A DNA stretch of 64,000 nucleotides from the NCBI RefSeq assembly GCF_000315625.1, contig NW_005434667.1:859061-923060 (forward strand). The letters are read 5' to 3'. Of this stretch, positions 1 through 64,000 are shown one piece after another; within the stretch, counting starts at the first letter, position 1; the number at the start of each line of letters is the position of its first letter. The translations under genes were made by a program, and so were the position numbers. The notes beneath the pieces were generated by a model. The model searched no databases. It was not told where the DNA came from and saw only the letters and a program-made list of their open reading frames with translations. The stretch is from Guillardia theta CCMP2712 (Eukaryota; Protista; Cryptophyta).

Positions 1-15
1 CGTGACAAAGTAGTT

Positions 16-1145
16 TTGAAGGTTCACAGTTGCCAAGAGTGTGGCATGCTCGCACATGGGATTCCAACAAAGACCGATATCATTCATACGATTAAGGAGC
101 TTGTGACGAAAGTATCAAAGGTTGAAGGCATGTTCACAATTGACGTGATGAGAAAAGCTGCAGAGTCTGGAGAGACAATGGCGGCATCGACCAATTCAAT
201 GGAGTCAGAGATGATAAAGGCGTTAGACATGGTGACACAACAATTGAATGCCCACAACAAAGCACTGAAGAAAACACTGAAGGAGAACTCAAAACAAACA
301 CAGCAAGGTATGAAAAGAGTTTGGATGAAGCTGCATAACATAGAGGAGAACATGAAAGTTATGTTCGAAATCATGACATCAGTGTTGGATGCAAATAATT
401 CTGTGCGAGACGGGAGTTCGGTGGAACAGAGGTTTGTATGGCGGGAAGGGACACAAGACAATGAATTGCTTGCGGAAAACAGCTCGGAAGCAAGCTCAGG
501 ATCAGACATGGAAGAAGATGGGTCATTGAACAGTGGAGCAGACAACGATGATGCCACGCCAGGCGAAGAACAATCATTGAATGATGACGAAGTAGAGGGC
601 CATTGGTTCGAATGGGGGGGGGGCGCCACATGGTTCCTGCAGATTTCGAATGGCCACAGAAAATATCAGTCAGAAACATGATGACGTATTTGTATCAAGG
701 ACGGATTAGAAACATTGATGGAAGGGTACAAAGAATCAGACCATTTTGTAACTTTTACAAACTGAATTTGAGGCATGACTTGAAAACGAAACCCAGCAGG
801 AGGAATCTTTACAAAGCAAGGTGCGTGATGAATGAGATAGAGAAGATTTGCCGGGAGAACGGAGCGATTGGTGAAGAAGGCGAGATACGGGCAGACAACA
901 TCCAGGAATGTTACGACAAAGCGTTTCATGTGCTGGTTGAGAGAGCATACGGGAAGTCGGCATGGCAGAGGCGTGAACTCAAGCACAGATATGAACAGCT
1001 GAGTTACATCACGTTTTGCAACAAGTTACACTTGGAGAAGGATAGGACGACAGCTCGACCGGACCACACACAAGACTCGATGGAGTCTTCAGATGAGAGT
1101 AGGGAAAGAACGACATATGCTGCAGCATTGTTGAAAGACTTATGA
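16..1145 (+). pseudogene. 3' part of a possible Crypton/NDC10-associated (GCR1-adjacent) protein gene, with a frameshift at a G10 run (614-623)
   Basis: ORF 16-681 joins ORF 603-1145 at HWFEWGG(G)/RHMVPADFEWP. The motif WGG-x-H-x-VP-x-DF-x-(W/F)P...G...IRPF resembles C-terminal regions of Crypton-derived proteins. The 5' part lies outside the window, and the frameshift could be a homopolymer error. Confidence 0.35.
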
Positions 1146-1204
1146 CAGTGGGATGGGAATGAAGATGAACATATGTTTCACCTACATTATTCTACCTCAT
1201 CCCA

Positions 1205-1380
1205 TCTACCATCACTCCTCTACCATCACTCCTCTGCCATCACTCCTCTACCGTAGTACAGGCCTCTCCTCTGCCATGTCTCCTCTGCCATGTCTCCTCT
1301 GGCAACTCTCCTCTACCGACTCTCCTCTGGCAACTCTCCTCTACCGACTCTCCTCTGGCATGTCTCCTCTGCCATCTCTC
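1205..1380. repeat. Degenerate ~15-bp tandem repeat (CTCCTCTGCCATGT / CTCCTCTACCGACT variants)
   Basis: Directly visible reiteration of CTCCTCT(G/A)(C/G)C(A/G) units. Confidence 0.8.
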
Positions 1381-4300
1381 CCCCTTGTTGGCATCTTTTC
1401 TCGGACATTTCTCTTCTACGTGTCGTCTTCTTCGTTTCCCCAACACATCTTGTCCGAACTCCCCGCTGTAGTTGCCTTGCCAGCGTATTTACCACGCCGG
1501 AACAAATTTTCGAAACGGAACTGTGACTCAGATGCTACCCGGTTTACAGAGCTTAAAAGGACCGGTGATCAGTTTCCGATACACCTGTCATGCCATGATG
1601 ACTGACCTTGCAAAAGGCGGGCCTGGGATCCCGCCGGGGAGACTCCGGGGATCCGGAGTCCCGTGACTGATTGCTGCCGGGGCACCGGAATTATCTGAGC
1701 CGGGTTCGGCACTGTCCCGGCACTCTGCCACTGATGGTACTGTGACGGAGGCAGTAGTGAAGGCGGCTCAGTTGAAGGTGGCACCCGCCGGCCCGGCCCG
1801 TGTCGGGTGACGGTCCGATCGCTCGCCGCCGGTGCGCGGCCATGCGGGGTGGCACCCGGTGGGGGGGGATCGGACCTGGACGGACGGTGACTGGGCGAAC
1901 GGCGTAACCGTGAACTGAACTTCTCAAGTTGAACTGAGGGGCTCGGTGCCACTACTGCAGCGGCCTGGCGCGAGCCGGCACAGTGCCGTTGGGAGCTGAA
2001 GTTATGACTCTGATTGTAGGAACCGTTCAACTTCCGAGTCAATGCTTGCCGGGATGGCAAGCCAATGACACGGTGAATGGGAACAACGCTCACAGGTGGG
2101 ATGGAAGACTGGGACGCACGTCTCAGGCCATGCTTCACATGTGGCGGGAGGAGGCGGGTGAGAGGGTTGATTCCGAATGTTGACATCAAGACATAGACGG
2201 ATCAAGTTGTGGCATGATATAGAGGCACTGAAGGATTCCTGGGTGTCTCTTTATACATAGTAGTATAGTTTACATGCCCTGCAGTACGAAATGATGATGA
2301 TGATGATTCTGACTCAGTGGGATCATCAGCAGCTGCTGCTGCTGCAGCAGCAGCGGTCGTTGAATGCTGCAGTCGAAGTAGATGTTGTCGAAAAGCGTCC
2401 AAAAGCATCGCATGGTCCAGAAGCGTCGGTGTCTCACTGCCACGAGGTTGGGCCTGATCCGGGATGATCATGGGGAGGCAACCGTCAAGCCTCCGTGAGA
2501 CCGCACGCTTGAAGACGACCCTTGAGTGAGACACTTCATGGCCCGGCGTGAGTCCGTCATGGGAGAAAGGAGCACTGCCGCATGGCAGCCGGGATGGGGC
2601 AGGGGATGCAACCGGCGGCTGTGCGGGGGGGGCGGCGGGCGTCGCCGCCTTGGGGCATGCGGGGTTCTTAAGTGGAACAAGTCGACGGACGGGCCGCAAG
2701 GCACCCGGTACCGATCTGTACCGGCGGGGGGGTACCGGGAGCGGGTTAGAATTGAGTAAAGGCTGCGGTGCCCGCACCCACCCCGGTACCGCGGGCGGTA
2801 CCGGGGTGATCAGTCACCCCCGCCATTGTCGTGATCAGTCAACCCCGCCCAGACCCCGCCCCTAATCTCCTACTGGTTTGGTGGCACGGCGTTGTCGTGG
2901 GCTTTTTTTTGGGTTTTTTTAGCTGCCCCTAAACTTGTTAGGTTCTACCCGCTCCTCTCCCCTACGCTACATGATATGTAGGAGGGTGGGTGGTAACACC
3001 CAAACTTGTTACGTTCGGGCGTGATCTTGTGCTACCAACTTCAATGGATCTATCAGGGTCGTGGAGGAGAATGTAGAGGAGTGGATCTAGCAGAGGCGTG
3101 GGGGAGAAGCTCGAGGAATGTTGTTAGGAGAGAAGCGAGATCGAAAGATGATAGAAGAGGTGGGAATCGCAAACAAGTGCGCCCGAAGAATACATTCATG
3201 TCATGCTCATGTCCGTTTGAGGTAGAAAATGTGATCAGGGTTTCACCATGTGGCAGGCGACTATTTCTTGGACCAAACATTTCGATGCCTAAAAGAGGTG
3301 CATTGCAAGAAATGATGTATGATTGCTCGTTGGATGCAGACACATTCGACTACATCGACAGTGAGCTTGGTAGCACTCTCAAGCAAGTAGAGCAGGTAGG
3401 GTCTCTTCACGTATTGTGGGTGGATCAGTTATCCAGGAGTATCTGGCTTTCTGCTGGTGAACATGGAATCCAGCAAGACAAAGAGTGTCTCGATCTATCT
3501 CTGACAAAAGCAGCAAAGCTTCATCAATGTCATGTAAGCGAAGTCGCTTGCCTTGAGAAGAAACAGAAGACGGCCAGCGCTCCAGGTTCTTCCATACACT
3601 TGCCATATCCTACGACCATTTGCTTGCCATTGAAGCCTCACGGGTCAGGAGGAGCAGCCGCAGGCGAGCAGTTACGAGGTGCTACTGATGGACAGCAGAT
3701 CCAAGAGCACATTGGCCGGCATGTACTGCCTGTGCTGAGGGTGGACATGGAAGCGGTAAGAGTGATGGTGAAGGTTCCGATGTTATCATGAAAGCCAAGC
3801 AAGTCCTGCACGCTCATTCTTTGACTATCAATGTTCAAGGTCTGGATGGGTATAGAGAAGCCTCTGCTTCAACGACATGAGGTGTTTATCTCCTTGTATA
3901 GAGTCGCTGGCTGCTGACATCAGCATCTGCAGTTGGCACTGAGTTCTGACCACGTAGACCAGGAGCTCAAGGTTTGTGATTGACTGTGAGGGAAGGGGAT
4001 CCGCACTGTTCCCCTCGTTCGCCTCTCCCATGGCAAGAGTTGTACTTTGAAACATGGCTGTTCCTTCAAGAGGCTCGTGCCTCGTCTTGAAGTGCTCTCC
4101 TCCTCCTTCCTGCCCAAACCCGTCGATTTACTTGTAACATAGCTCCTGGCAGAGAAAGCTCCAGAAGCATGCCGAGAGCGTCACGAAGTCAGCAGGCTAC
4201 CAACAACTCGGAATGACCCTCTTCCTGCAAATTTCACAAGTTCAAGGTGACATCCATCTCGACCTCTCTCATGACATTGGCAAGGTGATTCAATTTGGAT

Positions 4301-5979
4301 CACGTCGAGATGCTTACTTGGGGTGAACAGTCTCAGACCTTTATCATCTCCGTCCGCGTTGAGCCTGATCGGCCACGATTTCTCCACCGGCTCATTGGAC
4401 TCAAGGATGGACACCTCTGGGAGATCGGCAACGACGATCATGCTGTAAGGGCCGAGGAGGGCGATGCCTTTTCTTGTTGGGAAAGGCTCCGCGACGAACA
4501 AAAACAAGCGATCTGCACCTTTTTCACCCACCTTCGCCTCAGCCCAGAGATTGCTGACGGCTGGAAGGAGTTCTTCAGCGGGGAATGCAGACTTGCCCGA
4601 GTCCGGGAGTGAAGATGTAGGCGAGAGCTCGAGGGCTGCGCAGGAACTTGCTCAGATATACCCAACGAAGCAACAGATGGACCGTTTGCTACTGCAGAGG
4701 CTCACTTTGTACTGCCAGCCTCCTTGGAATAAAGAAAGTTCAAAGATCATTCAGATATCCTAGACAGATCTTGGCAATGGTGAAGATCTGCAGTATGCTG
4801 TTGCTTACTCGGGGTCGATCGGGGTCGAGATGTATCTCCCGTGATGCTCTTGTCTTACAGCTGCAGTTCTGAACATCTTCATGGAGGACAAGGACAAGGG
4901 AACGAGCAAGCAGTCGACAAGTGAATAAATGTTTTTCTATCATTGTGGTTGCGAACATGGTACCTGCTCCATGGCGAGCGCTGTGACGCGAGAGAGCGGA
5001 GTAGTATGCGGAGATGTAGGAACGGGAAGGGAAGGTCCTGTGCTTGAGAGATGAAGGACATGGAACGGGGGAGGAACGGGGGAGCAGCAGCGGGGAATGG
5101 GGGCGGGGGCGCGAAGCGGCAGGGTGGGATTTCCTGTGTTGAGGCGCAAGGACAAATTTTAGCTGGCTGGTCTCATAGGATGAGGGTGAAAATGAACGGC
5201 GGGGGGGGAGGGGCGGCGGGGGAGGAGGGCGGGCGGGAGAGGAAGGAGGTGGATGAAAGGGATAGAAGCCAAAGGACAACATTTCCGGCGGTGACATGGC
5301 GTGGTTTGCCGGCGTCCTAGATCACGCTGTCTGTCTGCACTGTCTTGTCTTTGATGACGTACCGGCAGGGATCGTCATGGCCAAGGGCGAGCCAGCAGCG
5401 GTAGAAGCAAGCTCGTCGACGAGGGCTGAGCCTGACTCCTCCAACTATGGGACCGTGTATGAGAGAGAGCGGCTCCTGCCCTTTTCAGTGGAGCAACTCC
5501 CCTCAGCCAGCAAGAAGAAGTTGACCAGGCTCGCCATGGTCGTCGCCGGATGTGTGGTGAGAGTGAGTGTGGACGAGCGGCTTGTGAAGTGATGCTGAAC
5601 ATACAGATCCTCATCAAGCTGATGATGCTCCTTGCTTCCTGGTCTTCGGCGAGGTCAGGGAGGGGCTCCTAGGAGTTGAACGCAGTTGGTGTAAATGATA
5701 CTTTGAGGGATGTGAATGGGGGAAGAGGAGTGAGGAATACGTATTTTCTTGTTGATAAGTAGAAGTTCAGGGTTTGGAGAAGCTAAAAAAGAATAATGCT
5801 GTCATGAAAAGCCAAGGGGCCATCAAGACCAAGTGATGTTGGGAGCCACTGGAGCTCGATCATAGGAAAAGGTCGAACTGGCAAGAGTCCTCGTCGAACT
5901 CGCTATCCTTGAAGTCTTGCAGCACCTGCGATCTTGGAAACACATGTCAGCATGCGATTCCCACAACGAGCAAGCTGCC

Positions 5980-7659
5980 TTACATGTAGCCGAAGTAAGC
6001 ATCTCCGCACTCACACCCGGACCGCAGCAAGCCTCCTGAGTCCTCAGCGGGAAGCCCCGACATGGGGGAGGAGAGCAGCAGGGAGGAGACTGCGTGCAGG
6101 CCTTCATCCGTGACGTTCACTCGCCTCCGGGCCTCATCGCTCAGTCCAACGACTTCCTCCTTCCCGAACCCACGGATCAAGCTCTTGGCATTTGCGAACG
6201 TGCAGTACCGATGGCACAGCATGGCGCGAACGTCCTTGAAGCCTGAGGCTTCCCTGCTCCCCTTTGCTCCCCTTGTGCTGCGAAGAAACTCCACCACTTC
6301 TTCCCTCGGGTCGAAGATGAAAGCCACGAGCTGCGCCATCCACCAGCAGAAGCTGCGGTGGGCGAGCTGCGGGGGGCTTCTTGCCTCGAACTTCCATGAG
6401 CGAACCATGTCTCGCCCAGAGACACGGTAAGTCGCACAGAAGGGCCCGGGACGACTGACGTCAGAGACTACGACAGTTTGAGACTCGTTGGATGTGAGGT
6501 CGGAGAGGGGAAGGGTAACGAACGACCACTGATCTTCCTCCTTGCACGCCGAGATCCTCTCAAAGTAGCACAGCCATCCTTGAGAGCAGTCCTTACCAGC
6601 ATAATTCCACACGTCACGGCTTTTCGTCACGAGGATACGGTCAGTGGCATGCGCGAAGCCCAGGGACATGGCAAGGAACATGACCTGTCGGGGAAGAGAC
6701 CAGGCAGCTCCGTCAAGGCTGTGCACTAGAAGCTTCCTGGCTCTGCAAGTATTGTTTGAATCTTCCGGAAACTGCCAGTCGAACAACATTCTCTGGGCCT
6801 CACATACATCGCACTCAAGGGTTTGGTTGACACGGAAGCGGAAACGGGAGGGGTCTGCCTCGTAAATTCTATCGCATGCTGAGCACTGGTACCCCAGCTC
6901 TCGTGCATGCAGCCATTCTTCCAAGGAAAGGCTCACGATACGTCTACCCTCATGACGGGAGGGTCCAGCATCCTGCCCCCTCTGTTTCCGCGCTTCAATC
7001 TTTCCTTGCAGCCCCTGAACCTCCTGCTTCAGCTTTTCGATGATTTCGCTCAGTGAGTTGACGCCAGCTCTCCCTCGTCCTGGCCAGAGTTTCTGGTAGG
7101 CGTTTCTGTGTGACCAAGTGTCTAATCCATGCGTCCTCGCAACGTCGAATCGGCAGATTTTCTCCATGAAGAACGCCCCGTCCTCTACTTTCACGTGGAT
7201 CGAATGCGGTGGTAGGATCCTCCTCAGTTCGCCAGCTTCGTGCATCTCCATGGTGACTGGAAGGAACCACACCCATATGGTAGCCGTGTTGACGCTTCCA
7301 TCTGAGTGCCATACCGGGATCCCCTGAACCATCACCGTGATGTCTCCATCGCACTGAGCGAGGTGCCTTCCGAAGTCGATCAATCCCCCATGCACCTCAA
7401 GCAGGATCGTCAGACTTGGTAGCTTCTGACCTTCAGTCCAAAGGATCTCTCCATCCTGGGGCTCTGTAATCTCGATGGAGAGGTTCTGCCTGCGCGGCAG
7501 ATGGACGTCGTCATGATCAACCCACAGCTCTGCTTCTTCTGGTTGTTCCTGCAAGCTTTCGTCTGCCGCCACTCCCTCATTCGAGCCTTGACAGCATGCA
7601 AATGAGAGCAGGAAGAGCAAGAGAGATAAGGAAAAGGGACGAGATCCTGTCCCTTTCAT
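5980..7659 (-). CDS. Host alpha-1,6-fucosyltransferase-like protein (FUT8/GT23-like), main exon; further 3' exons likely toward ~5300
   Basis: Signal peptide MKGTGSRPFSLSLLLFLLSFACC (ATG 7659). QRMLFDWQFP..C..ARKLLV, DRILV...WNYA..DCS.GWLCYFERISAC and WWMAQLVAFIF..P match the FUT8-type layout. GC-rich host composition. Confidence 0.6.
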   Translation of the reverse strand: MKGTGSRPFSLSLLLFLLSFACCQGSNEGVAADESLQEQPEEAELWVDHDDVHLPRRQNLSIEITEPQDGEILWTEGQKLPSLTILLEVHGGLIDFGRHLAQCDGDITVMVQGIPVWHSDGSVNTATIWVWFLPVTMEMHEAGELRRILPPHSIHVKVEDGAFFMEKICRFDVARTHGLDTWSHRNAYQKLWPGRGRAGVNSLSEIIEKLKQEVQGLQGKIEARKQRGQDAGPSRHEGRRIVSLSLEEWLHARELGYQCSACDRIYEADPSRFRFRVNQTLECDVCEAQRMLFDWQFPEDSNNTCRARKLLVHSLDGAAWSLPRQVMFLAMSLGFAHATDRILVTKSRDVWNYAGKDCSQGWLCYFERISACKEEDQWSFVTLPLSDLTSNESQTVVVSDVSRPGPFCATYRVSGRDMVRSWKFEARSPPQLAHRSFCWWMAQLVAFIFDPREEVVEFLRSTRGAKGSREASGFKDVRAMLCHRYCTFANAKSLIRGFGKEEVVGLSDEARRRVNVTDEGLHAVSSLLLSSPMSGLPAEDSGGLLRSGCECGDAYFGYM

Positions 7660-7848
7660 CCTTTCCTCCCTCGGGTCCTCGCCATGTCCTCTCCCCTCAA
7701 ACCCTCCGGCCCGGACCCTTCGGCCCGGGCAGCGGATCTGCGGACACCCGTCACTGACGACTGAGGCCGCTGTTTGGTTCCCGGCTGATATCAAGAGATG
7801 CGATAACGCAACTTCTCGGAGCTTCCCTAGTCTCGTGACGGCTCCGCT

Positions 7849-9693
7849 TACTATAATGAGGGTGTGTTTGCGAGACAGATAAGGGAGTGTAATACCCGTG
7901 ATTTGATGTATGATTTACACATGGAAGTAGAGGGATATATAAAAGATAGACTGGGTGTGATGTCGGAGGAGGAGTTAGCGAGTTTGAGGGAGTTGCATGA
8001 AGTGGAGGATATAGAGATGTATTTAGTGGCAAGGATCTTGTACATAGCGTCAGATACGGAGAGGTACAAGAGTGAGTTTTCTGGGGATGTGAATAAGTTG
8101 TGGAGGAGGAAGGTGGTGATAACAACGCCCTCGATAATAGAGGGAGTGAATTATGAGGCCGAGAGGCCGATCAATACGTACTGTATATCGACATTTGCGA
8201 GGACCTTAACGCCAGATCAGAAAGTGCAGCAGTTAGCAAGGAATAGGAATTGTCAGATGTTGTTCTTTTACATAAATTATAAGTTGAAGCCGGAGAGCAT
8301 GATATATGCGGGAATGCCGGTGCATAAAGACATAGATGATTGTAGACGGACTTACAATGAGATGTGTTTAGGTAGCAATGTGTTGAATGGCATAATGAAG
8401 AAGACGGAGGATATGATAGAGATAAATAGGGAGATGAAGAATGTGGATACTGACAACTTCTGTTCGAAGGATAGTATGCACAACAAGGAATTGATGAAGA
8501 TCTTGTATAGGCAGGATACACAGATGTTGAATTATGAGCATTACTATATCAAGAATTTAGAGAGGTTAGGGATGGTGGTAATAAGGAATTACTACAAGGA
8601 GGAAAAAGAGATAAAGCGTGAGAAGAAGGATGAGGTGATCTACAATAATATGGAGGTGATGAGTTTCCTGAGGATGAGGAATATAGAGATAGAGGATGGT
8701 TTGAGAGAGATAACATATACGAAGGATGAAGTGCAAGAAATGTTGTTGAGGGAGAGGGAGAGTAGGGAGAATGAGGACTTTGATAGGATGTTGAGATGCA
8801 ATGATGTGAAGGCGAGTAGGTCGAAGGAGGAGCAATGGAGAAATAGGATCCAACATTATCTAGGGAGGGTACCTGAGAACAAGAGGGAGGAGTATATAGA
8901 GAGATATAGGGGTTTATTGATGGGTGGTTTATCGGTGAAGAGTGATATGAATGAGGCATGCAAGAGGATTATAGATCCGTTGATAGAGCACAACAAGATG
9001 GTGGCATACATGTATAGGACATCACATTTGGAGGCGATATTGAAAAACAAGATATCAGAAGACAGTCCAATGAATGGGTATATGTCATTCTATATGGATA
9101 TGTGGAGGACGAAGGAGGTGATGAGGAAGTACTTAGGTGTGAAGGATTGTTTCGATCTTGGATGTTTGGACACAGGGAGGTACAAGGATGAGGAGATTGA
9201 GATAGAAGAGGATGATATGAGGAATTATTTTGATGTGATGGTGATGGAGGATACAGAAGAGAATAGGAACAAGGAGGCATTAGCAAAGTTGTACAACAAG
9301 ATGTTAGAGGATGGAAAGATGCCAACATTTAGGAGACCTAGGATCACGAAGTATGTATTAGCGAAGAGGTTAAGTTACAAGAAGGTGGCAGAGGAGGTGA
9401 GGAGGAGGTTGGAGGGTTTGATAGTGAAACATAGATACAAGGAGCAACATATAAATGAGAATGGTGAGAAAGTGAGAGTGAATTATGCAAGATATGAGTT
9501 CGATTATGATAAGATAGGATATCATATGAAACTGTTGAGGTTGCGTTTAGAGGGATTGAATGTGTTAGAGCCGCATGTGATAGAACGATTTGAGGTGAAG
9601 GATGAAGAAATAATGTATATGTTTCATGAGATGGAAAAAAGAGCATGTAAAGCGTGGGAGAGAATGGTGATAGGAATAAAATGTAGAAAGTGA
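7849..9693 (+). pseudogene. C-terminal half of a UL9/origin-binding-protein-like SF2 helicase
   Basis: No true ATG. VVITTPSIIEGVNYE and PDQKVQQLARNRN are helicase motif V/VI-like. Motifs I-III are absent here but present in 15585-17243(-). Confidence 0.75.
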
Positions 9694-9886
9694 CTGATAT
9701 ACATATTTATGAGTATATAATATGTGATTTCCATATACCTTCGTCTTTGTAAAGGTCATACTTTCTGATAAAGGACGGTTTAGGTTCTATGGTACCAGAG
9801 TTGTATTTATTCAAGACACGATTAAGGTTATATTTTTCTTGATTAGCTTGTCTATACTGTAGTACCATATTGGTAAGGGATATAGG

Positions 9887-10020
9887 GTGTCTCCACCTCT
9901 CCCTAAGTAGGGGGGGCCGGGGGGGATATGATAGGGGGTTGAAGGTGTGTCTCCAGGGAGGGTCTTATTTTTTTAGGTATATATATACCGATTTCTAATT
10001 AAGGGGCAGGGTGGAGACAC
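9887..10020. repeat. ~130-bp dispersed element, copy 1 (GTGTCTCCACC...GGTGGAGACAC inverted ends, G-runs, GGTATATATATACC palindrome)
   Basis: Near-identical to 11737-11862 (direct) and 17785-17911 (inverted). Confidence 0.92.
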
Positions 10021-10087
10021 ATATGAGATCATCAATACAATCATTATGGAGCATATGAGAATGGTGTGATCTATGCGACTTCCTATA

Positions 10088-11671
10088 TTATTTAGGTAAC
10101 CAACGTGCAAATATGAACTGATTATAGACAGTATTTCTGACACACCATCTCTTAATGGAGGGATCCCACCAAGCTCCAAGTGTTTTGACAGTATCTTTTT
10201 CAGAGAAGGGGCATTTCAAACAGATATAAGAACCACTGCTGTCTTCATAATAATCAAAATCTTCTAGATCTTCTTCATCTTTAGGGCGTTCTGGGAATTT
10301 ATCATTGGGAGCTTTATACCAAGATATAATGTCTTCAATAGACAAGTCATATATACGTTGCTGATATAAATGTATACTGTCATAAATAATATTGAATGTT
10401 AATTTTTGAATTGTAACAGGGTGAAATAATGTAACATCTTGATCTTGAAGAAGAAAAGTGACTTTGTTTTGTTTGAGGGTAGCATAATTATTATAAAAGT
10501 TGCGAATTTTTGCAGCTTGTTTCGAATAATAAGATTTAAATTCGCATGTTGAAGTAGGTTTGTAATCATTGATAAATGGATAAGGTTCAGAGTAGTTGAT
10601 TATAAACTGTTTCATATATTTTAGGTTGGGCAGATAGTGATGAATGAATTTAAGGATTTTCTTGATTATAGAAAGGGTGTCATATTCAGTGAAGGTGAGG
10701 TAAGCATGAAACGCAGGGAATTTGCCAAGGGCATAATCCGCAATCCAATAATTATATTTACTATAATCATAATCATGGACTATATAGGAACAAAATCCGT
10801 CATCATTGAGATAGACAGCAACTCTAAAATGTTTAAAGACAGGATTGAAGAGTTCAATGAGGTGTTTATTATGTTCAATAAGATGTTCTGAATGTTTGTC
10901 AGAAAGAAGGCAATGATGATCTGATGAAAAGTGTGTGGAGGATCCTTTCAATATGTTAATAATAAGCTGATCAAGAACATCTTCATTCCAATTCCAGTGA
11001 GTTTTAGAGCCGTTTAAGAAGGTCTTCAAATCTTTCAAATCATTCAAAGGTTGATTAAGTATGCATTGCTCACATTTTTGTTTTCGAATGCAGTATAATT
11101 CCACTACAAGTTTGTTAATATTATTCAATAAGGATTTAGCGTCAAATTCAAACCATGGTTCAGGTCGACAGTCTTCACTTGTAAAATGTGAATTACATAT
11201 TTCGAATATGGCGGATATCTGAGTATCATGAACAACAGCTACATCAGCGATTTTAGTGCTATCATTATATTGAAATCTATGTTCAAGGTGGACTTGACAT
11301 GTAGAAAAATCAGGAGCCTTCCAATCGTGTATGAGATGTTTGCAAACATAGCAATTACGCATGACCTTGAATGGTAGGCATTTTTCTAAGAATTGCTTAA
11401 GCGCAATTTTAGCATCCTTGTGGATTTGTGACTCAGAAGGATTATTATAGTAGGAGCAAGGTTCATCATCTTTGTGATGTGCAAAATGAAAGACTCGTTT
11501 TTTGCCTTGGCGGAGTATTAATGTTTTGTTGCATTGAGGACAGATATACTCTTCCTTCTTGTTAGCAAGTCTTGGACAACAATATTGTCCAGTTTGTTTG
11601 TGAATAGCTGCCAAACTGTAAATATGAGACGTCATAGTCCGCACTAGTATATGTATAATATAGTTGAGCAA
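10088..11671 (-). CDS. CoiA-like zinc-ribbon plus PD-(D/E)XK nuclease protein with a C-terminal DUF5710-like motif (probable start MTSHIY)
   Basis: YICPQCNKTLILRQG..RVFHFAH and ESQIHKDAK (CoiA N-terminus); IADVAV...IFEICNSH (nuclease motifs); CPFSEKDTVKTLGAWWDPSIKRWCV (DUF5710-like). Confidence 0.75.
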   Translation of the reverse strand: MLNYIIHILVRTMTSHIYSLAAIHKQTGQYCCPRLANKKEEYICPQCNKTLILRQGKKRVFHFAHHKDDEPCSYYNNPSESQIHKDAKIALKQFLEKCLPFKVMRNCYVCKHLIHDWKAPDFSTCQVHLEHRFQYNDSTKIADVAVVHDTQISAIFEICNSHFTSEDCRPEPWFEFDAKSLLNNINKLVVELYCIRKQKCEQCILNQPLNDLKDLKTFLNGSKTHWNWNEDVLDQLIINILKGSSTHFSSDHHCLLSDKHSEHLIEHNKHLIELFNPVFKHFRVAVYLNDDGFCSYIVHDYDYSKYNYWIADYALGKFPAFHAYLTFTEYDTLSIIKKILKFIHHYLPNLKYMKQFIINYSEPYPFINDYKPTSTCEFKSYYSKQAAKIRNFYNNYATLKQNKVTFLLQDQDVTLFHPVTIQKLTFNIIYDSIHLYQQRIYDLSIEDIISWYKAPNDKFPERPKDEEDLEDFDYYEDSSGSYICLKCPFSEKDTVKTLGAWWDPSIKRWCVRNTVYNQFIFARWLPK

Positions 11672-11736
11672 GCTTTATATGAATTAACCAGAGGATATAT
11701 AGAATGATCTATACGAGAATGGTAAGGGTTTGATGA

Positions 11737-11862
11737 TGTCTCCACTTCTCCCTAAGTAGGGGGGGGGGACATGATAGGGGTTGAAGGTGTGTCTCCAGGG
11801 AGGGTCTTATTTTTTTAGGTATATATATACCGATTTCTAATTAAGGGGCAGGGTGGAGACAC
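11737..11862. repeat. ~130-bp dispersed element, copy 2
   Basis: Direct repeat of 9887-10020. Inverted identity with copy 3 extends over ~11729-11920 / 17727-17919. Confidence 0.92.
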
Positions 11863-11987
11863 ACATTATATGATGGAGGCTTGGTTGGGTTGTAAGATGA
11901 GGATGGTAAGGAGAATATATATAAGGGTCTTAAAGAAAAAATAGGAAAGCCAACAGGATGTAAATAAAATATAAGAGAGATGAGGAT

Positions 11988-12257
11988 ATGTATTCAGGGT
12001 GGTATACAGAATTTGATGAGGACTACGATGAGACATTTAGGAGGACGATACCGGTGTATCTATATATGCGTGATATCTACATATGGTTGAATATGGTAAG
12101 GGGAGATATAGGGAAGTATAGGGTGGATATAAGGGTGAATTGGAGGAGATGGAATAGATGTAGGAGGAGGGAGAGGATCCCGATGAGTATATTTCGTGTG
12201 CATGTAGGGAGGAGAGGGAGAGAGGGTGAGGTATTGAGGAGAGAACCGTTTTTATAA
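11988..12257 (+). CDS. Small hypothetical viral-like protein (89 aa)
   Basis: ATG-initiated ORF with island-like codon usage. No recognisable motif. Confidence 0.4.
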   Translation: MYSGWYTEFDEDYDETFRRTIPVYLYMRDIYIWLNMVRGDIGKYRVDIRVNWRRWNRCRRRERIPMSIFRVHVGRRGREGEVLRREPFL

Positions 12258-12484
12258 GAGGGAGTGTAACCCACGCCTTTTAGTGGGGAAGTTAAATGAC
12301 TTAGCCAGGGGATTTGTCCGAAAGTTAATTGACTAACCCCTGTAGATTTTAAATTTGGAAGAAGGTGAATAAAGGGGATATAAGGAAGGATGAGAAGCGA
12401 TGTGTGACCCACGCCTTTTAGTCCATGGGGTTCCATAAAATATTGTTGAGAAGTGTAAAAAATGTAGATAAGAGGTAAGAGTAG

Positions 12485-13840
12485 ATGTCAAAATCCGATT
12501 CGCCGGTGAGGGCAAGTGTGGTTTCTTCATTGTTGGCTCAATCGCCAACGACGGAGTATGTGGATAAGGAGTTGATAACAAAGGTGAGACTGTTTAAGCT
12601 GACGAGGGAGGAGTTTAGCTATATATGTGGAGATGAGAGAGCATTTGATATATGCATGAAGCTGATGGGCATGAACAAGAGACAGCTGAGGTCATTATGT
12701 AGGAGCATAGGGATACTATTTGAGGATGGATCGGGCGATTCGAGTGAGATTCATAGAAAGATAAATAAGAAGGGATATTCAGGATTATCATTGAGTAATC
12801 TGCCAGCAGATATGAAGGAACATATAATAAGAGAGTACATGAAGATAGTGGTTCCAAGATTATTGGATTGGATAGATTTAAAGAAGTTGGAATTTCCGTC
12901 GTTATTAGGGAATCCGAGTGAGGGCATGATATTACTGATAAAGAAGCATTTTAAGAGCAAGATAATGTTTATGACGAGATTATTGTATGATGATTCAATA
13001 GAGGATGATTATATAATTGATAAGATGACTGCAATAGAGAATCTAAATAAGAATCCGAGTGATGCGGCGATAAAGTTTTTGGATAAGTATTATGATTTGA
13101 TAAGGAGTGAAATTTTGATAGAGAACAAGAATGTGAGAAGTTTGAGATTATTTAATAAGCACCGTAATTGGGAGTCGAGTTCGGGTTCTGAGGAAGAAGG
13201 GTTAAGTTTGGATGATAAATTACCAACAACAGATATATTATCAAAATGTATTCATGATGAGATATTTGAGAAATATATAGAGAAGGACAATAGATATGTA
13301 AATCTAGGATACTTGTCAGGGAATACGAATGATCGAGCGATAAAGATAATAGAGTCATATAGAGATAGGGATTATAAGAAGAGTGAGAATAATAAGGTAG
13401 ATTGGAAGAAGTTATCGAGAAATCCATCGAATGCGGCAGTGAGATTTATGAGAAGGAATGAGAGTAAGATAGATTGGGCAGAATTAAGTGGGAATACTAA
13501 TACAGAAGCGGTAAGATTTATGATAAGTCATCCGAATAAGATATATTGGCCAGCGTTTATTTCGAATAGCAATGATGTAGCGGTGGATTACACTCTACGA
13601 CCAGAGAATAGAGCGCATATACTTGAAGTAGATGGTATGTTTTGTTTAAATTCGAATGAGAAGGCTGTAGATTGGTTGATAGAGAATAAGAGAAGACTGT
13701 CACCTTACGAATTACGTGTTTTGTCATGTAATTCAAATCCGCGAGTGATACCCTTATTGCTGGAGAGGAAAGCAGAGATAGATTGGAAACGTTTATCGTC
13801 AAATCCAATAATAATTGCTTATAGAGAGATGAGATGGTAA
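12485..13840 (+). CDS. F-box-like plus (I/V)DWxxLSxNP repeat protein (paralog of 19828-21153)
   Basis: LSLSNLPADMKEHIIREY (F-box-like); repeats VDWKKLSRNPS, IDWAELSGNTN, IDWKRLSSNP. N-terminus nearly identical to 19828-21153. Confidence 0.8.
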   Translation: MSKSDSPVRASVVSSLLAQSPTTEYVDKELITKVRLFKLTREEFSYICGDERAFDICMKLMGMNKRQLRSLCRSIGILFEDGSGDSSEIHRKINKKGYSGLSLSNLPADMKEHIIREYMKIVVPRLLDWIDLKKLEFPSLLGNPSEGMILLIKKHFKSKIMFMTRLLYDDSIEDDYIIDKMTAIENLNKNPSDAAIKFLDKYYDLIRSEILIENKNVRSLRLFNKHRNWESSSGSEEEGLSLDDKLPTTDILSKCIHDEIFEKYIEKDNRYVNLGYLSGNTNDRAIKIIESYRDRDYKKSENNKVDWKKLSRNPSNAAVRFMRRNESKIDWAELSGNTNTEAVRFMISHPNKIYWPAFISNSNDVAVDYTLRPENRAHILEVDGMFCLNSNEKAVDWLIENKRRLSPYELRVLSCNSNPRVIPLLLERKAEIDWKRLSSNPIIIAYREMRW

Positions 13841-13863
13841 ATGTGTGTTGTGAAAGGAGAGAA

Positions 13864-14628
13864 TTATTTTTGCCAAGAGATGTATTTATGATCGATATCG
13901 CTATAGCCGACGATTTGTGTGATGTATCTTTTGCCGTATCCATCGAAAGTGTAAGAGTGAGCATTTTTACCGAAGAAGATATACCAAGCCTCATCGATAA
14001 CGTTATTATTTCGGATATGAGTTTGGATAAGTTTATTAGTGCATGTGGTGGCGTGTTCGATCCATTTGGGTAGGACGGAGTGGGACATGATGTAGGCGGT
14101 GGTGTTCCAACTGATGAGAACTTTATTGATGATATCGTCAAATTTGGAGACCTTAAGGTTGGAGCCAGTGCCGAGCAATAAGAAGTGGTAGGATTGTATT
14201 CGATCGAAGAAGAGGCAGATGTGTTGATCGAGTTGTTGGAGTGGGACCTGGATATCGAAGTCATCTTCAAGGACGAGTATATTTTTGTAGCCGCGATCTT
14301 GCATGATCTGGGCGATAGCGATGTGTGATTTGCTGCAGCCGACAGTGTTTTGATCTCTTTTGGAGAGAGAGGGGTTGATATATTGGATAGCGGGGAATCG
14401 TTCAGTTTTAGAGAGAGTAGGGTCAATAATTTTTAATTGGCGAAGTGCATTTTGGTTGCGGTCGGTCCTGTGGTCAAGATTGATGTAGAAGATGCGGTCG
14501 ATTTTATTTAGGAAGTTGAGGGGTGTTTGTTGTGGTAGTTGTGTATGAATGTTTTTGAGGATGAACAATAGATTATCGATGGAGTTGTGGAGTGAATGAA
14601 AGAATTGATGAATGGATGGTTGAGGCAT
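13864..14628 (-). CDS. Glycosyltransferase family 25
   Basis: IFYINLDHRTDR, ERFPAI, GCSKSH and ILVLEDD are GT25 motifs. Confidence 0.88.
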   Translation of the reverse strand: MPQPSIHQFFHSLHNSIDNLLFILKNIHTQLPQQTPLNFLNKIDRIFYINLDHRTDRNQNALRQLKIIDPTLSKTERFPAIQYINPSLSKRDQNTVGCSKSHIAIAQIMQDRGYKNILVLEDDFDIQVPLQQLDQHICLFFDRIQSYHFLLLGTGSNLKVSKFDDIINKVLISWNTTAYIMSHSVLPKWIEHATTCTNKLIQTHIRNNNVIDEAWYIFFGKNAHSYTFDGYGKRYITQIVGYSDIDHKYISWQK

Positions 14629-14862
14629 GTATGTATGTTATGTATTCTAAAGGAAGAGGACAAAATGTTGTGTAGGGATCATGATGAAGGTTTGATTTGA
14701 TAGATATTGTAGGAGAGTTAAGAGTGTAGTGGTGTGGTGTATAGTGTATGGGAGTGTAAGGTGTGAAGAAGAAGTTTAAATAAGGGGATAAAGAGTTGGA
14801 GAGAATGTGGCTGTAAGGGATAAAGTATGGGATAGATAAAATAAAAGGGAGATGGAGAATAT

Positions 14863-15320
14863 GTATAGATCTAGTGAGGGCATGATAGTAACATGCTGCG
14901 CATGTTCGGCCAGTTTCGCTTCGCTCACAGGCCTTAGGCGACATTTATTATTTTTGTTTTAATTTTCTTACGAGAATGGTAAGGGAGATGAAGAATATGA
15001 ATATGAGAAGATTGATAGGGATATAGATAGATCTAGTGAGGGCATGATAGTAACATGCTGCGCATGTTCGGCCAGTTTCGCTTCGCTCACAGGCCTTAGC
15101 GACCCTTGTTAATTTCTGCTTAATGCTCTTACGAGAATGGTAAGGGAGATGAAGAATATGAATATGAGAAGATTGAGAGGGATGTTAGAGGGATATGTAT
15201 AGATCTAGTGAGGGCATGATAGTAACATGCTGCGCATGTTCGGCCAGTTTCGCTTCGCTCACAGGCCTTAGCGACCCTTGTTAATTTCTGCTTAATTCTC
15301 TTACGAGAATGGTAAGGAGA
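14863..15320. repeat. Three tandem ~160-172-bp repeats with GC-rich hairpins
   Basis: AGATCTAGTGAGGGCATGATAGTAACATGCTGCGCATGTTCGGCCAGTTTCGCTTCGCTCACAGGCCTTAG recurs at ~14867, ~15028 and ~15201. Confidence 0.92.
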
Positions 15321-15584
15321 AATATATAAAATATTTGTAGTATTTATAATAGATCAGAATAGAGTTAATGAAAGGAGGCAGATAATGAAGCAATTAAGGA
15401 TATTTGAACATTTTTTATGGTAATTTGGAATTTTGTATATTTTGGTCTTTAAACAAATCTATATAGATTTTTTGATGGTAGATTTTTTGATGGTTTTTCC
15501 AAAAAAACTCAAATTATGTACTTTGATTTTCCATTTTTGGTGGTAAATTGGAAATTGGTCTTTAAGGTCTTTAATACAAATACT

Positions 15585-17243
15585 ATAATACTTCCTGTAC
15601 CTTGATGATACTATCTTTAAATCTCCCCTCCTTCTCTCCTTGTAATAATCTATATCATCGTCTGTCATGTTCCCATCCATCATTATTATCTTGTCGGCCG
15701 TCTCAAACATCTTGTTCAATACATATATACACCTCAACCTTGTATTCTTGAATGTTGTCGCTGTATACAAATACTCCCTCAAACTCTTGAATTCATCCAA
15801 CACAATCGTATATCCCTTGAAATCACCACTCCACATCCTGCTTGAACAATCCTCATTCATCTGCTCCTTCACAAACTTATGCAAACTATTGCATGACACT
15901 ATCCAATTTGACTTCTTCTTTCCATCACACAATGACTTGAAAGAATCGTCCTCATAAGTCTTCACCCTCACACCAGCCTTCCCTAGATTGCTCTTTATGT
16001 CCGATATCAAATTCCTCAGATGTACCACAAATATAAAACATCTCTTGCTCTTCTTCAAGTAATCTATCACCGCTGTTGTCTTCCCCGTCCCTAATCCTGA
16101 TACTATGAATACATCCTTGTTATCCTCTAAACAAGATGACTCTATATGCTTATCCATCATCATCCTCTCGTGACTTAAAGAACCTAACTGATCCGTCACC
16201 TGTCTAAAACATCTTATCTGCTCATTGTTCAGGTTCTTGTTTACCGCACTCACCAGACAATTCGGATTCTTGTGTAGGCTTTTATCTCTCCCTATCGCAT
16301 CCATCTTCATGTCATTTAACACTTTCGAATACTCCGGATTTATACTACAATCTCCTTGCTTCGTCGTTGGCCTCTTGCTCCAGTTGTCAAATACATCCCT
16401 TATCCCCTTCTCATCATCCACTCTCCCTAATATACTCTGCAATGGCGTAAACCATCTCTTTCCCATCCTATAATCCTCATGTAAATTGTCTAATAATAAC
16501 TTTACATGCTCCTTTGATATGTCCCAATCCGCCATCTCATTGAACTTTATCATATTCATATTATTTATACTCTCATACTTCTTCAGCCTTATTGGCCTAG
16601 TTCCCTTCATGCGTTCCTTCACCTCCTTCTCATAAAACTCCTTAAAAGATCCTGGAACCTCTGATAACACATCTGACCTGAATATCACCGTCGGATTGTG
16701 ATACGGATATTCACATACATATGATATATTATCCAACAATTCTATCGTACTGTTCAACAACTTCTTGAACCCTTTCACGCTCTCAGCTTCCTTAAAGATG
16801 TACTGTTTCCCCTCACCTGACATTATCACCACCTGCGCCGCACTCTCCCACTCCTTCAATAACTCCTTCATCTCATCCGTCAATTCTATCTTGTATGTAT
16901 CATCATCTATTCTCAATGATTTTCCTATTATTCCTAACCCTGATATTGGTCTTGTTCTTATTACATTCATTGTATATGATAGTGGCTTGTTCCATCTCTT
17001 CCATGACACGCCATGCAATTTCTCTAAATCACCTAGAGCCTTCTTGTATCCTACTCCGTCTGTCCCTTTATAGATCCTCTTCGCATCCTTCAATGATTTG
17101 TATGGTCCTGTCAAACCCTCATACAACTCCTTCGACAATTCTAATGGTATCACCTTGAAACCCAATCCATCTAACCTCTTTGATAATTCTATCAAATTCT
17201 CCTTCCTCTCATTCTCTGTCCATATCGCATCTTTCAATAACAT
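15585..17243 (-). pseudogene. N-terminal half of a UL9/origin-binding-protein-like helicase (PriCT-2-like region, Walker A/B, motif III)
   Basis: SGLGTGKTT (Walker A), IVLDEFKS (Walker B), IIMMDGNM (motif III), upstream W..FDNWSKR..YS (PriCT-2-like). The tail after RYRKYY reads into non-coding AT-rich DNA. Confidence 0.82.
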
Positions 17244-17316
17244 CCCCTACACTCTTTCTATATATCATATGAACATTTCTTTATATGCTTTTTGACACAT
17301 CATTCATAAAAATAAA

Positions 17317-17649
17317 TTACTTCATCATCAATGCCTTCTCACGCTTTTGCTCTTGATACCTCTCTCGTCTCCTTGCCTTTATTCGCTCTCTCTTTTCAGG
17401 ATCCTCATACTGCTTCCTATTCATTTCTTTTACTCTCTCACGATAGTCCTCATCCATATTGTACCTTTTATTCTTGTACTTCCTTGATGATTCCAATATC
17501 CTCTTCCTAAACTCTTCATCCTCATGATACCTTCTCTTGTTGTACTCTGCTATGTACTCATATATCTCTTTTATGCTTCCATCTTCCTTCCGTCGTTGCA
17601 AATATTCCTTGTTATACAATCTCATCCACTCCTTCTCCTCATCCGACAT
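17317..17649 (-). CDS. Small charged hypothetical protein (110 aa)
   Basis: Repeated Y..RY..DEE(F/Y)R.R motifs. Co-oriented with and upstream of the helicase. Confidence 0.7.
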   Translation of the reverse strand: MSDEEKEWMRLYNKEYLQRRKEDGSIKEIYEYIAEYNKRRYHEDEEFRKRILESSRKYKNKRYNMDEDYRERVKEMNRKQYEDPEKRERIKARRRERYQEQKREKALMMK

Positions 17650-17784
17650 TCTCTCTTTCTATATTATCATATTACTCTTTATATCTCTTCAATTATACTC
17701 CTTCATTCTCAATCTTTCTCTTATACATATATTCTCCTTACCATCCTCATCTTACAACCCAACCAAGCCTCCATCATATAATGT

Positions 17785-17911
17785 GTGTCTCCACCCTGCC
17801 CCTTAATTAGAAATCGGTATATATATACCTAAAAAAATAAGACCCTCCCTGGAGACACACCTTCAACCCCCTATCATGTCCCCCCCCCCTACTTAGGGAG
17901 AGGTGGAGACA
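17785..17911. repeat. ~130-bp dispersed element, copy 3 (inverted)
   Basis: Reverse complement of 11737-11862. Confidence 0.92.
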
Positions 17912-18011
17912 TCATCAAAATTCTTACCGTCCTCATGTTAACTTTTTATTATTCATATTGAAATAAATACCATATCAATATAAGTATATCTTTCATATAT
18001 TCCAATAGCAA

Positions 18012-18986
18012 ATGATTGATCTATCTGTCCTACATGATGATATCTTGAATAACATCAAACATAAGTATAAGCTTGTCTCTAAATTGTACCAACTCATCTC
18101 CAACCATATCAGGTCTTTCAATAATCCCACTCACGCCATCCTCAATTATCTCTATTTCAGATATGATATATTAGATCCACATTACATCGAACTCTCCTTG
18201 CACGATCTTATTATCCTTACTATCCAATTCTCTTCAGACCTTACCTTTCTTTTTCCTGATTGGAAGTGTTTTGATCAGCCCCATCCTCTCCTTAAACAAC
18301 AAAAATCTAGAATTGTACTACTCAGACACACCCTCTATGGCCATATCAATGAGCTCTATCGGATACAATTCTGCTTCTTTAAGAAGTCTCATGATAGAAG
18401 ATTATGGGATTATTTTGAACTCTCTCAAGACCCATACATACAATCTCTCCCTTATAAACTATGGTTACCGGATAGTTGCTTCAAGTTCCATACATTCAAT
18501 CGTCTAGGTTATCGTGAGTTGTACATCCTTACTCGTAATGTTGATCTTGATACTATCAAGAGGGTTCATACTAAGAAACTCAAGAATGTCACTTACTTGC
18601 AGGATCAAGAAGAGTTCTTCATATATTGTGTATCCGACAAGGATGTCCATAAATATGGTTTCAAGCCTGTCCTATATGATGAAAAATACAAGGAGTGCAT
18701 CCTTTTGATATCTAAGAAGAACAAGTACAAGTTCTGGATTGAAGCCGATTTCTTTTTGGAACTATGGCTTCTGAGATCCTTTGAATTGACTTATGCTCAT
18801 TATCCTAGACAGAATGAAAAATTGAAATGCTATACCAAGATACATCCTGATATCTACTATGATATGGATCCTGAAATCAATCCTCTATTCTATGAATTCG
18901 ATATATGCAAGGAGGAGACCGCATATCAACACCTATGCATCTATGATCGATATCACGATTACTATCAACAGCATCATCTTACATAA
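18012..18986 (+). CDS. Hypothetical viral-like protein (324 aa), possible degenerate N-terminal F-box-like motif
   Basis: Long ATG-initiated ORF with N-terminus DLSVLHDDILNNI. Confidence 0.65.
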   Translation: MIDLSVLHDDILNNIKHKYKLVSKLYQLISNHIRSFNNPTHAILNYLYFRYDILDPHYIELSLHDLIILTIQFSSDLTFLFPDWKCFDQPHPLLKQQKSRIVLLRHTLYGHINELYRIQFCFFKKSHDRRLWDYFELSQDPYIQSLPYKLWLPDSCFKFHTFNRLGYRELYILTRNVDLDTIKRVHTKKLKNVTYLQDQEEFFIYCVSDKDVHKYGFKPVLYDEKYKECILLISKKNKYKFWIEADFFLELWLLRSFELTYAHYPRQNEKLKCYTKIHPDIYYDMDPEINPLFYEFDICKEETAYQHLCIYDRYHDYYQQHHLT

Positions 18987-19345
18987 CATTATTATCAAGC
19001 CATCATATCAGACACCATGCAATCCTCTACAATCCTACGCATAATCTCTTATATCATACCCTCTATAGACTATGTGAAAACGTGGTCTATAGAGTATATC
19101 ATATGCAGGTTTATGCATAGCATGGTGGTATATCGCATCATATACCATATCGTGTATTTGATTATCCATTTGTTACTATTGTAACCAATAAACCATCATA
19201 TCATAAAATATTATATACATGTTGTACCTTATATTGTGTCTGAATGTGTCTTAGCGTGTTTGGGTAGGATGGGTGAGTACTTCACATCTCCCAACTTGCT
19301 CTCCGGATAAATGGATAAAAGATATATCCATCCATCATTTGGTGT

Positions 19346-19690
19346 TTACATCTTCTCCACATATTCATGAAGTTGTCTCAATAGGGGTGATTGTTGGATT
19401 TGTGTCATCTGTAAGTGGTGTTCTTCGATGTTGAACATGATGTCATCATGGAGTCTGTCAGCAAGTTTGAGCAGGCTTTGGATCTTCTTGTTTGAGTTGG
19501 GAGTGGTGTTGATGGATCGGATGGTGTTGTTGATGTGAAGGATATCGAGATACCAATTGTAAACCTGATATGTCTTGTAGAGATTGTCGAGGGTGTTTTC
19601 ATTGTTGGTGTTGAGAGAGGAGAACTTGGTGTGGATGGTGTTGCGTGAGATGTTGTCGAGAGGGATATTGCAGAAGGGGTTCGTGAACAT
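19346..19690 (-). CDS. Hypothetical protein (probable start MFTNPF)
   Basis: ORF 19346-19702. An AAAAATGA motif at 19720-19727(-) lies 33 nt upstream of the ATG at 19690. Confidence 0.6.
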   Translation of the reverse strand: MFTNPFCNIPLDNISRNTIHTKFSSLNTNNENTLDNLYKTYQVYNWYLDILHINNTIRSINTTPNSNKKIQSLLKLADRLHDDIMFNIEEHHLQMTQIQQSPLLRQLHEYVEKM

Positions 19691-19827
19691 GTTTGGTGAC
19701 ATATCATTTTAAGAATTTTTCATTTTTCATAAATATACACATACTTCCCTACAAACTATGGATTATATATAAGGCCTTCACACAGCCAGCTTCACCATCT
19801 AGCTCATGAATAAATATACATCCAAAT

Positions 19828-21153
19828 CTAATCTCTATACTCAAATATTATTGGATTCGAGGATAAAAAATGCCAACGTATCTCTGACTTTCTCTCTCGC
19901 AATAAAAGTCTCACTCGAGGATTTGGATTGTTCGACAAATTCAGCATATAGATCTCTTTATTCGTCTTGTGCTCTATTAACCAATCTATCGCCTTGTCAT
20001 TCGGATTACAACACAATGCTCTCACATCTAAACGCCTATCGTTATTTAAAACAAAATCCACCGCTTCATCATTGCTATTTATACAAAAATTTATCCTATG
20101 GATATACTGTTGATTTCTTAGCAAAAATCTTACCGCTTCCGTATTCGTATTCATACTAAAAACACTTATAAATATCTTGCTCTCATTTCTTATCGTGAAT
20201 CTCACTGCCTCCGTATTCGTATTCTTACTGAAATTCATCCAATCTATCTTGCTTTCATTACCTATCATAAATCTCACTGCCGCATCCGATGGGTTCTTCG
20301 ATAATATCTTCCAATTCACCTCATTATGATCATCTATCTTATAATCTCTATCTCTATATGACTCTATTATCTTTATCGCTCTCTCATTCGTATTCCCTGA
20401 CAAGTACTCTAGATTTACATATCTATCGTCCCTCTCTAAATACTTATCAAATATCTCATCGTGGATACATTTCGATAAAACATCCGTCAATGGTAACATG
20501 CTCTTGCGCATCAATAATCTCAAACCTCTCACATTCTTGTTCTCTATCAAGTACTCCTCCACTATATACTCTGGATGCTTCCCCAAAAAATCTATCGCTG
20601 CATCACTCGGGTTCATATTTAGATTGCGCAATCCGGCACTCTGATCTCGTGGTTTAAATCTCAATAACTCCTCCAACTCTTCCTCAAAATGCTTCTCTAT
20701 CACGTTTATCATCCCCTCACTCGGATTCCCTAAAAGATCCACTAATATTAATTTCTCTGGATCTATCCAGTCCAACAATCTCGGTGGCATCATCCTCTTG
20801 TACTCTGTCACTATTCGCTCCTTCATCTCTGTTGGTAGCTTGCTCAATGATAATGTTAAGTTCTCCTTCCTAATTATCTTTCTATGTATCTCACTCGAGT
20901 TGTCCGACCCATTCTCGAATAGTATGCCTATGTTCCTACATAATGACCTCAGCTGTCTCTTGTTCATATCCATCAGCTTGATACATATCTTGAATGTTGT
21001 CTCATCCTCACATATATGGCTCAACTCCTCCCTCGTCAGTTTAAACAGTCTCACCCTCGATATCAACTCCTTATCAACATACTCTGTAGTCGGTTCTATT
21101 GCAATCAGTGATGACACCACATTTGCCTTCACCGGTGAATTACTCTTTGACAT
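19828..21153 (-). CDS. F-box-like plus (I/V)DWxxLSxNP repeat protein (paralog of 12485-13840)
   Basis: LSLSKLPTEMKERIVTEY; VNWKILSKNPS, IDWMNFSKNTN, IRWHFLSSNPIIF. Confidence 0.8.
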   Translation of the reverse strand: MSKSNSPVKANVVSSLIAIEPTTEYVDKELISRVRLFKLTREELSHICEDETTFKICIKLMDMNKRQLRSLCRNIGILFENGSDNSSEIHRKIIRKENLTLSLSKLPTEMKERIVTEYKRMMPPRLLDWIDPEKLILVDLLGNPSEGMINVIEKHFEEELEELLRFKPRDQSAGLRNLNMNPSDAAIDFLGKHPEYIVEEYLIENKNVRGLRLLMRKSMLPLTDVLSKCIHDEIFDKYLERDDRYVNLEYLSGNTNERAIKIIESYRDRDYKIDDHNEVNWKILSKNPSDAAVRFMIGNESKIDWMNFSKNTNTEAVRFTIRNESKIFISVFSMNTNTEAVRFLLRNQQYIHRINFCINSNDEAVDFVLNNDRRLDVRALCCNPNDKAIDWLIEHKTNKEIYMLNLSNNPNPRVRLLLRERKSEIRWHFLSSNPIIFEYRD

Positions 21154-21194
21154 TTACTCTTATCTTTTATCTACATTTTTACCTTAGAGTGAGC

Positions 21195-22035
21195 CTGTAC
21201 AAGAAAAAGCATTATGACTCCTGTCTTTTACATGACTACGTACAATACATCATATGACACCTATATATCTCTCTTCATATTACATACAAAATCCATTGTC
21301 ATCATCCAAGATATCACAACTATCATCTGTATAGTGCTCAAGAAGTAATCATAGAGAGTATCATATGGATCTTGTACCTGATATTGTGTATGTATGATAT
21401 AGGTCTAAGCAAGTCCCATATGATACATAAGGCCTTCACACAGCCTGTACTAGACGGTCATACAGCGCAGGCGCTTGCGCCAAGCGTCATCACTTAGGCC
21501 CTTTACACGACTACGTACAATACATCATATGACACCTCTATATCACTCTCTTCATATCACATACAAATCCATTGTAGTTATCTAATAAAGATATCACAAG
21601 CATCATGTGTATAATGCTCAAGAAGTAATCATAGAGAGTATGATATGGATCTTGTACAAGGTATTGTGTATGAAATATACAGGCCTTACATCAGTCTTAC
21701 GTCAGTCTGCATCCCTATTATACATAAGGCCTTAACACAAGCCGGTACCATAGCGAAGCGTCATGACTCCGGCCTTTACACCACCCGCGTACAATACCCC
21801 ACACCTCTCACATGCAGGTATATAACAATCATACACATCTCAGCATATCAAGAAGCAGTCATAGAGAATTACATATGGATCTTGTACGAGGTATTGTGTC
21901 TTATTCATATCGGCCTTTCCTCTGTCTTTACTTAAGTATTATATACGAATCCATTCTCATTATCTAATCAAGATATCATCTGTATGGTATTCAAGAAGTA
22001 ATTAAAGCGAATTACATATGGATCTTGTACCAAAA
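21195..22035. repeat. Four degenerate tandem ~140-280-bp non-coding repeats
   Basis: TCAAGAAG(T/C)A..CATAGAGA.T..CATATGGATCTTGTAC-like core at ~21338, ~21618, ~21849 and ~21991. TTTACA(T/C)GACTACGTACAATACATCATATGACACC at ~21226 and ~21502. Confidence 0.8.
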
Positions 22036-22043
22036 TATTATAT

Positions 22044-22577
22044 ATGTCTCTATGGGCATATAAAGGGGAGTGCGGAGGCGGCTCTATATGTCACCACCAT
22101 AGAAGAAGGAATCAATGTAAGGAGTGTGGAGGCAGCTCAATATGTGAACACAATCGACAAAGGTATTTATGCAAGGAGTGTGGAGGCAGCTCCCTATGTC
22201 ATCACAATAGACAAAGGCGCCAATGCAAGGAGTGTGGAGGCAGCTACATATGTAAGCATAGTAGATTACGAAGCGCATGCAAGGAGTGTGGAGGCGTTTC
22301 TGTATGTGAGCATCATAGAACAAGAAGCCAATGCAAGGAGTGTAGAGGTGGCTCTATATGCCAACACAACAGAATAAGAAGCATATGCAAGGAGTGTAGA
22401 GGTGGCTCTATATGTCAGCACAACAGGGTAAGGAGCCAATGCAAGGAGTGTGGAGGTGGCTCTATATGCATCCACAACAAACAAAGGAGTAAATGCAAGG
22501 ACTGCAAGATTGAAGACGAACAATGCAGTCACAAGAGAAGAAGGCTAGACTGTGAAGAGTGCATAAGATATTTGTAG
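22044..22577 (+). CDS. Cys/His-rich 18-aa repeat protein (CKECGGxxICxHxR zinc-finger-like repeats)
   Basis: About 9 tandem CKEC(G/R)GGSICxHxRxRSx units. Confidence 0.85.
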   Translation: MSLWAYKGECGGGSICHHHRRRNQCKECGGSSICEHNRQRYLCKECGGSSLCHHNRQRRQCKECGGSYICKHSRLRSACKECGGVSVCEHHRTRSQCKECRGGSICQHNRIRSICKECRGGSICQHNRVRSQCKECGGGSICIHNKQRSKCKDCKIEDEQCSHKRRRLDCEECIRYL

Positions 22578-22742
22578 CAAATAAGAGAAACAATTTTTTA
22601 TGCCATATCCGACCAAACTTGCTTAGATACAACACTCAATTAAAGATTCTTATTGCATTTATAGCACCACATAATATTGTTTTAATGTTCTTTATACGCT
22701 AAATAAAATATACTTGGAATATCAAATATTATTTTAATAGAC

Positions 22743-23426
22743 CTATTCATCATCCTTATCAGCTTCCTCAAGAAATGATATGAATGGCATGATACTCCTT
22801 ATTAGGTTTTGGCTGTATCTATTGTCTGTCTCAATCTGCACCATCTTATATCTATATACATACCATACATGATTGAGATCATCTATGCGTATACCATAGA
22901 GACGCAATAACACCCGTATCTTCTTGTTTGCATTCTTTTCATCATTCAATTTCTCCATACCAATCACATTTTTGTCTGTATCATTTATTATAAGATTAGT
23001 GTTGTTCCTTGATTCTATCCTATCACCCGTAATAATCCTTCTCTTAACAATCTTTCCAATATCAACCACTCCAGAATTATCTGCTGATTCATAGAAAAAT
23101 TCATCTTCGGATTCATCTGACAATGAATCAAAGAATACAATTCTCTGTCTCGTATGCTTCAGTCTGTTATAATTCTCAGCAATGATCTGATCAAATCTCT
23201 CCTCTATGTCCCTGATCTTTTGTTCAAACTGCTCTGATTTATCGTTTTTGTTCAGTATGATCGATATTGTATCCTTCTTTGATGGATCAAATCTTAGGAA
23301 TGGCGATTGTATCAATACCTTCTCTCCATCATACAATATAGACACCACACTATTGTTCCTTATTGTCCTTTTGGTTCCGATATTGAACTTTGATACATCT
23401 ATCGAGGAGAACTTTATAATATTCAT
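22743..23426 (-). CDS. NCLDV-type ssDNA-binding-protein-like (DUF2738-like) protein
   Basis: N-terminus MNIIKFSSIDVSKF...ILYDGEKVLIQSP and an acidic C-terminal tail (FLEEADKDDE) resemble NCLDV gp2.5-like SSBs. Confidence 0.5.
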   Translation of the reverse strand: MNIIKFSSIDVSKFNIGTKRTIRNNSVVSILYDGEKVLIQSPFLRFDPSKKDTISIILNKNDKSEQFEQKIRDIEERFDQIIAENYNRLKHTRQRIVFFDSLSDESEDEFFYESADNSGVVDIGKIVKRRIITGDRIESRNNTNLIINDTDKNVIGMEKLNDEKNANKKIRVLLRLYGIRIDDLNHVWYVYRYKMVQIETDNRYSQNLIRSIMPFISFLEEADKDDE

Positions 23427-23494
23427 TTGTATGTTCTAAGTAACAGCCTTATCATTTTTTGGTTAGAGTTTTACAAAGTTGTGTATCGATATAT

Positions 23495-25648
23495 TTATAC
23501 AAATTGAAACTTGCTGATCTCCATGATCAATATAGCATCTAAGAACTTGAATACGATCTCATCAACATCCTTGTAATGCTCTGATAATTCCATTACCTGG
23601 CCACAAGTGTGTGCAACCGGGATATGGCCACTGTTGTTCATTGCCCTGACTGAATATTCAGACAACTGGTCAATAAGGATATAGCCTGAACCGGTCCAGA
23701 ACTCAAGGATGGCCTTAACAAAGTCCTCGTGCTGTGGCAATCCTTCTAGAAGCTTTGTCTTTGCTGGATCATTGTCTAACCTGATCCATTGTGCAAGCAG
23801 CCTCTTGTATACACGATTGGGCATAGATAACACCCTGTCGAATAGCTCCTTTATACCAGGTGAGACCATAACTACATTCTTATGGTCATAATACACTATC
23901 TTGGGTATCAAGATGCTTTTCACATTCCTCTTCACGCTCTCAACACGGGCCAGAACTCTTGCGAGACCGCTTATACCAATTTGCTTTTCAATAAAAAAGT
24001 TGCGTTTTGATATCCTCATACCACACAATATGTTCTTGTACATCTTGTTGATGTTGCTCTGCTTTGTGTAGGGGTCATACTCATAGATATCTATCATGCT
24101 CTCATCCACTATCTTCTTGATGCTAGTCCTCTCTCTATCAATGAGCCTCTTTATGTCCTTGTTGATGCCGAACTCCAGCAGGTAGAACATTAGGATGTCG
24201 TGGTACGACAGCGTTGTCTTCTTGTGGTCTTTCATCCACGATTCCGAGCTGTTAGAGAGCTCGAAGTGTTTTATGTATCTCTCTATATCATTGTAATCCT
24301 CAAGATAGCCATCCATGTTGTGCCTTGTTCTGGGCTTGATAGGCTTGTATATAAGGCCCGCTACATCCATGAGAGAGAGCCTTATATTTATGCCATTATT
24401 GTTGCGCAGGAGGAAAATAAGAATGGCACCAACAAATTTGTAATCATCATCAGCAAGGTCCCTCTTGAAGATGTATATGTTATTTCTATTGGACAACCTC
24501 TTGAGATACTTGGCCACGAATTGTTTGGATAATGATGTAAGGAACTGCCGAGTGAGCCCACCAGCGTCAACAGAGGTGTTGTGTCTTACACGTGCAATAT
24601 CAAAGTATATATCTTCTGGATTTCTTCTGAATAATCCCTCCATGTATTCAAGCTCGTTCATATCAGGGTCACGAATGTTTATGGTATTCGAATAGAAAAC
24701 CTTCCTGTTGAACATCTTAGTTATTGTATCATTGATTGGTTGAGACTCGTTTGTGAGATATGGGCATATGCTCTGCAACAATTGCTGCAAGGATTTGTTG
24801 TCGATGTGCCTCAATGCGTTAGAACACTTAGAGTTATTAAGGGGTGTGGGCTGCCTATCTCTGATGCTGCTGGATTTTGAGGATGGTGAGTTATTCGTGG
24901 AATTTCCCTTCGGAAAGAAATATGTTGTTATTGATCTTGCGTCCATTCTCTCTAACATTCTCTTGAGCTCTTGAAGGTCTTGGTTGGGGTCTGATGGCAT
25001 GAAGTTATCTTTCACATAACTCAGATCACCTTCTGACAGCCCACTATATAAGCTGTCAAAAGCACCCTCATACTTTATACGGAAAACTTCAGCAACATCT
25101 CTTATCTGATCATATTCTTCTTCTATTGAATCCGAGATCGGTGGATTGAATAGATTGTTCAACTTGTTCCAGAACCAAAAATTGCGAAGATTGAGTGGTG
25201 AATGTCTAATCTCAAAGAAATTGAAGACGATGTCATTCAACATGTCGTTGTCCTTGTCTGTATAATTCGGGATGCTTGGCAATCTCTGATATGCAATATG
25301 AGCCATGCTGGATATGAACCTGAAGATCTCATCATCCTTTTCCAACAAAAGCCGACGGTCTTCTACATTATCCACATTATTCAGAAAGTCTAAGAACTCA
25401 CGTATCTTAGGACCAATCTGATGATGATGGATATATACATAGCCAACCGCCATAAGGACAGTTCTATCATATCTTAGAATGTGACGGATAGTATCAGTAG
25501 AGATTTTTGCGAAACCTGCTAGAGGTCTTAGGTCAACATACTCCTCCTCATCACTTGATCCACTGGAACGATCTGTTCGGATATATCGCCTAGGCACATT
25601 CTGCATCAAGGAATTGTACTCATCCGCACTGATAGATCTGATGGACAT
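23495..25648 (-). CDS. HECT-domain E3 ubiquitin ligase
   Basis: VDAGGLTRQFL (HECT N-lobe), YKFVGAIL, ILEFWTGS, IPVAHTCGQVMEL (catalytic Cys motif) and a C-terminal Phe (FQFV). Confidence 0.85.
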   Translation of the reverse strand: MSIRSISADEYNSLMQNVPRRYIRTDRSSGSSDEEEYVDLRPLAGFAKISTDTIRHILRYDRTVLMAVGYVYIHHHQIGPKIREFLDFLNNVDNVEDRRLLLEKDDEIFRFISSMAHIAYQRLPSIPNYTDKDNDMLNDIVFNFFEIRHSPLNLRNFWFWNKLNNLFNPPISDSIEEEYDQIRDVAEVFRIKYEGAFDSLYSGLSEGDLSYVKDNFMPSDPNQDLQELKRMLERMDARSITTYFFPKGNSTNNSPSSKSSSIRDRQPTPLNNSKCSNALRHIDNKSLQQLLQSICPYLTNESQPINDTITKMFNRKVFYSNTINIRDPDMNELEYMEGLFRRNPEDIYFDIARVRHNTSVDAGGLTRQFLTSLSKQFVAKYLKRLSNRNNIYIFKRDLADDDYKFVGAILIFLLRNNNGINIRLSLMDVAGLIYKPIKPRTRHNMDGYLEDYNDIERYIKHFELSNSSESWMKDHKKTTLSYHDILMFYLLEFGINKDIKRLIDRERTSIKKIVDESMIDIYEYDPYTKQSNINKMYKNILCGMRISKRNFFIEKQIGISGLARVLARVESVKRNVKSILIPKIVYYDHKNVVMVSPGIKELFDRVLSMPNRVYKRLLAQWIRLDNDPAKTKLLEGLPQHEDFVKAILEFWTGSGYILIDQLSEYSVRAMNNSGHIPVAHTCGQVMELSEHYKDVDEIVFKFLDAILIMEISKFQFV

Positions 25649-25797
25649 TTATTTATTATATATACATTGTTATCAGAAAATCAGAATTCTTATAGCAAAC
25701 TTTTTGAGCTACCATAATCATTATTTAAAGTGTCTTTGTTTTTTGAGAAAGCTAATGATGGAGGTTCAATTTGTACAAACTTATCAAGAAATGATGT

Positions 25798-25806
25798 AAA
25801 AAATGA
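25798..25806 (+). promoter_or_regulatory. AAAATGA viral-type promoter motif (representative copy; others at 28591, 29291, 30485, 31175, 32524 on + and 23452, 19720 on -)
   Basis: Recurs 29-41 nt upstream of eight start codons in the island. Confidence 0.7.
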
Positions 25807-25838
25807 TACCACCTATCTTCAAGTGAATAAGTACAACA

Positions 25839-26834
25839 ATGGAAGATTATAAGCTCTTGCCATGGATCAATGTTGATGACCTGTATCTGGATTTTCTTAT
25901 AAACAATCCACACCCAACTGCTCTTAAGATTATACGCGACAAGCATCTTGGTAAAATATTGCATGAAATGAAAAAGAATCCATCAAATGATGATTATGAT
26001 CTCTTTTGGAATTATATCTCAAAGAATGAGAATGCCTTGGACATCATTGAGAAAAATATTCAACATGTCAATTGGAAATTGCTATCTACAAATCGTGCTG
26101 CCTTTGACATATTGAAGAAGAATCCTACGAAGATAGATCATGAATATCTTTTGAGAAATCCACACCCTGATGTCATTAAGATCATCAATCTTCAAGAGTG
26201 CAAGTGTCATGATAGCACAAATCTGAGCAAATTCCTGAATAATCATGCCAATTCAGATGTCCATAATAAATTCATTGAAGACAACATAGACATCATTCTC
26301 AAGAATATACGCATTGACAGTTATTTCTGGTATGATTGTCGGAACAAGCATGCCCTTGATCTCTTTCAAAAAAGATGCAATAAAATAGATTGGTCTAAAT
26401 TATCTCTGAATCCAATTGCAATTGACATCTTGAAGAAGAATCTTGACAAGGTAGATTGGAACAATCTCAGCAGGAATGATGGTGCATATGATATCATTAT
26501 GGAAAACAAACAAAAGATCAAATGGAAATATGTGTTCTATAACAACAACATCAAGCTCAAGGATTTCTTGCTCGAAAACAAAAAGAAGCTAGATACTGAC
26601 ACTAGATTCAACATGTTGATTTTCGAGCATGACACTTGGAAACTAGATCTGATCACTGAAAGACAGTTCATGAACAGTGTCAAGAACATATGTTACATTG
26701 GAGATGCAATGAGGGATTATTTTGCAACAGCCACGACAAAAGAACTCAACCTTCTAAACAACAAAAAATGGTTCCAAGGGTATGAAAGTTGCATGGCATA
26801 TATGAGTGCAAATCCTAATATCTTTCAGGATTAG
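25839..26834 (+). CDS. (I/V)DWxxLSxN repeat protein
   Basis: YKLLPWINVDDL N-terminus; VNWKLLSTN, IDWSKLSLNP, VDWNNLSRN; C-terminal NPNIF. Confidence 0.82.
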   Translation: MEDYKLLPWINVDDLYLDFLINNPHPTALKIIRDKHLGKILHEMKKNPSNDDYDLFWNYISKNENALDIIEKNIQHVNWKLLSTNRAAFDILKKNPTKIDHEYLLRNPHPDVIKIINLQECKCHDSTNLSKFLNNHANSDVHNKFIEDNIDIILKNIRIDSYFWYDCRNKHALDLFQKRCNKIDWSKLSLNPIAIDILKKNLDKVDWNNLSRNDGAYDIIMENKQKIKWKYVFYNNNIKLKDFLLENKKKLDTDTRFNMLIFEHDTWKLDLITERQFMNSVKNICYIGDAMRDYFATATTKELNLLNNKKWFQGYESCMAYMSANPNIFQD

Positions 26835-26914
26835 GCCTGCCATAGGAAAACTTCCCTACACATAATAAAACATTTACAATTTTTATTTCATGCCAAGAAG
26901 TGTTATTTTTATGT

Positions 26915-28483
26915 TTAAGGCACAAATATTGCCGGGTTCTGCAATAGCCTATCCCAATCAACCATATACACCCTCTCTCCATTTCTATAGAAGAATTGGT
27001 GATGTTGCAATTCATCTATTATCCTCTCTGATGGATTTTCACACAGACCTTTCACAAACCTTATCTTTTCATCAGTATTTTCTTTATAATGAGTCTTCAA
27101 TCTATCCAATAACATATCTACAGCTATCCAGTGTGGATTCTTTATGATAAAGAACAATGGTTCTTTCTCATAACTGTAGGTGTATCTCTTGATCATATAA
27201 ATATTATCCTTAAAGAATTTCATCGCGGTCTCATTGTTCAATTTACCAAGGTGATGTAAGAATGACATATTATCACTATTATTCTTCTGCATATTCTTAT
27301 CAATCATATATTTTATTTTATGATTATCATTATACATCTTGATCAATAGTTGTGTAGCCTTCTCATTCTTATTCTTGCACAAATATATTAATTGCATCTC
27401 TTCATCTATCTCTGGAAACAATCCGAATGCCTCTATATTTGGGTTCATAAAGATCGTATATTTAGTATTATGTCTATGCTTTTTCATTAACTGGATTGCT
27501 ATCTCACTTGGATTTGCACAGAGTCTATACCAATCTATATCATACTCATTCCCATTCACCAGCAACAATCTAAGAAGCTCCTCATGTGGGCTTGATGAGA
27601 TAGCTTTTACATTCAGATTTGCCTTGATTTCATCAATCCTGTGTATGATCTTCACTATATTTGGATTAGGATTATTGAATATTTTGAGATCAATCCGGGT
27701 TTGGTTATCATATCCAATGTTCTTGTATCTGACCTTATCCTTATCATAACAGGTATTCAGTTCTCTAATGTGCTTGTTCAAGAATTTCAATGCAGCAGGA
27801 TTTGGATTGCCGCAAAGATTGATCAAAGTATCTTCTTGTGAAGTAAGTTGTGAATGCCAATATTTCTCTATCAGCTTTATTGCTTTTGAATTATTATGCT
27901 TTGCCAACATTTCAAAATCAAGAGTATCTATTGAGAGCAGGTTCTTCTTTATCAAGCAATGCAGATACTCAATTGCACCAGTGCTGCTATTATTACAAAG
28001 GATTTTGTACTTGTTTTGATCATTGTTGTTGAATATGACATCCTTATCGATCCAATCACGCAATTTATATGAATATACATCCTCAATCTTAGCAAATATC
28101 AATTCTTGTACGTCGTCCGGAAGATGGATAAACCTCGGTGATGCTCTGCTTGCTGAAGGCAACTTAGATGATGTATCCTGCTTGCTTTGCAATTTCTCCA
28201 TTGACATAATCTCAAGCCTGCTCTTCATCTGCCTCAATATCTTTTGGAGTTTTGGTTCTGTTGTATTGAATTTTTTTGCATATGATTGCAATTCTTTCTC
28301 ATCTGCTAAGATCCTTTCTATTTTTCTAAGGTTTGAATTCTTGACAAATCTGTAAAAACTGTTGCTTGGATAGATGTCTGATATATCATATCTCATAAGG
28401 GTCAGTTCTGCCCCTCGTTTGAATGGCGCATCAAAATCAGATATTGCAGATATAGATGATGTCTTGCTTGCTGATGGCAACAT
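26915..28483 (-). CDS. F-box-like plus DWxxLxxNP repeat protein (probable start MLPSAS)
   Basis: FIHLPDDVQELIFAKI (F-box-like), YKLRDWIDKD, IDWYRLCANP, VDWDRLLQNPAIF. Confidence 0.8.
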   Translation of the reverse strand: MLPSASKTSSISAISDFDAPFKRGAELTLMRYDISDIYPSNSFYRFVKNSNLRKIERILADEKELQSYAKKFNTTEPKLQKILRQMKSRLEIMSMEKLQSKQDTSSKLPSASRASPRFIHLPDDVQELIFAKIEDVYSYKLRDWIDKDVIFNNNDQNKYKILCNNSSTGAIEYLHCLIKKNLLSIDTLDFEMLAKHNNSKAIKLIEKYWHSQLTSQEDTLINLCGNPNPAALKFLNKHIRELNTCYDKDKVRYKNIGYDNQTRIDLKIFNNPNPNIVKIIHRIDEIKANLNVKAISSSPHEELLRLLLVNGNEYDIDWYRLCANPSEIAIQLMKKHRHNTKYTIFMNPNIEAFGLFPEIDEEMQLIYLCKNKNEKATQLLIKMYNDNHKIKYMIDKNMQKNNSDNMSFLHHLGKLNNETAMKFFKDNIYMIKRYTYSYEKEPLFFIIKNPHWIAVDMLLDRLKTHYKENTDEKIRFVKGLCENPSERIIDELQHHQFFYRNGERVYMVDWDRLLQNPAIFVP

Positions 28484-28627
28484 TTTTACTTTAATACCAT
28501 AAAATATATACCCTCTAGATGGAAAAGATCTGACTTTATTTGTAAGAACACTAATCCTACTTTTTGTATGAATAATATACATCTAATATCAAAAATGAAG
28601 CCAGCACATCAGTATGGTCATCAAGGC

Positions 28628-29143
28628 ATGGATCCCTTCACAGAAAAGTTCAAGAGCATCAAGCTTCATGAAACTCCCCTTGTTATTGTTGAAGATGTCA
28701 TCTTCGAGCAGTATAAGAATATCTGTAAAAAAAACATCAATCAATTCAGAATGAATCATTTCATGTGTTCTATGTGTGCTCAATGGTGCTGCAAAGCAGG
28801 TTGCAGGAATGATGAAGAACACAGACGCAAACACTATGGTTCTTTCTGTTGGGATTATACTGACCGTTTCAATGTATTGCAGATGTGTTATGAATGCAGA
28901 CATACTTATGTTGTTCTGAGGTGTGAGCATTGTGAATATAAATACGATTATAATGACATTGCCAATATTGGTTTTGTGCGATCTAAAGATGGTTTCACAG
29001 ATATCATAGCACACTGCCATGAGTGTTACAATGAACGCATAGACTTCAAATGCCCCTGTGGTCGTATATATAAGCTGTGTGATGGATATGACTACATGTA
29101 TTGCTCAAGGAGTTGTGATCGACACTTTGATGAAGGTTGGTGA
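28628..29143 (+). CDS. Cys-rich putative zinc-binding protein (paralog of 32569-32973)
   Basis: MDPF start, shared with the paralog and preceded by AAAAATGA. Multiple CxxC motifs and CPCG...CSxxC. Confidence 0.75.
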   Translation: MDPFTEKFKSIKLHETPLVIVEDVIFEQYKNICKKNINQFRMNHFMCSMCAQWCCKAGCRNDEEHRRKHYGSFCWDYTDRFNVLQMCYECRHTYVVLRCEHCEYKYDYNDIANIGFVRSKDGFTDIIAHCHECYNERIDFKCPCGRIYKLCDGYDYMYCSRSCDRHFDEGW

Positions 29144-29329
29144 ATGATCAAAAATACTATAAAAACACTTTTTGTGTTTTTAGATTTGTTTCAAAAATGC
29201 TGTGAAAAAATAAATAATATCATATATTTTTGACGACAAAACCTTATAAAAAACTACTTACTCTGTATATATTTTTCCATTATCCATCTCAAAAATGAAC
29301 AAGAATTATAAACAGAGCAATACAGTCCA

Positions 29330-30262
29330 ATGTACTCACTGAACTACATCTTGAAACTTGCTCTTAGATTGAGCAAGATCATCATTGCCGATGATTCTGA
29401 TGAACAAGAATTGCTTATCGAGAAACTTGAAAATGCACTCTCCAATAAACATAATATCTTGAATGTGCATAAGCAAGTGACAAAGGACAATCGATTGTAC
29501 GATCTGAGGGATTTGAAGGAAATATTGCGTAAATGCAACAACATTCTCAAGATAAAAAATTGTGCAAATAAACTGAAAGAAAGAATAATACAGAACCCAT
29601 TGTTCTCATTCTTGGATGATTCAAAGATCAATGATAAATGCAAGACCTTGTTCTCAAATATAGAACTCATAGCCAAAGAGTTCTATACATATCAAGAGCT
29701 CATAATTTCATTATCAAAATGCATAATTCTAATGTCAAATAGATTGAATGACATGCCATATGAGGGTAAAAATAGAACACTATTGACAGAATTTATGGAA
29801 CCGATTGCAGATGCGTATCATATGTTGAACCTCTGCATCAATTCAATGAATATCAAACAGATCAACTTCAATATGTATGAATACAAACGCTTTGTGTTTC
29901 ATGCCGCAAATGCATTTGATTGTTATCATTATCTTGATGATTATGCAGAATACAATGAAACAGTCAAAAAGAATAAGAATCAAGCAACATTTGTAAAGAT
30001 TTACTTTGAAGTTCCAGATATATCAAATATCTCTGAATTGCAACTATTTAAAACAATATCAAAAACTGTTAAAAATTATGATTATGACTATGACTATGAT
30101 CCTGATTATAATTCTGATGAGGATGGTAACAATGAGGATGGAGATGATGAGGAGGATGAGGATGGGTATGGGGATGGAGATGTGGATGATGATATTGAAT
30201 ATACAAGTGAAATTGAATCTGATGATGTTAGAGGCAGTGATGATGAAGAGATAGATGCATAA
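29330..30262 (+). CDS. Hypothetical protein with acidic C-terminal tail
   Basis: 310-aa ORF with upstream AAAAATGA. Confidence 0.75.
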   Translation: MYSLNYILKLALRLSKIIIADDSDEQELLIEKLENALSNKHNILNVHKQVTKDNRLYDLRDLKEILRKCNNILKIKNCANKLKERIIQNPLFSFLDDSKINDKCKTLFSNIELIAKEFYTYQELIISLSKCIILMSNRLNDMPYEGKNRTLLTEFMEPIADAYHMLNLCINSMNIKQINFNMYEYKRFVFHAANAFDCYHYLDDYAEYNETVKKNKNQATFVKIYFEVPDISNISELQLFKTISKTVKNYDYDYDYDPDYNSDEDGNNEDGDDEEDEDGYGDGDVDDDIEYTSEIESDDVRGSDDEEIDA

Positions 30263-30525
30263 GATTCTTGTAAGATAATAAATCTAAATATACAGTGATT
30301 TTTATCAAGTCAAAATATCTATTTACCAAAAGATATATTGATAAGGCAGGCTGTTGCCTATGATAAAGGTCTTAGCCATCTCTTTGATTATGACTCTCTA
30401 AGTAGATTTGATTATACCACGACAACAATATAAAGAATTTTTTACTATTGATCTGATTATATATAGTAATGTTGATAATATCTCAAAAAATGATGCTCTA
30501 TAAGTCAAGAGCGATCAACTAAAAG

Positions 30526-31110
30526 ATGACCATTGCACAATACAAGCCTTATGACAGGGCATTCTGTCGCATATTCAATGAGAGCATGAAAATAGATGAT
30601 GGATGGTACTACCTCTATGGACCAGACCGCAACAATGTGTACAAGTACAACCAACGAAATGGTCAATGCACTGTAGCATTTCCAATGGACGACAAGCGAA
30701 TGGGATTGTCTTATGATCTATACTACAAGCATTACTTTGATGCATATGAAGATAACAAGGATAAACCAGATGCACACACCAAACTAACTACACAGGGCAT
30801 CCCTTATCTGGATTATTGCGATCCAAAGGCATTGCCATTCTGGGATTCACTCGTGCGCGGTGGCAAGAGCCAATGGTATGTGCATGCTGACTTTCCCAAT
30901 AGGATATTCTTCAAATCATGGGGTGAATACTGCACCCCGGAAGATGTTACTGCAAGAAGCATGGGCTATATTGAGAAATACAAGGATTTCTGGCCAGATG
31001 AGCCAATTGTCACATCTGCTAAGCGCAAGATGGATGATGATGACATCGTAGTCATCAAGAAATGCATCAAACTACTAAATGATATCATAGCAACCTCTAC
31101 ACCATCCTAA
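30526..31110 (+). CDS. Hypothetical protein (194 aa)
   Basis: ORF with upstream AAAAAATGA. Confidence 0.72.
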   Translation: MTIAQYKPYDRAFCRIFNESMKIDDGWYYLYGPDRNNVYKYNQRNGQCTVAFPMDDKRMGLSYDLYYKHYFDAYEDNKDKPDAHTKLTTQGIPYLDYCDPKALPFWDSLVRGGKSQWYVHADFPNRIFFKSWGEYCTPEDVTARSMGYIEKYKDFWPDEPIVTSAKRKMDDDDIVVIKKCIKLLNDIIATSTPS

Positions 31111-31216
31111 ATCTCTAAGCCACACATATATTCAATCTTTTTTATTTGTTGCGATATTTGTGCTTATGCCATTCAAAATGATAATATGTTGTATAACATT
31201 TTGAACAAGAACAAAA

Positions 31217-32338
31217 ATGCCGCCACACATTACACAATTTTTCCAAAAACAATTCGAGGATCATTTCAAGGCCTTCCTCAAGCATGAGATGCGAATGCCT
31301 CTTGAGGATAACAACAATGATGTGACCATCTTCTGCCGGGATGCTGTGCTGTCACTTATTGAGAGGATTGTTGATGCTATATCGAGCATCTATGAGCAGC
31401 TCCCAAACCGCACTGCGGTCAAGGCATATCCCGATATGTTCCTAGCCATCCATATGGTGCTCAGCCGTGATCTTGCTACACATCTTACCAGCAGGATCGC
31501 CAATACACTCTCTGAGTGCAATCTGATAAATATCAAACGCTACAACTATGAAGAGATTGAGGTCTCATTCAGCGTGGATATGATAGAGGAAATTGTAAAG
31601 AACAGGACATCCTTGAAGACATCCATGGACCTATATGTTGCGCTGGATGCGTGCATATCTTACATGTTGGAAGAGATATTCAGCCAATTGAAGCAGAATG
31701 GAAAACAACCCATCACTCTATCTAATGTCAAGGAGACTATCATGAGGGATGAATCACTCAGGGCCGCATTCTTTGAGGATGTCCTAGGAAAGCCAAAGGA
31801 CTTCAAGATCAAATCCAAGGCATATGCCAATAAATCCGCACAGGGCATTACAAAGGCCACGTATGAGGTAATGCTCCAGAGATATCTAAATCAAGGCATC
31901 AAGGTATCCAAGGAGGCATATGCTAGCATCACAGGGCATCTTATGACATATATGGATATGCTGATGCGCGCTGTGCTGGACATCAGGAGGAACAGCATCA
32001 CATTGAAGGATTGCCTAGAATCTTTGCACAGGCACAATCTTGCTCTAGCAATGGCCTTCAACTACATAACCGAATACCACAACAACAAGACAGCAAAAGA
32101 GATATTGGATGGATTTGAACCCAAGACCCCATGTGAGATTGTTGTAGGATGCATCAATGAGATCGTGTTGCAATACGCACCAAAGAAAAAACTGGATGAT
32201 GATTCAATGAGGTTGATGCATGCCGTGTTTGAGGCATATATTGCTAATATCCTTGTTGAATCCAGCATGTTAGTGACATTGCAAAAGAAGAAGACAATCA
32301 AGATTGAACACACAAACTATGTTGCAACAATGTTATGA
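31217..32338 (+). CDS. Putative fused histone quadruplet (H2B-H2A-H4-H3-like folds)
   Basis: aa ~13-98 H2B-like (LIERIVDAIS...NRTAV...LAIHMVLSRDLATH); ~115-186 H2A-like (SFSVDMI...VALDACISYMLEEIF...TIMRDESL); ~207-272 H4-like (AQGITKAT...KVSKEAY..ITGHL); ~305-372 H3-like (EIVLQY...MHAVFEAYIANIL...KKKTIK). Confidence 0.75.
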   Translation: MPPHITQFFQKQFEDHFKAFLKHEMRMPLEDNNNDVTIFCRDAVLSLIERIVDAISSIYEQLPNRTAVKAYPDMFLAIHMVLSRDLATHLTSRIANTLSECNLINIKRYNYEEIEVSFSVDMIEEIVKNRTSLKTSMDLYVALDACISYMLEEIFSQLKQNGKQPITLSNVKETIMRDESLRAAFFEDVLGKPKDFKIKSKAYANKSAQGITKATYEVMLQRYLNQGIKVSKEAYASITGHLMTYMDMLMRAVLDIRRNSITLKDCLESLHRHNLALAMAFNYITEYHNNKTAKEILDGFEPKTPCEIVVGCINEIVLQYAPKKKLDDDSMRLMHAVFEAYIANILVESSMLVTLQKKKTIKIEHTNYVATML

Positions 32339-32568
32339 ATGTGTAGCATCCTATAGTAAATGTCTAAACATATCTTATATATACATCTTTTACAAAGATT
32401 GATTATAAATAATCATAGATCACAAAAAAATGCAGTAAAACATAACTAAGTAACTACTCAACAATGTTTTTATTGCTTGTTAGATATCTCCAAACACATA
32501 GAAGTTAGATAGGTCCATGGCCTAAAAATGATATTGATCTATATAAGGAAATTGATATACTATATACA

Positions 32569-32973
32569 ATGGATCCATTTGTCCAAAAGTTCAATTCTAT
32601 AGAATTTGATAAGACCATCTTAGCACCTGTCAAAGACATAATATTTGAGAGATATCTCGACATATGTCATGATGATATAAAAGAGTTCAATGACAATAAC
32701 TTCTTATGCCAGATGTGTTGTGAATGGCTGCCAAAGTCAGAGAATGGAAGGATGGATATATGTCTTGTTTGCACTGAAAACTATGTGGTATGGAGGTGCA
32801 AAAACTGTGATCATGTATTTGAAGACTGTGTGATCATAGCAAAATCAAGGCATGAGGCATATTGTGGTTATTGTTATGAATATGAGATAGATCACACATG
32901 CCCCTGCGGAAAACTTTACAAGTTAAACAAGGGTCTGAATGACAGATTCTGTTCATCAATGTGCAGCATATAA
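32569..32973 (+). CDS. Cys-rich putative zinc-binding protein (paralog of 28628-29143)
   Basis: MDPFVQKFNSI..IIFERY..IC; CPCGKLYKL...FCSSMC. Confidence 0.75.
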   Translation: MDPFVQKFNSIEFDKTILAPVKDIIFERYLDICHDDIKEFNDNNFLCQMCCEWLPKSENGRMDICLVCTENYVVWRCKNCDHVFEDCVIIAKSRHEAYCGYCYEYEIDHTCPCGKLYKLNKGLNDRFCSSMCSI

Positions 32974-33050
32974 CATAAATATAACAAAGTTCTTCTGTTT
33001 ATATCCATTTTTATAATATGTGTGATGAATCCAAAGATTAATATTGTAAG

Positions 33051-33749
33051 ATGGCATTGAAAGATGCTCTTATCACGTCGAATAAGGAGGATTTTAGTGA
33101 GGGGATCTTTGGACAATTCTTGACATGGTTGCTTGAGATATTGAATCATATGGTAACATCTAATATAATTGATGATGAAACTAGGATATATTTTGATATT
33201 CACACATTGGAGTATGATAATATCATTCCTTTAATTATAGTTCCTCACAAGCATTATTTATTGCCAGCAACCGATATACATAGAATAGATGTGTCAAGCT
33301 ACAAGATAGCCAATGATTGTGAATTCCCTTTCTGTGAGGAAAGCTTCTATACAGCAAATCATATTTTTAATAAGTTCTTTGATTTCTCAGATTCTATTAA
33401 AACAAATATACCATCTATAGATCGCTCAACATCGGTTGGAATCCATTTTCGTGGATCGGATAAAAATTTTGATATAGGTCAGGCAAATCCTATATCAGAT
33501 GAAGAATTCATTCTAATTGTTCAAGATTTTCTTAACAAGAATAGTAAAATTAGATGCATATACTGTTGTAGTGATGAGCAACTGTTCATAAACAAGATGT
33601 TAGATCGATTTGGAGCATCCTATGATGTTTTGCAGTATCAGCAGAAACAAGCAAACAATACCAACAGAATGGGGTTCTTTAGATGTGCTAAATCACTCCC
33701 TAAAGAACAAAGGGATTCATACATATCTCAAACCACTCTTCCTCAGTAA
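33051..33749 (+). CDS. NodZ/GT23-type fucosyltransferase-like protein, probably 3'-truncated
   Basis: SVGIHFRGSDK (motif I) and IYCCSDE (motif II). Motif III is not visible, and the tail overlaps a convergent ORF. Confidence 0.65.
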   Translation: MALKDALITSNKEDFSEGIFGQFLTWLLEILNHMVTSNIIDDETRIYFDIHTLEYDNIIPLIIVPHKHYLLPATDIHRIDVSSYKIANDCEFPFCEESFYTANHIFNKFFDFSDSIKTNIPSIDRSTSVGIHFRGSDKNFDIGQANPISDEEFILIVQDFLNKNSKIRCIYCCSDEQLFINKMLDRFGASYDVLQYQQKQANNTNRMGFFRCAKSLPKEQRDSYISQTTLPQ

Positions 33750-34253
33750 ATGAGTATGCACATTTATCTATGATAATATTGAGCAAGCCCTCATTCATCG
33801 TGTCAAGCAAATTGAATTGTGTGCGCTCCAGCTTATCTGATATATGTGTCACATTCTCTTGAATGAACTTCAAATATCTCTTAAGATCTAATCTATTGAG
33901 AAAATTGTTTATGTCCAAAGGGCTTGTGATGTGGCATTTAGATATATCAAGCAAATCCACAGCATCAGGATTTTTGTTAAACCATATAGAATCGTGCACA
34001 ATCTTTTCTGGATAGGCCTTCAGAATATCTAACGCATTCTCATTCTTTGATAACTCACTCCAATAAACATTGGACAGGTTGTCTCTCAAGATATCGATAG
34101 CACCCTTGTTTGCTGAAAGCACCTTCCAATCAATCTCACCCAAATTATCCTTCAACAATTCAATTGCATCTTCATCATCCTTTGCTGAAAGCACAGACCA
34201 ATCTATAATATCAAACCTGTGCTTGATGATCTTAGCATATATCTTAGTGCTCT
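33700..34253 (-). pseudogene. 3' part of an IDWxxLSxN repeat-protein gene interrupted by the Fanzor transposon
   Basis: IDWSVLSAK, IDWKVLSANK and VYWSELSKNE repeats. Joins 37526-37730 in frame (VEFNAL-KSTKIYAK) to give a 252-aa protein. Confidence 0.88.
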
Positions 34254-34331
34254 TAGAGTTGTTTGCGTTTTTATGTTGGGAAGCGAAGCTTGCCACAGGC
34301 AACACTTATTTTTGTACTTGAATATGTAAGG

Positions 34332-35392
34332 ATGTATTCTAGAACTTATCCGGCTGGAGAGGTTATCAAGGCTCTTGAAGTTTATAACAATGTAAAGAGT
34401 CTTTCTCTCAAACTTTCATTGAAGTTTGAGAGTGGAAGGCTTCATACATCACCGGCATTAGCAAATCCACCATTCAGAGATGGTGGTCAAACCTTAGAAT
34501 GACTATCAGACGCAAAGACAAACGCAAACGACGTTTCAAGCGCCGTCATAAATATCCTCATCTAAATGATGTCATAAAGCACCTCTTCTATCAAAACAAA
34601 GACATCGCCTTCATGCATCTAAAGCAAATCCAATATACGTTGAACCTATCTTATGACATCTCTCCATCATTGACATCTCTTTATCGAGTCCTAAAACAAT
34701 CTAAGATATCAAGGCGTCGCGACTTTGTCGCTTTTTGCCGACCGCCAAAGGCGGAGGCAAATCGCTTCAGCATCCACCATATCAATCCAACAAATCCAAG
34801 TGATAGAAAGGCCAGGTTTTCAGACTTCAAGGCCTCGATAGATCCATTATTGAACGACAATATCGTTTGTCTGGATGAGACCTCATTCTGCAATGTTGGC
34901 AACCCTTTTTATGGCTACTTCCCCAAGGGAAGACAACCCAACGCAATCAAGGTATCAAAACGTGAAAGAGTATCATTGGTCATGGCTGTTCACTCTTCTA
35001 TTGGCATTGTTTCTTACAACCGTGTAAACAAGGCCTTTACAAAGGCTTCATTCTTAGTTTTTTTATAGGGTCTTATTCCTAAGCTTCCTAAGAGCACAAA
35101 AGCCATCCTTATGGATAATGTGGCCTTCCATAGGTCTAAGGAGGTTGTTGGCTTGTTGGAACGGCATAAGCTTGTTCCTCTTTATATCCCTCCGTACTCG
35201 CCAAGATGCAACCCCATTGAGGAGGTCTTCTCTCTGTTGAAGAGAGCCTTCCGAACCAAGACAACAAAGAAGTGTCTGGCAGACCGTATTGAAGAGGCAA
35301 TCGACATCATAAAAGGATATAAGGATTTGGATCTTAATTATAAGCATACAAGAGACTATGTTAGAGCGGAATGTCAAACATTAGGATTGTAA
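34332..35392 (+). pseudogene. IS630/Tc1-like DD34E transposase, inactivated
   Basis: HTH (KASYITGISKSTIQRW), LDETSF, MDNVAFH and PPYSPRCNPIEEVFS, with 34 residues between the second D and E. Frameshift at a hairpin (34404-34432) and an in-frame TAG at 35066-35068. Confidence 0.9.
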
Positions 35393-37443
35393 AACGAAAG
35401 GCGAAGGGCTTCTTCAAGTGTGAGGACCTAGTCACAATCAAGGATGCTGTCAAGGCAGCTCATAGGATCATGTCAGATGCGTCCATACTCGTCCGGTCAT
35501 ATTATCTGCGATGGTTCCAGAGCTCATATCCCCTTGATTCAGATGACAAGGAACTTGAGCTTGAGCACTTCCATATATCCATGGCCTGCAGCATAGTCCA
35601 GGGTATAACAAGGCCTCCAGTCCGTGGTGTTGGTCCTGAACAATCTGTCAAGATAGACGTCTTCAATGACATGTTAGATGAGTATAAGAGGCTGTACGAG
35701 CGTGCTCCAAATGATAAAGAGAACGAAACGGACCTCTCTCTATCGCATGTCTTAGCATATTCCATCGACAACCTTCTTACCGCGTATAAAAACAACATCG
35801 AAGCCCATTTCTCAAAATATGTCAAACGCTTCATCCGATGTGATATGTTGGCTAAGGGCTTCAATAAGTCTGAGGCAAACAGAGTGGCGGCAATATATAC
35901 CAATGCCTATATTTATGACTCATCCCTCGACCTGGAACCAGACTTTATGGAAAGATTAGGCCTTGAGGCAACAAGTTATTCATCTCTATTCCCCTCTAAG
36001 ATAAATAAGGGCGGTTTTCCAAGGGTCTATGACCTGAAGGCCAACCCTTGGGTCTATCTTCCAAAGATGGTCATGATAAATCAGGCCTTAGAGACAGACT
36101 TCTCTTCTGTAGAGCATAAGGAGAGGAGGCTGCTCAATCCACTGCCCTTCTATTCATCGTTTGTTCCGATGCACATACGGATTGATACATCCGGCTTATC
36201 GCAGCTGCTGATGACTAAGGATAGGCTTGATGATTTCAAGAGATCTTATCTTGCTGAGTTTGGAGTAAGTCTAAATATAAAGAACAAGGGTGATATGCTA
36301 GCAAGTTTTGAGAAGATCTTTGGCCGGAAGGCAACATCCAATAGAGAGGCCGGATTGTATGCAACAGAGATGTGGAGCTTCTTGACAAACCTGAAGACAT
36401 GCCGTCAATGGAAGGAGCTTGATGGGGTTGTTCGTAAGAACGATCCCAAGGGAACACAATGGATGTTTGACAATGCTGTTGTAACGGACGGTGTTTCAAT
36501 CTCATTCCAGGTGATCGATAACAGCATGTTTGGACGGAAGGCCTTCTCTGGCAGGAAGAAGAGGGTAGCATGTCAGGAGGCCAATGATGAAGAAGATAGC
36601 AAGCAGGTAACAAGAGAAGAGCTAAAGACATCGAAGCTCTTGGGATGTGACCCTGGGAAGAGAGACATCCTAGCAATAACAGATGGCATAAAGACTATCT
36701 GTTACACCAAGGGGCAGAGAGACATGGACACGCATAAGACAATAAGGTTGAGAACCAGTCTGAAGAGGCGCCGAGGCTGCGGCCTAGAGGAGTATGAGAC
36801 ACAGGTGATGAACCGGTTCCAGAAACGGTCATGCCATCCTGAGATGTTTCGACGCTATGCCTGTTCCAGGAAGAGGATGGAACACATGCTGCTTGAATGT
36901 TATTCTCATCCAGTCTTTAGAGAGTTCAAATTCTTGGTTTACAACAAGACTAAGAGCTCCGAACATAGGTTCATGCATAGGGTGTTGGAAACATTCAAAC
37001 GGCCGCAAACAAACCTGAGCAAGGCGAGGTGTGCGTCAGGAGTTATGCGTATGAATGCCTTGAAGGAGGTCCAAAGGCATGGAGATATCATTATAGGGTG
37101 GGGCAACTGGGGAAAGAATCCAAACGCGCTACGATGCTCGGCAGGACCAACCCCAGGCATTGGAATAAGGAGAAGGTTTGAATCGCTGTTCAAAACAACA
37201 ACAGTGCCAGAACACTACACCTCCCAAGAATGTCCGAGTTGTAAGGGACGATGCCTAAGAAAGGCAACTGGCAACCCGATCATGAGACACCATCTGCTTC
37301 GTTGTACAAACGATAGTTGCTGTAGCAGGTGGTGGAATCGGAATGTAGCCGGGGCGTTCAACATCCTAACAAGGCTGTTGGATGGACAAACACTATCCGG
37401 TAACGAAACTACCGGAGACGGGTTAGGAGGTGACGACCTCTAA
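35371..37443 (+). CDS. Fz1: Fanzor1 RNA-guided DNA endonuclease (eukaryotic TnpB/Cas12 homolog), 690 aa
   Basis: TDGVSIS (WED), LLGCDPGKRDI (RuvC-I), IIIGWGNWG (Gly at the canonical Glu position), VPEHYTSQECPSC (shifted Glu and Zn finger), LLRC..C..WNRNVAGAFNI (RuvC-III with Asn). Located in a mariner-type element. Confidence 0.95.
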   Translation: MSNIRIVKRKAKGFFKCEDLVTIKDAVKAAHRIMSDASILVRSYYLRWFQSSYPLDSDDKELELEHFHISMACSIVQGITRPPVRGVGPEQSVKIDVFNDMLDEYKRLYERAPNDKENETDLSLSHVLAYSIDNLLTAYKNNIEAHFSKYVKRFIRCDMLAKGFNKSEANRVAAIYTNAYIYDSSLDLEPDFMERLGLEATSYSSLFPSKINKGGFPRVYDLKANPWVYLPKMVMINQALETDFSSVEHKERRLLNPLPFYSSFVPMHIRIDTSGLSQLLMTKDRLDDFKRSYLAEFGVSLNIKNKGDMLASFEKIFGRKATSNREAGLYATEMWSFLTNLKTCRQWKELDGVVRKNDPKGTQWMFDNAVVTDGVSISFQVIDNSMFGRKAFSGRKKRVACQEANDEEDSKQVTREELKTSKLLGCDPGKRDILAITDGIKTICYTKGQRDMDTHKTIRLRTSLKRRRGCGLEEYETQVMNRFQKRSCHPEMFRRYACSRKRMEHMLLECYSHPVFREFKFLVYNKTKSSEHRFMHRVLETFKRPQTNLSKARCASGVMRMNALKEVQRHGDIIIGWGNWGKNPNALRCSAGPTPGIGIRRRFESLFKTTTVPEHYTSQECPSCKGRCLRKATGNPIMRHHLLRCTNDSCCSRWWNRNVAGAFNILTRLLDGQTLSGNETTGDGLGGDDL

Positions 37444-37549
37444 AACCTAGAACTTAGAGTGCAAAAACGCCATTACGATTGTGATGCCTATTCAAGGGTG
37501 TCCCAAGTGTAAAAAGAAAGCACTCTAAGAGCATTAAACTCTACTCTGT
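37391..37549 (+). ncRNA. Predicted Fanzor omegaRNA: scaffold ~37391-37529 overlapping the ORF end, guide ~37530-37549 from flanking DNA
   Basis: Hairpins TCCGGTA/TACCGGA (37396-37416) and GGTT..GAGGT/ACCTC..AACC (37421-37447). Long-range stem CTTAGAGTGC (37453-37462) / GCACTCTAAG (37520-37529) closes at the element end. Exact RNA ends are inferred. Confidence 0.75.
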
Positions 37550-37730
37550 CAATGTTCTCAATAAGGATGTCTGAAGCGTTCTCATTGCATGATAGATTGT
37601 TCCAAGCCTTGTCGGTCATCTCATCGATTTTTATATTTATGATTTTCATAGCAGTCGGATTATTATTCAAACAAAGACCTTCTATGTCAAGTTTGCTCTC
37701 ATCAACCCATGGTAATAGTCTATAAGACAT
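37526..37730 (-). pseudogene. 5' part of the repeat-protein gene interrupted by the transposon
   Basis: MSYRLLPWVDESKL matches the paralog N-terminus MEDYKLLPWINVDDL (25839). Continues in frame at 34253 once the element is removed. Confidence 0.88.
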
Positions 37731-37776
37731 ATCTTATCCTCCTTAAGTATTTCCTGTTGTATATAAAGAAAAATCT

Positions 37777-40608
37777 TTGATATTATTTTTACCTATATTT
37801 TATCTTGATGCTCATGTAAAAAAATTCTTGGATAGAAATACTATAATTTTAGATAGCATACAATCACTAGAGGTGGAAAATGATTGCATGTTACTTCATA
37901 CTTTCAAGCAGTGCGCATCACAGGAAATTCAAAGCTTTATGGTCGATTCCTCTAATAATATTCAGTATAATACTCTCCTTAAGCTAAGCAATGAAGAAGC
38001 ATCATCTCAACAGCTTTTGGAAGCATCTCAACAATCTTCAGAAGTATCTCAACAAGAGCAGGCTCCATCCTCAACAAAGAAGACAGCTAAGAAGATCCAG
38101 CAACAACACCAGGCTCCATCCCCAACAAAGAAGACAGCTAAGAAGATCCAGCAACAACACCAGGCTCCATCCTCAACAAAGAAGACAGCTAAGAAGATCC
38201 AGCAACAACACCAGGCTCCATCCTCAACAAAGAAGACAGCTAAGAAGATCCAGCAACAACACCAGGCTCCATCCCCAACCAAGAAGACATCTAAGAAGAT
38301 CCAGCAACAACACCAGGCTCCATCCCCAACCACGAAGACAGCTAAGAAGATCCAGCAACAACAGCAGGCTCCATCCCCAACCAAGAAGACATCTAAGAAG
38401 ATCCAGCAACAACACCAGGCTCCATCCCCAACCACGAAGATAGCTAAGAAGATCCAGCAACAACAGCAGGCTCCATCCCCAACCACGAAGACAGCTAAGA
38501 AGATCCAGCAACAACAGCAGGCTCCATCCCCAACCAAGAAGACATCTAAGAAGATCCAGCAAGAACAACAAGAGCAGGCTCCATCCTCAACCACTATGAT
38601 AGCTAGGACGATGCAGCAATCAGAGATTTTACCTGAAATGCTACAAAATTCTTCAAAACTACCTACAAAAGATACAAGAAAGAGAAAAGCTCGAACATAT
38701 ATTCTACAACACAAATATGATAAGCATCCGCAACAAAAAGTTGATAAGGCTAGGATAACTCTTCCTAAGACAAAACAAAAAAAGGTTGATGATGAAAAGC
38801 AAAAGGAACAGGGTGAAGAAGAAAAGGAGGAAGAAGGAGAGCAGGATGAAGAGGAAGCAGAAGATGATGAGGAAGCAGAAGAGGATCAGGAAGATAGTCA
38901 AGAGGAGGAGGAACAAGGAGACCAGGATGAGGAAGAAGAAGCAGAAGAGGATCAGGAAGATAGTCAAGAGGAGGAGGAACAAGGAGACCAGGATGAGGAA
39001 GATAGTCAAGAGGAGGAAGAAGAAGGACAGCAGGATGATGATGAAGAAGAGGAGCAAGATGATGAGGAAGCAGAAGAGGATCAGGAAGATAGTCAAGAGG
39101 AGGAAGAAGAAGGACAGCAGGATGATGAAGAAGAAGAGGATCAGGAAGATAGTCAAGAGGAGGAAGCAGAGGAGGATCAGGAAGATAGTCAAGAAGAGGA
39201 GGAACAAGGAGACCAGGATCAGGAAGATAGTCAAGAGGAGGAAGAAGAAGGACAGCAGGATGATGATGAAGAAGAGGAGCAAGATGATGAGGAAGCAGAA
39301 GAGGATCAGGAAGATAGTCAAGAGGAGGAGGAACAAGGAGAGCAGGATGAGGAAGAAGAGGAGGATCAGGATGATGAGGAAGCAGAAGAGGATCAGGAAG
39401 ATAGTCGAGAGGAGGAGGAACAAGGAGAGCAGGATGAGGAAGAAGAGGAGGATCAGGATGATAGTCAAGAGGAGGAGGAACAAGGAGAGCAGGATGAGAA
39501 GGAAGCAGAAGAGGATCAGGAAGATACTCAAGAGGAGGAGGAACAAGGAGAGCAGGATGAGGAGGAAGCAGAAGAGGATCAGGAAGATAGTCAAGAGGAG
39601 GAGGAACAAGGAGAGCAGGATGAGGAGGATGAGGATGAGGATGAAGATGAGGATGAGGATGAGGATGAGGATGAGGATGAGGATGAGGATGAGGATGAGG
39701 ATGAGGATGAGGATGAGGATGAGGAAGACGATGAGGATGAGGATGAGGATGAGGAAGACATTCGTAAAATCTTAAGGAAGCGCAGAAAGTTAAACCTTAA
39801 GGAGGAAGCTGAATACAAACAGAGAATTGCAAAAATACGGGGTTCTCTATCAAGAGAACAATATGCCTCTAAACATGTTGGAAAATATCATGTGATAAAG
39901 TTGCAATCGAGGAGAGACAAGGAATTGATTGTTATTAAATCAAAAAAGACAGGAACAAAACACAAGGTCAATCTCCTTGATGGATTTGGTGTTCAACACA
40001 TAGGCCCTTCAAGATCCTTAGGCAAGCATAAGCTTGGAGTGTTTGAATGTGGCATGGAAAATAAGAGTGATAGTACAGTTTATAACAAGAACAATGATCA
40101 AACATATATTACAGGAGGGATTGAGGAGCTTGAATATTTCGCAAATAACAAGGATGTAATATATCCTACAGATAAAGATGATATAGCATTTGACAGCAGG
40201 AATGGGATCGATACAACAAAGGTATTATGCAGAAACATCCCAGTGACATTGGATGACATTCTTGCTTACTTCAAGTCTTATGTGAATAGCAATGTATTTA
40301 TGCAAGGTCTTGTATATTCCGTACATTCTACCTTTTCTGAGGTTAAAAGATTTGTTCGTCGCAAACATGAGAGATACATAACATTTCCAATCACATTCAT
40401 TGATGTCATGACAGATGAGAATGAGAAATTTGTTTTCAAGGCACTGCTGTGGAAGAAGAAGAAGAATTCTAGATATCTTGGTGCAAGGGCAGGTTTTCTC
40501 TTACCAGTATTGTTCATAGTATTGGATTTAGAGGGATTTGTGACATTGTCGAGGATCTGGGATATGTCATCATCTGTGATGGTGAGTGTTTCTTCAAAGT
40601 CATTCTGA
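37777..40608 (+). CDS. Low-complexity protein: 17-aa QQQHQAPSPTKKTAKKI repeats, a very long Asp/Glu tract and a C-terminal globular region; start uncertain, last ~45 aa probably read-through
   Basis: Open 943-codon frame; 51-bp tandem repeats at 38058-38590; acidic repeats at 38790-39760. Confidence 0.65.
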   Translation: MILFLPIFYLDAHVKKFLDRNTIILDSIQSLEVENDCMLLHTFKQCASQEIQSFMVDSSNNIQYNTLLKLSNEEASSQQLLEASQQSSEVSQQEQAPSSTKKTAKKIQQQHQAPSPTKKTAKKIQQQHQAPSSTKKTAKKIQQQHQAPSSTKKTAKKIQQQHQAPSPTKKTSKKIQQQHQAPSPTTKTAKKIQQQQQAPSPTKKTSKKIQQQHQAPSPTTKIAKKIQQQQQAPSPTTKTAKKIQQQQQAPSPTKKTSKKIQQEQQEQAPSSTTMIARTMQQSEILPEMLQNSSKLPTKDTRKRKARTYILQHKYDKHPQQKVDKARITLPKTKQKKVDDEKQKEQGEEEKEEEGEQDEEEAEDDEEAEEDQEDSQEEEEQGDQDEEEEAEEDQEDSQEEEEQGDQDEEDSQEEEEEGQQDDDEEEEQDDEEAEEDQEDSQEEEEEGQQDDEEEEDQEDSQEEEAEEDQEDSQEEEEQGDQDQEDSQEEEEEGQQDDDEEEEQDDEEAEEDQEDSQEEEEQGEQDEEEEEDQDDEEAEEDQEDSREEEEQGEQDEEEEEDQDDSQEEEEQGEQDEKEAEEDQEDTQEEEEQGEQDEEEAEEDQEDSQEEEEQGEQDEEDEDEDEDEDEDEDEDEDEDEDEDEDEDEDEDEEDDEDEDEDEEDIRKILRKRRKLNLKEEAEYKQRIAKIRGSLSREQYASKHVGKYHVIKLQSRRDKELIVIKSKKTGTKHKVNLLDGFGVQHIGPSRSLGKHKLGVFECGMENKSDSTVYNKNNDQTYITGGIEELEYFANNKDVIYPTDKDDIAFDSRNGIDTTKVLCRNIPVTLDDILAYFKSYVNSNVFMQGLVYSVHSTFSEVKRFVRRKHERYITFPITFIDVMTDENEKFVFKALLWKKKKNSRYLGARAGFLLPVLFIVLDLEGFVTLSRIWDMSSSVMVSVSSKSF
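38058..38590 (+). repeat. 51-bp coding tandem repeat, ~10 copies
   Basis: CAGGCTCCATCC(T/C)CAAC(A/C)A(A/C)GAAGACA(G/T)CTAAGAAGATCCAGCAACAACA(C/G) units. Confidence 0.95.
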
Positions 40609-40974
40609 TCAGGCGGTTGGAAATTGATGTTTTGGTGAACTGAATTGATGATGTTGTCGACATCGAGGGATGGTTCATTGTTGTTATTGTTGGTCATGGG
40701 TGATGTGAATGAGCTGAAGATTCCAAAATCGTTCAGAAAAATTCAAAAATACGGGGGAATTTGTTGAATTTTCAAAACGGAACCGAGGCGATGCTGAGTT
40801 TATACCTTTATTAGTAAAATTATTGCCTTTCTGTTGTAGCATTCTAGGTTCTTTAACTTGTATGTTTTTCTTTCTCTTTACAAGTCGGTGTCCAATACAA
40901 CTATACTACACTGCTATAATACTGCTATTATACTACTAATAATACTACCCTCCGTGCTAGTCGAGGGTAGCAAA

Positions 40975-41681
40975 ATGATGATGGCGCTGACTGGTCCTCC
41001 TCGCCCCTTCGCTGCCTGCACCCAGTGCCGTCGCCGCAAGACTCGCTGTGACGAGCAGCTTCCTTGCACCCGCTGCCTCCAGGCCGGACGCGGCGATGAC
41101 TGCTCTCGACCAGAGGCTGGTGATGCCGCGCTCGGGACCCCAACGGCATCACGTGGGCTTCGCCGCAGGTCGAGCAAGGCCTGCCTGGGCTGCCAGCTCA
41201 AGAAAGTCCGCTGCGGGGAAGCGCGGCCCTGCGTACGCTGCTGCCGGACAGGGTCCGTGTGCTACGAGGAAGGGGGGCTTCCTCTGGGAGTGGACTTGCA
41301 GGTGTATCAGCGGAGGCGAGAGCAGGTGACCCAAGCGTGCGAGCGCTGCAGGAGGTCGCGACTCAAGTGCGACGCCGAGAGGCCTTGCGGGCGATGCGTC
41401 AGGTCAGGCCAGACGTGTCTGGACGGACGGAGGCGGAGGGGAGGAACTGGGCGATTGGGGATGAAGAGGCAGCAGAGGCCCAGAGCTGCTGGACATTGAA
41501 CGAGCTCGTCAGCCCAGACAGCATGCCGGGAGTGTACCTGACGGAGGGGCCCTGGGGCGAAGAGGAAGAGCAAGATGGATTCCCTCTAGGAGGGTACCTC
41601 CTGTCACCGAGCACGGAGGAGGAGGTCACCTGGGAGAGGCCGGAGAGGCAGGACGATCCTTCACCTTTGTTTGATTGGTAG
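40975..41681 (+). pseudogene. Triple Zn(II)2Cys6 transcription-factor copy with a frameshift near 41430-41460
   Basis: Three CxxCxxxKxxCxxxxPCxxC clusters. The C-terminus equivalent to the intact copy lies in another frame (ORF 41259-41681). Confidence 0.75.
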
Positions 41682-42016
41682 CAGGGAGATCTCTGGTGGG
41701 GAAGGAGAGTTTGATCCTAGCTCTGCGACTGCAGCCTTTGCTAATGATGCATGCCTGATCAACGATCATTTTAATGAAAGGAAACATCCATTTCTATCAC
41801 TGCGCCTTCCAGCTACGCGAGAAAGAATATTCTTGTCCACCAGCCCACCCACTTCTTCACTCAGAGTGGCGATTGTCTTACAGCCTCCTGCTGCCTATTT
41901 CACGACAATTCTGCTCAACCTGATCCTGCTGCCTATTTCACGACAATTCTGCTCAACCTGATCACAACCTTGCTTTATTCCTAGTCCCTCAAGCACTCCT
42001 CCATCCAGCCCTCCTC

Positions 42017-42724
42017 CTACCAAGCAAACAAAGGTGAAGGATCGTCCTGCCTCTCCGGCCTCTCCCAGGTGACCTCCTCCTCCGTGCTCGGTGACAGGAG
42101 GTACCCTCCTAGAGGGAATCCATCTTGCTCTTCCTCTTCGCCCCAGGGCCCCTCCGTCAGGTACACTCCCGGCATGCTGTCTGGGCTGACGAGCTCGTTC
42201 AATGTCCAGCAGCTCTGGGCCTCTGCTGCCTCTTCATCCCCCATCGCCCCGCTCCTCCGCCTCCGCCTCCGTCCGTCCAGACACGTCTGGCCTGACCTGA
42301 CGCATCGCCCGCAAGGCCTCTCGGCGTCGCACTTGAGTCGCGACCTCCTGCAGCGCTCGCACGCTTGGGTCACCTGCTCTCGCCTCCGCTGATACACCTG
42401 CAAGTCCACTCCCAGAGGAAGCCCCCCTTCCTCGTAGCACACGGACCCTGTCCGGCAGCAGCGTACGCAGGGCCGCGCTTCCCCGCAGCGGACTTTCTTG
42501 AGCTGGCAGCCCAGGCAGGCCTTGCTCGACCTGCGGCGAAGCCCACGTGATGCCGTTGGGGTCCCGAGCGCGGCATCACCAGCCTCTGGTCGAGAGCAGT
42601 CATCGCCGCGTCCGGCCTGGAGGCAGCGGGTGCAAGGAAGCTGCTCGTCACAGCGAGTCTTGCGGCGACGGCACTGGGTGCAGGCAGCGAAGGGGCGAGG
42701 AGGACTTGTTTGGGTACCCGCCAT
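42017..42724 (-). CDS. Triple Zn(II)2Cys6 (GAL4-like) binuclear-cluster transcription factor
   Basis: ACTQCRRRKTRCDEQLPCTRC, ACLGCQLKKVRCGEARPCVRC and ACERCRRSRLKCDAERPCGRC, followed by an acidic tail. Confidence 0.88.
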   Translation of the reverse strand: MAGTQTSPPRPFAACTQCRRRKTRCDEQLPCTRCLQAGRGDDCSRPEAGDAALGTPTASRGLRRRSSKACLGCQLKKVRCGEARPCVRCCRTGSVCYEEGGLPLGVDLQVYQRRREQVTQACERCRRSRLKCDAERPCGRCVRSGQTCLDGRRRRRRSGAMGDEEAAEAQSCWTLNELVSPDSMPGVYLTEGPWGEEEEQDGFPLGGYLLSPSTEEEVTWERPERQDDPSPLFAW

Positions 42725-42933
42725 CGTCGTGGATGGAGGAGAAGGTTTATCGGAGTTGAACAGTTTCCGATTCTCTATTACTGTTACTAGTCATCATGAT
42801 GACATCGTAGACCAACTCAGAAGTTCTTGAACACACGAGAAGTTCAGGGCGAGCACACTCATGGACTGGTATCTCCGAACCTTTCGGAGAATCAGGTCAC
42901 AGAGTCATGGATCGGGTAAATAACTCGAACCAT

Positions 42934-43150
42934 TTTTACTCAAAGTTAAGTTAAATCCCCACTAACTCGAACCTGTTCGGATTTAAGCGAAGTGCGCATC
43001 ACTTTTACTCAAAGTTAAGTTAAATCCCTACTAACTCGAACCCGTTCGGATTTAAGCGAAGTGCGCATAACTTTTACTCAAAGTTAAGTTAGATCATTAC
43101 TAGTTAGAACTGACCGTGGGACTATTTTGTCTCTTTTAACTTTGAGTAAA
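42934..43150. repeat. 69-bp tandem repeat (~2.3 copies) plus an inverted partial copy
   Basis: TTTTACTCAAAGTTAAGTTA at 42934, 43003 and 43072; TTAACTTTGAGTAAA at ~43136-43150. Confidence 0.9.
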
Positions 43151-43672
43151 GGAATTTTGTCTCTCGGAGCGGCAACAGATGTTGACGATCATCTTTCAGC
43201 ATAGTCGAGGGAAATCATGCACGAGCCTGAGCGAGAATCCCTCGCCGTGCATCATATTAGGGCTGTTGTGCCTGTTCCTCCTCGAGGTTCAGCTAATCGT
43301 ACCAGTACAGGACATACCCAGGGCCGTACCACCCATACTTTGCAAACACTGTCGCCCAACAGGGGTTGTAATACTGAGAGATCCAACAGACGTCAGAGCC
43401 CTTGCTGCCTTCGTGCCTCTAAGAGAACACCATAGCTACCCTGTCATAGTTACGTGATTCAGTGCTCTGAAATCGTGCCGCAAGGAGATCGGACACGCAA
43501 GGAGACACGCAAGGAATTGAGCTAGTACAGTGCTCATGTTGCCCAAGTTTCGAATCTCTTTATTCAGGCATTGAAGCGTTGAAGCATCGAGCATTAGAAC
43601 TGGTATTCATTCATCCTTGAAAGAAGCGGTCTGTTGATTACCTCACACACTTCACTCGAATGCACGGCACCT

Positions 43673-44359
43673 TCAAATAGTTTTGACAACGCTCATCGCT
43701 TTCTCTACTGCTTTCTCTTGCAAGCTCTTCTTCTTGCTCTTCAACTCTCTTGGCGATGGTGATCTGGCTGCAACGTTTTTGTAGAAGTCCGATTCCCCAG
43801 GTAAATTGTCGATCACTGATTGCGAATCCTCCGCGTGGAAGGACGAGGATGAGGACAGGACCGTTTCCTTGGAAGCATGAGTGTAGAAATCGGACTCGCC
43901 CGGCAGGTTTTCTACTCTCGACTGAGTGCTTGGCATCTCTGTATCCGAAATGTCCTCTGGGGTGCTAGCGCACATACCGCTGCCTTCATTCGGAACGCTA
44001 TCCTCACTCGGAGTTACGTCGTCTGAAGCACCCGCCAGTTTCGCTTCACAGTGCTTCAGATGGAGCCACTTGATGAAAGTAACAGATGTCCCTCTTCCCA
44101 CAGTCTGTGCATTCCAGCTATGCAAGGAAGAAGCATCGTCCATCGGGGAGGACTCCCGAGAGTCGTCATTTTCCATTTTCGGAGACCCATCCTGATTGCC
44201 TGCGTTGCTGCTCGGCTCGCCTGCGACAGCCGCATTGCTGTCCTCATTTTCTGAGCAAACCTGATGTATCCACTTGCTGTACAGGTCCGTCGTTATATTA
44301 CTATCTGAAAGTCGACTGCCATCGCCATCTTTTTTCGCACGTCGCTCTGTTCCCATCAT
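43673..44359 (-). CDS. Hypothetical Ser/Asp-rich host protein exon (internal repeat NLPGESDFY x2)
   Basis: 228-aa ORF; probably part of a spliced gene. Confidence 0.45.
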   Translation of the reverse strand: MMGTERRAKKDGDGSRLSDSNITTDLYSKWIHQVCSENEDSNAAVAGEPSSNAGNQDGSPKMENDDSRESSPMDDASSLHSWNAQTVGRGTSVTFIKWLHLKHCEAKLAGASDDVTPSEDSVPNEGSGMCASTPEDISDTEMPSTQSRVENLPGESDFYTHASKETVLSSSSSFHAEDSQSVIDNLPGESDFYKNVAARSPSPRELKSKKKSLQEKAVEKAMSVVKTI

Positions 44360-47300
44360 GGAGGGGTGAGGCTCAGGTACCTGTATATCAAGCTGGAGTG
44401 ATCTGCTGCAAGAGTACGCTGCTTCCCTGTGCTATGTTAGACTGCTTGCAAGTCGCTGTTGTCTGTTCTGCAGTTGAATATCTGTACAGTGCTGTGCGCT
44501 ATCACATTCACCCGTTCACTAGAGCGTCGGGGATTGTGGCGGAGATGCGGGGTTGTACAACCAGGGTGGTCTCGTTTCCTCTTGTGGTACCCCTCTCGTA
44601 TCTACCACCAGAAAGCGAGTGGGAAGGGGTAGGATAAACTGGTTTGGGGGTGGTCAGAATGAATGTAGGTTGGGGGCTACCCCATACCTCACGAATCCTG
44701 CGGGTTCTTTCATATGTCAGGACGTGGACCAGGACTCTCCCTCATGGTTGGGGGTACCTTCCAATACTTTGGGGTAGTGGGGTACTGTATTGAGGGTATT
44801 GATCCATGGGGGTGGATAAGTCAGGGGTGCTTGAGGGAACGGTGGGGTGCTCGAGTCTTAGATGAGGGTGGGTACCATCCTCTTTGGGGAATGTGGATGG
44901 AACGATCTTCGAACGCGGGCTGAATAAGAGGGGGTGGGGGTTATACATGAAGGGGTCCTGATCTATACCGACGGGGTGGTGAGACCATAAAGGGGTGGAA
45001 AAATAGCTCATAGTCTTATTCCTAGGACCACTACTATGCCATATACGTAGATTTCGGTCGATGGGGAGTACTTCCCCCTATGTTTCTGATATGACCTCCT
45101 ATGCATCTTTGCCACCCACCCTGGTTTCTCCACCCCACCGTTTGAAAAAACGAGGGGTGGACATCAAACCATCTTTGACCCTCATCCCCACATTCCCCCA
45201 ATGAATCAAACCGACGAATCCAGTATGATCCAAATCGGTTCGATGCAGCACGTCGGGCAAATTGATTTCAATCGGTTGGAGTCATTGATTTTTATCGATT
45301 GGGACATCGGGGCTCTGGGTCGGGATGGCGGGGAGGGGGAGCGGGGGAGCGGCAGCGGCATGCGGACTGCTGCTGCTCACGAACGCTTTGACCCTCCTAG
45401 CGCTCACCAGACTCAATGTTAAGTACAACCAGCTGCAGCATGACTGCCAGTCTCACATGAGGGACCAGGCAGTAGTGATCGGGAAAGCCATGGTGAGAGT
45501 GAGGGGGAGGGCGACGGGAGTATGGCGAGCAGTTGTTGACTTCATGATGCAGGAAGAGGCACAAATTGCAGAGTCCTCGATACAGACGTGTAGGAATCAA
45601 AGCAGGAACATTTGTCTAATCACATAATTTTCTGGACATGTGATATCTACAACAGGATCCTCTCTACCTCTGGCAGCACTTGGCTCACCATTGCGGTGGA
45701 TAGCTTTCAGGGATCAGCAGGAGGGCTCAGGGATGTTTTGAACAAAGTTCTCTTCGAGGCACCGCGCCGCAGCCTGCCGATTACAGGTTGTTTCCTCACT
45801 TATCAGTCGTAATCAGCTGAGGGGTACAAACAGGGGTCCACCTTGGAAACCTGAACCCGCAGAGTCGACAGACGGTTGAAATGTGGGATGCTGAGAACGG
45901 ACTCAAGTCCTGGCAAGAGAGCGGAAGGCTCTCCTTCTCCTACTTCTCCAGCGACAACGCCAAGGAGTACATGCATAAGGCAGAGGAGCAAGCCGCTACG
46001 TCGAAGCTCGCCGCGTCAGAGACTGTCAGGACGGTTAGGCTCGGCATGTTGTTGAAGGAGGTGCAAGGTAGCAGAAGAAAATGTCATGAGCTAGCGACAC
46101 TGTCTCACTGGTTGACGATCAGCAAGGTGCCAGCACGTCCTCCTGCTGGATCAGAGCGAGGGGCCGTCTGTCTGCCCCAACGCCCTTCATGTCATCCGGT
46201 AAGCACGGGAGGAGGTCGAGGGAGCAGGGAGGGATTGAGGCGTGTCTCTGCAGATATGCTGTCGCCAAGGCAGACAACTTCTGGGGGTCCTGGTCGATCT
46301 TGAGATTCTCCAGGGGGGTCAGCGGAATGCTGCTGCCGTGCGCTGAGCTCGAGCACCTTGGGGGCTTCGTGCTTGAGCAAGCTGGGGTGGCCTCGTTCGA
46401 GAACTTAGTGGACATGTGGTTCTCTAAGGTAGAGCAGCGTCAGAGCTGTATGATCCTCTGCCGTCATGGAGTGACGCTCCTCTCTAGGATGCTGGCAGCT
46501 ACCCGCAGCTGAAGAAGTGGCAGCCCCACCTTCCAGCTGGGCAGCAGCTGCTGTACCGGCACAACCTGATTCAGACGCAGGACCTTGCATGCGCGGCGCC
46601 GTTTGTGGTGAGAGGAGAGCTTGCGCGGAAGAGGAGGTGTAACGTTTCATTCGTTCTCAGCTTGCCAACACTCTCCTCAAGGACAACGCCTTCCATGGAG
46701 ACTGTGCTCAAGCAGGTTCAAATCAACTTGGCTCCCCCTCCTTGGGCAGGAGCTCATATGTGCGCAGCGGACTTCTCTCCTTGTCATGTCGTGCCTCCGG
46801 AGCCTTTCATGATTTTCCAGGTCCCTTCCTCGCTCTCTGTCCTCTGCCTTTCGTCTCCTCTCCCATCCTGCATTCCAATCTCTGGAATACATCTAAATTT
46901 CCCTCGTTCCTGTTCTCACCCGCGATGCTTTCCTTCAGAACGCAGGCGACAAAGCTTCTCATTCTTCGAGCTCCCCGTCTTCTGCGAAAGACTTTGCCAA
47001 CGTTCATGAGTTCGACAAGTTGCCGGATGAGCGACACCTTGTGTCTGGTGAGCTGGGGGTTGACTGCGAAACGACATGCGGGACGGTCTCGTTGGGTTGC
47101 CAGGTGAGAGGAGGAAGAGGAGGAGGAGCTTACGAGTAGTGAGGATAAGGCTGCAGGAAGATCTGCTGGACATAATCAACAACTGCGATGCTCTCAAGAT
47201 TGCCTTTCCGGGGCAGTGCAAGTCATGCTCGCAATCTGAGGGGAACGATCAACCGGGTGAGGGGGGAGGCCGAGGGAGAGATGGTGGAAGCAAGGGGAAA

Positions 47301-47695
47301 GTGTGAGGAGAAATTGAAGACAGGGACAGAGAGAGGAAGGGAGGGAGAGGGAGAGGGATAGGGCAGGAAAGGGAAGATATACAAGGGCAGGTGGTGGAAT
47401 GAGAAGAATTTGTCGACTGACTTTCAACCTTCCAGCCATCGACGTGGACGCGGGAATCTGTCTTACGAAGGCGGACAAGAAGGGCTTCACTTGCAAAGCC
47501 TCCCATCCTAAGGTGGACGCCTGTCTGACGAATGCTGGGCGGCTGACGTGGACAAATCCTGCAGACGCGAAGGGCCTGCGTGTGCGGAAAAGGCGATTGA
47601 TATTATCAATGTTACATCCTCCCGACCAATCCTCTCGAATCTATCATATCTACCTCCTCCACGCTCCCCGGCCTCTGCGCAGCTCAGCGATACCT

Positions 47696-50155
47696 TCACT
47701 TCCCCTCCTCGTCGGAACTTGCCCCGTCACCCTCCAACGGTTCTTCATCATAATCCTCACCTGCTCCAAGTTTGACCTCCCCACCTCTCCCTCCCCGTCG
47801 TCGTCTCGGTCGCTCACCTAGCACGAGGTCGTCGAGCAGGTGCTCCTCCAGCCCGGGGTCAACTTCCTCCCGATCCTCCTCCCGGGCGGGGGGGATCACA
47901 GAACCATCCTCCGTTACCCTCCACATCGTTGGGTCCTTGTAGAGGTTCAAGTTGCTGCGGTAGGAGGTGTCAGCACAGCAGCGCTCCTCCTGGTGCCCTC
48001 CTGCCTGCGGACGGTGGGATCGCTCTCGATGTCATTGAGGAACATCTCGTAGTCGTCGCGCGAGCTCTTCAAGCGCGACTGGTAGACTCCCTCCTCCTGC
48101 CGACCCACGTCACACGACACGGGCGGAGCAGGCACGCGCGTGCCTCCTCCTTGATCAGCGCCCTGAGTTTCCACGTCCTCTTCTTCCTCGTGGGCGGAAC
48201 CTGAGGGTTCCATCAGGCAGGAAGACGAGATGAAGGGAACTCCCACCTTCTTGACGATGAAGACTTCAGGTAGGACAAGCTTCGGCCAATCCTGCAGCTC
48301 GTTGTCGTTGAAGACGGCTGAAAGCAGCACCATCACGAGACAGAAACCAACCGGTAGGGCTCAGTACCATTGCTGAGGTCGTACCCCAAGACTGTATCTC
48401 CGGCCTGGTAGAAGTTATGAGCGAAAGGAGGAAATAGATGGAAAAAAGTAGGATGGAGTTTGTCTACGATGGTGTAATGGCGCCTACCTGTAGGATGGCA
48501 CCCAGGTGAGACAAGCAAGTGACTTGAATGTCATTAGATCCCAAATCCGACGCCTTTGCCAACGTGACTTCCGCCTGGTGACGGGGTGAGGACGAAGAGG
48601 AGGAGGAGGAGCAGCAGCAGCAGCAGCAGGGCAAACCTGCAGGAACTGTCCGACAGCGAGGCCGGTAGGATGGCAATCTATCACGATGTACTCTATCGCA
48701 TTCTTGATCGTTTGGAGCGCCTGTGAGGGAGCCCATGTCAAACGAAACAAGGTCGACGTGGCTGAGGCGATACATATCTAGGTTGTCTGAAGTAAACTTC
48801 CGATCGAAAGTCATGGATCTCCATCCTTTGCCAGTCCATCACCTACGAGCAATCAACGGGTGGGTCCTGCAAGTCACAACAGACCCTCAGGTTCGGCCCG
48901 ACTGAGACCACTACAACCAGGGGGCCAATACAGCCTGCGAGCTTGTCAAGAGTCGCGCGCTGACAAGGAGAATGACCTAGGTTGTTGTGCTGCTTTGGAT
49001 GAAGGCAGAAGATGTCGTCTTTGCAGAGAGGGATGATCTCGATGGGGATGGCTTGTTTCATTTTCGCCACGTTGTTCTTGAGGTCTTGCGACATCACTCG
49101 GTCCCCCCCTGCAATAGTAGTGAAGAGAAAATCATCTAAACCCTCCCCAGCTCTGCCCCCCTCCAATCCTCAACCCTCCGCACCTGCTTTGCGCCTGCTG
49201 GGGATGACTGAGGTAACAAACGCGCTGAACTTCGTCGCGTGCTTCAAGTTGGCAAAGTAGAAATCGATTCCTGCAGCACATGAATCCGAGGCAACTCACA
49301 ACCTTCACTCTAGTCACCGTCTGGGACTTCCTTCACGTTCAACGTCCTCTTGTGGGCCTTGTGCTTCAGGATCAGCTGCTCCAGCAGGTAAAAGGTCCTC
49401 TTGTTCTCAGCTCTTTGCCGGCATTGCACCACCACCAGCCACTCCTGCTTTGCCGCCACCTGCACACGTGGGCAAGCATTACAAACAGCAAAGTAATGTG
49501 ACAGTCAGCCGAGGAGCTCCCGGCCGCTCAGTTCTTCATCGGGACTCGCCTCGTGACAGTTGGGACACTGAAAGTTCTTCAAGACGATCTCCACGACAAC
49601 ATTCTGCTGCAAAAGGACGCCAGTGTAGACTTCTTTCTGCACGGTGATCTTCACCTGTACCATTCCTTCACTTCAAACAATCTCATCGTCGCAGCGTTGC
49701 CTTGAGCCGTTTGGAATGGGGCTCGGTCCAGATAAAACTTGCATCTGCTCGCCAGCCGTCAACTCAACAAGTTGGTGTGAAGTGACCGGCACAACCTATG
49801 AGCTTCACTTTATTCATCCCCTTGATGCGCTTCAGGCAAATGCTCAACAGCTCCTGCAGTGAAAGTGACGGAATGCCGAGGGGGTAGAGGCTGATATTCT
49901 CACCCTCGACTCAAGTTCGCAGCTCTTCCACATTTTGGGAGCGTCCAGGTATCGACCGCATGCCCGGCACCTCTGCAGCATCACAGATGTCGTGATCCCC
50001 TCGGATATGTCAACCCTCGACTTGAGGCAGTTGTGGCACATGGACGAAGCATTCCATGTCGTCGGCGTCCCACATTCACAGCACAAGAATCTTGTCGCAG
50101 CATATGTCGGGTTGGCCTGCATAAGCTCTGCCGTGGTGAGGGGAAGGTCGATCAT
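47696..50155 (-). CDS. NMD3: 60S ribosomal export adaptor NMD3 (multi-exon)
   Basis: CCECGTP...MCHNCLKSRVDISEGI...CRACGRYL..P..W..CELESR, followed by FIWTEPHSKRLK and KRTFYLLEQLILKH exons, and C-terminal DYEMFLNDIESD / MNLYK / LLDDL. Confidence 0.92.
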
Positions 50156-50759
50156 GTCCCTTGAGGGCTCCATGTTCCTGCAAGCAGCCCTCAACAACAA
50201 TGTCTTCCACCTTTACCCGATCTCTTGCTCCCTCTTGCTTCTTTTTCTTGACCCCTCTTGTTTCAATCCTCCGCTCAGTCTCTCCTTCCACATCGCTCTC
50301 CCCCATACCCATCCCCTGCTCTCCCCGTCATCCCCAATTTCGATCTCTCCCGTCTGCCTCCCCTCTACTCCCCTGCCTCCTGTTCTCTGTCTCTCTCTCC
50401 TCTCTCACGATCCTCTCACTTCTCCTCTCGCCCTCCACCTCTCCCCTCCTCTCTCCCCCCCCTCTCCCCTCCTCTCTCCCTCGCCTCTCACCTCTCGCCT
50501 CTCCCTCCTTCTAGCTCTCCCCTCCCCTCCCCTCCCCTCGTCCTCGACCAAGTTGCGACTCTCTGTGTTCATAGCACATTTTGTTGCGATTCACCTTGAC
50601 TTCATAAAGTTTGAAAGTTTGAGATTCGGAAAGTTTGGTTGTGGGTGATCGAAGTTCCCGCATTGCAAAGTTTCGAAGTTCGATGTACAAACATGCCTGA
50701 CGCCTGGCATCGAGTTTAGAGGAGGGAAGTGGCCGAGAACGACGTAGAAGTGGGGAGGA

Positions 50760-50978
50760 GAAGGAGCAGGAGATGGAGAAGGAGAAGGACAAGAAAATGG
50801 AGCGGGAGCAGGAGAAGGAGATGGGGCGGGAGAAGGAGCAGGAGCGGGAGAAGGAGCAGGAGCAGGAGCAGGAGCAGGAGATGGAGAAGGAGATGGAGCG
50901 GGAGAAGGAGAAGGAGATGGAGCGGGAGAGGGAGCAGGAGCAGGAGCAGGAGCAGGAGAGGGAGCAGGAGAGGGAGAG

Positions 50979-51009
<31 letters not shown>

Positions 51010-51011
51010 CA
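50760..51011. repeat. (GAGCAG/GAGAAG)n hexamer microsatellite
   Basis: Directly visible. Confidence 0.9.
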
Positions 51012-51069
51012 TCTAGGGTAAGACTCGATGTCATTGAGTAACTTACCTTCGTGATCTACAGGGTTCAAG

Positions 51070-52821
51070 ATGCGAGGGAATCTCCTTGGTGTGCTCTTGA
51101 TTCTCCAGGTCCATCCTTTCTTTGCCTTTCTTGGTGGAAACGCCCCTATGGTGAACCATCATGCCTTCACTCGCAAGACCAGCCGCTCCTTCTGCATGCA
51201 GGGACAGGATACCGAGCCCCAGAGAAAAGTAAGACATCCCTTTCCTCCCCTCCCTTTCCTCCCCTCCCTTTCCTCCCCTCCCTTTCCTCCCCTCCCTTTC
51301 CTCCCCTCCCCTTTCCTTCCCTCCCTATCCTGCTCTCTTTGCCAGCAAATCATTGCAATTCTCACTGCACTATTAGGTCTGGAGTGGACCGGGGAACCCT
51401 TTGAAGAAATCCTCGACGAAATCCCCTTCCTTCTCCGACGACTTGATCGAGGACCTCACCATGAAGCGCTTCGGCAACGGCTGGATCTTCTACGGGGAGC
51501 GAGAGACGACCAAGAACAAAGACTACGATGCACGTACGTGATCTGCTCTGGTCCTTGACGTGCCTGACCAAGAGTTGCCCGTCTGTGGTTACAGTGGCCA
51601 AAGAAGCCGAGGATCTGGTCAACCAGCGGGTGATCCGGCCTGACGCCGTGCTCGTCATCGGCTCCCTGAGCGTGACCGGGCAATGGATGACACTCAAGAC
51701 GATGGAGCAGGGGCTCAACGCTCGTATCCTGACCAAGGAGTTCGACAAGGCCGAAGACTGCTTTGGTACAGACGGTGCCAACCTCGACATCTACTACGGA
51801 GATGTCTTCGACGATGCGCAGCTCGAGAACGCGATGGAGGGCATAAAGGTGAAGTGCGATGGAGAAGTCAGGTGGAGTTACGGCAGGCGCAGGCTGTAAT
51901 CTACTGCGATTCGGGATCCCTCCCTTTCGGGGAGACTTCCTTTGAAAGACTGAGCAAGCAAGGGGTCGAGCGTGTAGTGGAGGTGAGCTGGGGCAAGCAG
52001 TGAACTTCAACCCCTGAGCTGCGTGTCAAGATGGCAAAAAGAATGCCAAATGTCAGGAGGATGGTCCTGATCTCTTCGGCTGGAGGTGAAGGTACGTGCG
52101 CACAGCCAACCGCTGCGGTGCTTGCTGAAACCTGGACAAGGCGTGTTCAGCAACCAGCAACTGGAAGCGCAACGGGCTGGTCAGCGACAGGGCAGTAAGT
52201 CGAACATCTGACATACTGGAACAGGCGAGGCGCTGCTGGAAAAAGCCGGGCTGTCATATCTCATCATTCGAGCTGGAAAGGTGAGTGAGGGGCCTGCTGG
52301 AAGGAGTATTGGTCCCCCTTGACTTCCTTGCAAGATGGAGAACAAACTCGGGGGGATGAAGAACATCGCGGTTTCCCCATGCAGCGCCCAGGAGATGCCG
52401 ACGAAGGCGACCATCACTCCCGCGGACGTTGCGGACGTTGCCATCACAGCTCTGATGATCGATGACGTCAGCTATCAATTCATCACTCCCTTCCTCCACG
52501 TTCCCATCTCCTCTTCTTGATCGCCTGGAGTCCTTTCCTGGCCCCACTGAGCTCTTGCAACCGTCTCACTTGCTGCAGGTCGTCTTCAAGGCGGACATGG
52601 CAGCAGCAGCCAAGGGTGAAGCCCCTCCTCGCCTACCCAGGTTTGTGACAGATTGCTGCTGCGATCGAAGTGAAGGACGCGAGCAGAGTCAGCAAAGGCC
52701 TGTCGATAGACGCCTGGTTGACGGAGGAGGAGGCAGAGCCGGATCAGGCAAGGACTTTGAGGTGGACTCATCGTACTGACAGTTTTGTGCAGTTCACACA
52801 TCTGCTGAAGGCACTGTCTAA
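51070..52821 (+). CDS. NAD(P)-binding Rossmann-fold (atypical SDR) protein with a probable bipartite plastid-targeting peptide (multi-exon)
   Basis: MRGNLLGVLLILQVHPFFA/F signal; AVLVIGSLSVTGQW, YYGDVFD, RMVLISSAG, GEALLEKAGLSYLIIRAG and ITPADVA. Confidence 0.75.
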
Positions 52822-52969
52822 GGCCTCCGGATGAAGTTGACTGCTCTCGTGCGAGAATTCAAGGTGGAAAACGAGGTCGTCGCAAACCCATGCGAGGTAT
52901 CGAGGAAGACACAATGTATATCCCTCGTCCAAAGAAACATTCTAGGATGCGACCTCACTGGCCCTGACT

Positions 52970-53144
52970 TCACTGTTGGAAACTGATCGAGTACCCTCCC
53001 TCCGCATTCTTCGTCGCCTGGAAACAAGGGACTTCAACAACATGATCCCGTCTGATTATCATGATCCCGTCTGATCATCATCATCATCATCATCATCATC
53101 ATCTCCATCGTCGTCGTCGTCGTCGTCGTAGTTGTCGTCATCGC

Positions 53145-53218
<74 letters not shown>

Positions 53219-54076
53219 CCTTAAAGTTGTCCAGACTCAGACCAAACTTCCCAAGGACCTGCTGGCCTTCAGATTGCCGGCACAGCATCGGAGGATCCCT
53301 CACCGTATTCCCCAAGTCCTTGAGCTTCCCCAGCATCTCCTCCTTCTGCCGCTCACGCTCCTGCGCTGCCACGTCAGCCATTCGAACTCGCTCCTCCTCC
53401 TCCTCTTCCTCCTCCTCCTCCTCCTCCTCCTCCTCCTCCTCCTCCTCCCACCTCGTTCGCAGGCTTCTCGAGCCTCGCGCTTCCCGAGAGCGCAAGTCTG
53501 CCACATCGCGATCAGAGGCATAGAAGAAGCATGCAAGAGAGGGGCTACTGGTTGGAGGGATCTAGCTTCAGTATCTTCTGATAGTCGTCAAAAGCTTCAC
53601 ACACTTTCTTCTCCGTCTCGTACGACTGACTTGAAGTTGAGGAGAACGTCACAAACAGCAAGGAACGCACCTGAGCCCTCCGTAACAAACATTTGGTGTA
53701 ATCGGGGTCGATCTTGAGCGCCGAGGTACAGTCCTTGATTACCTCGTCATGTTTGCCCATCTTGAAGTAACATGTAGCTCTGTTGTTGTAGAATACAGCT
53801 TTCTCCTTCTCCCCTTCCGGCGCGGTCTCGATCGCTTCCGTGTACATGGCGACCGCGTTGTCATAATCATATGCAGCAAAATATTTATTCCCGTCCTCTT
53901 TCAGGCTCCGGGCGCGCTGTAGGGCTTCCTGTTTCGCAGCTTTCTCTTCTTCAGTCTCTTCCCTTTCCCCCTCCTTCTCATCATCCTTCTCTTCGCTTCT
54001 CGTCGGTGGCTCTCGGAACACCGGCGGAGGATATTCAGGGGGGTCCTCTAAGTTCAACTCTTCAATCTGAGGCATC
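52970..54076 (-). CDS. TTC1: Tetratricopeptide repeat protein 1-like (multi-exon)
   Basis: LKEDGNKYF..YTEAI..FYNNRATC..DCTSALKIDPDYTKCLLRRA TPR motifs; EEMLGKLKDLGNT/VLGKFGLSLDNFK and terminal GYSISFQQ. Confidence 0.85.
53075..53218. repeat. (CAT)n/(CGT)n intronic microsatellite
   Basis: Directly visible. Confidence 0.95.
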
Positions 54077-54609
54077 TGTGACAATCACGAGTCAGCATGA
54101 CTGGAGCTACAATCATCTATCATCAAGGAACATGTCTCAAACTCCCTCAATCATCCATGTTATCCCCATCCATCTCGCACGTCCAGTCCTTGTCAGTCCT
54201 TCCCTCGCACTTGACCTGCTGTACGTTTCCTCCTCTCTTCCAGCTGCTCTCCTACCGTCTTGCCTCTCGTCTGCTACAGTAACTACTGTGCTTCCTGCTC
54301 ACTTCTGCTCTGCTATCTCCTCCCTTCCTCTCCTTCCCTTCCCCTCTCCTCCGGCTGGTCTCGCTAGTGGTGCATTTTGCAAGAACTTCCACAAGATAAA
54401 AAGATATTTTAGTTTTGCTATGAGGATTCGCTTTGACACACCCCACGGTACTGAATGGAATCTAAAATTTGTACTTAGATTTATAAATTAATTTAACATA
54501 TAGAAGTAAATGAGTTTTAAAAATGTATACAGTATTGTAAACTATCCTGTCCGTACATAAGAATACGGAAATAGTCATTTTAAAATCGTCTGCCCGACAC
54601 GGGAGGGGA

Positions 54610-54671
<62 letters not shown>

Positions 54672-54772
54672 CCGCAGAACTGGGGAAGGCTGTGTTGGGA
54701 GCAGGACAGCAAGAGTGAGTTCAAGAGGGACAAGAGATCTTGAAGTCCGGAGCTGAGCACCTGCACCTGGTG

Positions 54773-64000: not shown

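Follow-up and report, generated by a model that had tools for sequence, protein, structure and literature searches.

A gene-dense, low-GC island in the Guillardia theta genome

The window analyzed here is a 64,000-nucleotide stretch of the Guillardia theta CCMP2712 assembly (GCF_000315625.1, NW_005434667.1:859061-923060), with all positions counted from its first letter. Maximum-likelihood analysis of base composition places GC change points at 7847 and at 40947, which delimit an island with a GC content of 0.382, versus 0.537 and 0.540 in the flanks, and a CpG observed/expected ratio of 0.51, versus 0.76 and 0.69. From 91 open reading frames (ORFs) of at least 60 amino acids in positions 5500 to 43000, 25 main island ORFs were chosen, and these unspliced intervals cover 81% of the island. 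Sharp compositional boundaries and dense intronless genes had already been noted in a prior description of this DNA made from the sequence alone (the sequence-only reading), and both observations stand. Its statement that ordinary spliced host genes flank the island needs qualification, as the genes closest to the island on either side are unbroken ORFs (5980-7659, and 40975-41499 with an inverted copy at 42017-42724), while a clearly fragmented host gene, NMD3, lies farther from the island, with its pieces in three separate frames at 49313-50212. No Rfam match was found in 7000-42000, and no tRNA was found in the window. The island and its main genes and repeats are as follows.

7848-40947, no strand: low-GC virus-like island (GC change points; read contig across the left junction)
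9863-10032, 11712-11923, and 17724-17934, no strand: dispersed 150- to 210-bp repeat, three copies, 88 to 96% identical
10088-11635, minus strand: CoiA_N plus DUF5710 protein (Pfam, above cutoff)
12485-13840, plus strand: tryptophan-repeat protein (57% identity to paralog 19828-21153; family alignment)
13864-14628, minus strand: glycosyltransferase family 25 (PF01755, E = 9e-6)
14855-15317, no strand: three direct repeats about 165 bp apart, close to the inferred original left end
19828-21153, minus strand: tryptophan-repeat protein (63% identical to ENA relative P0092; family alignment)
22044-22577, plus strand: Cys-rich 18-residue repeat protein (54-bp repeats; no Pfam match)
22743-23426, minus strand: DUF2738/DUF5871-like protein (Atlas clusters)
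23495-25648, minus strand: HECT-type ubiquitin ligase-like protein (PF00632, E = 3e-4 to 9e-4, under cutoff)
25839-26834, plus strand, and 26915-28582, minus strand: two tryptophan-repeat proteins (family identity)
31217-32338, plus strand: possible histone-fold repeat protein, a weak assignment (C-terminal PF00808, E = 0.002, under cutoff)
37888-40608, plus strand: 906-amino-acid low-complexity protein (51-bp tandem repeats, acidic tract; no family match in Pfam, NCBIfam, or PHROGs)

Pfam matches at an E value of 0.01 or better were obtained for 9 of the 25 main ORFs. The NCLDV hallmark families (capsid, PolB, A32, D5, and VLTF3) were matched by none of the 25 (Pfam) and by none of 5 further small ORFs. 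The island has no gap of 1 kb or longer able to conceal a hallmark gene, and its sole GxxxxGKS/T match lies inside the N-terminal half of the helicase described below. Paralog families, another feature of the sequence-only reading, were confirmed. Five tryptophan-repeat genes (12485, 19828, 25839, 26915, and the interrupted gene at 37730) share 24 to 57% identity, and a Cys-rich pair (28568 and 32569) shares 35%.

Both proteins queried against the Atlas matched Nucleocytoviricota first, each with a low recognition score. For the CoiA_N protein (10088-11635), a Nucleocytoviricota cluster (0.93) was followed by bacterial clusters, and for 22743-23426 all six rows displayed were virus clusters, mostly Nucleocytoviricota (0.92 to 0.94); this DUF2738/DUF5871-like protein presumably binds single-stranded DNA. 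A relative of the 25839 protein, 30% identical, lies on an IMG/VR contig with genes for VLTF3, PCNA, and an NCLDV capsid as its neighbors, and the 39 repeat-family matches came without taxonomy. For the possible histone-fold protein (31217-32338), a paralog with 86% identity is encoded on a different G. theta scaffold; the predicted model of the island protein has a pLDDT of 36, and a fold search with that model returned no match.

Island genes also share upstream DNA motifs. The octamer AAAAATGA lies 25 to 45 bp upstream of 6 of 21 island genes, with seven copies in the island and none in the flanks, and AAAAATG lies upstream of 8 of the 21, versus a mean of 1.05 in 1,000 shuffles, none of which reached 8. 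The motif had been described as a private promoter, and its placement upstream of genes and absence from the flanks bear out part of that description. It is not private, being identical to the proposed early-promoter octamer of Aureococcus anophagefferens virus (AaV), a Mimiviridae-clade virus (PMC5917014).

Reads across the left junction

Reads from four sequencing runs were placed on positions 5000 to 21200. A single DNA contig from run X1 crosses the left junction (5215-9964) with 0 substitutions, 1 gap, and a depth of 79.8. X1 contigs over this junction and over the inner breakpoint described below have flank-like depths of 80 to 91, and the remaining X1 island contigs displayed range from 75 to 144, with no indication of excess free copies. 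Raw DNA reads of run X15 covered the left-junction bin equally to its neighbors. At its left edge, the island connects to host DNA, at host copy number. Read support for the join covers the left junction alone, and as X1 is possibly from the same strain as the assembly, it tests the assembly rather than the species. Runs of N occur in the window only at 57742-58422 and 63278-63377, leaving both junctions unaffected.

In RNA run X14, of which about 6% was read, a 16.2-kb region received 39 reads and a 7.6-kb region 9. Because the host ORF at 5980-7659 was also near zero in X14, these counts do not show silencing of the island. Run X8 placed no reads on these regions, which may be a false negative.

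An inversion split a helicase gene

The left edge of the island coincides with one breakpoint of a 7.7-kb inversion, and the two breakpoints separate the halves of one gene.

7852-15587, no strand: inverted segment of 7.7 kb (both breakpoints are ACTATAAT; X6 contig; GC skew)
7852-9693, plus strand: C-terminal half of an origin-binding-protein-like SF2 helicase (lacking about 60 bp close to 7888)
15586-17243, minus strand: N-terminal half of the same SF2 helicase, with a predicted primase region plus ResIII/Herpes_ori_bp (Pfam)

The C-terminal half is 40% identical to residues 377 to 870 of a Hanusia phi protein (P0001), and the N-terminal half is 40% identical to residues 35 to 331 of the same protein. 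A second H. phi protein (P0004) also aligns to both halves, with 49% identity to the N-terminal one. Further evidence came from X6, a metagenome containing DNA about 97 to 98% identical to island and flank alike. One 2,309-bp X6 contig links 7857 with 15590, the two lying on opposite strands, and encodes an intact helicase; it carries about 60 extra letters at 7888, to which a 20-residue gap in the H. phi alignments corresponds. To the left of 15.5 kb, the GC skew is about +0.5, and to the right it is −0.5, flipping at 15.5 kb, and when the segment is turned back, the skew becomes continuous, at about −0.2 to −0.6 over the first 11 kb, followed by an uneven fade to about 0. The inversion split the helicase gene into two halves. 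Because the breakpoint lies within this gene, the present left edge is not a natural end, and the original end was near 15585.

All helicase relatives above 31% identity were cryptophyte entries (H. phi and G. theta), and more distant ones have Prim-Pol or PriCT_2 domains. The best helicase family match was plasmid CyRepA1, under the cutoff. Foldseek matches to a low-confidence model (pLDDT 48) include many giant-virus origin-binding helicases and also herpesvirus proteins, which we treat as a lead only.

Sequence differences between the island and X6 copies provide some information about when the gene was functional. Among the 25 C-terminal-half differences displayed, which are not every variant, 17 were silent, versus 25% expected (binomial P = 6e-6), and in the piece 7888-8765, 14 of 16 displayed differences were silent. 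We infer that the helicase copies diverged mostly while the gene was functional, under purifying selection. This predominance of silent differences between sister copies of the helicase points to probable recent replication of the donor virus lineage.

GtFz1 is carried by an IS630/Tc1-type transposon inside an island gene

The sequence-only reading had placed a Fanzor element inside an island gene. This proved correct, and the element encodes GtFz1, a characterized enzyme.

33700-37730, minus strand (37730-37526 and 34253-33700): tryptophan-repeat gene interrupted by the transposon (frame restored on removal)
34256-37525, plus strand: IS630/Tc1-type Fanzor transposon, 3,270 bp (empty-site joint, loose contig ends)
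34332-35392, plus strand: DD34E transposase, broken (DDE_3; NF033545 IS630 under cutoff; D-to-E spacing of 34)
35371-37443, plus strand: GtFz1 Fanzor1 nuclease, 690 amino acids (residues 2 to 690 identical to PDB 9cer chain P)
37391-37543, plus strand: omegaRNA (published scaffold 37391-37529, with the guide then from flanking DNA; PMC10432273, supplementary files 4 and 5)

The ends of the transposon were defined by read placement on 30300-37900. A TA duplication lies at 34254-34255 and 37526-37527, and the inverted ends, about 26 bp long, are imperfect (14 of 26 positions alike ungapped, or about 18 of 26 by eye with one gap). With the transposon removed, the tryptophan-repeat gene reads through 252 codons with no internal stop. 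An X6 contig shows this empty site directly, joining 34253 to 37527. In addition, four X6 contigs come loose before 34253 and eight behind 37528, internally deleted copies are present, and the summed X6 depth rises to as much as 540 within the transposon, versus 10 to 40 outside. X1 contigs span both ends without differences, and X1 also contains one other right flank. Its copies with other flanks and its empty site point to a mobile transposon. The 13-bp repeat found at 34247 and at 37533 does not mark the transposon ends, as the empty allele shows it to be a palindrome of the target gene.

The transposase has two lesions, at 34405-34432 an inserted hairpin and at 35066-35068 a stop codon in frame. 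The stop is absent from other transposase copies in X1 and X6, and the hairpin is absent from a second G. theta copy. Judging from its sequence, this copy is unable to move by itself, because its transposase is broken. The second G. theta copy (Saito et al., supplementary file 8) has the same ends, by eye within T-TA...TA-A, and the same stop. Its flank, read by eye, resembles a TVpol/D5-type helicase gene, which would suggest a Polinton-like virus (PLV). Divergence points in X1 and X6 retain the T before and the A after the transposon, so other insertions share the T-TA-A target. The X6 empty allele, only 93 to 96% identical to the island, may come from a sister island; it reads TGAA, possibly an escape variant, on a single contig with a depth of 8.

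The two reference copies both lie in AT-rich virus-like DNA, which leans toward a virus-borne transposon, but the island also has four times the TTAA density of the flanks (2.87 versus 0.73 per kb). A nesting of host genome, virus-like DNA, transposon, and Fanzor, close to the one proposed from sequence alone, is supported. Beyond it, two points are new: the left edge is an inversion breakpoint within a helicase, and the Fanzor is the characterized GtFz1.

A proposed homing cycle

Of particular interest is the relationship between the transposon target and the nuclease. The ORF at 35371-37443 is the GtFz1 locus that Saito et al. 2023 list in their supplementary material (PMC10432273), and the published GtFz1 TAM is TTAAN. 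The target T-TA-A, made up of one flank base, the duplicated TA, and another flank base, matches this TAM. An empty site reads TTAA and has the TAM, and the right end of a filled site reads CTAA and lacks it. The window contains no TTAA that precedes a match to the native guide at fewer than 5 mismatches. With the filled end reading CTAA and no guided TTAA in the window, GtFz1 would be expected to cut the empty site and spare the filled one.

This arrangement suggests the following cycle, in which transposition, cleavage of the native substrates, and the use of a filled copy for repair are all inferred. A DD34E transposase would excise the element and insert it at T-TA-A, and the right end of the element together with flanking DNA would supply GtFz1 with an omegaRNA whose guide comes from that flank. 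GtFz1 could then cut sites that have lost the element (TTAA) while sparing the filled site (CTAA), and repair from a filled copy would restore the element, amounting to a homing drive among virus genomes sharing a cell. A restorative-homing model has been described (PMC13565253).

Origin of the island DNA

We favor, as the probable origin, a hallmark-free, Imitervirales-like fragment that became joined to the G. theta chromosome, in which an inversion split a helicase and a GtFz1-bearing IS630/Tc1 transposon interrupted a gene. The fragment probably came from near one end of a giant-virus genome. Nucleocytoviricota ancestry appears likely from the promoter, the Atlas matches, and the VLTF3, PCNA, and capsid genes that neighbor a relative of the repeat family. 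A Mimiviridae-type VLTF3 has been reported for G. theta, and H. phi is among the transcriptomes listed as containing core genes of NCLDVs (PMC5294986, Table 1). The sequence-only reading had called this DNA a giant endogenous viral element (GEVE). An integrated, virus-like island of likely Nucleocytoviricota ancestry is upheld, but with no hallmark gene among its ORFs GEVE status is not established, and we therefore use the term giant-virus-like island rather than marker-based GEVE.

Searches of other sequence collections yielded few relatives. Viral-contig scans with the Fanzor, the transposase, the repeat pair, and two DNA motifs were blank in all five cases, as were both metagenome scans. 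A viral-contig scan with the helicase gave five loci with weak, distant CyRepA1-like matches, one of which (L005) has the appearance of a bacterial plasmid or prophage, and a scan with the tryptophan-repeat family gave two repeat-family loci. For the helicase and the histone-like protein, cryptophyte entries matched first. Two further G. theta scaffolds carry paralogs of island genes (63% and 86% identical), and X1 contains divergent contigs, so sister islands exist. With helicase relatives in cryptophytes, and mirusvirus capsid genes and PLVs in G. theta, donors other than a nucleocytovirus are less probable candidates.

One alternative is that the island is a copy of a capsid-less, cryptophyte-specific element of about 30 kb, a large, transpoviron-like satellite with its own primase-helicase and giant-virus promoters. 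At close range the replicase family is confined to cryptophytes, with several paralogs in G. theta and H. phi, and is under purifying selection; further island genes have paralogs elsewhere that are 63 to 86% identical, and a primase-SF2 helicase fusion serves some cryptophyte PLVs as a replicase (PMC12220804). With the inversion undone, the island ends show a short inverted similarity, and ACTATA occurs at all three junction sites. That similarity is weak, however, since it was chosen post hoc and 78 of 4,976 random island pairs score as high. No long terminal repeat was found at the island ends, no integrase or recombinase besides the nested transposase was detected (Pfam, NCBIfam), and the fading of the GC skew is confined to one end. 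The cargo (repeat proteins, HECT, and glycosyltransferase) resembles that of giant-virus variable regions, which also counts against a satellite. We regard a satellite as rather unlikely. Slightly less credence still is given to an extension of it, in which an undescribed, still-active family of capsid-less, roughly 30-kb cryptophyte elements, with their own primase-helicase and giant-virus promoters, exchanges the GtFz1 transposon by TAM-matched homing with PLVs that share the cell.

A mirusvirus rather than a nucleocytovirus donor is similarly improbable. Mirusvirus capsid homologs of clade E03 are listed for G. theta (PMC10827195), the island has no capsid gene to settle the realm, and the predicted helicase fold is common to herpesviruses. 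Against this, the promoter octamer is known from a Mimiviridae-clade virus, the Atlas clusters are labeled Nucleocytoviricota, though with few members, and neither HK97 capsid, portal, nor terminase was matched in the island by Pfam or PHROGs, whose profiles are general rather than mirusvirus specific and whose targets a fragment need not carry. Descent from a degenerate PLV is very unlikely. The island falls within the 14- to 40-kb size range, PLVs are present in G. theta, and cryptophyte PLVs are known with Prim-S2H replicases (PMC12220804); the DNA around the second Fanzor copy is also PLV-like by eye. However, the jelly-roll capsid, packaging ATPase, protease, integrase, and terminal repeats of PLVs were not found in the island (genes by Pfam, NCBIfam, and PHROGs), and a giant-virus early promoter and cargo genes are present. 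Finally, an assembly chimera, with free virus DNA fused to a host scaffold, would fit the restriction of read support to the left junction and the near-perfect inverted duplication (40994-41685 and 42013-42705) that adjoins the right one, but the substitution-free X1 contig at flank depth, the even X15 raw reads, and the absence of N from both junctions make an assembly artifact extremely improbable. A giant-virus fragment remains our preferred reading.

Significance and comparison with known systems

GtFz1 is among the few Fanzors with solved structures, and its locus can now be described as an ordinary-looking cut-and-paste element that targets the TAM of its own enzyme. The homing model is directly testable with already purified GtFz1, by comparing empty and filled sites. 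An "algal" Fanzor of a reference genome is thereby placed in virus-like DNA, and the island carries signs that a large DNA virus, or a satellite, has replicated recently in cryptophytes, of which no description was found in the literature searched. Neither the island nor the GtFz1 transposon was found described there, with Repbase and some supplements outside the scope of the search. Jiang 2023 has no Guillardia in its main text or two supplements, and Table S3 of PMC10711439 lists the GtFz1 protein without a note.

Both layers are of already known kinds, represented by the Punuivirus GEVE and by PGv-1. The Punuivirus GEVE of Chlamydomonas reinhardtii CC-2937 encodes Fanzor families A to C and combines Fanzor1 with IS630-Tc1-mariner transposases (bioRxiv 10.1101/2024.09.03.611062). 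Like the island, it is giant-virus DNA in an algal chromosome, with Fanzor1 and an IS630-Tc1-mariner transposase, TA duplications, and nonautonomous derivatives. Unlike the island, which is 33 kb, hallmark-free, rearranged, and without a long terminal repeat, it is complete at 617 kb, has 10- to 15-kb inverted repeats, and makes virions. The virus-borne mariner-Fanzor1 elements PGv-1 and HMa-1, described in 2013 (PMC3627910), share with the GtFz1 transposon a mariner-type transposase plus Fanzor1, a TA duplication, and a location in giant-virus DNA or virus-like eukaryote contigs. PGv-1 additionally has a GIY-YIG nuclease, and the GtFz1 transposon has a known TAM that can be matched to its target.

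For the island itself, the AaV early promoter has the same arrangement, with AAAAATGA, mostly then T, upstream of genes. A close AaV relative was shown for no island protein, and an 8-base motif cannot place the virus in a family. The PLVs of Rhodomonas lacustris, cluster C2, encode a Prim-S2H replicase (primase plus superfamily 2 helicase) like the island helicase (PMC12220804), although the replicases are likened by architecture alone and these PLVs have the capsid genes and terminal repeats that are missing in the island.

The closest comparison is with published GtFz1 (PDB 9cer; PMC10432273, PMC11423790), which is the same protein at the same locus, with an omegaRNA and a TAM that fit the right end and target found here. 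A virus-like setting is not mentioned in the portions of these accounts covered here (PMC10432273, PMC11423790). Saito et al. considered the locus to be seemingly without inverted repeats or a clear transposase, and took this as a hint that the function differs from TnpB's, and one of their supplementary files marks features at the transposon left end and the hairpin (PMC10432273). In the present analysis, inverted ends and a transposase, although a broken one, were both found at the GtFz1 locus.

Observed and possible rearrangements at the virus-like island

The giant-virus-like island (7848 to 40947) carries a 7.7-kb inversion at its left edge, and a second small inversion is suspected at 19346 to 19702 because the GC skew at third codon positions there is reversed relative to both neighbours. 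Adjoining the right edge, a Zn2Cys6 gene with three domains is present twice, head-on (40975 to 41685 and 42013 to 42724). This duplication forms an inverted repeat of 693 bp with 99% identity between its arms, and may have been left behind when the island was rearranged. The right flank also holds a three-copy repeat with a period of 69 bp (42931 to 43110).

Repeats and additional ORFs

Non-coding repeats and an additional ORF in the island include:

9863 to 10032, 11712 to 11923 and 17724 to 17934: non-coding repeat, three copies, short inverted ends
21227 to 22047: non-coding repeat of ~250 bp, three to four diverged copies, upstream of the Cys-rich repeat gene
33051 to 33749: ORF, end falling within the tail of the opposite-strand tryptophan-repeat gene

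The three-copy repeat resembles a miniature transposon or an origin, and a search of viral contigs returned no match to it. The ORF at 33051 to 33749, which by its motif looks like a fucosyltransferase, had no match in Pfam. At the far left of the window (1 to 1145), GC content is lowered to 0.45 in a stretch that holds two ORFs, one of which (612 to 1145) weakly matches the PipA family (E 3e-4, under the cut-off).

Alleles and relatives of GtFz1

The hairpin splitting the transposase of the GtFz1 transposon (34405 to 34432) spans 28 bp with perfect 11-bp arms, and no second copy of the tested arm was found across the window. In the transposon-free allele from metagenome run X6 (joint 34253/37527), represented by a single contig, TGAA replaces the TTAA that serves as target site and GtFz1 TAM, making this a possible Fanzor-resistant allele.

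A second GtFz1-family copy (PMC10432273 supplementary file 8, second record) shares the transposase stop of the window copy. Its middle stretch is near-identical to the window copy and its Fanzor is visibly more diverged, a pattern that gene conversion would be expected to give. Judged by eye, this copy seems to lie inside a Polinton-like-virus-like helicase gene. Two further GtFz1 relatives from ENA assemblies (P0143 and P0145) are intact, 690 aa long and 93% identical, offering natural variants usable in enzyme work.

Follow-up and report, generated by a model that had tools for sequence, protein, structure and literature searches.

The gene of the nuclease GtFz1 of Guillardia theta is carried as a passenger by a 3.27-kb cut-and-paste transposon of the IS630/Tc1/mariner type (34256-37525), which is inserted at the TA of a TTAA; the interrupted gene encodes a repeat protein and belongs to a giant-virus-like, AT-rich island of the nuclear genome. 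The explanation favored as a whole, which we hold to be probable, adds that the empty insertion site is the substrate of GtFz1 and that GtFz1 does the homing for its transposon. The window analyzed here is the whole stretch of 64,000 nucleotides on G. theta scaffold_7, and the genome coordinate on NW_005434667 equals the window position plus 859060.

Identity and setting of the locus

The ORF at 35371-37443 (plus strand, 690 aa) was intact and was 100% identical to GtFz1 of PDB entries 9CER, 9CES, and 9CET; the published GtFz1 (Saito et al. 2023, PMC10432273; Xu et al. 2024, PMC11423790) comes from this same locus and has the identical protein sequence. As in other Fanzor1 proteins, there were RuvC-type catalytic residues and a C-terminal zinc-ribbon (TNB) domain, for which Pfam Cas12f1-like_TNB gave 23.4 bits, slightly below the cutoff of 26.3, and NCBIfam guided_TnpB matched weakly. 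The catalytic residues D427, E614, and N658, the last being the non-canonical third catalytic residue of GtFz1 (Xu et al. 2024, PMC11423790), were invariant across 22 homologues. Among the residues reported to contact the TAM (Xu et al. 2024, PMC11423790), R85, S123, Y130, and Q278 were likewise invariant and H126 was nearly so in the 22 homologues, whose identity to GtFz1 was 50-93%. The ribonucleoprotein is active in vitro (PMC10432273; PMC11423790), and in human cells no editing by GtFz1 was seen (PMC10432273). GtFz1 is one of the four Fanzors by which eukaryotic RNA-guided nucleases were established, and it is among the three Fanzor1 proteins with solved structures.

The surrounding island (about 8-41 kb of the window) had a GC content of 33-40% versus 52-60% in its flanks, and its ORFs were intronless and virus-like. 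Relatives of the element were located on contigs of 54-89 kb that also carried genes of the giant-virus type (Erv1/Alr, dUTPase, SNF2 helicase, PARP_regulatory, and GT25), and none were found in IMG/VR viral contigs. The window itself contained no other copy of the element.

Ends, duplication, and transposase of the element

The element was bounded by a TA duplication on both sides, at 34254-34255 on the left, where the TTAA target begins with the preceding T at 34253, and at 37526-37527 on the right, where the TA is base-paired within the closing stem of the omegaRNA. The left terminal inverted repeat (34256-34305, plus strand, GAGTTGTTTGCGTTTTTATGTTGGGA..CAC) contained a 21-nt insertion at 34282-34302 that had no second occurrence within the window, and the right one (37497-37525, minus strand) read GGTGTCCCAAG...AAAGCACTC. 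Alignment of nine left ends and eight reverse-complemented right ends gave the consensus TAGAGTGnTTT...TTGGGACAC, so that the inverted ends are about 29 bp long and imperfect, with GAGT at the tip and TTGGGACAC inside, both of them conserved family-wide at either end. TA flanked both ends of every complete copy. The supplementary conservation block of the GtFz1 paper begins at window position 34257, a single base in from the left end.

Upstream of and slightly overlapping GtFz1 was a pseudogene of an IS630/Tc1-type DD34E transposase (34332-35392, plus strand). Residues 1-24 were read in one frame (34332-34403), followed by a frameshift at a hairpin insertion (about 34404-34435), and residues 26-324 were read in a second frame (34436-35392) that contained an in-frame TAG at 35066-35068. 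These pieces matched Pfam DDE_3, and blastx aligned them to the intact 324-325-aa homologues of the relatives L003 (67-1041) and L008 (723-1700), which scored 137.8 bits with NCBIfam IS630 (cutoff 100) and 8e-26 with DDE_3. The D-79-D-34-E spacing was present in L003, in L008, and in the remnant in the window. The TAG was common to both G. theta copies of the element, and both transposases are dead. A DDE transposase with D-D-34-E spacing, TA duplication, and terminal inverted repeats together place the element in the IS630/Tc1/mariner group. The original GtFz1 paper described the locus as apparently without inverted repeats or clear transposase association (PMC10432273); the inverted ends of about 29 bp and the decayed DD34E transposase are new relative to it.

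Other copies supported the same boundaries. For two of them, one also from G. theta (83.7% identical) and one from a metagenome (91.5% identical), similarity stopped exactly at the element ends; that to the second G. theta copy covered element bases 2-3270, with dissimilar flanks. The similarity of L002 ended at the right end, at 37529, and L010 and L011 were 99.9% identical up to CTCTAA and divergent afterwards. The ends set by the initial annotation recurred in independent copies, which makes them more than a chance result. L005 and L006 had a common right flank and different left flanks, and they were left out of the evidence because of a possible assembly chimera at a repeat.

A mechanically found, longer inverted repeat (34244-34264 / 37517-37537) reached into the flanks and was considered as the outer boundary, but the other copies shared nothing beyond TA...TA. 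That the element really ends at this outer repeat (TTAGTGCTCT / AGAGCATTAA), or that it is a piggyBac-like transposon that duplicates TTAA, is extremely improbable. Deletion between the outer repeats likewise leaves the host frame open, but it would give a repeat unit of 16 aa, and the other copies show no similarity outside TA...TA. A piggyBac-like element would have a 4-bp TTAA duplication at both ends, but the junctions were TTA|G and C|TAA, that is, TTAG and CTAA rather than TTAA on both sides, and the transposase was of the IS630 type. As judged from the multi-copy sequence comparison, these different ends are already refuted. The piggyBac-type transposons use the same TTAA target, yet they duplicate all four bases and have another transposase, whereas the GtFz1 element duplicates TA only.

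Interrupted gene and rebuilt empty site

The element split a minus-strand gene for a protein with 22-aa repeats, which belongs to the virus-like island, into a C-terminal part (33700-34255) and an N-terminal part (37528-37730). A single paralogue at 25839-26834 of the window matched both halves, its C-terminal part the first and its N-terminal part the second (blastp E = 2e-23), and Pfam gave no family for the gene and its paralogues. Because the paralogue has fewer repeats, it provided no residue-by-residue check of the junction. According to the initial annotation, the empty site could be rebuilt exactly by deleting 34256-37527. Our results confirmed that this deletion gives the junction ...GTGCTC TTAAG AGCATTAAACTCTACTCTGT and restores a 252-aa minus-strand ORF (37730 to 33700), and the spacing of 22 aa at the rebuilt junction (FNALKSTKIYAKIIKHRFDIID) was in line with the neighboring repeats. 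Among five alternative deletions, the frame was open only when the deletion was congruent with the element plus one TA; when both TAs were kept or both removed, a stop codon interrupted the host ORF at residue 86 or 71. Elements defined to include both TAs, or TTA/TAA, without any duplication were rejected since their removal did not restore the host ORF. When viral contigs were scanned with an exact 21-mer for a natural empty allele, there were 0 matches, and the C-terminal half of the host protein, used as a query for an uninterrupted allele, gave a single distant match. With no natural uninterrupted allele found, the exactness of the rebuilt site rests on the copies, the frame, and the repeat spacing.

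Target site and TAM

The right junction was CTC|TA|A followed by N in all 21 related insertions (CTG once), and the left junction was T|TA|GAGT in 12 of 13. The bases that follow the right duplication (37528-37529, plus strand) are the A that ends TTAA, invariant in 21/21 insertions, and a G in the N position of TTAAN. From these junctions it follows that the target is TTAA, that the duplication is TA, and that the empty site presents TTAAN directly 5' of the flank. TTAAN was found in the rebuilt site of 11 of the 12 complete elements. L003 counts against the model, as A replaces T before TA and its empty site would be ATAAC.

The published TAM of GtFz1 is 5'-TTAAN (PMC10432273), and mutation of any base of TTAA abolished cleavage by GtFz1 (Xu et al. 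2024, PMC11423790). The TTAAN-type TAM named in the initial annotation agrees with the published one, and its claim that TTAAG adjoins the protospacer only in the empty allele also stood, since the filled junction reads CTAAG. In the rebuilt empty site, the TAM lies directly 5' of the guide match, and it is absent from the occupied site, which is the homing logic of OMEGA systems.

The proposed preference for CTTAAG did not survive alignment of the flanks of other copies; the target was TTAA only, and the -2 and N positions varied. The perfect 14-bp palindrome TGCTCTTAAGAGCA noted in the rebuilt junction was indeed present, and it was specific to the GtFz1 insertion site, being absent from the other sites tested. 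A longer palindromic target was rejected, as seven other complete sites matched 0-5 of 9-10 positions beyond TTAA, about what chance gives. Although the GtFz1 site was the most palindromic among the 95 TTAA sites of the island, we treat this character as a coincidence.

The omegaRNA and its guide

Like other Fanzor1 loci, the 3' end of the gene encoded a structured RNA that ran over the element end into the flank. The scaffold (37391-37529, plus strand) overlapped the final 17 codons of the GtFz1 gene and ended 4 nt past the element (TA + A + N). The published GtFz1 omegaRNA maps to window 37391-37543, and its scaffold ends with ...AAAGCACTCTAAG, which corresponds to window 37529 (PMC10432273; PMC11423790). 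The guide consequently starts at 37530, the first base past the published scaffold, in agreement with the initial annotation, which had put it at about 37530. The native guide or protospacer (37530-37559, plus strand) has first 9 nt that occur once in the window. Small-RNA sequencing in yeast showed that the GtFz1 RNA extends to window 37543 (PMC10432273), and the "native" target used for cryo-EM was TTAAG followed by window 37530-37559 (PMC11423790).

The scaffold stem CTTAGAGTGC (37453-37462) / GCACTCTAAG (37520-37529) was present and unique in the window, and in the minimum-energy fold (-50 kcal/mol, z = -5.7) it formed the closing helix. In the consensus fold, UUA paired with the TA duplication and the next A in 10/10 aligned copies, and the inner pairs covaried. 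The earlier proposal that the fold uses target-site bases accordingly held for three bases (TA + A) and failed for the fourth pair as a general feature, because this C-G pair occurred only in copies with N = G. An Rfam scan of the window matched no family.

Proposed mechanism and alternatives

The omegaRNA is read from the Fanzor 3' end through the right inverted repeat; in its last helix, an internal UUA pairs with the right-hand TA and with the target base A that comes after it, and the guide is the host flank from 37530 on. On the right side, insertion puts the terminal C of the element in place of the T of TTAA. Owing to this swap, the occupied site presents CTAAG with the protospacer and would not be a substrate, whereas an unoccupied allele, which retains the T, presents TTAAG with the protospacer, the exact substrate of the GtFz1 ribonucleoprotein. 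In the proposed mechanism, GtFz1 would then break the site wherever it is unoccupied, and repair templated by an occupied copy would bring the element in; candidate unoccupied copies are other genome copies in the virus factory, a co-infecting relative, or the homologous chromosome. We infer that GtFz1 is a homing endonuclease that cuts empty alleles in vivo. Cutting of an incoming virus with the intact gene, as the initial annotation suggested, is a plausible prediction. Homing would need homologous repair from an occupied template, which for Fanzors is a hypothetical step.

A wider reading is that a giant-virus-borne IS630/Tc1 family combines a transposase inserting at TTAA, a Fanzor1 with a TTAA TAM, and an omegaRNA that hides TA + A in a helix, all co-adapted so that terminal C versus T marks self and the element acts as a gene drive; we give this somewhat less than an even chance. 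As Tc1-type excision leaves footprints, the nuclease would act solely on never-occupied alleles. If true, the system would be a gene drive among virus genomes and not a post-excision repair aid.

Such an aid would be restorative homing as in IS200/IS605, where excision restores TAM and target, the Fanzor cuts, and repair reinstates the element. The same TAM and guide geometry would suffice for it, and a 2026 review proposed this model for OMEGA systems generally, but the excision break here would already be a double-strand break. Tc1/mariner enzymes make staggered cuts on excision, and once the ends are joined a footprint of TA, a few element bases, and TA stays behind. The base 5' of TAAG in this footprint would stay C or become G, not T, and therefore no TAM would arise, as TAM point mutants are uncut; restorative homing is quite improbable on these grounds. 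Even less probable is that GtFz1 serves in defense or competition by destroying incoming related viruses (superinfection exclusion) while the element is not copied. Such a role would suit a target that is found only in genomes without the insertion, a host gene within a virus-like island, and relatives in giant-virus contigs. The guide, however, differs with each copy and is set by its own insertion site, as expected of a selfish homing element, whereas for defense it would be a poor design, and the viral contig scan and the search with the C-terminal-half protein yielded no intact allele or matching virus.

In G. theta itself, this copy is probably a fossil, though its Fanzor ORF and omegaRNA are intact, since its transposase is broken and its left end is interrupted. 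A stricter form of this, in which the match of TAM and guide is a historical by-product and nothing at the locus works now in G. theta, is rather unlikely. The frameshift and stop in the transposase, the 21 nt that break the left inverted repeat, and the lack of editing in human cells speak for it. On the other side, the Fanzor ORFs were intact in both G. theta copies (690 and 687 codons) despite 16% divergence and the decay of the adjacent transposases, and the ribonucleoprotein is active in vitro. This alternative bears on present activity only and is compatible with the homing mechanism.

Relation to known systems

The omegaRNA, scaffold end, and TAM were the same as those published for GtFz1; new here are the inverted ends, the TA duplication, the transposase remnant, and the intact transposases of relatives. 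Earlier work saw no transposon around GtFz1 and for that reason did not settle its natural role. In the light of the transposon context, the published TAM is the target site of the transposon itself, and the "native target" of the cryo-EM work corresponds to the right half of the insertion site in its unoccupied state. The empty-site logic fits known models and was unreported for the GtFz1 locus; it gives direct sequence-level support to the model in which Fanzors carried by DDE transposons act in homing, and the metagenomic relatives with intact transposases are a concrete family for testing that model.

In IS200/IS605 elements with TnpB, such as ISDra2, the TAM is likewise the left-side target motif and the guide is the right flank, and the occupied site has no TAM beside the protospacer, as in the GtFz1 element (PMC13565253). 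Those elements, however, use an HUH single-strand transposase, excise without scars, and duplicate no target bases, and the scaffold does not reach past the edge of the element (PMC13565253). The GtFz1 element has a DDE enzyme and duplicates TA, and its scaffold takes in this duplicate together with one further base of the target. A duplication within the RNA scaffold was also described for insect-virus Fanzor1 and Fanzor2* (Yoon et al. 2023, PMC10711439). The elements of that study have 4-bp TTAN duplications, whereas in the GtFz1 element 2 bp within a 4-bp target are duplicated and the transposase is identified.

PGv-1 and PUl-1, which are Mariner/Tc1 elements with Fanzor1 from algal giant viruses and protists (Bao & Jurka 2013, PMC3627910), likewise combine a mariner-type transposase with a Fanzor1 passenger, and they share the TA duplications and the virus-borne or virus-derived setting. 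Unlike for the GtFz1 element, TAM, guide, and empty-site logic were not described for them (PMC3627910). Compared by eye only, the PGv-1 Fanzor showed no apparent similarity to GtFz1, and PGv-1, unlike the GtFz1 element, has a third gene, which encodes a GIY-YIG nuclease.

Rebuilt empty site of the GtFz1 locus

The ORF at 35371-37443 (+) was 100% identical over 689 residues to the GtFz1 of PDB entries 9CER, 9CES and 9CET, and the published omegaRNA of GtFz1 (NW_005434667:896451-896603) mapped to 37391-37543 of the window (scaffold position being window position plus 859060). The locus is therefore the GtFz1 locus already characterised by experiment. As the initial annotation had described, removal of 34256-37527 gave the join ...GTGCTC TTAAG AGCATTAAAC..., which contained the perfect 14-bp palindrome TGCTCTTAAGAGCA and regained a 252-aa minus-strand ORF. 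All of its statements on the sequence were confirmed, and its interpretation of the empty site, TAM and guide was supported. The full host ORF returned when one TA was deleted together with the element (3272 nt), whereas a stop appeared at residue 86 when both TAs were kept (3270 nt) and at residue 71 when both were removed (3274 nt). The N-terminal piece in the right flank and the C-terminal piece in the left flank aligned in order to one paralogue (25839-26834, E = 2e-23) in the same AT-rich island.

The palindrome was peculiar to this site; palindromy was at chance level in the seven other complete insertion sites tested. Among the 95 TTAA sites of the island, the rebuilt site (34240-34255 joined to 37528-37545) was the most palindromic: five additional pairs were perfect, and 9 of the 12 flanking positions matched. 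Its palindrome GCTCTTAAGAGC codes for Ala-Leu-Lys-Ser of the host repeat.

Element boundaries and target site

Comparison with other copies fixed the ends of the element as 5'-GAGTG...CACTC-3'. The second G. theta copy (L001, scaffold_348) was 83.7% identical over element bases 2-3270, and no similarity was found between its flanks and those of the window copy. The copy L002, from a marine metagenome, was 91.5% identical, with the similarity ending at window 37529. Another 23 loci of relatives, with protein identities of 33-93%, were fetched as well. Every one of the 21 distinct right junctions had the form ...CTC TA A N (CTG once) with a variable N, and the left junctions read T TA GAGT in 12 of 13 distinct cases, an agreement far above chance by a simple binomial estimate with A and T each at about 1/3. 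These junctions of independent copies define the target as TTAA and the duplication as TA. TTAAN was rebuilt directly 5' of the right flank in 11 of the 12 complete elements; in the sole exception, the relative L003, A precedes the TA. The suggested preference for CTTAAG disappeared when the flanks of the other copies were compared.

On two metagenome contigs, L005 (1150-1215) and L006 (575-640), the element and right flank were the same (99.9% identical) while the left flanks differed, and the left tip of L006 carried an additional TAGAGT-like stretch. The difference may stem from recombination, from a scar resembling a footprint or from chimeric assembly.

TAM, guide and omegaRNA

The published scaffold of the TAM screen ends with ...AAAGCACTCTAAG, which is window 37529, so that the guide begins at 37530, as had been predicted. 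The published TAM of GtFz1 is 5'-TTAAN (PMC10432273; PMC11423790). Reverse-complemented, the oligonucleotide GtFz_ntv_TS of the native-guide cryo-EM complex read TTAAG followed by window 37530-37559, a sequence that makes up the right-hand part of the rebuilt empty site.

Both stem arms (37453-37462 and 37520-37529) were exact and unique, and together they closed the minimum-energy structure of the published RNA (-50 kcal/mol, versus -30.5 ± 3.5 for shuffles). In this closing helix, an internal UUA paired with the TA duplicate and the next A in all ten aligned RNAs, and two of the inner pairs showed compensatory changes in the 10-sequence alignment. The consensus did not contain the outermost C-G pair seen in the window copy, because N varies. 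In the window copy the stem ran 4 nt past the element end, as first noted; three of these bases were part of the conserved stem. Among 22 homologues, R85, S123, Y130 and Q278 were invariant and H126 nearly so; these residues touch TAM bases or anchor the duplex in GtFz1 (Xu et al. 2024, PMC11423790), and their conservation is consistent with TTAA as the TAM of the family.

The occupied site differed from the TAM by one base, reading CTAAG. The last base of the element was C in 20 of 21 copies, G in one and T in none. Mutation of each TTAA base abolished cleavage (Xu et al. 2024, PMC11423790), and the occupied junction should therefore be immune to GtFz1. The RNP would cut unoccupied alleles, and repair from an occupied copy would then spread the element by homing. 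Tc1/mariner transposases make staggered cuts, and the footprints left by end joining retain element bases beside the TA. A site after excision would thus still be without the first T of the TAM, which points to the never-occupied allele, rather than the excision scar, as the natural substrate. These known footprints favour a gene-drive reading over "restorative homing".

Mariner/Tc1 elements that carry Fanzor1 and have TA duplications were reported in 2013 (PMC3627910), some of them from algal giant viruses. In 2023 the RNA scaffold was described as including the duplication (PMC10711439), and a 2026 review contains the idea of the 5' duplicate as part of the TAM. In the literature naming GtFz1, as searched, no link of GtFz1 to a transposon was found. 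The finding correctly and usefully completes a system already known and does not amount to a new kind.

Inverted ends and transposase

Inverted repeats and a clear transposase link, which the original GtFz1 paper thought seemingly missing, are both present. When nine left ends were aligned with the reverse complements of eight right ends, an imperfect terminal inverted repeat of ~29 bp emerged; its tip was GAGT, and TTGGGACAC lay ~22 bp inward. In that paper's supplementary annotation, a conserved block started from window 34257, a single base in from the left end. The interval separating this end from the Fanzor gene contained pieces of a DDE_3 transposase. Intact transposases (324-325 aa) in the relatives L003 and L008 matched NCBIfam IS630 (137.8 bits, cutoff 100) and Pfam DDE_3 (8e-26), and their D-79-D-34-E spacing is the Tc1-type DD34E signature.

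The window transposase gene was dead, with a frameshift at a palindromic stretch of ~30 nt (34404-34435) and an in-frame TAG at 35066-35068, while the Fanzor ORFs of both G. theta copies were intact. The transposase of L001 had the identical TAG but a different frameshift. This TAG was shared despite 16% divergence and unrelated sites, and intact relatives have Asn there; either the common ancestor already had no functional transposase and was mobilised in trans, or readthrough occurs at the stop.

Several short insertions were also observed. The 21-nt insertion AGCGAAGCTTGCCACAGGCAA at 34282-34302 split the conserved motif TTGGGA^CAC of the left inverted repeat, the right end of L001 had a near-identical 21-mer at the mirrored position (7045-7066, minus strand), and the relatives L017 and L014 carried unrelated GC-rich hairpin inserts at the same motif. 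Gene conversion between the ends or a site-specific insertion process could account for the 21-mer. Relative to L001, the transposase remnant contained two short palindromic or GC-rich insertions (34404-34435 and ~34722-34768), the former causing the frameshift and coinciding with the feature "wrna complement" of the published supplementary file.

Setting in a virus-like island

GC content was 32-45% in ~8-41 kb of the window and 47-62% in its flanks. The intronless ORFs of this island included a GT25 glycosyltransferase, an SF2 helicase (herpes origin-binding type), one with a weak match to HECT and the 22-aa-repeat family; no capsid gene was seen in it. Metagenome contigs of 54-89 kb carried relatives of the element together with Erv1/Alr, dUTPase, SNF2 helicase, PARP_regulatory, PhoH and glycosyltransferases, a gene set that we take to be giant-virus (Nucleocytoviricota) DNA. 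Given its AT-richness, its intronless ORFs and these relatives, the island most likely represents a fragment of an endogenous giant virus, and the transposon most likely arrived with it or from such viruses.

A 373-aa protein (31217-32338) had a weak histone-fold match. An inverted duplication (12458-13589 and 20055-21180, 73-82% identical) encoded two paralogous 440-450-aa repeat proteins of the host-gene family. A 100-200-nt repeat occurred in three copies (9863-10032, 11712-11923 and 17724-17919; 96-99% identical), two direct and one inverted; the direct copies flanked an ORF with CoiA_N / DUF5710 domains (10088-11671), and the repeats could be termini of a further mobile element within the island. 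Beside the insertion, a 943-aa ORF (37777-40608) was composed mainly of tandem repeats of 51 nt (PSPTKKTAKKIQQQHQA units), with a long low-complexity tract rich in Glu/Asp after them. At the island's right border lay a 98% identical inverted repeat (40994-42705, 60% GC) with arms of ~700 nt (467 + 246 nt segments).

What the first reader, a model, noticed from the sequence alone, without database searches (positions are those of the whole stretch)
34254..37549. Complete eukaryotic RNA-guided nuclease system: Fanzor1 + omegaRNA inside an IS630/Tc1-mariner transposon
Seen: a 690-aa ORF with TnpB/Cas12-type RuvC and zinc-finger motifs overlaps by 22 nt the end of a DD34E transposase. Both lie between TA duplications and imperfect inverted ends, and structured RNA-like stems occupy the last ~135 nt. 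Established: Fanzors are eukaryotic TnpB homologs guided by an RNA from the transposon right end, with the guide taken from flanking DNA. Inference: this is a programmable DNA endonuclease locus. From memory it closely resembles the characterised Guillardia theta GtFz1, so the family is known. The transposase is dead but the nuclease frame is intact.
Basis: partly seen in the sequence, partly recalled or inferred. Interest (0 to 1): 0.92.

Follow-up and report, generated by a model that had tools for sequence, protein, structure and literature searches.

The report
Published GtFz1 Fanzor locus, transposon-borne
This is the already published and structurally solved Guillardia theta Fanzor1 (GtFz1) RNA-guided nuclease locus; the only addition is that it does sit inside a decayed IS630/Tc1-type transposon, which the original paper said it could not see.

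Summary
The 690-aa ORF (35371-37443) is 100% identical to G. theta Fanzor1 in PDB 9CER/9CES/9CET. The window is G. theta CCMP2712 scaffold_7 (window position + 859060). The published omegaRNA scaffold is window 37391-37529, the native guide starts at 37530, and the TAM is 5'-TTAAN.

New here is the transposon anatomy. Saito et al. 2023 wrote that this locus "seems to lack IRs" and has no clear transposase association. Comparison with twelve related insertions and an uninterrupted G. theta paralogue of the disrupted host gene fixes the element at 34256-37525 (3270 bp). It has a TA duplication (34254-55, 37526-27) and imperfect ~26-nt inverted ends. Its DD34E IS630-type transposase is broken by a 29-nt hairpin insertion and a TAG, and also carries a 45-nt in-frame insertion. 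Intact autonomous relatives exist in metagenomes.

Unoccupied target sites read T|TA|A, which is the TAM. The occupied right junction reads C|TA|A, so it lacks the TAM. This fits homing into empty sites, which is inferred and not shown.

The element lies in a low-GC, probably virus-derived island.

The parts
34254..34255 (.). Left copy of the TA target-site duplication. The preceding flank base is T (34253).
   Evidence: Homology with the second G. theta copy starts at 34253. The paralogue shows the empty site.
34256..34281 (+). Left terminal inverted repeat, GAGTTGTTTGCGTTTTTATGTTGGGA.
   Evidence: Conserved at the left ends of L002, L004, L007, L008, L011 and L014.
34333..35392 (+). IS630/Tc1-type DD34E transposase pseudogene. 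Lesions: a 29-nt perfect-hairpin insertion at 34404-34432 (frameshift), a 45-nt in-frame insertion at 34717-34761, and a TAG at 35066-35068. The catalytic D, D and E residues are still readable.
   Evidence: Pfam DDE_3. tblastn against the intact 324-aa L004 transposase. Three-way alignment with gap list. Insertion sequences printed.
35371..37443 (+). GtFz1 (Fanzor1) ORF, 690 aa, locus tag GUITHDRAFT_101477. RuvC residues D427, E614 and non-canonical N658; zinc-ribbon cysteines from C621.
   Evidence: 100% identity to PDB 9CER/9CES/9CET. Published functional residues R85, S123, H126, Y130, Q278, F392 and N658 are all present (PMC11423790 read).
37391..37529 (+). omegaRNA scaffold, 139 nt, overlapping the last 17 codons of the ORF. 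It contains the right inverted repeat, the right TA and the two bases AG.
   Evidence: Identical to the 'GtFz1 omegaRNA scaffold' in the Saito 2023 supplement. Fold z = -6.2. Conserved in six loci up to ...CTCTAA, then divergent.
37501..37525 (+). Right terminal inverted repeat, TCCCAAGTGTAAAAAGAAAGCACTC.
   Evidence: Conserved in all related insertions.
37526..37527 (.). Right copy of the TA target-site duplication.
37528..37529 (+). First two flank bases, AG. The A is invariant at all 12 junctions and completes the TTAA of the empty site. The G is the variable N of the TAM TTAAN.
   Evidence: Junction comparison. TAM from PMC10432273.
37530..37549 (+). Native guide, AGCATTAAACTCTACTCTGT, which is host-gene flank. 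The published RNA-seq span reaches 37543.
   Evidence: Saito 2023 Supplementary Table. Unique in the window at up to 3 mismatches.
37528..37730 (-). N-terminal piece of the disrupted host gene, a WxxLSxNxxA-repeat protein.
   Evidence: Alignment with uninterrupted paralogue GUITHDRAFT_149032.
33700..34253 (-). C-terminal piece of the same disrupted host gene.
   Evidence: Removing 34256-37527 gives ...ENIDRVEFNAL|KSTKIYAKII..., gap-free against the paralogue's ...ENIDRVDFNAL|KNTKIYAKIV...

Best explanation
This is the published GtFz1 locus of Guillardia theta CCMP2712.

Anatomy (shown here): a 3270-bp IS630/Tc1-mariner-type DNA transposon (34256-37525) has inserted at a T|TA|A site inside a repeat-protein gene of a low-GC island. 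The insertion duplicated the TA. The element carries two genes in an overlapping arrangement: a now-dead DD34E transposase and an intact Fanzor1 nuclease.

Biochemistry (shown by others for this exact protein and RNA): the last 50 nt of the nuclease ORF, the right inverted repeat, the right TA and two flank bases are transcribed as a 139-nt omegaRNA scaffold. The transcript continues into the flank, which supplies the guide. The RNP cuts dsDNA that carries 5'-TTAAN followed by a guide match.

Inferred from the anatomy:
- TTAA is exactly what an unoccupied insertion site reads: flank T, then TA, then flank A.
- The occupied right junction reads C-TA-A and the left junction reads T-TA-G. The element is therefore blind to itself.
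- It should also be blind to classical Tc1-type excision footprints.
- It can cut an empty copy of its own site, for example an unoccupied allele or a co-infecting viral genome. Repair from the occupied copy would then copy the element in, which is homing.

In G. theta both copies have lost their transposase but kept the nuclease ORF.
For: Identity:
- 100% identity to PDB 9CER/9CES/9CET.
- The contig is JH992971.1 of assembly GCA_000315625.1.
- The published scaffold, RNA-seq span and TAM map to 37391-37529, 37391-37543 and TTAAN.

Boundaries:
- blastn homology with three other copies ends at 34253 and 37528-37531.
- Junction prints agree.
- The uninterrupted paralogue is colinear with the in-silico empty site.

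Target rule:
- 12 of 12 right junctions read RE|TA|A|N with N variable.
- 6 of 7 left flanks read T|TA.
- The register matches the TAM assay exactly: guide base 1 is 37530.

Transposase family:
- DDE_3.
- IS630 equivalog at 137.8 bits against a cut-off of 100 on the intact L004 orthologue.
- DD34E spacing.
- Autonomous relatives with intact transposase and Fanzor genes exist in L004 and L011.

Nuclease retained:
- Both G. theta Fz ORFs are intact, while each transposase carries its own lesions.
- Fz dN/dS is about 0.15.

Self-immunity: the paper shows that every base of TTAA is required.
Against: - Homing has not been observed.
- The native guide has no second match in the window.
- The one paralogous site examined reads TTTAG rather than TTAAG and matches only 15 of 20 guide bases. 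No present-day target is documented.
- The low dN/dS may be a legacy of history before integration. The dead transposase also shows dN/dS of about 0.2.
- GtFz1 gave no detectable indels in human cells.
- One left flank (L004) reads A|TA, not T|TA.
- Expression of the protein or RNA in G. theta itself was not examined here.
Confidence: 0.85

Rival explanations
1. Inert relic. Both G. theta copies are recently endogenised viral passengers. The nuclease ORF is intact only because it is young, and nothing is expressed or active in the alga.
For: - The transposase is dead in both copies.
- There are only two copies in the genome.
- No other guide target exists in the window, and the paralogue site lacks the TAM.
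- dN/dS of about 0.2 in a clearly dead gene shows that such ratios are inherited signal.
Against: - The 1-kb transposase carries three lesions in the window copy and two in the scaffold_348 copy, yet the 2.07-kb nuclease ORF has none in either.
- At equal lesion rates, two clean Fz ORFs would be very unlikely. This is my estimate, not a formal test.
- The recombinant protein and RNA from this very sequence are active in vitro.
Confidence: 0.3
2. Domesticated host nuclease. G. theta keeps the Fanzor gene for a cellular function unrelated to transposon spread. Saito et al. suggested this for loci that seemed to lack inverted repeats and a transposase.
For: - The Saito 2023 Discussion raises the idea.
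- The nuclease ORFs are kept while the transposases decay.
Against: - The premise fails: inverted ends, TA duplication and a transposase remnant are all present.
- The gene sits inside a disrupted gene in a low-GC island.
- It has no introns.
- Its guide is simply its own insertion flank.
- Close relatives are mobile in metagenomes and giant-virus-like contigs.
Confidence: 0.07
3. Alternative boundaries. The element would span 34247-37534, with TA at 34245-46 and 37535-36. This is suggested by the best inverted repeat found in the window alone.
For: Inverted repeat I4 matches 18 of 21 positions. Removal of this span also keeps the host frame, by my reading.
Against: - Homology with four other copies stops at 34256 and 37525.
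- The paralogue contains the six residues NALKNT, corresponding to NALKST here, which this model would delete.
- The published scaffold and guide register fits only the 34256-37525 model.
Confidence: 0.01

Closest known systems
GtFz1, Guillardia theta Fanzor1 (Saito et al. 2023, Nature, PMC10432273; Xu et al. 2024, Cell, PMC11423790; PDB 9CER/9CES/9CET)
   Same: It is the same locus. The protein is identical, the omegaRNA scaffold is identical (37391-37529), the scaffold is NW_005434667, and the TAM is TTAAN. The non-canonical RuvC triad with N658 is present.
   Different: There is no difference in sequence. The published annotation (Supplementary Data 3) marks no inverted repeats and no transposase, and the Discussion says none were evident. 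Both are present, with a TA duplication.
Fanzor1-carrying Mariner/Tc1 elements of Bao and Jurka 2013 (PMC3627910), e.g. PGv-1 in Phaeocystis globosa virus and PUl-1
   Same: A mariner-type transposase plus a Fanzor1 gene lie between inverted ends with TA duplications. The elements are often virus-borne and often chimeric.
   Different: G. theta is not mentioned in that paper. This copy has a dead transposase. Sequence relationship to PGv-1 was not tested here.
TnpB/omegaRNA of IS200/IS605 (ISDra2)
   Same: The guide RNA is made from the transposon right end. The TAM equals the transposon's target motif. The donor junction lacks the TAM. A homing or retention role has been proposed.
   Different: The carrier here is a DDE cut-and-paste element that makes a TA duplication. 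The 3' duplicate is therefore inside the scaffold. Excision would leave footprints rather than a clean empty site.
SpuFz1 (Spizellomyces punctatus Fanzor1, PDB 8GKH)
   Same: Same family and architecture. 'Ghost' omegaRNA-only loci are known for it, and ghost derivatives of the GtFz1-type element occur in IMG/VR contigs.
   Different: Only a weak sequence match, E = 8e-4. It has a different TAM (CATA) and a canonical D in the third RuvC position.

Membership tests
Fanzor1 (eukaryotic TnpB-like RNA-guided nuclease) | Split RuvC domain with a catalytic triad | tested here: met
   Identical to the solved GtFz1 structure. D427, E614 and N658 are present. N658 is the published non-canonical third residue.
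Fanzor1 (eukaryotic TnpB-like RNA-guided nuclease) | C-terminal zinc-ribbon (TNB / OrfB_Zn_ribbon) domain | tested here: met
   Pfam Cas12f1-like_TNB scores 23.4 bits, below the 26.3 cut-off. NCBIfam guided_TnpB scores 21.7 bits, below 100. The profiles alone are therefore sub-threshold. Membership rests on 100% identity to the structure, in which the TNB domain is resolved.
Fanzor1 (eukaryotic TnpB-like RNA-guided nuclease) | omegaRNA encoded at the 3' end of the ORF and the right transposon end, with the guide taken from the flank | tested here: met
   The sequence equals the published scaffold and RNA-seq span. Fold z = -6.2. Conservation stops exactly after RE|TA|A.
Fanzor1 (eukaryotic TnpB-like RNA-guided nuclease) | Guide- and TAM-dependent dsDNA cleavage | not testable with these tools
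   Published for this exact protein and RNA (PMC10432273 and PMC11423790).
IS630/Tc1-mariner DNA transposon | DDE transposase of the IS630/Tc1 type (DD34E) | tested here: met
   The window copy is in pieces: DDE_3 at 27.4 and 50.7 bits. The intact orthologue L004 scores 137.8 bits on NCBIfam IS630 against a cut-off of 100. The D-34-E spacing was read directly.
IS630/Tc1-mariner DNA transposon | TA target-site duplication | tested here: met
   TA lies on both sides of the element. A single TA is implied at the empty site by colinearity with the paralogue. The same holds at 12 related right junctions.
IS630/Tc1-mariner DNA transposon | Terminal inverted repeats | tested here: met
   34256-34281 against 37501-37525, about 20 of 27 aligned positions. 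Both ends are conserved across copies.
IS630/Tc1-mariner DNA transposon | Capacity to transpose autonomously | tested here: not met
   The window copy has a frameshift and a stop. It is a non-autonomous, decayed member of the family. Intact relatives exist in L004 and L011.

The most novel reading that the evidence does not exclude
The primary paper stated that the GtFz1 locus lacks inverted repeats and a transposase. On this reading it is instead a virus-borne IS630/Tc1-type transposon whose T|TA|A insertion signature is the nuclease's TTAA TAM. The nuclease would then act as a homing endonuclease for empty sites in populations of large algal viruses or virus-like elements. It would be selectively retained after the transposase dies, with miniature omegaRNA-only 'ghost' derivatives supplying extra guides.
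Probability: 0.4. Interest if true: 0.45.

Novelty: already known. Interest (0 to 1): 0.22.

Why it matters
As a discovery it does not matter. The nuclease, its RNA, its TAM, its cleavage pattern and three cryo-EM structures are already published for this exact sequence.

The modest value is corrective.
- One of the four founding Fanzor loci was used to argue that Fanzors may have functions unlinked to transposons, because no inverted repeats or transposase were seen. The locus does have both.
- Its TAM and guide register fall out of the TA-duplicating insertion chemistry. This supports a unified transposon-homing view of DDE-associated Fanzors.
- It also gives a concrete, cheap test: empty site versus occupied junction versus footprint.

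Tried and rejected
- Boundary model 34247-37534 came from the best in-window inverted repeat. It was rejected by cross-copy alignment and by the paralogue.
- The shared TAG in both G. theta transposases looked like an ancestral inactivation. That conflicted with dN/dS of about 0.2. It was resolved as a ~300-nt tract of 98-99% identity, a gene-conversion tract, at 34854-35154.
- A protein-pattern scan of IMG/VR with GtFz1 found nothing. A DNA-motif scan of the right end did find three viral-contig loci.
- PDB sequence searches with island ORFs 26915-28582, 15459-17243 and 23495-25648 gave nothing useful.
- The helicase-like ORF has homologues only in Hanusia phi transcripts. The island's viral identity therefore stays unproven.
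- Rfam has no family matching anywhere in the window.
- A search for a second guide target or a second omegaRNA in the window found none.
- Covariation support for the omegaRNA is thin, with 2 compensatory pairs among 6 close sequences. I rely on the published cryo-EM structure instead.
- Structure prediction was not run, because the protein is identical to a solved structure.
Full report
**Observation.** The ORF list shows the 690-aa ORF at 35371-37443 (+). A 93-aa ORF ending at 35392 overlaps it by 22 nt. Pfam finds DDE_3 in two separate pieces (34499-35065 and 35111-35389). It also finds a weak Cas12f1-like TNB zinc ribbon at residues 610-665 of the long ORF. The sequence around both ends shows TA dinucleotides and inverted similarity.

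**Identity.**
- A sequence search of the PDB gives 100% identity over residues 2-690 to "Guillardia theta Fanzor1", fused to MBP in 9CER/9CES/9CET. The next hit is SpuFz1 at E = 8e-4.
- An exact-protein look-up places the gene on JH992971.1 of GCA_000315625.1, G. theta CCMP2712. Window position + 859060 gives the scaffold position.
- The supplement of Saito et al. 2023 (PMC10432273) lists this locus as FZID83 on NW_005434667. Its omegaRNA span 896451-896603 is window 37391-37543. Its "omegaRNA scaffold" string is window 37391-37529. Its TAM is TTAAN.
- The main texts report several results for this protein: omegaRNA pull-down, TAM- and guide-dependent dsDNA cleavage, a 17-codon overlap of RNA and ORF, and no detectable indels in human cells. 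They also report a non-canonical RuvC triad with N658 and three cryo-EM structures.
- All published functional residues are present.

**What the literature did not have.**
- Their GenBank file for the locus annotates only the gene, "fz" and two "wrna" features at the left side.
- Bao and Jurka 2013 described Fanzor1 in Mariner elements with TA duplications, some of them virus-borne, but do not mention Guillardia.
- Jiang et al. 2023 list Mariner/Tc1 among associated families.
- A 2026 review states in general that the 5' duplication is part of the TAM and the 3' duplication lies inside the Fanzor1 scaffold. It does not discuss GtFz1.

**Boundaries.** Two models kept the host reading frame, so I used other copies to decide between them.
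- A homologue search found 92 relatives. I fetched the second G. theta copy (L002, scaffold_348, 85% aa) and metagenome copies L003 (93% aa), L004 (68%), L007/L008, L009, L011 and L012. I also fetched L005/L006 (47% aa) from an NCLDV-like contig.
- blastn homology ends at window 34253 and 37528-37531.
- Printed junctions read flank-T|TA|GAGT... on the left and ...GCACTC|TA|A|N-flank on the right.
- The flanking minus-strand ORFs are two halves of one WxxLSxNxxA-repeat gene.
- Its uninterrupted G. theta paralogue GUITHDRAFT_149032 reads ...ENIDRVDFNAL KNTKIYAKIV... The two window pieces read ...ENIDRVEFNAL and KSTKIYAKII....
- The in-silico empty site aligns to the paralogue DNA without a gap.
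- The element is therefore 34256-37525 (3270 bp), with TA at 34254-55 and 37526-27. The inverted ends are 34256-34281 and 37501-37525.
The right one (37549) includes AG plus the 20-nt guide.

**Transposase.**
- tblastn with the intact 324-aa L004 transposase and a three-way alignment show three lesions in the window copy: a 29-nt perfect-hairpin insertion at 34404-34432 (frameshift), a 45-nt in-frame insertion at 34717-34761, and a TAG at 35066-68.
- The DD34E spacing is directly readable.
- The L004 protein passes NCBIfam's IS630 equivalog, 137.8 bits against a cut-off of 100.
- L004 and L011 carry intact transposase plus Fanzor genes, so autonomous relatives exist.
- The TAG is shared with L002. 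That seemed at odds with dN/dS of about 0.2 between the two copies.
- Sliding identity shows a ~300-nt tract (34854-35154) at 98-99% identity, within elements that are otherwise 64-91% identical. This indicates gene conversion between the two G. theta copies.
- Synonymous divergence is 0.19 in the transposase part and 0.58 in the Fanzor part, so the elements are mosaics.

**Nuclease and RNA.**
- Both G. theta Fanzor ORFs are intact, with dN/dS of about 0.15. That ratio may be inherited signal.
- The asymmetry between a clean 2-kb ORF and a multiply broken 1-kb ORF, seen in two copies, suggests that the nuclease was retained.
- The scaffold folds at -49.1 kcal/mol, z = -6.2.
- Its closing stem pairs CUUAGAGUGC (37453-62) with GCACUCUAAG (37520-29). 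That stem includes the right end, the TA and the AG.
- Six loci align with strong conservation up to ...CTCTAA and none afterwards.

**Mechanism.**
- At 12 of 12 right junctions the flank begins with A followed by a variable base.
- At 6 of 7 left junctions the flank ends in T.
- An empty site therefore reads T-TA-A-N, which is the TTAAN TAM. Guide base 1 (37530) is in exactly the register of the published assay.
- The occupied right junction reads C-TA-A-G. The paper shows that every base of TTAA is needed. The element should therefore not cut itself, nor Tc1-type footprints that retain the terminal C.
- I infer homing into unoccupied sites. This is not shown.
- The native guide has no other match in the window.
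- The paralogue site reads TTTAG with 15 of 20 guide matches.

**Context.**
- The element (GC 0.446) lies in a low-GC island (0.35-0.39, roughly 8-40 kb) between host-like DNA of GC 0.54.
- The second copy also sits in low-GC DNA.
- The right flank of L003 is 92% identical to window 29579-29867. An environmental relative of this island therefore carries the same transposon family 4.7 kb away.
- IMG/VR contigs of 94 and 68 kb encode RNase HII, dCMP deaminase and a PP-loop ATPase. They carry miniature omegaRNA-only derivatives.
- L005 is NCLDV-like, with Erv1/Alr, dUTPase, SNF2 and a PARP_regulatory domain.
- The island's own identity was not resolved.

**Verdict.** The system is already known. 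The transposon anatomy and the equivalence of TAM and target site at this particular locus are a small corrective addition.

Noticed in passing
window 8000-40000: A low-GC island (0.34-0.39, against 0.53 on both sides) with densely packed ORFs that read through without introns. It includes a helicase-like ORF (15459-17243; ResIII, Herpes_ori_bp and CyRepA1-like matches) whose only homologues are Hanusia phi transcripts. It also includes a GT25 glycosyltransferase (13864-14628). It is probably integrated viral or mobile DNA, but no capsid or other hallmark gene was found.
   Followed up: partly
window 29576-29867 and L003:2835-3125: The right flank of metagenome contig L003 is 92% identical to this stretch of ORF 29330-30262. 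That contig carries the same transposon family with 93% aa identity in Fanzor and an intact transposase C-terminus. A close environmental relative of the island therefore carries the transposon at a different site. The window holds that site unoccupied, reading TGAAA where TTAAG is expected.
   Followed up: partly
window 34854-35154 and L002: A ~300-nt tract is 98-99% identical between the two G. theta copies, which are otherwise 64-91% identical. The tract carries the shared TAG stop. This indicates ectopic gene conversion. Synonymous divergence is 0.19 in the transposase and 0.58 in the Fanzor gene.
   Followed up: yes
window 34404-34432: A 29-nt insertion forms a perfect 9-bp hairpin (CTCAAACTT...AAGTTTGAG) and causes the transposase frameshift. 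It is absent from L002 and L004. Saito 2023 Supplementary Data 3 annotates it as 'wrna complement'.
   Followed up: partly
window 34247-34255 and 37526-37534: The target site is a 16-bp near-palindrome, GTGCTCT-TA-AGAGCAT. It extends the apparent inverted repeat 7 nt into the flanks. Other insertions show only T-TA-A. This is either chance (about 1 in 1000) or target choice.
   Followed up: partly
L013, L014 and L015 (IMG/VR contigs of 94 kb and 68 kb): Miniature derivatives of the element occur in giant-virus-like contigs. One is about 846 bp and keeps both ends, the last 51 codons of Fanzor and the omegaRNA. One is about 120 bp. One shows a right end only. All are followed by TA-A-A. These are 'ghost' guide loci.
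   Followed up: partly
window 9863-10032, 11712-11923 and 17724-17919: Three copies of a repeat of about 150-200 nt at 96-99% identity. Two are direct and flank ORF 10088-11671 (CoiA_N / DUF5710 zinc-ribbon protein). One is inverted. This may be a separate small mobile unit.
   Followed up: no
window 12458-13589 and 20055-21180: Inverted paralogous arms of about 1.1 kb (73-82% complementary) bracket the helicase-like gene. They correspond to ORFs 12485-13840 (+) and 19828-21153 (-).
   Followed up: no
window 40994-41685 and 42013-42705: A 98% inverted repeat with arms of about 700 nt and a 327-nt spacer, just outside the low-GC island.
   Followed up: no
window 37777-40608: A long ORF next to the insertion is built from tandem repeats. 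There are ten 51-nt units (37948-38661) encoding QQHQAPSPTKKTAKKIQ, followed by an acidic E/D-rich array of about 1 kb.
   Followed up: no
window 17892-18979 and L010:11795-12875: This island segment is 95% identical to G. theta scaffold JH993231.1, which also holds the uninterrupted paralogue of the disrupted gene. Related island DNA is therefore present more than once in the genome.
   Followed up: no
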